NCBI GenBank assembly: GCA_044868045.1
Contig: JBIOWA010000111.1
Coordinates: forward strand, 1-42,373
Length of the DNA stretch: 42,373 nucleotides
Reading direction: 5' to 3'
Source of the DNA: Candidatus Limnocylindrales bacterium
GTDB lineage: Bacteria; Chloroflexota; Limnocylindria; Limnocylindrales; CSP1-4
Made by a program: the position numbers and the translations under genes
The notes under the pieces: model-generated
Told to the model about the DNA's origin: nothing
What the model saw: only the letters and a program-made list of their open reading frames with translations
Database searches by the model: none
Part shown: positions 1 to 42,373 of the stretch, one piece after another
Position numbering within the stretch: position 1 is the stretch's first letter
How the letters are laid out: each line of letters begins with the position of its first letter

Positions 1-2
1 AC

Positions 3-701
3 GCGGTCGACCAAACCAGCACCGATGTTGGCGAGACGGCGGGCCAACCCGCCACACCCGAGGTAGCGGCGCCCGCGCGTCGGACGCTCATCGGCCCATT
101 CACCGCCCGTCAGGTCGGTTTGGTCAACGCTGCGATCGTTGCGTCGGCCCTTGTCCTGTACGTCGTCACCCGTCCGATCGGCGGCTCCGGTTCGACGAAC
201 GGACCCGATCCGGGAGCCGAGTTCTATCGGATCTCGGCAGAGACGCAGGGTCTCGCCCTCGGCCAGCGCGCCCCCGAGCTTTCTGGCACCGACGGTGTCC
301 GGGAGGTTGCGCTCACCGATCTCGACGGCCGACCAGTGTCGCTCGCGACTCTCCGCGGCCATCCGGTCTGGATCAATTTCTGGGCGACCTGGTGCCCGCC
401 CTGCCAACGCGAGACACCTGTCCTGCGCGACGCCTATGCGAGGCACAAGGACGAAGGTTTGGTGCTTCTCGGTATCGACGTGCAGGAGGACGCAGGCTCG
501 GTCCGCAACTACGCCACGAGGTACCGGCTGACTCACCAGATCGGGCTCGATGTCACCGGCGCTGTCTTCCGGACCTATCTCATCTTCGGGCTACCGAGCC
601 ATTACTTCATCGACCGTGACGGGATCATCCGCGGTCGCTATTTCGGCCCGCTGACGAGCGACCAGGTCGAGCAGCAGCTCGCGGTGATCCTGGCGCCGTA
701 A
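3..701 (+). CDS. TlpA/ResA-like thiol-disulfide oxidoreductase (redoxin), 5' partial
   Basis: INFWATWCPPC thioredoxin motif and N-terminal TM helix; the frame is open back to the window edge, so the true start probably lies upstream. Confidence 0.88.
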   Translation, partial: AVDQTSTDVGETAGQPATPEVAAPARRTLIGPFTARQVGLVNAAIVASALVLYVVTRPIGGSGSTNGPDPGAEFYRISAETQGLALGQRAPELSGTDGVREVALTDLDGRPVSLATLRGHPVWINFWATWCPPCQRETPVLRDAYARHKDEGLVLLGIDVQEDAGSVRNYATRYRLTHQIGLDVTGAVFRTYLIFGLPSHYFIDRDGIIRGRYFGPLTSDQVEQQLAVILAP

Positions 702-806
702 CGGTCGAGGCTGGCGCGGCAAGCCATATTCGCTGCGCGACCCACCATAACTACTACACTCCCAATCGTAGATAACCGCCGACCGTTTCGGAGGAACCCG
801 ATCGAC

Positions 807-1718
807 GTGGCCAGCAAGGGATCTCGATCTGCCCGCCGCCGCCCTCCGCCGACGCCGTGGTGGCGAACGTGGCGAGCCCTGGTTGTCGGCCTCGTCTCAC
901 TCGCAGCCGTCGGCCTCGTCGCCGTGACGGTGCTGTCCGGCTCCGGGCAAACCGATGGCGGTGCGACCGCATGGGCGACGCTCGCGACGCGCGATGTGCA
1001 CTCGCTCGCCTTTGATCCATCGGATCCGCAGCACCTGTACTTCGGTCATCACAATGGCCTCCTCGAGTCACGGGACGGAGGCCGGAGCTGGCAGCCAACG
1101 GGACTCGACGGCGCCGACGCGATGAACGTTCGTCCCGCATCCAGCACGGCGCTGCAGATCGCCGGTCACAACGTCTACCAGGAGACGAGCGATGGTGGCC
1201 GAACGTGGGCACCGGTCCCGAACGACCTGCCGGGCCTCGATCTCCACGCCTTCGTGACCGACCCGGCCGATCCCGCCCACGCCTGGGCGTACGCCGTCGG
1301 TTTCGGCTTGTTCGAGAGCCGGGACCAGGGTCGACACTGGGAGCTACGACAGCCTGGCGACTGGCCCGTATTGGCCGTGACGCGAGCGTCGGGCACGACG
1401 CAGCTGATCGGCCTCTCGGGTGCGGGTCTCGGGGCGAGCCGCGACGGCGCGGTCACCTGGCAGCCACTCACGTCGCCCGGCGGCCAGGTCGCGAGCCTCG
1501 CCGCGACCTCGGATGGCTCGTTGCTGGTGGCCGGAACGACGAACGGGCTTCGTCGGTCCGCCGACGGCGGCAAGACCTGGCAATCGACGAGCTTCAGCGG
1601 GACGGCGGTCACCGTGGCCGTCGCGGCGAGCGACCCCCGGGTCATCGCCGTGGTCGACGAGAAGACTCGCTATTTTCGATCCGAGGACGGCGGTGCGACG
1701 TGGCCCGGGCCGCGCTAG
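807..1718 (+). CDS. Membrane-anchored/secreted BNR (Asp-box) repeat beta-propeller protein
   Basis: Repeated SxDGGxTW Asp-boxes (SRDGGRSW, SDGGRTW, SADGGKTW, SEDGGATW), N-terminal hydrophobic helix, DVH/DLH motifs. Confidence 0.8.
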   Translation: MASKGSRSARRRPPPTPWWRTWRALVVGLVSLAAVGLVAVTVLSGSGQTDGGATAWATLATRDVHSLAFDPSDPQHLYFGHHNGLLESRDGGRSWQPTGLDGADAMNVRPASSTALQIAGHNVYQETSDGGRTWAPVPNDLPGLDLHAFVTDPADPAHAWAYAVGFGLFESRDQGRHWELRQPGDWPVLAVTRASGTTQLIGLSGAGLGASRDGAVTWQPLTSPGGQVASLAATSDGSLLVAGTTNGLRRSADGGKTWQSTSFSGTAVTVAVAASDPRVIAVVDEKTRYFRSEDGGATWPGPR

Positions 1719-1756
1719 GGATCGCCCGAACGCCAAGACGGTATAGGCCGACGAAC

Positions 1757-3835
1757 CTGTTTCGGTTCTTGGCGGCGCTGGCTGCCGCGTTGCTCCTGTT
1801 TGGCGCACCGGCCGAAGCCCTGGCCCACGCCGAGGTCCTGCTCGCGTCACCCGCGCCGGGTACGGGTTTGGCTCAGGCACCGGCCGCGGTCGTCATCAAG
1901 TTCAGCGAACCGCTCAACGTCTCGCTGAGCCGGATCGAGGTCCTCGACGACTCGGGCGCCGACATCGGCAGCGGTCCGAGCCAAGCCGTCGCCGGCGATG
2001 CCGAGGCGATGCGCCGCCCGCTCGGCCTGTTGCCGACTGGGCAATACACGGTCCGCTGGACGAGCGTGTCCGCGGTCGACGGACACACCCTGCGTGGCAG
2101 CTACTCGTTCGCGGTCGGGACGGGGGCCAATCCTGGGACGACGCTGGCCGACAGCCCGCTTGACTCCGAAGGTCCCATTGGGCTGATCGGTCGCTTCGTC
2201 GAGCTCGTCGCGCTCGGCACCTGGCTTGCCTGGGCGCTGCTCGGCCGTGCCTCTCGTCGAGCCGGGCTCGACCCGGCGAAGGTGGCCAGCGTCGGGCGCC
2301 TGGCCCCGGCGGTGGCCTTCGGCGGCGCCCTGCTCTCGCTCGCCTCGACGACGTGGGTCGCGACGGGCTCGCTTGCGGCGATCGGTGCCGTGCTCGCGAG
2401 TCCATCGGGCGAGGCTCGCCTCATAGTCCTCGCGGCCTCCGCAGTTGGCGTCCTCGTCGGGAGGCGATCGGCCGTCGCGGCCTTCGTCCTGGCCGCCGTG
2501 GCGATCGTCGCCGAGGCGTCGTCGGGCCATGCGGCCTCGTCCGTCCTGCCGCCCGTCGCGATCGCGTCGTTCGCGATCCACCTGTCGGCGGTCGGCGTGT
2601 GGGTCTACGCGATCGGCGCCTCGCTCCTCGCCGCTCCGGGCCTCCGCCGCGCGCTCGGGACGTTCACCCCGTACGCCGTGACCGCGGCCGTCGTCCTGGC
2701 CGGGACGGGCCTCGCCAACGCCGTCCTCGAGCTCGCCGATCCGGCCGACCTCGTCGAGACAGGCTATGGCCTCGTTCTCGTCGGAAAGTCACTGGCCTTC
2801 GCACTCATGGCCTCCTTCGGCCTCATGCACTTCGTCTGGCGGCGCCGCCCGACGACCGCCGAACCGAGCCTTCGGGGTCCGCTGCGCGCCGAGGCGACCG
2901 CCGCGACCGCGGCCCTCGTGCTCGCGACGCTCCTCGTCGGGTTTCCGAACCCGCCACGCGAGGCCGAGGCCTCCGCCTCCGAGCTCACGACGACCGATCC
3001 GGTGCTGGCCGAGCTGGGAAATCGTGATGCGCTCTCGATCGCAGACGCGTCGGGGCCGTTCATCGTCGGCCTGACCGTCCTGCCGCCGCGACCCGGCCCG
3101 ACTGAGATCCGCGTCCAGGTCCTCGGCGTCGACGCCGGAGACGGCTTGCGAAATGCCCGCTTCAGGGCGACCACGGGCCCCGCGCCCGTCGACGTGCTAC
3201 TGACTCGGACCTGCGGCCTCGGCTGCTTCGCAGGCACCACGACCTTCGCGAATGATGGCGATTGGCAGCTGAGAGTCGAGATCGACTCCAACCGGGGTCC
3301 GATCTCGATGTCTGCGACAGTGCCCCTTCCGGCGCCCGACGGTGGAGCCGCGCTCGCCCGAACGCTCACCGCGGAGGAATCGTTGAAGTCGGCCGTCATG
3401 ACCGAGCGGCTGAGCAGCAGCGTGGATGGCCCGGCATACGTCTCGATCTACCGCTTCCAGGCACCCGACCGAGCGGAGATCACGCTCAACGACTCGACCC
3501 AGATCCTCATCGGCGAGGAGCGGTTCAGCCGCGAAGGAAACGGCCCTTGGGAGAAGGCCGCGTTCCCACCTCCAGGCTTCAGCTGGCCGTCGGGCTACTA
3601 CCGCGACTTCTGGGCAGGCGCCGAGGCGGCGCGGATCATAGGCACCGACACGGTCGATGGCATGCCAACGCAGGTCCTCACGTTCGTGCGGCCGGATGTG
3701 CCCGCCTGGTTCCGGGTCTGGGTGAGTCAGTCCGACGGGATCATCCAGCGCGAGGAGATGCGGGCCGAGGGCCACATCATGGATCACACGTTCGCCGACC
3801 TGAACGGCCCGATCTCGGTGCAGCCGCCGCCATAG
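1757..3835 (+). CDS. Copper resistance CopC-CopD fusion with extra C-terminal extracytoplasmic domains
   Basis: Signal peptide then AHA...SP; CopC motif VRWTSVSAVDGH; CopD-like TM region (SGHA, IHL); start approximate (CTG 1757 or TTG 1769). Confidence 0.82.
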   Translation: MFRFLAALAAALLLFGAPAEALAHAEVLLASPAPGTGLAQAPAAVVIKFSEPLNVSLSRIEVLDDSGADIGSGPSQAVAGDAEAMRRPLGLLPTGQYTVRWTSVSAVDGHTLRGSYSFAVGTGANPGTTLADSPLDSEGPIGLIGRFVELVALGTWLAWALLGRASRRAGLDPAKVASVGRLAPAVAFGGALLSLASTTWVATGSLAAIGAVLASPSGEARLIVLAASAVGVLVGRRSAVAAFVLAAVAIVAEASSGHAASSVLPPVAIASFAIHLSAVGVWVYAIGASLLAAPGLRRALGTFTPYAVTAAVVLAGTGLANAVLELADPADLVETGYGLVLVGKSLAFALMASFGLMHFVWRRRPTTAEPSLRGPLRAEATAATAALVLATLLVGFPNPPREAEASASELTTTDPVLAELGNRDALSIADASGPFIVGLTVLPPRPGPTEIRVQVLGVDAGDGLRNARFRATTGPAPVDVLLTRTCGLGCFAGTTTFANDGDWQLRVEIDSNRGPISMSATVPLPAPDGGAALARTLTAEESLKSAVMTERLSSSVDGPAYVSIYRFQAPDRAEITLNDSTQILIGEERFSREGNGPWEKAAFPPPGFSWPSGYYRDFWAGAEAARIIGTDTVDGMPTQVLTFVRPDVPAWFRVWVSQSDGIIQREEMRAEGHIMDHTFADLNGPISVQPPP

Positions 3836-3856
3836 GCCGGCGACATGCCGCCCGTC

Positions 3857-4243
3857 TAACAACGACGGAGGACGTCGTCCGCGACGGGCTCGATGACCGC
3901 GTTCGGGCGGCGCAGGCCGCGGAGCGCTGCTGCCTTTGGCGACAGCTTCCGCGGCGAGCCAGTTGCCGAACACTCGGAGCGTCCGGACGTATCCGGCGAC
4001 GCTGACCGGGGCGAGGGGTCGTCCGGAGGTCGACGAGTCAGGCACGCAGCGCGGCCGGGTCGAAACCGTCAACTGCCGATCCTGTCCGAGCGATCGGATG
4101 AGCCGGGTCCGGATCATCCGGTACCACTCGATCGGTCGCCGTGATGCACCCTCGGCCATCTTCGCGCCGAGGAGCAGTTCGACTGCCCGCCCGAGGACCA
4201 GGTGCCCGCGTGAGTAAGCTGCCCACAGATCAGAGTGCCGCAC
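3857..4243 (-). pseudogene. Tyrosine recombinase/integrase N-terminal remnant (frameshifted, truncated)
   Basis: LGRAVELLLGAKMAEGASRRPIEWYRMI...LAPVSVAGYVRTLRVFGNWL, then LRGLRRPNAVIEPVADDVLRR* in another frame; resembles an integrase SAM-like core-binding domain; begins ~70 bp from the tRNA 3' end; no catalytic domain. Confidence 0.65.
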
Positions 4244-4311
4244 GCATGACTGGGCGGTTCAGACCCAAGATGTTGTGATTCGGACTTGTGGAGCGCGACA
4301 TCATGTGGTGT

Positions 4312-4386
4312 TGGCTGGCGAGGAAGGATTCGAACCTTCGATCTCCTGATCCAGAGTCAGGCGCCTTACCGCTTGGCCACTCGCCA
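4312..4386 (-). tRNA. tRNA-Gln(CTG), intact
   Basis: TGGCGAG/CTCGCCA acceptor stem, CCTGA-CTCTGGA-TCAGG anticodon arm, GAAGG-TTCGAAT-CCTTC T-arm, encoded CCA. Confidence 0.97.
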
Positions 4387-4684
4387 GTGCCTGAACGGAG
4401 ATCGAACCTCGTTCGGTCTTCGATCGGGGATGAGTCAGGTGCCCATCCCAAAATGAATCACGTGCCATCCGGAAAACCGGACGATTCTGATGCCCTAGGG
4501 GCGTTCCGAGTCTACCGCAGGCTGGGCGCCTCGGCCTGGCGACCAACGACCGAACGTCGGCCGCCGGAACTCGTGGCACTGCGGCTCGCAGAAGGCTGAG
4601 GGGTCCGAGTGTGAACGAGGAGTCCGCGCAGCAATCGACGCGGGGGGAAGCGTCATCGCGCGCATGAACTCCTCGCACACGAAA

Positions 4685-4735
4685 TGGTACAGTGAGCGAG
4701 TCGCTCATGTTCTGATAGATTTGAGTAGATTTGTG
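4685..4735 (+). promoter_or_regulatory. Extended -10 promoter and tandem direct-repeat operator of the heme operon
   Basis: TGGTACAGT at 4685-4693; TAGATTTG at 4716-4723 and 4726-4733 (10-bp period), an AT-rich patch overlapping the GTG start. Confidence 0.55.
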
Positions 4736-5431
4736 ACTCGTCGTCCGCTCCGTGATCCCGATTGGGTGGGCCTGTCGGAGGCCAGTCGAGTCCTCGGTAT
4801 CTCGCCCGCCACGCTACGCCGCTGGAGCGACGCCGGCCGCCTCCGGGTGTTCACGACGCCCGGTGGTCACCGACGGTTTTCCCGCGCGGCGCTCGAGCGC
4901 CTCCTCCCGGCCGATCGCTCTAGGCGCCCGTCGATCAGCGATGGCGGTCTGACGCCGAGCCGGATCGCGAGAACCTACAGGCGAGCGAGCCGCGAGGTCG
5001 CGCCCGAACTGCCCTGGGTCCTGACCCTCACCGACGAGCAGCGCCTGCTGTTCCGCGAGCGTGGCCACGTTCTCGCTGCGAGCCTCCTCCAGTATCTCGA
5101 CGCGACGCGGCCCGACACCGCGGCGCATCACCTGAACGAGGCGTCCGGCTCCGCCGCCGAGTACGGCAGTGTCGCTGCCGCGCTCGGGCTCTCGCTCAGC
5201 CAGACCATCGAGGGGTTCCTGCGTTTCCGCGCGCCGTTCCACCACGAGCTCGCAGTCACGGCTCGCCGACGGGGCTTCGACACGGCCGAGACGACCGACC
5301 TCCTCGAGACCGCCGAACGGGCGATGGACAGCCTGCTCGTTGCCACGATGACGGGCCACAGCCGGGCGACGGCCCGGAGCAGGGCCCAGCCGGCCGTCGC
5401 GACGACTGTCGCTGCGGAGCCAGAGGCGTGA
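4733..5431 (+). CDS. Excisionase/BldC/MerR-like HTH regulator with all-helical (RsbRD-N/globin-like) C-terminal domain
   Basis: WVGLSEASRVLGISPATLRRWSDAGRL..FTTPGGHRRF is HTH_17/MerR-type; C-terminal EYGSVAAALGLSLSQTIEGFLRFR; stop overlaps hemA start. Confidence 0.8.
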   Translation: MTRRPLRDPDWVGLSEASRVLGISPATLRRWSDAGRLRVFTTPGGHRRFSRAALERLLPADRSRRPSISDGGLTPSRIARTYRRASREVAPELPWVLTLTDEQRLLFRERGHVLAASLLQYLDATRPDTAAHHLNEASGSAAEYGSVAAALGLSLSQTIEGFLRFRAPFHHELAVTARRRGFDTAETTDLLETAERAMDSLLVATMTGHSRATARSRAQPAVATTVAAEPEA

Positions 5432-6597
5432 TAGACGCGACGCCCGGTTCGGTCGTCGCCCTGACGTCCCACGCACGCGGAGTCCCAGCCGTCGAGCGTG
5501 AGCGATTCGCCCAGCGACTGCATTGCCAACTGGCCGATCGCGCACTCATCCTCGAGACCTGCCACCGCGTGGACGCGTTCGCCATCATCGAGCGGGACGC
5601 GCCGCGGCTCGCAGACGACGTCTCGGTCCCGGCCGGCGGACGGGTGCTGACCGGCGAGGACGCCGTCCGGCACGCAATCAGCGTCGCCGCCGGGCGCGAC
5701 TCGGTCGTGATCGGCGAGGATCAGGTCCTTCATCAGCTTCGGACGTCGCTTGACAGGGCTCGCGCTGGAGGACGGCTCGATCCGGCGCTCGAGCGCTTGT
5801 TCGCGATCGCCTTGCGGGCGGGACGCCGGGCGAGGTCGTGGCGTCAGGGACCGCAAGGCTCACTTGCCGACCTCGCGGTCTCATCAATCGAGCGGCAGCG
5901 TGGTCCGCTCAGCGGTCGCGACGTCCTCGTCGTCGGGGCCGGCCAGATGGGCCGGCTCGCCGCCCGAGCCGCGGCGCGGGCCGGGGCGTCGGTCACCGTG
6001 GCCAACCGATCTGCCGGCTCGGCGGAGGCGCTCGCGACGGCGATCGGTGGCCGGATCGAGCCGTTCGACCCTGGTCCGGGAATCACTGGCTTCGCCGGCG
6101 TCGTCGTCGCGCTGGCCGGGCCGTGGCCGATCGGGGCGATGACCATCGACGCCTTGGCCACGAGTGAGACCGTCGTGGTCGATCTGTCGGTGCCGGCCGC
6201 CATCCCGGCCCGGGCAGCCGAACCCCTCGGCCGGCGTCTGATCACGGCCGATGACCTCGCCCTCGTCGAGTCGGGCCCACGTCCGCGCCGGGACGGGCCG
6301 CCCGACCGGGTCGATGCGCTGATAGACGGAGCGACGGCCGAGTTCGTCGCCTGGCAGGAGGGACGCGATCGACGGGCGGCGGCCGAAGCGCTCGTGCAGC
6401 TCGCGGATCGCGAACGCGAGGCCGAGCTGACGGCGCTCTGGCGCCGTTTGCCGAACCTCGAGCCGGAGGCGCGCGACGCAATCGAGGGGATGACCCGCCA
6501 CCTAGCCGATCGTCTCCTTCGAGCCCCGCTTGAGCGTCTGGGCCGGGACAACGACGGTCGTGACGAGCGAGTGATCCGGGACATCTTCGCCCTGTGA
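5428..6597 (+). CDS. hemA: Glutamyl-tRNA reductase (divergent)
   Basis: ETCHR catalytic Cys motif, GRDSVVIGEDQ, GAGQMG NADPH loop, VANRS; operon context. Confidence 0.88.
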   Translation: MIDATPGSVVALTSHARGVPAVERERFAQRLHCQLADRALILETCHRVDAFAIIERDAPRLADDVSVPAGGRVLTGEDAVRHAISVAAGRDSVVIGEDQVLHQLRTSLDRARAGGRLDPALERLFAIALRAGRRARSWRQGPQGSLADLAVSSIERQRGPLSGRDVLVVGAGQMGRLAARAAARAGASVTVANRSAGSAEALATAIGGRIEPFDPGPGITGFAGVVVALAGPWPIGAMTIDALATSETVVVDLSVPAAIPARAAEPLGRRLITADDLALVESGPRPRRDGPPDRVDALIDGATAEFVAWQEGRDRRAAAEALVQLADREREAELTALWRRLPNLEPEARDAIEGMTRHLADRLLRAPLERLGRDNDGRDERVIRDIFAL

Positions 6598-8282
6598 ACA
6601 GTCACGAGATCGCCATCGGCTCCCGGGGCAGCCCACTTGCCCTCGCCCAGGCGCGGCTCGTTCACGACGCGCTGGCACGTGAGGGCCGAGCATGCCGGAT
6701 CGTGATCATCGAAACCGAGGGCGATCGCCGGGCGCCCGACACGGCCTGGGGGGAGGGCGCCTTCGTCGCCGCGATCGAGCTTGCCCTGCTGGCCGGCCGC
6801 GTCGACGTCGCGGTCCACAGCGCGAAGGACATCCCCACCGACGAGGATCCGCGGCTGCGGATTGCCGCCTATCTGACGCGGGCCGACCCGCGCGACGCGC
6901 TTGTCGTCCGGGCCGACGCTAGCGAACGATCGATCGCCGACCTGCCGCTTGGGGCTCGTGTCGGGACCGACAGCCCGCGACGGACCGGCTTCCTGCGCGC
7001 CTGGCGGCCCGACCTCGCGGTCCATCCGCTGCACGGCAATGTCGACACCCGCCTGCGCCGACTCGATGACGGTGAGACTGACGCCCTCGTGCTCGCCTGC
7101 GCCGGGCTGGACCGGATGGGCCTCGGCGGGCGGATCGCCGAGCGGCTCGCACCCGAGACGCTGCCACCGGCACCGGGCCAGGGCGCGATCGCGATCCAGA
7201 TCCGCCGTGACGACCCTCGGCTGCTTGGGCTTGCAACCGCCGTCGACGATCTACGGACGCGCCAGGCCGTCGAGGCCGAGCGCACATTCCTCAAGGCATC
7301 GGGAGGCGGGTGCCGCGCACCCATCGGCGCGCTGGCGACGATCGCCGGCGACCGGATCGACCTCGTCGGAGGCTACGCGAGCCCGGATGGATCTGCTGCG
7401 GCGGTCGCACGGCGCCGCGGTCCAGTTGGCTCCGGCGAGGCACTGGCGCGAGAGCTCGCGGCGGAACTCGACCCGGGAGCGCGCACGCGCATGAGCGACG
7501 TCGGGGACCGGCGCTCGACGGCTCGTCGCGTCCTCGTGACGCGGACCGCCGGGCAGGCGGACGAGCTCGTCGCGGCGCTTCGCGACGTGGGGCACGTTCC
7601 CGTCTCCGTTCCCACGATCGCGATCGAGCACGAACCTCCGCGTGGCGAGCTCGATGCCGCGGCCCGGCATATCGGTTTCTACGCGTGGGTGGTGATCACG
7701 AGCACGAACGGGGCGCGCGCGATCCTCAAGGCCGCGGAGCGCGTCTTCACCCCGTTCGAGGCGTCCCGTTTCGCGGCGATCGGGTCGGCCACCCGGAGTG
7801 CCCTGGAGGTCGAGGGGGTCGATGTCGACTTTCAACCGAGCCATGGGGGATCGGCGGCGCTGGCGGCCGAGCTGCCGGTGAGCCCGGGCGATCGGGTGCT
7901 CGTCATCCGCGGCGATCTCGCCGGGGATGAGGTGGCGGTCGCCCTCCGAGCACGTGGGGCAGAGGTCGACGACGTGATTGCGTACCGGACGCGCGAAGCT
8001 CCCGAGAGTTCGCGAGTCCTGCTCCGGCGGGCCCTGTCGGACTGGCCCATCGCCGCCGTCATCTTCACCAGCGGTTCGACGGTCCGAGGCCTGGTCGCGC
8101 TCGGACGCGACGCGTCGATGGATGTCCTGTCCATGCCGTGCGTCTGCATCGGTCCGGAAACCGCCGACGAGGCACGGGCGGCAGGTTTCCGGATCCTCGC
8201 CGTCGCCGCAACACCGGACTCGGCCGCGCTCGCGAGGGCCACCGCCCGCGCCTTGGCCGTCCGGCCACAGGAGATCCCATGA
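6594..8282 (+). CDS. hemC: Hydroxymethylbilane synthase fused to uroporphyrinogen-III synthase (HemC-HemD)
   Basis: IGSRGSPLALAQA, VHSAKD, GNVDTRL, GGCRAPIG; C-terminal RVLVTR...ITSTNG...FTSGSTV..CIGPET HemD domain. Confidence 0.95.
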   Translation: MNSHEIAIGSRGSPLALAQARLVHDALAREGRACRIVIIETEGDRRAPDTAWGEGAFVAAIELALLAGRVDVAVHSAKDIPTDEDPRLRIAAYLTRADPRDALVVRADASERSIADLPLGARVGTDSPRRTGFLRAWRPDLAVHPLHGNVDTRLRRLDDGETDALVLACAGLDRMGLGGRIAERLAPETLPPAPGQGAIAIQIRRDDPRLLGLATAVDDLRTRQAVEAERTFLKASGGGCRAPIGALATIAGDRIDLVGGYASPDGSAAAVARRRGPVGSGEALARELAAELDPGARTRMSDVGDRRSTARRVLVTRTAGQADELVAALRDVGHVPVSVPTIAIEHEPPRGELDAAARHIGFYAWVVITSTNGARAILKAAERVFTPFEASRFAAIGSATRSALEVEGVDVDFQPSHGGSAALAAELPVSPGDRVLVIRGDLAGDEVAVALRARGAEVDDVIAYRTREAPESSRVLLRRALSDWPIAAVIFTSGSTVRGLVALGRDASMDVLSMPCVCIGPETADEARAAGFRILAVAATPDSAALARATARALAVRPQEIP

Positions 8283-9310
8283 CACTCGACCTGGGAGCAT
8301 CGCCGCCGTCCGCGCCGACCGCCCCCGAGGCCTCCTTGCGGGCCCGACTCCGACGCTTACGACGCACTCCGGCCCTGCGGGCACTGGTCCGGGAGACCCG
8401 CCTCCATCCCTCGATGTTCGTTGCCCCTCTGTTCGTGCAGCCGGGCGTGAACCGCCGCGACCCGATCGGATCCATGCCCGGCCAGGCCCGGCTGTCGCCG
8501 GACCTTGCAGCGGAGGAAGCCGAGCGACTGGCCGGGCTCCGCGTTGGCGGCGTCATCCTATTCGGCCTCCCCGAGTCGAAGGACCCAGTGGGCACGGAGG
8601 CATCCGCAGCCGACGGGATCGTCCAGGACGCCTTCCGGCGCATCCGAGCGCTTGAGTTGCCGCTCGTGACGATTGCCGACACGTGCCTGTGTGAGTACAC
8701 CGACCACGGCCACTGCGGGCTACTCGGGCCGGACGGCTCGGTCGACAACGACGCCGCCACCGCCCGACTCGCCGAGATAGCCGTCACCCAGGCCAGCGCC
8801 GGCGCCGACATCGTCGCGCCCAGCGCGATGATGGACGGCCAGGTTCGTGCGATCCGTGCCGCGCTCGATGAGGCGGGTTTCGGGCAGACCGCGATCATGG
8901 CCTATGCCTCGAAGCACGCCTCGGCCTTCTACGGCCCGTTCCGCGAGGCGGCCGACAGCGCCCCCGCCTTTGGCGACCGGCGGGGCTACCAGATGGATCC
9001 TGCGAATGGCCGAGAGGCGCTCCGCGAGATGGCGCTTGACGTCGCCGAGGGCGCCGACATCCTGCTCGTCAAGCCGGCGCTGCCAGGACTCGACCTCGTC
9101 GCCGCGGCGCGCGCGGGGTTCGACCTGCCGATCGCCGCCTACCAGGTCTCGGGCGAGTACGCGATGATCGGCGCAGCTGCCGAGCGGGGCTGGCTCGACG
9201 GGCGGCGGGCGATGACCGAGGCGGTCACGGCGATCGCCCGGGCCGGAGCGGGGATCATCATCACCTACGCCGCCGCAGACCTCGCGACTTGGCTCCGGGA
9301 AGAGCAATGA
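8279..9310 (+). CDS. hemB: Porphobilinogen synthase, Zn type
   Basis: DTCLCEYTDHGHCG, SAFYGPFREA, YQMDP, VKP, YQVSGEY. Confidence 0.97.
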   Translation: MTLDLGASPPSAPTAPEASLRARLRRLRRTPALRALVRETRLHPSMFVAPLFVQPGVNRRDPIGSMPGQARLSPDLAAEEAERLAGLRVGGVILFGLPESKDPVGTEASAADGIVQDAFRRIRALELPLVTIADTCLCEYTDHGHCGLLGPDGSVDNDAATARLAEIAVTQASAGADIVAPSAMMDGQVRAIRAALDEAGFGQTAIMAYASKHASAFYGPFREAADSAPAFGDRRGYQMDPANGREALREMALDVAEGADILLVKPALPGLDLVAAARAGFDLPIAAYQVSGEYAMIGAAAERGWLDGRRAMTEAVTAIARAGAGIIITYAAADLATWLREEQ

Positions 9311-9996
9311 GCAGCGAGGCGCAGACATACGTCCAGGCGCTCGCCCTCGGGCTCGACCCCGCCTGGCGGCGACGGACCGACATCGAGCGCCACGACGACG
9401 GCTGTCGCTTCGGCGAGGCGCGCACCGCGGGTGAGCTGGACGGCGTGCGGAGCATCAGCTATTCGTCGATCGGCCTCGAGCGTGGCGTGGATCTGCTGTT
9501 CTGGCGGATGGCTCCCAGCGTCGACGTCCTCGAGTCGACCGCCGCGGGGCTGCTCCGGGCCGGCCTCGGCCAGTGGCTGACGGTGACTTACTCATTCATC
9601 GGCCGGATCGGTCCGTCGCAGTACGTCAGGAAGCCCACCGACCAGGAGCAGTCGCTGTTCGCCGGCGAGCGCTCGCGCTACCTCGTCGTCTACCCGTTCA
9701 CCAAGAGCACCGACTGGTACCTCCTGTCGAAGGAGGCGCGCCAGGGCGTGATGAACGAGCACATGCGGGTCGGCCACGAGTACCCTCAGATCCGCCAGGC
9801 TCTTGCCTATTCCTTTGGGCTCGATTCCCAGGACTTCGTCGTCGCCTACGAGACCGACGACCTCGTGGCGTTCGGCGACCTCGTCCGGGCGCTGCGGGCG
9901 ACCGAGAGCCGGCGCTCGACGGTTAGCGACACGCCGATCCTGCTCGGGATCCACCGCCCGGTCGACGAGATCCTCAGCCTGCTCGGAGCCGAGTGA
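9307..9996 (+). CDS. chdC: Coproheme decarboxylase (HemQ/ChdC, chlorite dismutase superfamily)
   Basis: YPFTK motif, WYLL..EARQGVMNEHMRVG proximal His, heme operon context. Confidence 0.85.
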   Translation: MSSEAQTYVQALALGLDPAWRRRTDIERHDDGCRFGEARTAGELDGVRSISYSSIGLERGVDLLFWRMAPSVDVLESTAAGLLRAGLGQWLTVTYSFIGRIGPSQYVRKPTDQEQSLFAGERSRYLVVYPFTKSTDWYLLSKEARQGVMNEHMRVGHEYPQIRQALAYSFGLDSQDFVVAYETDDLVAFGDLVRALRATESRRSTVSDTPILLGIHRPVDEILSLLGAE

Positions 9997-11285
9997 TGGC
10001 CGGCACGGCGATCGGGTCGCGGACCGCGGCACTCGTCGAACGCGCCGAGCGGCTGTTCCCCGGCGGCGTCAACAGCCCAGTCCGCGCCTTCCGCGCCGTG
10101 GGCCGGTCGCCGCTCGTTCTCGAGCGGGGCGACGGACCGTACGTCTGGGACGCCGACGGACGGCGCTACATCGACTACATCGGCGCCTGGGGCCCTGCGA
10201 TCCTGGGGCACGCCCATCCGGCGGTCATCGAGGCGGTCGGGGACGCCGCGCGGAACGGGTTCGCCCTCGGGGCAACGAACCCGCTCGAGGTCGAGCTGGG
10301 CGAGGCGATCCGGGCGGCGATGCCGTCGATCGAGCGCCTCCGGCTTACGTCGTCGGGAACCGAGGCAGTGATGAGCGCGCTCCGGGTGGCGCGGGCTGCG
10401 ACCGGTCGCAACCTCATCGTCAAGTTCGCCGGCGCCTACCACGGACACGCCGACGGGCTACTCGTCGAGGCCGGTTCGGGGGTGGCGACGCTGGCGATCG
10501 CCGGCAGCGCCGGGGTGCCCGACGTCGTGGCCGCGACGACGATCGTGCTCCCGTACAACGACCCGGCAGCGGTGAGCCGGGCCTTCGCCGATCACGCCGG
10601 GCGGATCGGGGCGCTGATCGTCGAGCCCGTCATGGCCAACGCCGGCGTCATCCCGCCCGAGCCCAGCTTCCTCGAGCACCTGCGCGAGACGACCCAGGCC
10701 GACGGCGCGCTCCTCGTCTTCGACGAGGTCATCACCGGGTTCCGGGTTGCGCCCGGCGGGGCGCAGGCGCGGTTCGGCGTCACGCCCGACCTCACCACAC
10801 TCGGCAAGATCATCGGCGGCGGCATGCCGATCGGGGCCTATGGCGGTCGAGCGGACCTCATGGACCTCGTCTCGCCGGCGGGTCCCGTCTACCAGGCGGG
10901 CACGCTGTCCGGCCACCCGCTGTCGATGGCCGCCGGCATCGCCACGCTCGGGGAGCTGGGCGAGGAGCGCTATGCGGCCCTCGAGCAGTCGGCCGTGGCG
11001 CTCACAGCCGGGCTCACGGAGGCCGCGACGAGCGCGGGCCGGGAGGTGGCCGTCGCCCGGGTCGGCTCCTTGCTGACCGTGTTCTTCCGGTCGACGCCGC
11101 CGGTCGATGCCGCCGAGGCGCTTGCATCCGACCGCGATGCCTACGCCCGGTTCTTCGGGGCGATGCTCGATCAGGGCATCCTGCTGCCCCCTTCGCAGTT
11201 CGAGGCGTGGTTCGTATCGATGGCTCACGGGTCGGCCGAGTTCGATGCGACGCGCGATGCCGCACGAACGGCTTTCGCGGCATGA
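9996..11285 (+). CDS. hemL: Glutamate-1-semialdehyde 2,1-aminomutase
   Basis: PGGVNSPVRAF, SGTEA, FDEVITGFR, LGKIIGGGMP, YQAGTLSG. Confidence 0.97.
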   Translation: MAGTAIGSRTAALVERAERLFPGGVNSPVRAFRAVGRSPLVLERGDGPYVWDADGRRYIDYIGAWGPAILGHAHPAVIEAVGDAARNGFALGATNPLEVELGEAIRAAMPSIERLRLTSSGTEAVMSALRVARAATGRNLIVKFAGAYHGHADGLLVEAGSGVATLAIAGSAGVPDVVAATTIVLPYNDPAAVSRAFADHAGRIGALIVEPVMANAGVIPPEPSFLEHLRETTQADGALLVFDEVITGFRVAPGGAQARFGVTPDLTTLGKIIGGGMPIGAYGGRADLMDLVSPAGPVYQAGTLSGHPLSMAAGIATLGELGEERYAALEQSAVALTAGLTEAATSAGREVAVARVGSLLTVFFRSTPPVDAAEALASDRDAYARFFGAMLDQGILLPPSQFEAWFVSMAHGSAEFDATRDAARTAFAA

Positions 11286-12328
11286 ACGATCGCCTCCTGC
11301 GGACCTGCCGTCGCGAGCCGGTCGACGCCACGCCGGTGTGGTTCATGCGCCAGGCGGGCCGCTCGTTCGCCGCCTACCGCAGGCTTCGCGAGCGGTACGG
11401 CATCCTCGAGCTCGCCAAGACCCCCGAGCTATGCGCCGAGGTGACCCTCATGCCCGTCCACGAGCTCGGCGTCGACGCGGCCGTCCTGTTCGCCGACATC
11501 ATGCTGCCGCTCGAGCCGATGGGGGTCGGCCTGCGGATCGAGCCCGAGGTCGGGCCGATCATCGACCGGCCGATCCGGTCGGCAGCGGACGTCGCTGCGC
11601 TCCGGCCCTTCGATCCGGCCCAGGTCTCCTTCACGTTCGATGCGATCCACCTCGTCCGGCGCGAGCTCGGCGGCTCGGCCGGCGTCATCGGCTTTTCGGG
11701 CGCTCCCTTCACCCTCGCCTGCTATCTCATCGAGGGCCGCGCGTCGCGCGACTACGCGGTCGCCAAGTCGTTCATGTACCGCGAGCCCGCCGCCTGGCAC
11801 GACCTGATGGAGCGGCTGTCGTCGATGGTGGCTCGGTATCTCCGGGCGCAGGTCGCGGCGGGCGCCGAGGTCGTCCAGCTGTTCGACAGCTGGGTCGGGG
11901 GGCTCGGCCCCGCCGACTACGCGGCGTTCGTCCAGCCCCACGTCCGGCGGATCTTCGCGGCCCTCGACGAGGTCCCGACGATCCACTTCGGGACGGGGAC
12001 GACGGCAATCCTCGAGCTCATGGCCGAGGCCGGCGGGGACGTCATCGGCATCGACCACCGGGTCGCACTCGCGGATGCCTGGCGGCGCGTGGGCTACGAC
12101 CGGGGCATCCAGGGCAACCTCGACGCGGCCCGCGTCCTGGCCGGCTGGGAGGCGACGGAGGCGGGCGCGCGAGCCGTCCTCGCCGAGGCCGACGGTCGAC
12201 CCGGCCACATCTTCAACCTCGGGCACGGCGTGCTGCCCGACTCAGATACTGCTCTACTTCGACGCCTGGTCGACTTCGTCCACGAGCAGACCGCCAGCAC
12301 AGGCGTCAGCGCCGAGGTTCTCGCGTGA
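11282..12328 (+). CDS. hemE: Uroporphyrinogen decarboxylase
   Basis: PVWFMRQAGR, FADIM, IGFSGAPFTLA, QLFDSW, IFNLGHGV; ATG at 11282 overlaps hemL stop. Confidence 0.97.
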   Translation: MNDRLLRTCRREPVDATPVWFMRQAGRSFAAYRRLRERYGILELAKTPELCAEVTLMPVHELGVDAAVLFADIMLPLEPMGVGLRIEPEVGPIIDRPIRSAADVAALRPFDPAQVSFTFDAIHLVRRELGGSAGVIGFSGAPFTLACYLIEGRASRDYAVAKSFMYREPAAWHDLMERLSSMVARYLRAQVAAGAEVVQLFDSWVGGLGPADYAAFVQPHVRRIFAALDEVPTIHFGTGTTAILELMAEAGGDVIGIDHRVALADAWRRVGYDRGIQGNLDAARVLAGWEATEAGARAVLAEADGRPGHIFNLGHGVLPDSDTALLRRLVDFVHEQTASTGVSAEVLA

Positions 12329-13284
12329 CCGCCACCGAGCGCCGCGGGGTGCTCCTGATGACCTATGGCTCACCCGCCTCCCTGGAGCGTGAGGACATCC
12401 GGATATACCTGGCACGCGTCCGCGGCGGACGCGAGCCGGATTCCGAGCTCGTCGACGAGTTCGTCCGGCGATACCGCGTCATCGGCGGATCGCCGCTCAT
12501 CGAGATCACCCGTGTCCAGGCGGCCGCACTCGAGGAGTCGCTCGGCTGGCCAGTCGAGGTCGGGATGCGCTTCTCCGAGCCGTCGATCGCGAGCGGCATT
12601 CGGGCCCTCGCGGACCGCGGAGTGGAGCGCATCGCCGCGATCGTCCTCTCGCCGCAGTTCTCGCCGCTGCTGATGAGCGGCTACGCGAGGGGGATTGAGG
12701 AGGCCCGGACGGCGCTAGGGGATGACGCGCCCGAGGTGAGCGTCGCCGGCGCCTGGCACGACGAGGCGGCGTTTGTTCGCGCGCTCGCGAATAGAGTCAG
12801 CGACGGGCTGGCAGCGTTGCCGCCCAACGAGGGGGAAGCGGTCGAGGTCCTGATGACCGCGCACAGCCTCCCGAAGCGCGTTGCCGAGCAGGAGCCCGGA
12901 TATCTCGCCCAACTCCGCGACACGGCGGTGGCCGGTGCCGCCCGAGCCGGTCTCCCCGAGCACGGATGGCAGTTCTGCTGGCAGAGCGCGGGGCACGAGC
13001 CGGGCGAGTGGATGAAGCCAGACTTCGCCGACCTGATGCCGGAGCTCGCCGCGGCTGGACGTCGGTCGGTCCTGGTCGCACCGGTCCAGTTCCTGGCCGA
13101 CCACCTCGAGATCCTCTACGACGTCGACGTCGGAGCCCGCGAGCAGGCGGAGCGATGCGGCCTGTCGTTCCGGCGGATCGAATCACTCAACGCGGAGCCG
13201 GCTCTGATCGAAGCGCTGGCCGCAGTAGCCCGACGCACTCTGGCGACGGCCGAGCCACTCGGTGTGGCCGCGGAGCGATCGTGA
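12325..13284 (+). CDS. hemH: Ferrochelatase (probably coproporphyrin ferrochelatase CpfC)
   Basis: GVLLMTYGSP, GGSPL, TAHSLP, WQSAG, DHLEILYDVD. Confidence 0.95.
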   Translation: MTATERRGVLLMTYGSPASLEREDIRIYLARVRGGREPDSELVDEFVRRYRVIGGSPLIEITRVQAAALEESLGWPVEVGMRFSEPSIASGIRALADRGVERIAAIVLSPQFSPLLMSGYARGIEEARTALGDDAPEVSVAGAWHDEAAFVRALANRVSDGLAALPPNEGEAVEVLMTAHSLPKRVAEQEPGYLAQLRDTAVAGAARAGLPEHGWQFCWQSAGHEPGEWMKPDFADLMPELAAAGRRSVLVAPVQFLADHLEILYDVDVGAREQAERCGLSFRRIESLNAEPALIEALAAVARRTLATAEPLGVAAERS

Positions 13285-13479
13285 TCCGAATACATGCTGC
13301 GTAGAGGACAGCGGAGCTAGGGAGGCCGTCGAAGGCGTTCCCGCGATCCGATGGCCGCGAGGGTGTTCGCGGTCGGCATGCCCGAAAATCGCTCAGGTGG
13401 CAGGTCTTCAGCGTTGTGGCAGACGCCGTCACTCAAGATTCGCAGCCTGAAGCAGCGGTCTGAACGGGAAAGGGGAGCC

Positions 13480-13521
13480 GGAGCCGAAACGCAGATTCGA
13501 ACTGCAGACCTGCTGTTTCCG
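13480..13521 (-). other. 3' half of a tRNA-Thr-like gene (attachment-site scar)
   Basis: Minus strand reads CGGAA-ACAGC-AGGTC-TGCAG-TTCGAAT-CTGCG-TTTCGGC-T-CC: anticodon 3' stem, variable loop, T-arm and acceptor strand of a GCC-starting tRNA; no 5' half. Confidence 0.7.
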
Positions 13522-13539
13522 CCGACGCCTAAAACCGAG

Positions 13540-14719
13540 CCCACCGGCAGCGCTGTCGTTCACGGGCCATTGGCTGCGTACGGCGCGGCGCGGCGTGACA
13601 CCTGGACGGCGGTGAGCGCTGCGAGGGCGATCACGACGATGCCGTAACCGAAGGCCGTCTCCCGCAACCCGCGATAGATCCCGACGTAGATGGCTGCCAC
13701 CAGGGCCGCACGCCTGTCGGCGGGCGCGGCACTCACGAGCATCCTGAACAGCCCACTGAACGCAGGGCCAGGCCTAGGCCAGCGACGACGCTCCCACCAA
13801 AGAGGAGGGCTGCGGATCCCGTTGCTACCCCAGCGAGCGTCAGCCCGACTCCGACGGCCAACAGTGCAGATCCCGTCGCCGCCGTGGCGCGTGGGTCTGC
13901 GGCGCGAACCACGGCCGATGCGACGGCACCCGTGCCGAGCAATGCCCCGATTACCAGGCCGCCGGCCGCTCGGTTGTCGGTCGCCAGGAGCGCCAGGGCG
14001 AGCGATGGTCCGAGCGAATGGTAGAACCCGGCGATCGCCCACTGAGCGACAAGCGACGGCGCAAGCGATTTGAAGACCGGTCGCGCCGCGGCCGGCACGC
14101 CCACGTCGGGCCGCATCGAACGTAGCCACCCCGGCGACCGCCGACCGGGTCGGGCATGACCGCGACGGCGACCAGACCGACCACGTAGACCGCGAGCGGC
14201 AGCCAGAAGACGAGGTGGAGCGGATCCGGACCCTATTCGACGAGCAACCCCGCGCCGACCGCTCCGGCGGCGAGCCCGGCGACGGGCGCGACACCGCCAA
14301 CAAGGCTCGCGAGCCTGCGCTCCGCCTGTGACTCGAGGTCGATCAGCCACGCGCTGATCGCGCCCGCGGCCACGCCCGTGGCGACGCCCTGGATGATCCG
14401 TCCAACGAACAGCGCCTCGACTCCCTACGCGACGTTGAATGCGGCCATCCCCTTAGATCTGCAACGTCAGCGCCAGAGCCATGACACGTCGCCGGCCCAC
14501 GTGGTCGGAGAGTCGGCCGGTCGTCAGCAACGCCGCTAGCGCCCCGAACGCGTACACCGCGTAGATGGTGGTCAGGGTCAAGGGCGAGAACTGCCACCTC
14601 GCCTGATACACCGCGTAGAGCGGCGACGGCGCGCTCGCCGCGAACAGGAACGCGGCGAGGAGCCCGCCGAGCAACCAGAACGAGGCTTGTCGCGATCGCG
14701 TGGGTCGAATTGCGCCCAT
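13540..14719 (-). pseudogene. MFS transporter pseudogene
   Basis: ASAPSPLYAVYQ...GRLSDHVGRR MFS motif, early stop at 14453, remaining TM segments scattered across frames. Confidence 0.85.
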
Positions 14720-14770
14720 GGGCGGATCTAGGGACGCCTCCTGGCGATCAGGTCCTGCAGTCGGCCTAGC

Positions 14771-15801
14771 TGTGATTCACAGCAGCGTTGTTGACAAACG
14801 AGAGCCTCACGTCACGGTTTGGGGTGTTACCCAACCAGACCGTGAGGAGGCTCTCGTGGGACATCGTAGGGCGAAGCTGACTGTGTTCGGTCGGCGGCTT
14901 CTGGCCGAGCGAGTGGAGCTCGACGGATGGTCGGTCGCGAAGGCGGCGGACGCTGCCGGCGTGAGCCGTCAGACGGCCACCAAGTGGGTCCACCGCTATC
15001 GAGCCGATGGCCTCGCCGGGCTCGAGGACCACAGCTCTGCTCCGCGCCGGATGCCCCGGGCGTTGCCGGCTGAGGAAGTCCAGCGCGTGATCGAGGCGCG
15101 GATGACCCTGCGCGTCGGCCCGCACCGGCTCGCCCCGCTGCTCGGCATGCCGCGCTCGACGATCGGCGAGATCCTGCGCCGCCACGGTCTGTCCCGACTG
15201 CGCGATCTCGACCGGGCCTCGGGCATCCCGATCCGCTACGTCCGCGAGCGACCGGGCGAACTGCTCCATCTGGACGTCAAGAAGCTGGGGAGGATCCCCG
15301 ACGGCGGCGGTCACCGGTTCCGGGGTCGCCTCGGGACGCCCAGGGCGCATGCCGGCTACGACGTCATCCACGTTGCCGTCGACGACGCCACCCGGGTCGC
15401 CTACATGGCTGTCCGCGACGACGAGCGGGGTCCGACGTGTGCCCGGTTCCTGGTGGAGGCAGCGGCCTGGTTCGCCCGCCACGGCGTGCGGATCGAGCGG
15501 GTCATGACCGACAACGCCCGCAACTACACCGACGCCCGGGTGTTCGCCGATGCCGTCCGGTCGATCGGGGCGAAGCACAAGCTCACCCGGCCGCGGCGTC
15601 CGCAGACCAACGGCAAGGCCGAGCGGTTCATCCAGACCATGCTCGCCGAGTGGGCGTACGCCCGGCTCTATCCGACCAACGACGCCCGGCTCAACGCCCT
15701 CCCGGCGTGGCTCGACCACTACAACCACAACCGAGCCCACACGTCGCTCGACGGCAAGGCACCAATGCAGGTGCTCGTCAGCAACGTGAATGGGAATCAC
15801 A
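14771..15801 (+). mobile_element. IS481-family insertion sequence, 1031 bp
   Basis: TGT...ACA ends, 25-bp imperfect terminal IRs (19/25), 6-bp target duplication CCTAGC at 14765-14770 and 15802-15807. Confidence 0.95.
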
Positions 15802-15806
15802 CCTAG
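14856..15806 (+). CDS. IS481-family DDE transposase
   Basis: GELLHLDVKKLGRI, AVDDATR, VMTDN, RPQTNGKAERF; GAGGAGG RBS; stop TAG supplied by the target site. Confidence 0.96.
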   Translation: MGHRRAKLTVFGRRLLAERVELDGWSVAKAADAAGVSRQTATKWVHRYRADGLAGLEDHSSAPRRMPRALPAEEVQRVIEARMTLRVGPHRLAPLLGMPRSTIGEILRRHGLSRLRDLDRASGIPIRYVRERPGELLHLDVKKLGRIPDGGGHRFRGRLGTPRAHAGYDVIHVAVDDATRVAYMAVRDDERGPTCARFLVEAAAWFARHGVRIERVMTDNARNYTDARVFADAVRSIGAKHKLTRPRRPQTNGKAERFIQTMLAEWAYARLYPTNDARLNALPAWLDHYNHNRAHTSLDGKAPMQVLVSNVNGNHT

Positions 15807-15829
15807 CCCAGCAGGCCAGGTCGATCACC

Positions 15830-16213
15830 TCAGACCGCGTTCGGCGCGGGCGTGGAGGCTGCCTCGGCATCGTCCTCCGGCCGGCGTTGCCACGGCAACC
15901 GACCGGTGAGCTCCATTTCCATCATAAGGCTCAGAACGGTACGAACAAGCACGATTCCGGCCAGGACAGCGACTGACTCGAGCGTTGGGCTGATCGCAAC
16001 CGTCCTGATGATGTCGGCCGCAACGAGGAGTTCCAGGCCGAGCAGGATGCCGCGACCGACCTCGCGCCGAAAGCGGGCATAGACGGTTTGCTCACGTCGA
16101 GCCAACCGGCGGACCGCTAACCCGGCAGCGAGGACAACACCGCCAGCGATGGCCAGGACGCCGACGAGATCGATCATGCGACCGATCCCGTCGATCAACT
16201 GAATGGTGTTCAT
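15830..16213 (-). CDS. DUF1622 membrane protein
   Basis: GRGILLGLELLVAADIIRTV...VLVRTVLS..E signature. Confidence 0.85.
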   Translation of the reverse strand: MNTIQLIDGIGRMIDLVGVLAIAGGVVLAAGLAVRRLARREQTVYARFRREVGRGILLGLELLVAADIIRTVAISPTLESVAVLAGIVLVRTVLSLMMEMELTGRLPWQRRPEDDAEAASTPAPNAV

Positions 16214-16309
16214 CCGACTTGGCCAGGCGCCGTCACTTCAGCGCGCACAACGGCGCCGCTACAACCTGACGGAAATCTGGGTGCTCAACCGCGCTGCATC
16301 TCCGGAGAC

Positions 16310-16738
16310 TTACGCCGCCTTCGATCCTTCCGTCACCTCGCCCTTGTGCGCCGCAAACGCGGCGAGGACTTCGCCCTTCTCGCGCTCGGGCACATTAAAC
16401 GCGTCGAGTGCCCGTGAGAGTTCGGCCGCGACCTCGTCGAACTCCTCCGGCGTGATCCGCAGGCGCCGGTGTGCCTCCTCGAGCCCGAGGATCGTGCTTC
16501 CCGGAACGGTGGGCGAGTACTGGAACGGTCCGCCGGCGACGTTGCACACCCAGAGCATGCGCATGAACTTCAGCCCAGGCAGCCTTCCGATGTCTCTCGT
16601 GGACCACTCGCGGAGCTGGGGATTGGGCGACTGCTCGCCCACCTTTGGATTCTTGATGATCGCGTCACTGAATCGGTCGACAACCGCGGCGATGGCGAAG
16701 ACGCCACCGATCCGGTCGTACAGGGTCTGCTCAGCCAC
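16310..16738 (-). CDS. Group I (2/2) truncated hemoglobin
   Basis: TLYDRIGG, AGGP..Y, LEEAH (proximal His), ITPEEFD; GTG start chosen at 16738. Confidence 0.88.
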   Translation of the reverse strand: MAEQTLYDRIGGVFAIAAVVDRFSDAIIKNPKVGEQSPNPQLREWSTRDIGRLPGLKFMRMLWVCNVAGGPFQYSPTVPGSTILGLEEAHRRLRITPEEFDEVAAELSRALDAFNVPEREKGEVLAAFAAHKGEVTEGSKAA

Positions 16739-17031
16739 GTTCGGGTACCTCGCTTGCGCGTCGGGATCGATCGAGAGGAGGGGCGGCTGACGCAACCGAC
16801 CGCTCCGCCGAAACGCCGGGCAAAAATCGGCTCAACCACCTCCTCGCGCGCCGCCATCGCGCTGATCTGGGCTGCGGCGCCCCCGAGGAACCTGGGCAAC
16901 GGCAGCCCACGAACGGCTGCGCTCGTGCGGCGGTCGCGGTTCGCGAACAATCCGACGATAGCCTCGGTCCAACTCCCGTCGCGTCGATGAGTTCAACGAC
17001 AAACTGCCGAAGTTGATGCGATTCGCGTGAC

Positions 17032-17667
17032 TCATGCTGCGAGCCCGAACAGCCACCCCTCGCGCTCTGCAATCCCGACGAGGGCCGTGCGGCTCGTGAC
17101 TGAGTAACGATCGAACAGGCGGCGGAGGACCGCCTCTACGGTCGGACGCCGGATCGACAGCCGTTCGGCGATCGTGGCGTTCGTTCCGCCGGTGGCGACC
17201 TCTGCGATGATCGCCAGCTCTCGCGGCGCCGGACGCCGGCGTGCTCGCTTGACGATGTCCTCCACGCCAGGGGCAACGACCTTGCCACCACCAGCGACGG
17301 TGCGGATTGCGGTGACGATCTCCGTGACCGGGGCGGTCTTCGACAGGACGCCCTCGGCCCCAGCGTCAAGTGCCGCCTGCAGGAGACTGGGCAAGATGAT
17401 GCCCGTGAGCAGCACGACCGGCGGCCGGGGCGTGCGCGAGCGCAGGAGATCCAGTCCGCAGCCTCTGCCAGAGAAGGCGATCTCCGAAACGACGAGGTCG
17501 GCCCAACCATCAGCCATCGCACGAATGGCGGCCTCGGGTTCGGTGGCGGTATCAACCACGAGGCCAGCCTCGTCCGCGAGGAGTGTGCGCAACGCGACAC
17601 CGACAATCGGATGCTCGTCGACGACGAGCAGCCGGAATACTTCGGGCGAAGCGGCGCGACTCGCCAT
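17032..17667 (-). CDS. NarL/FixJ-family response regulator, atypical receiver
   Basis: LLVVDEHP receiver start, GVLSKTAP, C-terminal LuxR HTH (PRELAII..VATGGTNATIAERL). Confidence 0.85.
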   Translation of the reverse strand: MASRAASPEVFRLLVVDEHPIVGVALRTLLADEAGLVVDTATEPEAAIRAMADGWADLVVSEIAFSGRGCGLDLLRSRTPRPPVVLLTGIILPSLLQAALDAGAEGVLSKTAPVTEIVTAIRTVAGGGKVVAPGVEDIVKRARRRPAPRELAIIAEVATGGTNATIAERLSIRRPTVEAVLRRLFDRYSVTSRTALVGIAEREGWLFGLAA

Positions 17668-17801
17668 GGCGTGGCCCGTAGAACGTCCACGAAGACGACG
17701 TGTCCGGCTTTGGGGCATCTCAAGCTCCGGGTTCGATCACAGAACTGGCGGCTGGGAAGGTGACTGGTGCGGGTTCGCGAATCTAAAACTAGCGTTGGTT
17801 A

Positions 17802-17830
17802 GTTATAGCGTCCCAGAGCCGACGTGTCAA
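17802..17830 (-). promoter_or_regulatory. Near-consensus sigma70 promoter for the response regulator
   Basis: Minus strand TTGACA-17 bp-TATAAC. Confidence 0.75.
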
Positions 17831-17961
17831 GGTCGCCGCGCTTTCGCCGGCCGGCTCGCCGACGGGCGGCTTGATGCGCTCCTCGACCCCTGATGGCACG
17901 GCGCGCGACGGCAGCGTGATCCCTGCCCCTGGCCGACTCGAGTTCCTACGGTGAGGCGAGC

Positions 17962-18999
17962 TCACCTGAAGTAGTCGAGCCCCATCGCGGCGTGCACGCT
18001 GGCGATCGTCCGCTGCGCCTCGGCCCGGGCGCGCCGGCGTCCCGCCTCGAGCACGTCCTCGACGATCGTCGGGTTGTCCTGCAGCAGCGCAGCGCGGGAC
18101 TCCCGGATCGGGTCGAGAAATGCATTCAGCGCTCTGGCGAGGCTGCGCTTGACCTCCACGTCCCCGACCCGGCCGGAGCGGTAGCGCTTCTTGAGCTCGG
18201 CCACCTCGTCGATGTTCGTGTTGAAGGCGTCGTGGTAGGCGAAGACCGGATTGCCCTCGACGCGGCCAGGCTCAGTCGCGTGGATCCGCCTCGGGTCCGT
18301 GAACATCCCCATGACCTTCGAATCGACCGTGGCTGGGTCATCGAAGAGGTTGATCGCGTTGTTCCGGGAGCGACCCATCTTCGGATCGCCGTCGGTGCCG
18401 GGTAGAAGGCCGACCCCCGGGATCAACGCTGCCGGCTCGCGGAAGACGGGCCCAAAGGCGGCGTTGAACGAGCGGACGATCTCCCTGGCGATCTCGACGT
18501 GGGAGGCCTGGTCCCGCCCGACGGGCACGACCTCGCCCTGGACGAGCAGGATGTCGCTGGCCTGGAGGATCGGGTAACCGAGCAGCCCGTACGAGGGTTC
18601 GGCGGCCCGAGTCTCGGCCATCTTGTCCTTGAGGGTCGGGATCCTGCGCACGCGGGGGACCGACACCAGCATGCCCAGGAGGAGGAAGAGCTCGGCCGTC
18701 TCCGGGACCTGCGATTGCAGGTAGATCGTCGCCCTTGCGGGGTCGATGCCGACGGCGAGGTTGCCGAGGACGTCCTCGCGGATGTCACGGCCCACGTCGG
18801 GCGTTCGATCCGGCCGCGTGGTGAGCACGTGGTAGTCCGCCACCAGGACGAACGGTTCGAACTCGTCCTGGAGACGAACGCGGTTGGCCAGCGTCCCGAC
18901 GTAGTGCCCGAGGTGGAGCGGGCCGGTCGGTCGATCGCCGGTGAGCATCCGCCGCCGGGGCGCATCGTGCGGCTGACCAACCGCGTCGCTCGCCGGCAT
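17962..18999 (-). CDS. trpS: Tryptophanyl-tRNA synthetase
   Basis: LTGDRPTGPLHLGH, GYPILQASDI, VPVGRDQ, KMGRS (KMSKS variant). Confidence 0.95.
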   Translation of the reverse strand: MPASDAVGQPHDAPRRRMLTGDRPTGPLHLGHYVGTLANRVRLQDEFEPFVLVADYHVLTTRPDRTPDVGRDIREDVLGNLAVGIDPARATIYLQSQVPETAELFLLLGMLVSVPRVRRIPTLKDKMAETRAAEPSYGLLGYPILQASDILLVQGEVVPVGRDQASHVEIAREIVRSFNAAFGPVFREPAALIPGVGLLPGTDGDPKMGRSRNNAINLFDDPATVDSKVMGMFTDPRRIHATEPGRVEGNPVFAYHDAFNTNIDEVAELKKRYRSGRVGDVEVKRSLARALNAFLDPIRESRAALLQDNPTIVEDVLEAGRRRARAEAQRTIASVHAAMGLDYFR

Positions 19000-19010
19000 G
19001 AGGTTGCGAC

Positions 19011-19724
19011 TTACGGCCGGCGTTGCGCCGGCGTCGCGGCGGAGATGGCGACGCAGCACTGACCGGGCTGCGGATCGAGCCTCGCACTGAGGCGGTCGTC
19101 GCCGAGCCCGTCCAGGATGCCGTCGGCCAGCGCGAGGTTCATGTTGCAGACCAGGTCGCGGTGGTCTTCCACCAGCGCGTGGAACGGGCAGTTCCGGAGT
19201 CGGATCTCGCCGGAGGGCGTCTCGGCGGGTTCATAACCGCGAGCCTCCAGTGACTCCTCCAGGGCTGCGCGCAGCCGGCGCCGGCTCGGTCGCGGTCCGC
19301 TCCGCCGGCGGGCGGCCGTCCCGATCCCCTCGCCGAGGCCGTGGGCGGCCGAACGAAGCGCATCGGGCGGCGTTGGCCCGGTAAGTTGCTCCATCGCCGT
19401 CGCCAGGAGCTCGGCTGGGACATCGTAGTGCCGGTCCGGCAGCGAGACGTCGAACTCCCGGGAGCCGCGACGGTAGAGCTTCGACGGGCGCCCGGCACCC
19501 GGCCCTGTCCGGCCAGACAGTCGCCGGTACTCGACCTCGAGCAGCCCGGCGCCGACGAGCTTGTCGAGATGGAACGCCGCCAGAGCACGGGTGACGCCGG
19601 CCGTCGAGGCGGCCTCGTCGCGGTTGAGCGGGCGGCTGGCGTCGGCGACGGCGTCATAGAGCGCCCGGCGGGCAGGTTCGTCCAGCAGGGCAACGGCTTC
19701 GATGTCGGTCGGGTTCGTCGGCAT
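19011..19724 (-). CDS. Winged-HTH transcriptional regulator with C-terminal Cys cluster (metal or Fe-S sensor-like)
   Basis: AFHLDKLV..GLL, GAGRPSKLY, NCPFH..LVC..GQCC; TAGAAT 7 nt upstream of the ATG. Confidence 0.85.
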   Translation of the reverse strand: MPTNPTDIEAVALLDEPARRALYDAVADASRPLNRDEAASTAGVTRALAAFHLDKLVGAGLLEVEYRRLSGRTGPGAGRPSKLYRRGSREFDVSLPDRHYDVPAELLATAMEQLTGPTPPDALRSAAHGLGEGIGTAARRRSGPRPSRRRLRAALEESLEARGYEPAETPSGEIRLRNCPFHALVEDHRDLVCNMNLALADGILDGLGDDRLSARLDPQPGQCCVAISAATPAQRRP

Positions 19725-19732
19725 GGCTCCCA

Positions 19733-19812
19733 TTCTAAAGGAAGTCGTCGCTAACGCAAGACTTGACAGCCTGAGCTGGGTTCTGTATTACTAGCGAATG
19801 CTCACGTTAGAA
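19733..19812. promoter_or_regulatory. Divergent promoter region with inverted repeat
   Basis: TTCTAA (19733-38) and TTAGAA (19807-12) inverted pair; TTGACA at 19763 followed 17 bp later by TATTAC on +; TAGAAT -10 on -. Confidence 0.5.
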
Positions 19813-20266
19813 CGCGCCAGATCGGTTTCGTGGGCATGGTCGTAATCCTGCTCGGCGTCGTCCTCTATGGCGTCCGGCGGACCTGCCGCAGCCGCGCGGG
19901 CGGCGACTCGATCGCCCCGACGCGTGCGACCTCCACCCCAAGGACTTGAAGGCGGCGCCTCGCGAGCGCTCCCGGAGGAACCAGCTATGGATGGACCCGC
20001 CTCGAGAACTCCCAGGACCTTGCCAGAGCGGGGCCAGCCCCGCCTCGCCCGCTGCCAGATCTGCGGCCACCAGCACGCATGCTACGTCGCGGATCGCCCA
20101 GGCCCGATCGGTCCAGAGGGGCCGTCGTGGCTTTCTTCCTTCGCGTGTCTTGGCTGCCTGATGCGGGCAGCCGACCGACCGCACGGACTGCGGATTGCGT
20201 CTATCCGGACTGACCGTCCGGTCACGCCCCGTTAGGCCCGATCTGCGGGCAAAGGAGAACAGAGCG

Positions 20267-20935
20267 ATGCCTCGAAAGCTGGGTCTCGGCGCGATCGTCG
20301 GGGTCCTCACCGCCAGCCTGGCGCTTGCGTTCGCCGTCACCGCCACGCCAGCTGCTGATGCCCACTCGGGGCATGGAGCAGGTTCTGACAAGGCCGCCTT
20401 CCACGACGCGATGCGCAAGCTATGGGAAGACCACATCGTGTGGACCCGCCAGTTCATCGTCAGCGCCGCCACCGAGAGCGGCAACCTCGCCGATATCGGC
20501 CCGACGGCCGACAGGCTCCTCGCCAACCAGACCGATATCGGCAACGCACTCAAGCCGTTCTATGGCTACGCCGCCGGCAACCAGGTAACCGCACTGCTAC
20601 GCGACCACATCCTGACGGCCGCCGAGCTCGTCGCGGCCGCTAAGGCCGGCGACGCGGCCGCGGTCGAGACCGCGTCAGCCGCCTGGTATCAGAACGCCGA
20701 CGACATCGCGACCGCGCTGAACGGGCTCAACCCCGAGCACTGGCCGCTGGCCGAGATGCAGGCCCACATGAAGGACCACCTCGACCTCACGCTCAAGGAG
20801 GCGGTGGCACGGCTCCAGGGCCGCTACGCCAACGACATCGCTGCCTACGACGAGATCCACGTCCAGATCCTGGGCATGGCCGACATGTTGAGCGACGGGA
20901 TCATCGCCCAGTTCCCGGCGAAGTTCGCCCGCTAA
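20267..20935 (+). CDS. Secreted all-helical protein with periodic His residues (uncharacterised)
   Basis: AAGGAG RBS, signal peptide, AHSGHG, WEDH/LRDH/MKDH/EIH helices. Confidence 0.8.
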   Translation: MPRKLGLGAIVGVLTASLALAFAVTATPAADAHSGHGAGSDKAAFHDAMRKLWEDHIVWTRQFIVSAATESGNLADIGPTADRLLANQTDIGNALKPFYGYAAGNQVTALLRDHILTAAELVAAAKAGDAAAVETASAAWYQNADDIATALNGLNPEHWPLAEMQAHMKDHLDLTLKEAVARLQGRYANDIAAYDEIHVQILGMADMLSDGIIAQFPAKFAR

Positions 20936-20941
20936 CGAACA

Positions 20942-20979
20942 GACCCGGGAGAGGCGGTGTTCTTGCCTCTCCCGGAGTC
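20942..20979 (+). terminator. GC-rich hairpin after the secreted-protein gene (terminator or mRNA stabiliser)
   Basis: CCGGGAGAGGC/GCCTCTCCCGG perfect 11-bp stem; no clear U-tract. Confidence 0.5.
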
Positions 20980-21128
20980 TCCCCTTGGCTTCTGCGGGTT
21001 CACGTCGCATTGATGCCGCTTCGCCAGTCCGTTCAGCACACCAGCCTAGGGTCGGTCCGGTGGATCTCTGCGGGTCGCCGATCCAGCAGGCGGCCCGACA
21101 GCCCTCAGGGCTCACCAAGGAACGCTCG

Positions 21129-21815
21129 ATGACACAACCAACCAACGGCCATCACGCCGCCGCTCTAATCACGCCGCCGCTCCTCGCCCGCAGCACGTCC
21201 CACCACGCCCAGCCCCGCCAGCTGTCGGACGAGGACTGGACGCGCTTCGAGGGCTACGCCGCCGAGATCCTGACATCGTTCGGCCTCGATCTGTCCACGC
21301 CGGGCACCAAAGACACGCCGCGACGCTTCCTCCGCGCGATCTTCGATGCGACTGAGGGCTACGACGGTGACCCGAAGCTGCTCACCGCCTTCCCGACCGA
21401 GTGCCGTGGCGGTGCGAACTGCGAACTCGCCCAGGTGGTCGAGGGGCCGATCCCGTTCGTCGGCCTCTGCGAGCACCACGTGCTGCCGTTCGTCGGCCGG
21501 GCGTGGATTGGGTACGTCGCCCACGACCAGATCATCGGGATCAGCAAGCTGACCCGCCTCGTCCGCGTGCTCACGCGCAGGTTCGGCGTCCAGGAGCGGA
21601 TGACGCACGAGATCGCCGACTCCCTCCAAGAGATGGTCAACGCACACGGAACGGCGGTCCTCCTCGAAGCCAGCCACTTGTGCACACAGATGCGGGGAGT
21701 CCGCGAACACGAGCCGCTGACGCGGACGACTGCCTACCGCGGCACGTACATTGCTGACCCCTCGCTGCGAAGTGAGTTCTTCGGCTTGACCCGGACCGGA
21801 GCCGCGAGGGCATGA
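21129..21815 (+). CDS. folE: GTP cyclohydrolase I
   Basis: TPRRF, LCEHHVLPF, IGISKLTRLV, VQERMT, HLCTQMRGV. Confidence 0.93.
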   Translation: MTQPTNGHHAAALITPPLLARSTSHHAQPRQLSDEDWTRFEGYAAEILTSFGLDLSTPGTKDTPRRFLRAIFDATEGYDGDPKLLTAFPTECRGGANCELAQVVEGPIPFVGLCEHHVLPFVGRAWIGYVAHDQIIGISKLTRLVRVLTRRFGVQERMTHEIADSLQEMVNAHGTAVLLEASHLCTQMRGVREHEPLTRTTAYRGTYIADPSLRSEFFGLTRTGAARA

Positions 21816-22732
21816 CACTCACTGCTTCACCGCCGGCGGTGGCCGACCTTGGGCACGTCCGGGACCTCGACGCGCTTTGGCCGGTCGATCTCCTGTGGCA
21901 GTCCGGCATCGACCTGTCCGACGGGGAGGCTAGAGGGGGCGTGCTGCCCGCGGCGCTCGCGGCGCGCTACGCGGCTCCGCTCTCGATCCCGCTGCGGACC
22001 GATCGGCCGACGATTGTCGCAAACTTCGTATCGACGCTCGACGGCGTGGTCGCGCTGGATCGTATCGGCGCCTCCGGTGGCCGCGAGATCAGCGGCAGGT
22101 TCGAGCCCGACCGCTTCCTCATGGGCCTCCTTCGAGCTACGGGGGACGCGGTCCTGGTCGGCGCGGGGACGGTGCGGGCGAGCCGGACGCACGGCTGGAC
22201 GCCGGCGCACGCGCATGCGGCCTCCGTCCCCGGGTTCGCCGCGTGGCGGCGCGAGCTCGGGCTCACCGCCTCACCGGCGACGGTCATCGTCACGGCATCG
22301 GGGTCGCTCCAGCCCGGGTACCTCCCGGAGGATCCCGGGGCTCCCGTGATCGTCGTCACGACGGAGTCGGGCGCCCGGCGCCTCGGCAGCCCTCCACGCG
22401 CTGAGATCGTCTCGGTTAGCGACGGGGATTCGATCCCGATGGACACCCTCCTTACGTTCCTCGACGCGCGCGGGTTCCGACTCGTCGTCTCGGAAGGGGG
22501 ACCCACGGTGTTCGGCGAGCTTCTCGCTTCGTCGGTGATCGACGAGGTCTTCCTCACGCTCGCACCACAGCTCGCCGGTCGGAGCGCCGCGTCGGCGCGA
22601 CTCAGCCTCGTCGAGGGCGTGGCACTCGCGCCAGAAGCGCGGTGGGGCCGGCTCCGGAGCGTGATGCGTTCGAACGACCACCTCTTTCTCCGCTACCAGC
22701 TATCCCAGCCACATCGTGAGGACTTGACATGA
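21812..22732 (+). CDS. RibD C-terminal/DHFR-like pyrimidine or pterin reductase
   Basis: ANFVSTLDG, DAVLVGAGTVR, SEGGPT, IDEVFLTLAP. Confidence 0.85.
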   Translation: MTLTASPPAVADLGHVRDLDALWPVDLLWQSGIDLSDGEARGGVLPAALAARYAAPLSIPLRTDRPTIVANFVSTLDGVVALDRIGASGGREISGRFEPDRFLMGLLRATGDAVLVGAGTVRASRTHGWTPAHAHAASVPGFAAWRRELGLTASPATVIVTASGSLQPGYLPEDPGAPVIVVTTESGARRLGSPPRAEIVSVSDGDSIPMDTLLTFLDARGFRLVVSEGGPTVFGELLASSVIDEVFLTLAPQLAGRSAASARLSLVEGVALAPEARWGRLRSVMRSNDHLFLRYQLSQPHREDLT

Positions 22733-23967
22733 GCTCGATCGAACGCATCGTCATCGTCGGAGCGGGGCTTGCAGCTGCCCGTGCCGCCGAATCACTCCGG
22801 AACGAAGGGTTCGAAGGATCAATCACGATCTTCGGCGACGAGCCGGAGCGGCCCTACCTGCGCCCTCCGCTCTCGAAGCAGTTCCTCCGAGGCGAGGGTG
22901 GCCGCGAACAGGTCTATGTGTACCCCGAGACTTTCTACCCCGAGCAGCGGATCGACCTCGGGTCAGCGACCACGGTATGTGCGATCGAGCCTCGGTCCCG
23001 GGAAGTCGTCCTCGACGGCGAGGACCGGGTGCCGTTTGACCGGCTCCTGATCGCGACAGGGGCTCAGCCGCGGACGCTGCCGGTGCCGGGCGCCGACCTG
23101 CCGGGCGTCATGACGCTCCGCACGATGGCGGATGCGGACGCGATCCGCGCGGCCGCGACCGATGCCGAGCGAATAGCTGTGATCGGCGCGGGCTGGATCG
23201 GAAGCGAGGTCGCCGCATCGCTCCGGATGCTCGGCCGGACCGTTGTCCTGATCGCCCCCGAGGCCGCTCCGCTCGAGCGGGTGCTCGGGCCCGAGGTCGG
23301 CGGCGTCTACCGCGACCTGCACCTCGAGCGCGGGGTCGACTGGCGACCCGGTACGACCGTCCAACGGATCATCGGGACCGCCCGAGTCGAGGGGATCGAG
23401 ACATCGGCAGGGGAGCGGATCTCCGCCGACCTCGTCGTCGCCGGTATCGGCGTGCAGCCGCGAACGGAGCTTGCCGTGTTGGCCGGCGCCGCCGTTGGTG
23501 ACGGGATCGAGGTGAGTTCGACGCTCGAGACCTCGGTGCCCGGCATCTTCGCGGCTGGCGACGTCGCATCGGCGTGGCATCCCTTCTACGAGCGGCGCCT
23601 CCGAACGGAACACTGGGCCAACGCGAAGTTCCAGGGCTCGACCGCCGGCAGGTCGATGCTCGGCGGAACGGAGCCGTACGACCGGATCCCGTACTTCTAC
23701 TCCGACCAGTACGACCTCGGCATGGAGTACACGGGCTGGGCGTCGCCGTCGGACCGGCTCGTCGTCCGCGGCAGCCTCGCTGATCGGCGGTTCGTCGCCT
23801 TCTGGCTTGCCGAGGGTCGTGTAGTCGCGGGGATGAACGCCAACGTCTGGGACGTCGCGAAGCCGATCGAGCGGCTCGTCCGGTCCCGTGCGGTCGTCGA
23901 TCCGGGCGCCCTCGCCGATCCCTCCGTCGCGATCGACGAGCTGGCCGGGGTCGCCGCAGCTGCCTGA
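22729..23967 (+). CDS. FAD-dependent NAD(P)H:ferredoxin reductase-like oxidoreductase
   Basis: GAGLAA, PYLRPPLSK, ATG, GAGWIGSE, AAGDVA, EHWANA, PYFYSDQYD. Confidence 0.92.
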   Translation: MSSIERIVIVGAGLAAARAAESLRNEGFEGSITIFGDEPERPYLRPPLSKQFLRGEGGREQVYVYPETFYPEQRIDLGSATTVCAIEPRSREVVLDGEDRVPFDRLLIATGAQPRTLPVPGADLPGVMTLRTMADADAIRAAATDAERIAVIGAGWIGSEVAASLRMLGRTVVLIAPEAAPLERVLGPEVGGVYRDLHLERGVDWRPGTTVQRIIGTARVEGIETSAGERISADLVVAGIGVQPRTELAVLAGAAVGDGIEVSSTLETSVPGIFAAGDVASAWHPFYERRLRTEHWANAKFQGSTAGRSMLGGTEPYDRIPYFYSDQYDLGMEYTGWASPSDRLVVRGSLADRRFVAFWLAEGRVVAGMNANVWDVAKPIERLVRSRAVVDPGALADPSVAIDELAGVAAAA

Positions 23968-24269
23968 TCCGGCCGCACCCTGTGAAGCCTGCAGGGCGGG
24001 TTGCCGCGCCGCCGCCGACGAGTGCGGTGATTCGACAGCGCCGGCGAGCGCCTGCCACCCTACCTCCGGCTCCAGATCCTGATCACCGAGCACTGGAGCC
24101 TTAGCCAGCCCAGGAGCTCGGCCGGATCGAGCCCAATCAGGTGCCCCAAAGACCAGGGGAGTCAGGTGTCCAAAACCATCTCGTCGGCTCCTCGCCGACG
24201 AGGTCCTAGGACTCCTCAGGCCACAAGATGTTGGGTTTCCCCTTCGGCATGCGCCGCATCTTGTGGAGT

Positions 24270-24343
24270 TGGCTGGCGAGGAAGGATCGGAACCTCAATC
24301 CCCTGATCCAGAGTCAGGCGCCTTACCGCCTGGCCACTCGCCA
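24270..24343 (-). tRNA. Degenerate tRNA-Gln(CTG) copy (pseudo-tRNA or non-canonical)
   Basis: Acceptor and anticodon arms and CCA identical to 4312-4386; T-loop TTCCGAT, T-stem TGAGG/CCTTC, 4-nt variable loop, one D-loop change. Confidence 0.8.
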
Positions 24344-24356
24344 GTGAACGCGGGCC

Positions 24357-24362
24357 ATTCTA
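24357..24362 (-). promoter_or_regulatory. -10 box upstream of the right tRNA-Gln copy
   Basis: TAGAAT 13 nt upstream of the tRNA 5' end. Confidence 0.5.
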
Positions 24363-24407
24363 ACGTAGGTCGTGAGCACATCCCCGCCGGGGCCCTCGCC
24401 GGCCTGC

Positions 24408-24593
24408 CGCCTTGCGCCACATGCATCAACGGTTGCCGACGATCAGGGAACAGCCGATTTCTTGCCATTCCCTTGCGTCTGGAACAACGTGTCGCCCCAA
24501 GGCACGTGGCGGCGTGTCCGACCCCTACACCACACGCAAGTTCAGCGCTGATGAGGGGACGCAGGCGACCGTAGATACCTCTGATGCAAGGCG
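24408..24593. repeat. Palindromic MITE/REP-like element, copy 1
   Basis: ~30-bp imperfect terminal IRs CGCCTTGC..ATCAACGGTTGCC / GGCGACCGTAGAT..GCAAGGCG plus an internal IR; related to 39258-39432. Confidence 0.65.
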
Positions 24594-24635
24594 TCCCGGT
24601 GCCTTTGCGTGAGGCGCAATGACCCGGGCTTGCCT

Positions 24636-25337
24636 CTACGCAACGCCCTCACGCGGCGCCTCGATCTCGATGAGCACCGCGCCGGTGACATTGACGACCT
24701 GCGAACCGCCGTGGTCGAGGCGCCACGACTCGACACTTGCCGGGTGCACATGGCCGTGCAACCAGAGGGGCGGTCGGAACCGGTCGAGCAGCCATCGATA
24801 GGCCGAGAACCCCTCGTGGTACGTGTCCGCGGCGCCGTCACCGACGCCGAGGGGCGGGGCATGGCTGAGCACCACCACCGACCGGCCTTGCCCCGTGAGC
24901 CGTCGCACGAGCAGCCCGATCGTGAGTCGAGCGACGTCAAGCGCCGCGCTACCGTCATGGCGCTTTCGATCGCGGTGTCGGATGCCGGGCCACTCGAGCG
25001 TCAGGACCGGCAACCCGTCGAGCTCGTCGATCGATCCCGTCCGGAGGGCCATCGGCGAAAACTCCGCAACCGACTCCGCCCAACGGCCGCCGCGGTCGTG
25101 ATTGCCGCGCACGTAGACCATCGGCACTCCGAACGCATCCGCCAGGAATCCGAGGTAGTCGGGTTGCAGATCGCCAGCGCCGACGATCGCGTCGAGGGGA
25201 CCGAGCTCCCTGCGATTCACCTCGTATTGGAGCGCCGGCTCCTCGTCGTCCGAGACGGCGAGCCAGCGAATGGAGCGGTCGTCTCGAGCGCGAAAGGGGG
25301 CTGCATCCGGCCACACGATCCGCATGCGTCGGATCAT
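24636..25337 (-). CDS. Calcineurin-like metallophosphoesterase
   Basis: AVSD, GAGDL, RGNHD, SHAPP, HGHVH. Confidence 0.9.
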   Translation of the reverse strand: MIRRMRIVWPDAAPFRARDDRSIRWLAVSDDEEPALQYEVNRRELGPLDAIVGAGDLQPDYLGFLADAFGVPMVYVRGNHDRGGRWAESVAEFSPMALRTGSIDELDGLPVLTLEWPGIRHRDRKRHDGSAALDVARLTIGLLVRRLTGQGRSVVVLSHAPPLGVGDGAADTYHEGFSAYRWLLDRFRPPLWLHGHVHPASVESWRLDHGGSQVVNVTGAVLIEIEAPREGVA

Positions 25338-26005
25338 GCCGGGTCGTCGGGGCCGTGGTCGGAATGCTCAGTCTGGCGCAGACCGCGCACCGCGCGGGCC
25401 GCATCCACTTCGGCCTCGAGCGTGCCGATGGGTTCCGTCCGCCGACCTCCGGGCGGGATGAGCTCGGTGACGGACGCGTCGATCTCCGGCTGGTTCCCGT
25501 ACAGCGCCAGTGCCACGCGGTTATGGCCGTCGGTCACCCAGTACCAATCGTCGTATTTCTCGACGTCGATGGGCGGCAGGATCGTCAGCGCATCCTGGGC
25601 CTTGCGCAGGCGCTGCCAGCGGGCCTTCCAGTTCATGCTTCGGAACGGTTTGAGCGGCAGAAAATCGCCGCCCCGCTGATCCCCGCCGGCGACGGCCGTG
25701 CCACGGATCCTGTCGATCGGGATCGACCTCAGGCCGACGAGGACGGGCCTGGCTCGATCCGCCTCGGGATACAGGTCGTGGAGCGACGGAAGGGACTCGC
25801 GAGCGAGGCGCCGGAGGCGGCGGACGCGCAATCGAGGCATGTCACCGATCGTGCTGGCTGCCGCGCCCAATGCCGCGGTCACGCCCTCCACGACTGGTTC
25901 CGCCGCGGTCTCGGCACCGTGCAGCAGCCGACCGACCGGGCCCCGGGTCGGTGCGTCCCCCTCCGGCGCACGGTCGTGCCCGCGGTCTTCGCCGTCGTCA
26001 CGCAT
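25334..26005 (-). CDS. Stand-alone ParB/Srx-like N-terminal domain protein
   Basis: IPIDRIRGT, DFLP, LPPIDV, VTDGHNRV; no HTH seen; stop overlaps the phosphoesterase start. Confidence 0.7.
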   Translation of the reverse strand: MRDDGEDRGHDRAPEGDAPTRGPVGRLLHGAETAAEPVVEGVTAALGAAASTIGDMPRLRVRRLRRLARESLPSLHDLYPEADRARPVLVGLRSIPIDRIRGTAVAGGDQRGGDFLPLKPFRSMNWKARWQRLRKAQDALTILPPIDVEKYDDWYWVTDGHNRVALALYGNQPEIDASVTELIPPGGRRTEPIGTLEAEVDAARAVRGLRQTEHSDHGPDDPA

Positions 26006-26072
26006 GCGAGACGATTCTGCCCGATGTCGAGCGGGCGAGGGTTACGCGGCCCCGTCTGGTACCCTGCCGCGG

Positions 26073-27713
26073 ATGTCGAACGAGGGGTTCGGCGCCGTCA
26101 CGCCGCCGCTGCGCCGTGGGCGCAGGCGAGCCACACCGCTGACGCGCCGAGCGCGTTATCTGCCCGCCGTCCTCGATGCGCTGTTCCCCGGACTCGGTCA
26201 CTTCGCGGCCGGACGGCGGCGCCAGGCGGCGATGTTCGGCCTGCCGATCCTTGGGCTGATCGCCCTCGGGCTGGTCGTGGTGGTGACCACCAGCGGCCCA
26301 CGGCTGGCTGCGACGATGCTCGAACCTGGCGTGCTCTGGGGCCTGCTCGGACTCCAGGCTGCCATCCTCATCTGGCGGCTGCTTGCTGTCGGGACGAGTA
26401 TCTGGGCACCGCAGCTCTCCCGGCCGACCCGCCGCGACGCCCTTCCCATCGCCGCGATCCTGCTCGTGGCCGTCATCGCGCCCCAGGCCTACGCCGGCTA
26501 CACGACGGAGGTCGCGCGCGAGGCGCTCGACGAGATCTTCGTCGAGCCGTCGCTCCCGCCGGTGGCGTACGGCAGCCCCGAGCCCGATCCGAGCTTCCTC
26601 GATAGCGCACCCCCGAGCCCGTCACTGAGCCCCTCGCCTTCGCCGACGCCGCTCGTGCCGCGGGTCACCGTGCTGCTGCTCGGGATCGACGCCGGGATCG
26701 GCCGCAACACCTACCTGACCGACACGATGATCGTCGCCTCGCTGGACCCCGTGACGGAGACCGTTTCGATGGTCTCGGTTCCGCGCGACATGGTCGATGT
26801 CCCGCTGCCGGACGGTCGCAAGTTCCGCGGCAAGATCAATGGCCTCGTTTCCTACGCCAGGCATCACCCCAACCAATTCCCGAACTCGGACGGCACTGGT
26901 TTCGATGTCCTGCGCGGCGCGCTCGGCAAGCTGCTCGGCCTCGACATCAAGTACCACGCGGCGGTCAATCTCGGTGGCTTCATCGAGGTCGTCAACAAGC
27001 TCAGGGGCATCGACGTCAACGTCGCGCGGTCGTTCTGCGACCCGACGTACCACGAGTACGGCTACACCCGTGGCTTCTCGATCAGGAAGGGCAAGCACCA
27101 CCTCAACGGCCAGCAGGCCCTGGCCTACGCTCGCGTGCGCAAGGCCGCTGGCGAGAGCGACTTCACCCGCGCCGCTCGCCAGCAGGAAGTGCTGTCCGGC
27201 ATCCGCGACCGGATCGTGAAGGGTGGATTCATCGACGATCCGGTCGGGCTCCTGCGTGCGCTGTCCAAGACGATCACCACGAACGTACCGCGCAAGATCC
27301 TCCCCGACCTCGCCGATACGATGGCCAAGGTCGGGCGCCAGGACACGTTCCGGACCGTGATCACATCACCGTTGGTCGCCTCGGGTCGTGACGCGCGAGG
27401 CTCGATCCAGATCCCGAACCTGAAGCGGATCCTCGCCTTGTCAGCCGCGATCTTCCCGCCCACCGGCACAGTTCCAACCAAGAAGTATCGCGTGCCCAAG
27501 GCCGGCGGCGGCGCGGCCACGACCAGCGGCGTAGCCGGCTGCAAACCCGCCGCGACTCCGAGGCCGACTCCGAGGCCGACTCCGAGGCCGACACCCAAAC
27601 CCACGCCGAAGCCGACAGCGAAGCCGACGACGGCGCCGACCCCGACGGCCTCGGCCGAGCCGGCGCCGCCCGCCAGCGAGGCTCCGGCCGAGGCCATCCC
27701 GGCCGCGCCCTAG
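26073..27713 (+). CDS. LCP (LytR-CpsA-Psr) family cell-wall phosphotransferase
   Basis: LLLGID, TDTMIVA, SVPRD, KINGL, ALAYARVR, SDFTRAARQQ; N-terminal TMs; Pro/Thr tail. Confidence 0.93.
   Translation: MSNEGFGAVTPPLRRGRRRATPLTRRARYLPAVLDALFPGLGHFAAGRRRQAAMFGLPILGLIALGLVVVVTTSGPRLAATMLEPGVLWGLLGLQAAILIWRLLAVGTSIWAPQLSRPTRRDALPIAAILLVAVIAPQAYAGYTTEVAREALDEIFVEPSLPPVAYGSPEPDPSFLDSAPPSPSLSPSPSPTPLVPRVTVLLLGIDAGIGRNTYLTDTMIVASLDPVTETVSMVSVPRDMVDVPLPDGRKFRGKINGLVSYARHHPNQFPNSDGTGFDVLRGALGKLLGLDIKYHAAVNLGGFIEVVNKLRGIDVNVARSFCDPTYHEYGYTRGFSIRKGKHHLNGQQALAYARVRKAAGESDFTRAARQQEVLSGIRDRIVKGGFIDDPVGLLRALSKTITTNVPRKILPDLADTMAKVGRQDTFRTVITSPLVASGRDARGSIQIPNLKRILALSAAIFPPTGTVPTKKYRVPKAGGGAATTSGVAGCKPAATPRPTPRPTPRPTPKPTPKPTAKPTTAPTPTASAEPAPPASEAPAEAIPAAP
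27553..27592 (+). repeat. 12-bp tandem repeat encoding a PTPR linker
   Basis: CGACTCCGAGGC x3 plus partial, inside the LCP gene. Confidence 0.85.
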
Positions 27714-27812
27714 GAAGATCCCGCAGGCCCATTGGCTCATACCGCGGGCCAAACCTTCGCCCGTACGTTCGGGTGGGTGGCAACCGCAGGTCGGGGCTGG
27801 CACCCTACGGGC

Positions 27813-28619
27813 ATGCTGCGAACGATAGATCGTCGGCCTCGGCTGGTCGCCCTGGTCCTCGTCGCGATGATGCTGACCGGCGTCGCGGCAACCGCGTCGG
27901 CGGCGCCCGCGCTCCCGGCGTGCAAGGTCGCGGACACGCTGACCAAACATCGCTGGTTGAGCGACTGGCATCGTTCGCTGCTGGACACAACCTTTCGGCT
28001 GTCCAGCGCCTACGTCCCGCCGGACCTGCGATCGACCTACTACGCCGGCCTCAACACTGGCTACTCCGTGCGCAAGTTCGTGATCGCGGACCTCAAGGCG
28101 ATGGCCAGCGCGGCGCGTTCCGCCGGGGCCCGATTCGTCGTGCAGTCGGCCTATCGAAGCTACAAGACGCAGAAGGCGACATTCGACTACTGGGTCAAGG
28201 TCCACGGCTATGCCACGGCGCTCAAGGAGAGCGCCCGCGCCGGCCACAGCGAACATCAGCTTGGGACGACGCTCGACTTCAAGGCGTACGGCGGTTCCGC
28301 GCCGTGGAACTACACCGACTGGGGCGCCACCAAGGTCGGGTCCTGGCTCAGGGCCAACGCCTGGAAGTACGGCTTCATCATGTCGTACCCGAAGGGCAAG
28401 ACGACCGTCACGTGCTATACGTACGAACCGTGGCACTACCGGTACGTCGGCCGGGCAAGAGCGGCCACGATACGGGGGAGCGGGCTGACGCTTCGCGAGT
28501 TCCTCTGGCGGGAGCAGAACACGCCGGCTCCGACTCCCGCGCCGACGCCCCCGCCAACCCCAGCCCCGACGCCGGAGCCCACCCCCGAGCCAACACCGAC
28601 GCCGACTCCTGTCGGCTGA
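27813..28619 (+). CDS. M15B (VanY-like) D-Ala-D-Ala carboxypeptidase
   Basis: SAYRSY..Q, SARAGHSEHQLG..D, YEPWHYRYVG; signal peptide; PT tail. Confidence 0.92.
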   Translation: MLRTIDRRPRLVALVLVAMMLTGVAATASAAPALPACKVADTLTKHRWLSDWHRSLLDTTFRLSSAYVPPDLRSTYYAGLNTGYSVRKFVIADLKAMASAARSAGARFVVQSAYRSYKTQKATFDYWVKVHGYATALKESARAGHSEHQLGTTLDFKAYGGSAPWNYTDWGATKVGSWLRANAWKYGFIMSYPKGKTTVTCYTYEPWHYRYVGRARAATIRGSGLTLREFLWREQNTPAPTPAPTPPPTPAPTPEPTPEPTPTPTPVG

Positions 28620-28687
28620 CGGGCTTCATGCCGCGCTGAACGGCTGAGCCCGGCCGGCCGCGAGCCATGCGGCTACGCTGTCAGCCG

Positions 28688-29713
28688 ATGAGCTCGACCA
28701 CGATGCCCGCCACCTTCCGAGCCTACGTCGCCGAGAAGGTCGACCGCCCGGATGGCACGCGCGCGATCGAGCGAGGTGTCCGCGAGTTCGCCGTCGACGA
28801 CCTGCCGGCGGGCGGGGTCACGATCCGGGTCGACTGGTCCAGCGTGAACTTCAAGGACGGCCTGGCCACCCGGATCGATGGCAAGGTCGCGCGCATCAGC
28901 CCGCTCATCCCCGGCATCGATCTCGCGGGCGAGGTCGTGGCGAGCGACGACCCCGCATTCGCGGTGGGAGATCCCGTCCTCGCGCACGGCTACGACCTGG
29001 GCGTCGCCCGCCATGGCGGATTCGCGGAATACCAGCGGGTGCCTGCGGGATGGGTCGTGCCCCTGGATCGCGGGCTCACGCCGCGGGATGCGATGGCGAT
29101 CGGCACGGCCGGTTTCACCGCGGCGATGTCGGTCGTCGCGCTCGAGGATCATGGGCTGAAGCCCGGAGACGGTCCCGTGCTGGTCACCGGGGCGAGCGGC
29201 GGGGTTGGCAGCACCGCTATCGCGATCCTGGCCGAGCGAGGCCACGAGGTCTGGGCCGCGACCGGCAAGGCCGGCGAGGCGGATCGGCTGCGCGGCCTCG
29301 GCGCCGCCGGCATCGTGTCGCGGGACGAGGTGACCGCCGCGGGCAAGCCGCTCGAGTCGGAACGGTGGGCCGGCGCCGTCGACTCGGTCGGCGCGGCCAC
29401 GCTGCCCTATGTCCTTCGGACGCTGCGGGCGGGCGCCGCGGTGGCGGCGAGTGGCAACGCGAGCGGACCGAAGCTCGATACGACGGTCTTCCCGTTCATC
29501 CTCCGTGGCATTGCGCTGCTCGGGATGGATTCGGCCCAGATGCCGATCGACCGACGCCGCGCCATCTGGGCGCGCCTGGCGACCGACCTGCGGCCGCGCG
29601 CGCTCGGGGAGCACGTCACGGAAGTCACGCTCGACACGCTCGACGACGCGCTCGACGGCATCTTGGCCGGTGCGGCCCGCGGTCGCTGGCTGGTCCGAGT
29701 CGGCGCAGGGTAA
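28688..29713 (+). CDS. acuI: MDR oxidoreductase, AcuI/YhdH (acrylyl-CoA reductase) family
   Basis: SSVNFKDGLA, PGIDLAG, IGTAGFTA, TGASGGVGS, PFILRGIALLG. Confidence 0.88.
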   Translation: MSSTTMPATFRAYVAEKVDRPDGTRAIERGVREFAVDDLPAGGVTIRVDWSSVNFKDGLATRIDGKVARISPLIPGIDLAGEVVASDDPAFAVGDPVLAHGYDLGVARHGGFAEYQRVPAGWVVPLDRGLTPRDAMAIGTAGFTAAMSVVALEDHGLKPGDGPVLVTGASGGVGSTAIAILAERGHEVWAATGKAGEADRLRGLGAAGIVSRDEVTAAGKPLESERWAGAVDSVGAATLPYVLRTLRAGAAVAASGNASGPKLDTTVFPFILRGIALLGMDSAQMPIDRRRAIWARLATDLRPRALGEHVTEVTLDTLDDALDGILAGAARGRWLVRVGAG

Positions 29714-29746
29714 GGTTGCCTTCCCCAGCCAGATGGAGGTGACGAC

Positions 29747-29950
29747 ATGTCGGTCGCACGGGTGACGGAGATCAGTTCCCGCTCCGAGCGGAGCTTCGAA
29801 GATGCGATCAACCAGGGCATCGACCGGGCCAACAAGACGCTGCGCAACGTCAAAGGCGGCTGGATCAAGGAACAGGCCGTTGACGTCGAGGACGGCCGGA
29901 TCATCGGCTACCGAGTGAACCTGCTGGTGACGTTCGTCCTCGACGAGTGA
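29747..29950 (+). CDS. Dodecin family protein
   Basis: SVARVTEISS.S..SFEDAI..G..RA.KTLRNV...YRVNL.VTFVL; GGAGGT RBS. Confidence 0.92.
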   Translation: MSVARVTEISSRSERSFEDAINQGIDRANKTLRNVKGGWIKEQAVDVEDGRIIGYRVNLLVTFVLDE

Positions 29951-29953
29951 TCC

Positions 29954-31156
29954 TCAGGCGATCGCCACGCCTCGGCTGACGACGAGGCGGATCGCCTCGG
30001 GCCGCGTCAACAGGTCGGGATCCTCGTCCGGACGGCCGTCGATCGCGACGAGGTCGGCCGCCGCGCCGACCTCGATGCGACCCAGGTCTTCGCGTCCCAG
30101 CGCCGCGGCACCGCCCAGCGTTGCCGCACGTAGCGCCTCTGTAGCGCTGAGGCCTGCATCCACCAGGCGGATCAGCTCGCGGGCCGATGTCCCGGGCGGC
30201 CCGCTGTCGTAGCCGAGGGCCAGCGTCACACCGGCCCGGCGCGCCACCTCGACTGTTCGCCGCGCCTCCTCCCACTGCCGCTTGGCCTGTTCGACGAGCG
30301 CCGGAGCGAAGTCGTCGACGAACCGCTCGGCAAGGTCATGGAAGGTGGACAACGTCGGAACGAGGACCGCGCCGCGCTGCGCCATCTCGTCAAGCAGCCG
30401 CGGCTCGCGGTGCAGTGACATACCGTGCTCGATCGTGTCGGCGCCTGCTTCGAGTGCCAGCCTGGTTCCGTCCAGGCCCTCCGCGTGGGCTGCGACCCGG
30501 CGTCCCATCCGATGCGCCTCGTCGACGATCGCCTTCATCTCCTCGAGCGTCATCTGGGCCGGTTCGGGGTCCTCGCGCACGACGGATCGGGCTCCGGTCG
30601 CCATGAACTTGATGAAGTCGGCGCCGCGGCGGATCTGCTCGCGAACCGCCTTGCGCATCTCCCAGGGTCCGTCGGCCTCGCGGTACATCGTGCCGAAGAC
30701 CTCGCCTCCCGGTGACGTTGCGGAGATGATCCGCCCGCAGGTGAAGATCCGGGGGCCAGGTACGACGCCGGTATCGATCGCCAGCTTGAGGACGCTCGCC
30801 TCGTCGTCGTAACTGCCGACGTCGCGGACCGTCGTGAATCCGGAACGCAGCATCCGATCGGCGGTCGCGGAGAGGATGTAGTGGCCAAGTGCCGCGGGGC
30901 GAGGCGACTCACCGTGCTTGGGCGGCGCCGGGCCGAACCCGGGGCTTCGTGAGGTGTCCGACAGGACATGTGCGTGGGCGTCGATGAGACCTGGCAGGAC
31001 CGTTGCCCCGCCCAGGTCGCGGGCACCGTCCGGGGGCGATCCATCGGCGTCGCCGATAGAGGCGATGCGCTCGTCCTCGATCGTGATGACCCGCCGCTCG
31101 GTCGCCGATCCCGCCTCGGGGTCGATGACCCGGACGTCCCAGAGGACCTCCGTCAC
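29954..31156 (-). CDS. Metal-dependent amidohydrolase (Xaa-Pro dipeptidase-like)
   Basis: PGLIDAHAH, GFTTVRD, IKFMATG, AAHAEG, TIEHG. Confidence 0.9.
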   Translation of the reverse strand: MTEVLWDVRVIDPEAGSATERRVITIEDERIASIGDADGSPPDGARDLGGATVLPGLIDAHAHVLSDTSRSPGFGPAPPKHGESPRPAALGHYILSATADRMLRSGFTTVRDVGSYDDEASVLKLAIDTGVVPGPRIFTCGRIISATSPGGEVFGTMYREADGPWEMRKAVREQIRRGADFIKFMATGARSVVREDPEPAQMTLEEMKAIVDEAHRMGRRVAAHAEGLDGTRLALEAGADTIEHGMSLHREPRLLDEMAQRGAVLVPTLSTFHDLAERFVDDFAPALVEQAKRQWEEARRTVEVARRAGVTLALGYDSGPPGTSARELIRLVDAGLSATEALRAATLGGAAALGREDLGRIEVGAAADLVAIDGRPDEDPDLLTRPEAIRLVVSRGVAIA

Positions 31157-32004
31157 GTTCTGCTCGGAACGACGTCGAGCTCACCATGAAGCTGCTGGAG
31201 CGCGCGCTCGAGCCCCCGGCGCGCGTCCTCCGGCGGGTAGTCCGGGAAGGGGTGCGAGGCGATCGCGTCGTCGAGTGGTAGCTCGCCCGCCTCGACACGC
31301 CGGGCGGTCTCCGCGAGCGCCCCGAGGGACGCGGCCTGAGCATCGGCGAACGCGCGATCGCCGCAGTCTCCATGGCCGGGTACCACGATGCCGGAGCCTT
31401 CCTTGACGCGCACGGCCAGCGCCGCGGCGGTCGTCGGCCAGTCGAGCGGGTAGGCGTCGCCGAAGAACGGGACGTTGCCGTTCTCGAGGAGATCGCCCGC
31501 GAAGACGACGTCGGTCTCGGGGATCTCGATGACCACGTCGTGGTCGGTGTGGCCGCGGCCGAGATACCGCAGCATGACCTCTCGGCCGCCGACCTCGACC
31601 CTTGCGTGGGTGGCGAAGATCCGATCGGGCGGATCGATGACGATCTCGGCCAGCTCATCGGCTAGCGCCGGCTCCTCGGCGGCGATCGTTCGTTTGCGGG
31701 CCTCGCCGGTCCGGACCATGAACGTGACGCATCGTTCGTGGCCCCAGATCGTCGCCGGCCGAAAGATGCCGTTGCCGAAGACGTGGTCGAAATGGCCGTG
31801 GGTGTCGACGACGACGCCGACCGGATCGTCGGTCAGCTCGCGGATGTCGGCCTGGATCTCACGAGCCTGGGCGTAGGTCGACCGCGTGTCGATGACGAGC
31901 ACCTCGGCACGGCCCAGGATCACGCCGATGTTCTGGTCGTAGAAGTCGTACCGGCGCACGAAGACGCGATCGCCGATCTCGACCCAATCGCTTGCTGCAG
32001 CCAT
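31153..32004 (-). CDS. Metallo-beta-lactamase fold hydrolase
   Basis: THGHFDHVFGN, GHTDHD, FAGDL, VPGHG. Confidence 0.9.
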   Translation of the reverse strand: MAAASDWVEIGDRVFVRRYDFYDQNIGVILGRAEVLVIDTRSTYAQAREIQADIRELTDDPVGVVVDTHGHFDHVFGNGIFRPATIWGHERCVTFMVRTGEARKRTIAAEEPALADELAEIVIDPPDRIFATHARVEVGGREVMLRYLGRGHTDHDVVIEIPETDVVFAGDLLENGNVPFFGDAYPLDWPTTAAALAVRVKEGSGIVVPGHGDCGDRAFADAQAASLGALAETARRVEAGELPLDDAIASHPFPDYPPEDARRGLERALQQLHGELDVVPSRT

Positions 32005-32027
32005 GCGTGTTGCATCCTAGCGGCGTC

Positions 32028-32891
32028 ATGCCCTCCGTCATCGGCTCAGCCGTCACCGCCGACGGCGTGCAACTGCGGACCCGACACTGGCCATCCGTCG
32101 ATCCGTGGGCGAGTGTGCTGATCATCCACGGCCTGGGCGAGCACTCGGGTCGATACGAACACGTCGGGGAGCACTTCGCCGCCGCAGGCATCGAGGCCTT
32201 CGCCTACGACCACCGCGGCAACGGCGGGAGCGGCGGCGCGCGCGGCGACATCGACCGCTGGAGCACCTACCTCGACGACCTCGAAGAGCAGCTCGTGGCG
32301 GTCCGCGTCTTGTCCGGCGGTCGGCCGGTCGTGCTGTACGCACATTCGATGGGCGGACTGATCGCGGCCGGCTACCTGTTGTCGCCTCGTCCGCGACCGG
32401 ACCTGACCGTGCTTACCGCACCGGGACTCGACTCGACGCTGGCCGCCTGGAAACAGCGCCTTGCCCCCTTCGTCGCGCGGATCGCGCCGACCCTTTCGAT
32501 CCCAAACGGCGTGCCTTCCGAGACCCTGTCGCGCGATGCTGACGTCGGCCGTCGAATGGCCGCGGATCCGCTCAACGGGCGGACCAGCACGGCCCGCTTC
32601 GGCGCCGAGGCCCTGCGTGAGCAGGCGCGGGTCCGCGAAGGTGCCCGCTCGATCGGCGGTCCTACGCTCGTGCTCCACGGCCTCGACGACCGGCTCGTGC
32701 CGCCGTCGGCCTCGACTGTCTTCGAGGGCGCCGCCGGCGTAGAGCGACGGACCTATCCCGGGCTCCGGCACGAGCTGCACAACGAGCCCGAGGGGCCCCA
32801 CATCCTGGACGATGTTGTGGCCTGGATTCGCGCCCATGGTAGGCTTGACGCACAACTGAACACCGCCTCCGGGGAGCGCCTCGCGCGCTGA
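32028..32891 (+). CDS. Alpha/beta hydrolase (lysophospholipase/monoglyceride lipase-like)
   Basis: HGLGEHSGRY, DHRGNG, AHSMGG, HGLDD, RHELHNE. Confidence 0.9.
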   Translation: MPSVIGSAVTADGVQLRTRHWPSVDPWASVLIIHGLGEHSGRYEHVGEHFAAAGIEAFAYDHRGNGGSGGARGDIDRWSTYLDDLEEQLVAVRVLSGGRPVVLYAHSMGGLIAAGYLLSPRPRPDLTVLTAPGLDSTLAAWKQRLAPFVARIAPTLSIPNGVPSETLSRDADVGRRMAADPLNGRTSTARFGAEALREQARVREGARSIGGPTLVLHGLDDRLVPPSASTVFEGAAGVERRTYPGLRHELHNEPEGPHILDDVVAWIRAHGRLDAQLNTASGERLAR

Positions 32892-32951
32892 GAGTGTGGC
32901 GAATGCCACAGACCCGCCGAACCTGATCCGGCTCGTACCGGCGAAGGAAGC
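32864..32951 (+). ncRNA. TPP riboswitch
   Basis: GGGGAGC..GCTGAGA..GACCC..GAACCTGATCCGG..TACCGGCGAAGGAAG upstream of NMT1/THI5 ABC genes. Confidence 0.9.
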
Positions 32952-33020
32952 AGGCCCGCATCGACTTCGATGACGCCGTCCCGGAACCGGGGCGGCGTTC
33001 TTCTTGGAGGAATCGAGTCG

Positions 33021-34100
33021 GTGAGGAAATTCGGAGCGATCCTGGCAATGGTCGTCCTCGTCGGTGGCTGCGGCGGCGGGCCGTCGCCTGCGCCGTCGAC
33101 GGCGACGTCGAGCCCGGCGGCGACCCCGGAGCCGGCAGCGTCCGCCAGCCCGTCGCCGTCGAGCTCAGCCACGCCGGCCACGGTTCGCCTGGCCCTCGAC
33201 TGGACGCCGAACACCAATCACACCGGCTTCTTCGTTGCGGAACACGAGGGCTGGTACGCCGATGCCGCGATCACCCTGCGGATCCTGCCGTACAGCGGGA
33301 CGCTGCCCGAGACGCTGATCGGCGCACACCAGGCTGAGTGCGGCATCAGCTTCCAGGACTCGCTGACCTTCGCGGTGGCCGCCGGGGTGAAGGCCACGTC
33401 GGTCATGGCGATCCTGCAACGGACCGCATCGAAGATCGCAGTCCTCGAGAGCTCCGCGATCGAGCGTCCGCGCGACCTCGATGGTCGCGTGTACGGCGGC
33501 TTCGGGTATCCCAACGAGGTGCCGACCATCACGTTCGTGATCCAGCACGACGGCGGGAAGGGTGATTTCAAGAACGTCGTGATCGATACAGCCGCGTACG
33601 AGGCCCTGTATGCCAAGCGGGTCGACTTCACGATCCCGTTCACCGCGTGGGAAGGCGTCGAAGCCGACCTGCGCGGCATCAAGCTGCGCTACTTCGCGTT
33701 CACGGACTACGGCTTCCCGGACTTCTACCAGGTCGTCCTCGCGTGTGACCCCGACTGGCTTGCCCGAGAACCTGACGCCGCACGACGATTCGTTGCCGCG
33801 ACCGTGCATGGCTTCGAGCTGGCGGCCCGTGACCCGGATGGGGCGGCCCAGATGCTCATCGACGAGAACCCCGCTGCGTTCGCGGCCAATCCCGAGCTTC
33901 CCAAGGCGAGTGCGGAGCTCCTGGCCCGGGATGGCTACTACGTTGACGACAGCGGTCGCGTCGGGCCGCAGACGCTCGAGCGCTGGCAGGGCTATTCGGG
34001 GTTCCTGTACGACCAGGGGCTGCTGGTCGACGCCGCCGGCAAGGCGTTGACGACGCCCCCGGACTACGCGGCGCTGTTCACGAACGACTTCCTGCCGTGA
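33021..34100 (+). CDS. ABC substrate-binding lipoprotein, NMT1/THI5 (ThiY-like)
   Basis: LVGGC lipobox, LALDWTPNTNHTG, ISFQ, FTNDFL; GGAGG RBS; TPP riboswitch upstream. Confidence 0.92.
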   Translation: MRKFGAILAMVVLVGGCGGGPSPAPSTATSSPAATPEPAASASPSPSSSATPATVRLALDWTPNTNHTGFFVAEHEGWYADAAITLRILPYSGTLPETLIGAHQAECGISFQDSLTFAVAAGVKATSVMAILQRTASKIAVLESSAIERPRDLDGRVYGGFGYPNEVPTITFVIQHDGGKGDFKNVVIDTAAYEALYAKRVDFTIPFTAWEGVEADLRGIKLRYFAFTDYGFPDFYQVVLACDPDWLAREPDAARRFVAATVHGFELAARDPDGAAQMLIDENPAAFAANPELPKASAELLARDGYYVDDSGRVGPQTLERWQGYSGFLYDQGLLVDAAGKALTTPPDYAALFTNDFLP

Positions 34101-34858
34101 CGCTGCGGCGGTTCGGCCCGCCGGTCATCGTCGTCGGTGCGGTGCTCCTGGCCTGGGAGGCGTATTGCCGCCTGGCGGGGGTCAGCCCGGTGGTCCTTCC
34201 TGCACCGAGCAGGATCATCGATCAGCTCTGGACCTTCCGCGGGGATGCCGCGCGTCATGCGATCCCGACGCTCGCCGAGACGGCCCTGGGATTGGTGCTG
34301 TCCATCGCCGTCTCCGTGATCGCAGCCGTCGCGATGGACCGGTTCACGACACTGCGTCGGGCACTGCAGCCGTTGTTCGTCGCGTCGCAGACGGTGCCGA
34401 TCGTGGCGATCGCGCCACTGCTCGTCCTGTGGTTCGGGTTCGGACTGGCACCCAAGGTCCTGATCGTCGTCGTCGTGACGTTCTTCCCGGTCACGATCGC
34501 CCTGCTCGACGGTTTCGCCGCCGCGTCCGGCGAGGCGACGGACCTGCTCAGGTCGGTCGGTGCCGATCGCCTGCAAATCTTCCGCAAGCTCCGCTGGCCG
34601 GCGGCGCTGCCATCGTTCTTCACCGGACTTCGTATCGCGGCCACGTACGGGGTGATCGGAGCGGTCTTCGGCGAATACGTCGGGGCGTACGAGGGTCTGG
34701 GCATCTGGATGCAGCTCTCGCAGAACGCCTTCCGTACCGACCTCGTCTTCGGCGCGATCCTGCTCTCGGCAGCCCTGAGCATCACCTTGTTCGGCCTCGT
34801 CGTCGTCGCCGAGCGCCTGGCGATCCCGTGGTATCGCGCCTCCCGCGCTGCCCGATAA
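34097..34858 (+). CDS. ABC permease (ThiX/SsuC-like)
   Basis: LPAPS, QTVPIVAIAPLL, FFPV, PAALPSFFTGLR. Confidence 0.92.
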   Translation: MTLRRFGPPVIVVGAVLLAWEAYCRLAGVSPVVLPAPSRIIDQLWTFRGDAARHAIPTLAETALGLVLSIAVSVIAAVAMDRFTTLRRALQPLFVASQTVPIVAIAPLLVLWFGFGLAPKVLIVVVVTFFPVTIALLDGFAAASGEATDLLRSVGADRLQIFRKLRWPAALPSFFTGLRIAATYGVIGAVFGEYVGAYEGLGIWMQLSQNAFRTDLVFGAILLSAALSITLFGLVVVAERLAIPWYRASRAAR

Positions 34859-34867
34859 TCCTGCGCT

Positions 34868-36181
34868 GTGAGCGACGCACGAACGATCGTCTTCTTTCCT
34901 GAGGGCGCATACGGTCCGACCAACAATTGCGTCGGGATCGGGCAGGTCCTTCGATCGCGCGGCCATCGGGTCGTGTTCATCGTCGAGGAGTCGTTCGCCG
35001 GAACACTCGAGGCCAAGGGCTTCGAGGAACGGCTGATGCGGCTCGGGCCGCAACCGGCCGAGCCCGAGGTCCCCGGTCAGTTCTGGATCGACTTCATCCG
35101 CGACACGGCGCCGGTCTTCCGCAAGTCGACCCTCGAGCAGCTCGGCGAGTTCATCGCGCCCACCTGGCAGGCGCTCATCGACGGCTCGAAATACGTCAAC
35201 CCACGCCTCGCCGAGATCTTCGACGAACTGGCCCCGGATGTCATCGTCGAGGACAACGTCGTGGCCTTCCCGGCGATCGCGGCCAGCGGCCTGCCGTGGG
35301 TACGGATCGTCTCCTGCAACCCGTTGGAGCTGAAGGACACGCACCTCCCGCCATTCAGCAGCGGATATCCGGTCGCCGATCGGAGCGGCTGGGGCGAGTT
35401 CCTGGCCGAGGTCCGCCGGACGCACGCGGACATGTGGCGGGATTTCGACGCGTTCTGTCGGGAGAACGGCGACCCCGGACTGAGCTACGGCGAACTCGGT
35501 CCGGAGTTCATCGGCGAGTCTCCGTACCTGAACCTGTATTCGTATCCGGCGGAGGCCGACTACGAGCGCGCCAGACCGCTCGGCCCGCCCTGGCACCGGC
35601 TCGACTCCACCGTCCGCGAACCCGAGGCGACGTACGAGCTGGCGCCGGCAGTGGCCGAGCGGGACGGGGCGTTGATCTACCTCTCCCTGGGGTCGCTCGG
35701 CTCGGCGGACGTCGAGCTCATGCAACGGCTGGTCGACGTCCTGGCAACCACGAAACACCGCGTCATCGTGTCGAAGGGCCCGCTGGCCGACCGGATCAAG
35801 CTCCACCACAACCAGGCAGGGGAGGGATTCCTGCCGCAACCGGCGATCCTGCCGCAGGTCGATCTCGTCATCACCCACGGCGGCAACAACACCGTCACCG
35901 AGGCGTTCCACCACGGCAAGCCGATGATCGTGCTGCCGCTGTTCTGGGACCAGGTCGACAACGCCCAGCGGGTCGATGAAACCGGGTTCGGCCGGCGCCT
36001 CTCGACCTACGGCTTCCGTGACATGGACCTGACCGGCGCGATCGACGACCTGCTCAAGGATCGGACGCTCGCGGAGAGGATGGCGGCGATGTCGGCCCGC
36101 ATCAAGTCGACGTCCGGGACGGTGATGGCCGCGGACCTCGTGGAGCGCGTGGCGACTACCAAGGAGCCGCTCCCGGCCTGA
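34868..36181 (+). CDS. GT1 (MGT/UGT-like) glycosyltransferase
   Basis: IYLSLGSLG, FLPQ..IL..DLVITHGGNNT..E, LPLFWDQ..NAQR. Confidence 0.9.
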   Translation: MSDARTIVFFPEGAYGPTNNCVGIGQVLRSRGHRVVFIVEESFAGTLEAKGFEERLMRLGPQPAEPEVPGQFWIDFIRDTAPVFRKSTLEQLGEFIAPTWQALIDGSKYVNPRLAEIFDELAPDVIVEDNVVAFPAIAASGLPWVRIVSCNPLELKDTHLPPFSSGYPVADRSGWGEFLAEVRRTHADMWRDFDAFCRENGDPGLSYGELGPEFIGESPYLNLYSYPAEADYERARPLGPPWHRLDSTVREPEATYELAPAVAERDGALIYLSLGSLGSADVELMQRLVDVLATTKHRVIVSKGPLADRIKLHHNQAGEGFLPQPAILPQVDLVITHGGNNTVTEAFHHGKPMIVLPLFWDQVDNAQRVDETGFGRRLSTYGFRDMDLTGAIDDLLKDRTLAERMAAMSARIKSTSGTVMAADLVERVATTKEPLPA

Positions 36182-36291
36182 TTCGAGCACCGCAACGGCA
36201 CTGTAAGGGCGTACGTGGGGCTGGCGGACCGTCGGTCACGCCGTTCGTGGGACGGTCGGATCCTGAAGTTCCCAGTACCGGGAGTACGGTC

Positions 36292-36570
36292 ATGACCCAG
36301 CAGACCATGCAGCGCGTGACGGGTGACGTCGAACACGAACACTCGCACCCTGCGGCCGTGCACACGCACGACCACTATCACGTCTCGCACCACCACACCG
36401 GTGGCCCCCTCGGCGAGTTCGAGCATCGGACCCACTACCACGAGCACGAGCACAACCACGCCGCCCTCGTCCACGCCCACGAGAAACGGAGCGAGGCGGA
36501 CGAAGGCAAGGACCACGACAGCACGGCCCACACGCACGACCACAACGCGCCGGCCGGGATGGGACGGTAA
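36292..36570 (+). CDS. Small His-rich protein (22 His in 92 aa)
   Basis: GGGAG RBS, alternating HxH tracts, 2 bp from the next gene. Confidence 0.75.
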   Translation: MTQQTMQRVTGDVEHEHSHPAAVHTHDHYHVSHHHTGGPLGEFEHRTHYHEHEHNHAALVHAHEKRSEADEGKDHDSTAHTHDHNAPAGMGR

Positions 36571-36572
36571 CG

Positions 36573-36878
36573 ATGGCCACGCTTGACACCAAGGATCGCG
36601 ACAAGCTTCGCTCGAGCCAGTTCGCGTACGTCGACAAGAAGGGCGAAGAGCACCTGCCGATCAACGACGCATCGCACGTTCGCAACGCGATCGCCCGCTT
36701 CAACCAGACCGAGTTCGAGAGCCAGGCCGCCAAGGAACGCGCGCGCAAGAGGATCCTGAGCGCCGCCAAGCGGCACGGCGTCGATGTCGACGAGGATTCG
36801 AACATCGCCAAACCGACACGGTCGCTGCGGGCGGCATCGACCAAACGCGGGCCTCGCGGCGGTCGGAAGGAAACGTGA
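36573..36878 (+). CDS. DUF6582-like small protein
   Basis: L..K.RD.L..SQFAY....LPIND.SHVRNAIARFNQ. Confidence 0.7.
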   Translation: MATLDTKDRDKLRSSQFAYVDKKGEEHLPINDASHVRNAIARFNQTEFESQAAKERARKRILSAAKRHGVDVDEDSNIAKPTRSLRAASTKRGPRGGRKET

Positions 36879-36880
36879 CG

Positions 36881-37042
36881 ATGGCGACCGACAAGCAGCG
36901 CGCCGCCGCCAGGAAGAACATCAAGAAAGCGCAGAGCGCCGCGAAAGAGAAGCGGACGATCTCGCATCTCTCGGACGAGACCAGGACCGCGCTCGGCAAG
37001 AAGGGCGCCGAGGCTGCCGCGAAGAAACGAACCCGCGGCTAG
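36881..37042 (+). CDS. Small basic protein (53 aa), absent from the ORF track
   Basis: MATDKQRAAARKNIKKAQSAAKEKRTISHLSDETRTALGKKGAEAAAKKRTRG; AAGGA RBS; 2 bp after the previous stop. Confidence 0.75.
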   Translation: MATDKQRAAARKNIKKAQSAAKEKRTISHLSDETRTALGKKGAEAAAKKRTRG

Positions 37043-37090
37043 CGTTCAGGGTATGTAGGCGCCTGACACCGGCCCGATACGATGGGGCGG

Positions 37091-37552
37091 ATGGAGATCA
37101 TCCGCCCCATCCTCGCGCTCACCCATGTCGGCTCGGCACTGCTCTACGTCACCGGTTATGCGAGCACCAAGACGCTGAGCAACCTGGCCGTCGCCGAGCA
37201 GGACCCGACGCGACGACGGTGGATCCTGGGACTCGGCGACAAGTTCGACTTCCGGTTCCAGATCCTCGGTGGCACCCTTGTCGCCCTGTCCGGGATCCCG
37301 CTCGCCGTGGCGAACGGCTACGACCTCACCCAACGATGGATCGTCCTTGCCATCGCGATCAACGTGGTCTTGATCTTCATGGGAGCGGGCATCTGGCGTC
37401 GTCGATCGATGGCCGTGCGTGCGGCGCTCGACGCCGGCGATGATGCGGGAGTCCTGACGCTGCTCACCGAACCCAGGGCTCGCCTCCTCGGCTGGATCGA
37501 GCTCGTGTTGCTCGTCACGATCATCGCCCTGATGGTGCTGCGCCCGGCGTAA
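37091..37552 (+). CDS. DUF2269-like four-TM membrane protein
   Basis: H in TM1, four hydrophobic helices, C-terminal LMVLRP. Confidence 0.7.
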   Translation: MEIIRPILALTHVGSALLYVTGYASTKTLSNLAVAEQDPTRRRWILGLGDKFDFRFQILGGTLVALSGIPLAVANGYDLTQRWIVLAIAINVVLIFMGAGIWRRRSMAVRAALDAGDDAGVLTLLTEPRARLLGWIELVLLVTIIALMVLRPA

Positions 37553-37661
37553 GCCGCGGAGCGGCGTGAACTCGTCGACCACGCTGCGGGACGGACTTCC
37601 GGCACGGGACTAGGATGTCGAGACTCTTCCTCTCGACACTGTCACGCCCAGGAGGCCTCCC

Positions 37662-39113
37662 GTGACCGAGACGCTCGAACGAGTCAAGACATACCAGCAG
37701 TTCATCGGCGGCGACTTCGTCGATGCCGCCGACGGCCGCACCGCCGAGGTAGTCAACCCGGCGAACGACAAGGTCATCGCCAGCGTGCCGGCGAGCGCGC
37801 AGGAGGACGTCGATCGGGCGGTGAACGCGGCCGCGAAGGCGTTTGATACCTGGAAGGCCACCACTCCCCAGGACCGGTCCCTGCTGCTGCTCAAGATCGC
37901 CGACGCACTCGAGGCCAAGGCGGACGACCTGGGCCGCCTCGAAAGCGCGAATGCCGGCAAACCGGTCGGCGCCGCGATCGACGAGATGCATACGAGCGTC
38001 GATCTCTTCCGGTTCTTCGCCGGCGCCGCGCGGGTGATGGACGGGCTGGCCGTCAACGAGTTCATGGCCGGCCACACGTCGATGATCCGGCGCGACCCGA
38101 TCGGCGTGGTCGCGTCGATCGCACCGTGGAACTACCCGCTCTACATGGCGACCTGGAAGCTCGGGCCGGCCCTCGCGACCGGCAACACGGTGGTGCTGAA
38201 GCCGTCCGCACGCACTCCGCTGACGGCGCTGGCCTTCGCCGAGGTACTCGGCGAGATCCTCCCGCCCGGGGTGGTGAACGTACTGTCGGGCTCGGGCGGC
38301 GACATCGGCGACGCGCTGGTCGGGCACCCGAAAGTCCGAATGGTTTCGATCACCGGCGACACCGCCACAGGCAAGCGGGTCGCGAAGATCGCGGCCGACA
38401 CCGTCAAGCGGCTCCACCTCGAGCTGGGGGGCAAGGCGCCGATCATCATCTTCGACGACGCCGACATCGAGCTCGCTGCCGAGACGCTGCGATCGGCCGG
38501 CTACTGGAACGCCGGCCAGGACTGCACCGCGGCCACGCGCGTGCTCGCCGGGCCGAAGGTCTACGACGGCTTCGTGTCGGCCCTGAGTGAGCAGGTCAAG
38601 ACCATCAAGTGGGGCGACCCGGCCGACGGCGACGACATCGAGATGGGCTCGCTGATCGCGAAGGAGCAGGCCGACAAGGTCGCCGGCATGGTCGACCGGG
38701 CCCGCGGCGGTGCGGAGATCGTGCTCGGTGGCAACCGTCCGGATCGCCCGGGCTCCTACTACGAGCCCACGATCATCGCCGGCGCCGACCAGACGTCCGA
38801 GATCATCCGCGACGAGGTGTTCGGTCCGGTCGTCACGGTCCAGCAGTTCAGCGACGAGGAGACCGCGATCCAGTGGGCCAACGACACGCCGTACGGACTG
38901 GCGTCGTCGGTGTTCACGCGCGACATCGGCAAGGCGATGCGCGTCGCCAAGGCCCTCGAGTTCGGCCACGTCTGGATCAACGAGCACTTCACGCTGACCT
39001 CGGAGACGCCGCACGGCGGCGTGAAGCAGTCGGGCTACGGCAAGGACGGCTCGAAGTACGCGCTCGAGGACTACACGTTCATCAAGCACGTGATGATCAA
39101 CACGGGCGCCTGA
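37662..39113 (+). CDS. Aldehyde dehydrogenase (aminobutyraldehyde/betaine-aldehyde type)
   Basis: [36 protein letters not shown]; AGGAGG RBS. Confidence 0.93.
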
Positions 39114-39257
39114 CCGTCAGACCGCGCGAGCGGCCCCACCCTCGCGGGGCTCGCTACCGAGCTGGCGCGCCTGATCCCGACCCGACGCCGCCGATCTTGA
39201 CCCGGCGCGGCCGATCCCGACCCCGCCCTGGTATTGCATGTCACGCAGGATCGGCAT

Positions 39258-39432
39258 CTTGCGTTACGTCTCACGTATCAACGGTCGCCAGGCGGTCGAC
39301 CGAGGGCTCGATGCTTGCATCTGCCACAAGAATCCGTGCCTACGGCTCGATCCTTGCGTTGGGCGCATGAGGTAGGCCGGTGTGGGTCGCGAGCCAGGCG
39401 CTCGGCGACCGTAGATGCATCTCGTGCAAGGC
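39258..39432. repeat. Palindromic MITE/REP-like element, copy 2
   Basis: CTTGC..GTATCAACGGTCGCC / GGCGACCGTAGATGC..TGCAAGGC termini, between convergent genes. Confidence 0.65.
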
Positions 39433-39440
39433 CATCGCGC

Positions 39441-40391
39441 TCAGACCGTCGAGAGCTCCAATTCCGAGCGGATCTCGCCCAGCCGCTCGATGGTCTCGAT
39501 GTCGAACGGCTCGCGGAAGACGAACATGACCTCGCCGACGCCGTTCTGTCGGTAGCGATCGAGGTAGGCCGCGACCTCCTCGGGCGGACCGCCGACGGTC
39601 AGGCCGCCATCCGTGCCGTCCGACCCGAGTTTGCCGACCAGACCGTGTCGTTGGGCGATGGCCTCCCAGGCCGCGACCGCCTCGGCCCTCGTATCTCGCA
39701 CGACGATCTGCGTCGTCACGGTCCGCTCGATCGACTCGAACGGCCGGCCGACTCCCTCGCAACGCTCGCGGAGCACCTCTGAGGTCGCCGCGATCCGCTC
39801 CGGGTTGCCGTATCCGTTCCAGAGATCCGCGTACAGCGCCGTAGTCCGGAGCGTCTTGGTCGGCCCCGAGCCGCCGATCAGGATGGGCAGCCGCCGCTGG
39901 ATCGGGCGCGGCGTGCACAACGCGTCCTGCAGGTCGAAAAACCGGCCGTGATGCGTCACTCGCTCCCCGTCGAGCAGGCGACGGATGATCTGGGCGGCCT
40001 CGTCCAGCCGATCGAGCCGCTCGCCGAAGCCGGCACCGAAGTCGATCCCGAAGGCGTCATGCTCGCGCTTGAACCAGCCGCCACCGAGACCGACGACCGC
40101 GCGACCGTCGGAGATGTGATCGAGGGTCGTCGCGAGCTTGGCGATGAGCCCTGGTTTCCGGAACGTGGTCGACGAAACGAGCAGGCCGAGGCGGACTCGC
40201 GGGATCAGCGCGGCGGTGGCCGCCAGCGCCGTCCAGCCCTCGAGCTTCGGGTCGCGCCAATCCGCCTCATCGGACAGGAGGTGATCGTCAAGCCAGATCG
40301 AATCCCAACCCGCCCGCTCGACGGCGAGGCAGGCGTCTCGCAGCTCGGGCCACAGGGTGCGTTGGATCCAGAAAGCCGCCCCGAGCCGCAT
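39441..40391 (-). CDS. LLM-class flavin (probably F420)-dependent oxidoreductase
   Basis: WLDDH, EGWTALAA, TLDHISDGR..GLGGGW..EH, ILIGGSG. Confidence 0.9.
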   Translation of the reverse strand: MRLGAAFWIQRTLWPELRDACLAVERAGWDSIWLDDHLLSDEADWRDPKLEGWTALAATAALIPRVRLGLLVSSTTFRKPGLIAKLATTLDHISDGRAVVGLGGGWFKREHDAFGIDFGAGFGERLDRLDEAAQIIRRLLDGERVTHHGRFFDLQDALCTPRPIQRRLPILIGGSGPTKTLRTTALYADLWNGYGNPERIAATSEVLRERCEGVGRPFESIERTVTTQIVVRDTRAEAVAAWEAIAQRHGLVGKLGSDGTDGGLTVGGPPEEVAAYLDRYRQNGVGEVMFVFREPFDIETIERLGEIRSELELSTV

Positions 40392-40399
40392 CCGCGTCG

Positions 40400-41113
40400 T
40401 CAGGCGTCGAGGTTCGACAGGAAGCGGAAGACCGGTGTCGCGGTCGCGTACGCCCTCGCGAGGATGTCCGGCAGGCCCGGCGAATAGACCTCATCGTCGG
40501 ATAGCCGCCGCCCGAACACGATGTCCTTGTAGCGGAGCATGTCGGCCATGGGGTGGTCAGGCGGGAACCCGGGTGGCACGCGTTTGAGGGTATCGTGGCT
40601 CTCGACAGGTCCGAACTCGGCGATGAAGGCCGGGTCCTCAAGCGCATCGCGCACCCGCTGTTCGTCGTCGAGGATCGACTGCCGGAACGCGTCGAGGAGC
40701 GGCTTGGACGCATGCCACATGCCGCCACCGGCGAAATTCTCGCCCGGCTGGAGGTGGAAGTACGCGCCGTTGCGATGTTCGGTGTGCGAGATCGACGCGT
40801 CGCCGCCCGACTCCTCGACCCAGGGAAAGCTCGCCCCCATATGGGTTTTGTACGGCGACTTGTCCTTCGCGAACCGGGTGTCGCGGTAGATCCGGAAGAT
40901 CGACGTCTTCGGGTCGGCCTGGAGCGGCAATCGATGCGCCGCGAAGCGCTCGGCGAGTGCCGCCACGAAGTCCTCCATCGGCTCCTTGAGGAGGCGCTCG
41001 TAGTCAGCCTTGCGCGGTTGGAACCACCCGCGATCGTTGTTCTGGGCCAGGTCCGCAAGGAACTCGATGGCTTCGGGTCGGAAGCCGGTGAACCGATTGG
41101 TTTCGACGACCAT
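40400..41113 (-). CDS. DUF2461 family protein
   Basis: L..NNDRGWF, IFRIYRDTRFAKDKSPYK, LKRVP; GAGGAGG RBS. Confidence 0.9.
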   Translation of the reverse strand: MVVETNRFTGFRPEAIEFLADLAQNNDRGWFQPRKADYERLLKEPMEDFVAALAERFAAHRLPLQADPKTSIFRIYRDTRFAKDKSPYKTHMGASFPWVEESGGDASISHTEHRNGAYFHLQPGENFAGGGMWHASKPLLDAFRQSILDDEQRVRDALEDPAFIAEFGPVESHDTLKRVPPGFPPDHPMADMLRYKDIVFGRRLSDDEVYSPGLPDILARAYATATPVFRFLSNLDA

Positions 41114-41204
41114 GACGGGTCCTCCTCGGGGGCGAACCCGAATCCTACGCGGTCGAGATCACCACGCGATCACTTGCTGTTGCACCGCCGCTATCCTGCG
41201 GCTC

Positions 41205-42125
41205 GTGTCGGACTCACCGAGTATCCCCTTTGCGGCGCGCGAGGCGATCCTGGTCTGGTACGCAGTCAAAGGCCGGCGACTCGCCTTCCGCGAGACGTCC
41301 GACCCGTACGCGATCCTCGTTTCGGAGGCGATGGCCCAGCAGACGCAGGCGTCAAGGGCAGCCGACCACTGGCGGCGCTTCGTTGTGCGATTCCCGACCG
41401 TAGCCGCCCTCGCGGGCTCGAGCTACGCCGACGCCCAACGTGCGTGGCAGGGTCTCGGCTACAACCGCCGAGCGCTGGCGCTGTGGCGGGCGGCACGCGT
41501 CATCCAGAACGAACACGGCGGTCGCGTCCCCGACTCGGTCGAGTTGCTGGAAACGCTGCCCGGCGTCGGTTCGTACACCGCTCGGGCCGTGGCGGCCATC
41601 GCCTTCGGCCGTCCGGTCGGGGCAGTCGACGTCAACGTCCGCCGCGTGCTTGGTCGCATACTCGGGCGCGATCACGATGCGCTCCCGAAACGTCAGATGC
41701 AGGCCATCGCCGACGACGCGGTCCCGCCAGGAATGGCTGCGAAATGGACGCACGCAGTGATGGATGTCGGCGCGACGCTGTGCCGCCCTCGTGAGCCGCG
41801 CTGCGAGGAATGCCCGGCGCGGCAGTGGTGCCGTTACGCGACTGCCAGGGGAGCGGAGGCGGATCATCCGGCGAAGGCCTCAACGACCAAGCGCAACAGC
41901 ACGCCAGCGTTCGCCTCGACCAACCGCTGGCTGCGGGGCCGCATCCTTGATCGACTCCGAGCCGTCGCGGACGATGGCTGGCTCACGATGGATGCCGCGA
42001 TCGGCTTGCACGACGCCGACCGGGTTCGCGCCGCGGCCTCTGCGATGGCCGGGGAGGGCCTGATCGAGTTCGACGTCGAAGCTCGCGAGGCCGGTCTCAT
42101 CCGCGCACGACTCGCGACGCGCTGA
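41205..42125 (+). CDS. mutY: A/G-specific adenine glycosylase (short form, no NUDIX-like domain seen)
   Basis: ILVSEAMAQQT, WQGLGYNRRA, LPGVGSYTA, VDVNVRRV, C-X6-C-X2-C-X5-C Fe-S motif. Confidence 0.92.
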   Translation: MSDSPSIPFAAREAILVWYAVKGRRLAFRETSDPYAILVSEAMAQQTQASRAADHWRRFVVRFPTVAALAGSSYADAQRAWQGLGYNRRALALWRAARVIQNEHGGRVPDSVELLETLPGVGSYTARAVAAIAFGRPVGAVDVNVRRVLGRILGRDHDALPKRQMQAIADDAVPPGMAAKWTHAVMDVGATLCRPREPRCEECPARQWCRYATARGAEADHPAKASTTKRNSTPAFASTNRWLRGRILDRLRAVADDGWLTMDAAIGLHDADRVRAAASAMAGEGLIEFDVEAREAGLIRARLATR

Positions 42126-42170
42126 TCTCTGTACGACCCCGAAACCGCCGTGGGCTACGCTTGGCACGCC

Positions 42171-42373
42171 ATGGGCCCCACCGCCGCGACCCCCGACCCA
42201 GCCGTATCCCGGCTCCCGGGCGACGACCCCGAGCTGTTCGAGCTCGACCTGCGCGGCCTTCGCTTGCGCTGGGCCGACCGAGCGGCGATGAGCGCGATCG
42301 GGGCCGAGGCGATGCGCGGCGCCGATCGCCGTGCCCAGGCCCTCGGTGTTCCCGAGGAGCGGTTGATGGAGCA
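42171..42373 (+). CDS. YjeF_N / NAD(P)H-hydrate epimerase, 3' partial
   Basis: AEAMRGADRRAQALGVPEERLME matches the YjeF_N start; runs off the window. Confidence 0.7.
   Translation, partial: MGPTAATPDPAVSRLPGDDPELFELDLRGLRLRWADRAAMSAIGAEAMRGADRRAQALGVPEERLME

Follow-up and report, generated by a model that had tools for sequence, protein, structure and literature searches.

The 20-kb segment between two tRNA-Gln(CTG) genes in a soil Chloroflexota genome is probably an integrase-less genomic island, one member of a tandem array at this tRNA, that was inserted by a Xer-like integrase and whose att site carried a whole tRNA gene with its own promoter. The window, that is, the whole analysed stretch of 42,373 nucleotides, belongs to a short-read metagenome-assembled genome of an uncultured soil bacterium (G000; 321 contigs, 87% complete). 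ARAGORN finds the two genes in direct orientation on the minus strand with 19,957 nt between them, which is within the 2-200 kb bracket used by Islander. They are 92% identical over 75 nt (6 of 75 positions differ), and together with their 3' flanks 84% identical over 133 nt. Further candidates from a relaxed ARAGORN scan were discarded as noise. The first-pass annotation had described two whole same-strand genes with related 3' flanks, and this description holds. The shared flanks of ~55 bp do not belong to one att duplication; by alignment they are the left ends of two sister islands.

Features of the tRNA-Gln(CTG) island and its borders (positions in the window)
Feature	Position	Strand	Basis and remarks
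Xer-like integrase, N-terminal remnant	3859..4225	-	45-61% to integrases of relatives; assigned to the next island, just beyond copy 1
NrdR-like box pair at the left end of the array's next island	4263..4311	.	Alignment and box scan
tRNA-Gln(CTG) copy 1	4312..4386	-	Intact; commonest sequence in the genus; attR; putative crossover loop 4356-4350
Island right end	4387..4516	-	-10-like TAGACT (4514-4509), TGGGCACCTGACT repeat (4445-4433), fixed spacer to the tRNA
hem operon: BldC/excisionase-like regulator, hemA, hemC-D, hemB, chdC, hemL, hemE, hemH	4664..13284	+	Profile searches; frames open, abutting
tRNA-Thr(CGT) island-end scar: decayed 3' half and flank	13391..13521	-	80% identity across 133 nt with the left end of G048's hem-only island
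Broken MFS-like transporter gene	13560..14719	-	Three-frame translation, several frame breaks; family by eye
IS481 transposase (DDE)	14859..15806	+	NF033577 above cut-off
LuxR-type response regulator, bacterial globin, DUF1622	15830..17667	-	Domain search
Second tryptophanyl-tRNA synthetase	17962..18948	-	TIGR00233 above cut-off; 38% to the copy on contig C142
HTH regulator, uncharacterised protein, FolE, RibD-C reductase, ferredoxin-reductase-like flavoprotein	19011..23967	.	Profile searches
Two TGGGCACCTGACT-type repeats, family left end	24135..24172	-	Alignment and motif scan; downstream integrase gene of relatives missing here
Tandem NrdR-like box pair, island left end	24221..24266	.	Genome-wide scan
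tRNA-Gln(CTG) copy 2	24270..24343	-	Host 5' half and island-type 3' half; damaged; attL; putative crossover loop 24313-24307
Host-type -10 box TAGAAT	24357..24362	-	13 nt before the upstream tRNA; putative promoter

The two copies differ in quality. Copy 2 has an Rfam score of 47.8 bits versus 70.1 bits for copy 1 and ranks 36th among the 38 tRNA matches of the genome. As assembled, it appears to have G in place of A14, a T-stem short by one base and the T-loop TTCCGAT. A third tRNA-Gln(CTG) (54.3 bits) lies on contig C298, and CAG accounts for 20,016 of the 22,328 glutamine codons in our gene calls.

Each copy has its own type of border. The TAGAAT box of the host side precedes, with identical spacing, the single tRNA of genome G101 and the tRNA 5' half of G072, and the neighbour of the upstream tRNA is an LCP gene, a VanY gene or the gene at 25334 in 22 of the 29 loci of relatives. 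The left end of the segment aligns with left ends in six related genomes, where they lead into an integrase gene. Copy 1 stands behind an element end that recurs in other genomes and consists of the -10 box, the repeats and the 5' half of the tRNA. The conservation of this right end begins at the TAGACT box, two further, weaker TGGGCACCTGACT copies are seen by alignment, and homologues occur in 13 of the 131 genomes that were compared for right ends, chdC and FolE. Among 33 distinct right ends, a set that includes this window and is enriched for carriers of the 5' half by the search pattern, 25 contain the tRNA 5' half, 18 of these 25 having a near-whole tRNA; eight lack the 5' half. The eight ordinary right ends have a non-tRNA 30-mer at equal spacing; as decayed 5' halves these 30-mers scored no better than shuffles (p 0.36-0.62).

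The same two end types surround 2.2 kb in a metagenome locus, L254, which has two whole tRNAs and no integrase and is the only other element found with both ends and two whole tRNAs. Its left tRNA shares the GGGGATT variant of copy 2 and the flank after it. This architecture supports an att site with a whole tRNA, and the earlier proposal of an island with a complete tRNA in its att site is retained as the most likely one, as both ends match the ends of one integrase family. In G072, the host promoter keeps only the 5' half, and a whole tRNA follows 11.6 kb further on behind the same right end. In G140, a whole tRNA also stands behind this right end; the 5' remnant was not found there. The flank after the loop occurs without the 3' half in G072 and in two further loci (L249, L258). 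G072 combines the right end of our segment with a left end lacking the 3' half, so the ends can mix.

No tyrosine recombinase gene is located between the tRNAs, as had been noted before: the tyrosine recombinase profile PF00589, searched across the whole genome, gives three matches, none of them on this contig, and the IS481 transposase inside the segment is of the DDE type. In tblastn searches with the integrases of the family, the sole match is the remnant just beyond copy 1, outside the segment. The next island, which continues beyond this remnant, contains CopCD, BNR and TlpA genes; in contigs from other samples the remnant has additional small indels. A profile search of the family integrase revealed no obvious arm-binding domain. 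The tRNA-Gln(CTG) site itself is a hotspot. The tRNA was matched in 99 of the 101 genomes compared for it, many of which have extra 3' fragments downstream, and five genomes (G101, G072, G139, G140, G021) have other cargo behind the same tRNA. The search for an empty site in relatives thus yielded a differently filled one, and none that was empty within the same species. Xer-like integrases use this hotspot across the genus, and the segment is part of a tandem array there. Several tRNA fragments of the family start at loop base 31 and the host copy of G072 ends at loop base 37; these family members suggest a crossover in the anticodon loop, both copies in our segment being whole.

We propose that a Xer-like tyrosine integrase inserted an element whose att site comprised a complete tRNA gene together with a promoter for it, with the crossover in the anticodon loop. 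One product would combine the host promoter and host 5' half with the island 3' half (copy 2), and the other the island promoter and island 5' half with the resident 3' half (copy 1). The host-side copy could then have decayed because two copies were present; the prediction is consequently that the genome's best tRNA-Gln(CTG) gene runs from the island promoter. The integrase gene would have been deleted later, behind the left-end repeats, and the cargo may have been assembled stepwise, the hem operon retaining the end of an earlier tRNA-Thr island. If the island copy becomes the working tRNA, this would be a simple route to fixation of the cargo that needs no toxin-antitoxin system.

In the Islander study (PMC4383910), tRNA-targeted islands of tyrosine integrases have the crossover in the anticodon loop in 2083 of 3919 cases, and 159 of 3919 (Table 1) displace a 5' tRNA fragment. 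The anticodon-loop islands described there share with our segment the tRNA target, direct orientation, tandem arrays, the proposed loop crossover and accessory cargo. In contrast to them, both ends here are whole tRNAs, so there is no fragment as the displaced copy and the tDNA filter rejects the segment; it is also rejected by the integrase filter, having no on-board integrase, and the integrase of its family is Xer-like. Islands with two whole tRNAs are discarded by the tDNA filter of Islander, the standard finder based on tRNA fragments, hence this class may be undercounted. With the 5'-displacing islands of the same source our element shares the supply of the 5' half, presumably with a promoter, and G072 represents a clean case with the same right end; unlike them, it seems to contribute the 3' half too, so that two whole genes result. 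Among the papers that a literature search returned, none describes att sites with a whole tRNA, NrdR boxes next to integrases or a comparable mobile hem operon, though such reports may exist in print.

Several other histories could bring two whole tRNAs around this cargo. An unlikely one is that the ends come from two sister islands, one restoring the 3' half and the other the 5' half, which were fused by a deletion in which the inner junction and the integrase were lost; in that case, a whole tRNA would never have been present in any one att site. Both pure types do exist, as right ends without the 5' half and as left ends without the 3' half, and the segment is a mosaic that contains the tRNA-Thr scar, IS481 and the broken transporter. 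However, a motif scan found no inner tRNA-Gln loop junction or repeat in the 20 kb, and in L254 the left and right subtypes are paired as they are here. (In the region 13200-24300, an Rfam search by E-value returned one match, taken as chance.) It is still less probable that the island was an ordinary one with a 3' fragment and that recombination or gene conversion with a host tRNA-Gln allele filled in its right end at a later time. In favour of this, several host alleles, the glnS-linked type among them, are matched by the 5' halves of right ends; but these halves stand at a fixed distance from the repeats, behind a conserved spacer, in many unrelated loci, which fits better with inheritance together with the element.

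Misassembly, or a plain chromosomal duplication that placed two tRNAs around native genes, is very improbable. The short-read origin of the assembly allows for it: among contigs from 4 of the 20 sequencing runs aligned to the window, none spans either tRNA. The cargo composition is also host-like (GC3 0.859 versus 0.858 for core genes, 16 genes each), and a compositional sign of transfer is therefore absent. Against this, the copies differ in sequence, each is bordered by a family-specific end of its own, the locus where the hem genes are native lies elsewhere and is empty, and relatives have other cargo at the same site. In run X1, a single contig (4360-5952) connects hemA with the 5' portion of copy 1, and the long contigs of flank and cargo are alike in depth (~6-10). 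Runs X5 and X6 show reduced coverage at 15.7-23 kb, which was left out of the evidence.

The predicted NrdR boxes are palindromic 16-mers in pairs 30-33 nt apart. According to a study of NrdR (PMC2892513), its operator consists of two tandem boxes ~31-32 bp apart, a pattern that the island pairs fit; they differ from it in location, lying between the tRNA 3' end and the integrase gene and not in an nrd promoter. A genome-wide scan found the pair at four places, one of them 22 nt before the nrdR gene of this genome; the pattern was trained on the island boxes, and the nrdR site serves as an independent check. A search of the 87%-complete assembly for class I/II ribonucleotide reductases found none. 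We speculate that NrdR could bind the island boxes; boxes before an integrase would then provide a testable link of dNTP status to excision. A wider scenario, which we regard as tentative and rather doubtful, is that in this Xer-like family of tRNA-Gln islands from soil Chloroflexota the att site includes a whole tRNA gene with its promoter; that such an island can assume the role of the host's main glutamine tRNA and would be locked in after decay of the host copy; that the integrase behind NrdR boxes ties mobility to nucleotide pools; and that the heme operon is shuttled back into lineages that lost it.

The coproporphyrin-dependent heme pathway includes HemA-L-B-C-D-E, CgoX/HemY, CpfC/HemH and ChdC/HemQ. 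The island operon encodes all steps but one, hemA and chdC being below NCBIfam cut-offs with their Pfam domains present. The near-complete pathway proposed in the first-pass annotation is thus present from regulator to hemH; what is missing is the coproporphyrinogen oxidase, which was not found in the operon. In searches of the 87%-complete genome with three profiles, HemY (TIGR00562) and HemF (PF01218) have no match and HemN (TIGR00538) stays below its cut-off. A HemY match occurs in just five of the 46 chdC-bearing genomes (46 of 131), and its absence from about nine in ten operon carriers points to an oxidase step still to be assigned. The operon further differs from the known pathway genes in moving as island cargo within the genus. 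In G141 it is part of a 14.5-kb island from the same family as our segment, and in G048 it makes up a 9.4-kb tRNA-Thr island; it is thus recurrent cargo of tRNA-Gln and tRNA-Thr islands. The tRNA-Thr scar behind our operon was undetected by Rfam.

A second hemC-to-hemH operon is present in the genome on contigs C321 and C158 (79% nucleotide identity). The two operons, possibly of independent origin, are apart in a quick tree (76% identity), but the AU test did not reject a single clade (p 0.73), and the score of the constrained tree was the higher one. By eye, hem and marker trees are incongruent. Given the second copy of most heme genes, the capacity for heme synthesis probably did not come from the island block alone. 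With this copy and no HemY found, the suggested gain of heme prototrophy is unproven for this genome; at the level of the lineage it has some support, the ancestral hem locus being empty here and a chdC match missing in 8 of the 14 genomes of its marker-tree clade. In these abundant, uncultured soil bacteria, the patchy mobile operon offers a natural test of heme auxotrophy and of the regain of heme synthesis.

Other parts of the cargo also recur. The trio of LuxR-type regulator, globin and DUF1622 is found immediately upstream of the hem operon in G120. The FolE type of the cargo is present in 23 of the 131 genomes; its neighbours are those seen here in most of 12 loci, and in G083 it is located beside a hem operon.

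The paired tRNA-Gln(CTG) genes described in the first-pass annotation were confirmed by ARAGORN, and, as it had claimed, no tyrosine recombinase is present in the segment between them, which does contain an IS481 element. The two copies share 92% identity over 75 nt; including the 3' flank (133 nt) lowers this to 84%. They are not equivalent. Copy 1 scores 70.1 bits and has the commonest sequence in the genus; copy 2 scores 47.8 bits and ranks 36th among the 38 tRNA matches of the genome. The GGGGATT variable region of copy 2 is a variant also found in another element, and its true lesions are a G in place of A14, the loss of one T-stem base and the T-loop TTCCGAT. Copy 2 occupies the host position: TAGAAT lies 13 nt upstream, as in the relatives G101 and G072, and the adjoining LCP/VanY genes flank the same tRNA in 22 of 29 loci of relatives. 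The region between the last host gene and this tRNA promoter is ~250 bases longer than in G101 and G072, and short motifs within it recur at 39404 and on contigs C37, C87 and C238.

The assembly (G000; 3.2 Mb, 321 contigs, 87% complete) contains a third tRNA-Gln(CTG), with a score of 54.3 bits, an anticodon-stem mismatch and neighbours that look accessory. It also encodes tRNA-Gln(TTG); in our gene calls, 20,016 of the 22,328 Gln codons are CAG.

Features of the window (contig C111) and of two further contigs of the assembly
Contig	Positions	Strand	Feature
C111	120-3835		TlpA, BNR-repeat and CopC-CopD genes
C111	3859-4225		integrase remnant
C111	4312-4386	minus	tRNA-Gln(CTG), copy 1
C111	4664-13284		hem operon
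C111	13391-13521		decayed tRNA-Thr end
C111	24270-24343	minus	tRNA-Gln(CTG), copy 2
C111	24344-24640		additional bases before the tRNA promoter
C111	32860-32967		TPP riboswitch
C111	39441-42125		corresponding native place of hem operons
C148	242-288		NrdR-like box pair (L267), 3' of tRNA-Glu(CTC)
C298	3097-3170		third tRNA-Gln(CTG)

The tRNA-Gln(CTG) site is a hotspot. The gene was matched in 99 of 101 genus genomes, many of which have additional 3' fragments kilobases downstream. Several fragments start with the first base of the anticodon loop (base 31), and the host copy in G072 stops with the last (base 37); these limits fit a 7-bp crossover within that loop. Integrases encoded behind the tRNA in five relatives (G078, G047, G104, G130 and G139) are Xer-like and fall below the XerC/XerD cut-offs.

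Island left ends from six relatives can be aligned with the 3' flank of copy 2; the match spans a box pair and two TGGGCACCTGACT repeats and is lost at the point where these relatives enter the integrase gene. A second left end of the same type follows copy 1 as its 3' flank and runs into an integrase remnant. The homologous flanks noticed earlier are thus real, and each represents the left end of one of two sister islands. Genes beyond the remnant are probably cargo of the next island, whose far end lies outside the contig.

PMC2892513 gives the NrdR site as two boxes ~31-32 bp apart, and the island box pairs are NrdR-like putative operators. A scan of G000 with a matrix built from island boxes (pairs 30-33 nt apart) returned four places: the 3' flanks of copies 1 and 2, that of tRNA-Glu, and a position 22 nt ahead of a gene confirmed as nrdR. 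The tRNA-Glu pair is possibly another island left end. Box pairs occur in 23 of 82 distinct 3' flanks, including 15 of the 18 that run into either this integrase or its repeats; none of 4100 shuffles had one, the pattern having been shaped on these boxes. Although nrdR is present, no class I or II ribonucleotide reductase large subunit was found in the G000 assembly, which may be an assembly gap.

At the right end, homologues of the 130 nt preceding copy 1 occur in 13 of 131 genomes, with conservation running from a TAGACT or TAGAAT box through repeats to a fixed spacer. Searches with a pattern of the repeat and the tRNA 5' start yielded 8 loci from species genomes, 4 of them known before, and 23 from metagenomes, one being a chance match. 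Among 33 distinct right ends, a set that includes the window and is enriched for 5' halves by the search design, 25 have the tRNA 5' half, 18 of these a near-whole tRNA; the other 8 have an unrelated 30-mer at equal spacing. In G072, no more than bases 1-37 of the tRNA remain at the host promoter, and the whole tRNA lies 11.6 kb away, behind the same right end. G140 is similar, with no tRNA 5' remnant found. Besides the window's island, both ends together with two whole tRNAs were observed in a single element, L254, which is 2.2 kb long, has the left and right subtypes of that island and lacks an integrase gene.

We propose that the circular form carries a promoter, repeats, a whole tRNA, the box pair, further repeats and the integrase gene, and would recombine in the anticodon loop. 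After integration, the host promoter would precede a host 5' half joined to the island 3' half, and the island promoter its own 5' half joined to the resident 3' half. One copy would be spare, the host-side one having decayed in the window. The island is probably fixed, since the 5' half left behind by its exact excision would be the one altered at A14. Transcription from the same promoter in the circular form would continue through the NrdR-like boxes into the integrase gene.

The window's element appears to work like the anticodon-loop tRNA islands of the Islander survey, differing from its definition in having two whole tRNAs instead of a fragment and no integrase on board. That survey (PMC4383910) assigns 2083 of 3919 islands to the anticodon-loop subsite and reports 159 of 3919 that supply a tRNA 5' half. 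Within an incomplete coverage of the literature, no paper was found on this kind of island with whole tRNAs or on NrdR boxes preceding integrase genes.

At the same site, a pair of whole tRNA-Gln(CTG) genes also arises by another route, with glnS upstream, usually directly, of a second, often divergent tRNA-Gln (L050-L051 in G001, L065 in G059, L067 in G060, L072 in G011, L075 in G116, L076 in G010, L077 in G022 and L078 in G023). It looks like a module of GlnRS with a matched tRNA; glnS of G060 scores over the TIGR00440 cut-off, and that of G022 is broken. Locus L242 has a family right end, a whole variant tRNA-Gln and, immediately, a second tRNA-Gln with an integrase gene.

The junctions in the window are plausibly genuine. 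Contigs from 4 of the 20 listed runs, all soil metagenomes, were compared with it. Long contigs of run X1 cover flank and cargo at a depth of ~6-10, and one joins 4360 to 5952; no contig bridging either tRNA is listed for the four runs.

The hem operon encodes every step of the coproporphyrin route except the oxidase. The chdC gene occurs in 46 of 131 genus genomes, and hemB in none of 16 sister-family genomes. In a protein tree, 47 operons fall into two groups of 11 and 36 rows (support 100 for both). Nine operons of the smaller group share a single chromosomal location next to LLM/aldehyde-dehydrogenase and HhH-GPD genes, where the window has no hem genes. The larger group is spread over varied locations. 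A tRNA gene or fragment is within 7 kb in 10 of 35 operons examined from the larger clade versus 0 of 11, with many flanks short and related genomes not independent. Native-locus operons and a few others have hemE in two paralogous forms, and neither hemA nor hemL is present in several of the mobile copies.

The operon lies within a 14.5-kb island of the same integrase family at tRNA-Gln in G141, and alone between tRNA-Thr(CGT) and its 3' fragment in G048. A decayed G048-type tRNA-Thr end in the window, together with the island's globin trio and FolE block, which adjoin hem operons in G120 and G083, respectively, indicates that the island is a mosaic. In G072, a hem operon (L236/L105) has a whole tRNA-Arg(CCG) on one side and a right end of tRNA-Gln type on the other; the loop of this right end, CTCCTGGA, is intermediate between those of tRNA-Arg and tRNA-Gln.

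The suggested gain of heme prototrophy is weakened, with some support left at lineage level. In its favour, eight genomes (completeness 71-93%) of the 14-genome marker clade holding G000 have no chdC match. Against it, a search for other hem genes found that C321 and C158 carry a second operon, running from hemC to hemH, with 79% nucleotide identity; C321 begins within hemC, leaving any hemA of that operon unseen, and the assembly has no hemA other than that of the island. HemY, matched in 6 of 131 genomes and 5 of 46 with chdC, has no match in G000, where HemF was not found and HemN appeared only below the cut-off. GC3 did not differ between cargo and core genes. Outside the island, the TPP riboswitch precedes an NMT1/THI5-type transporter operon.
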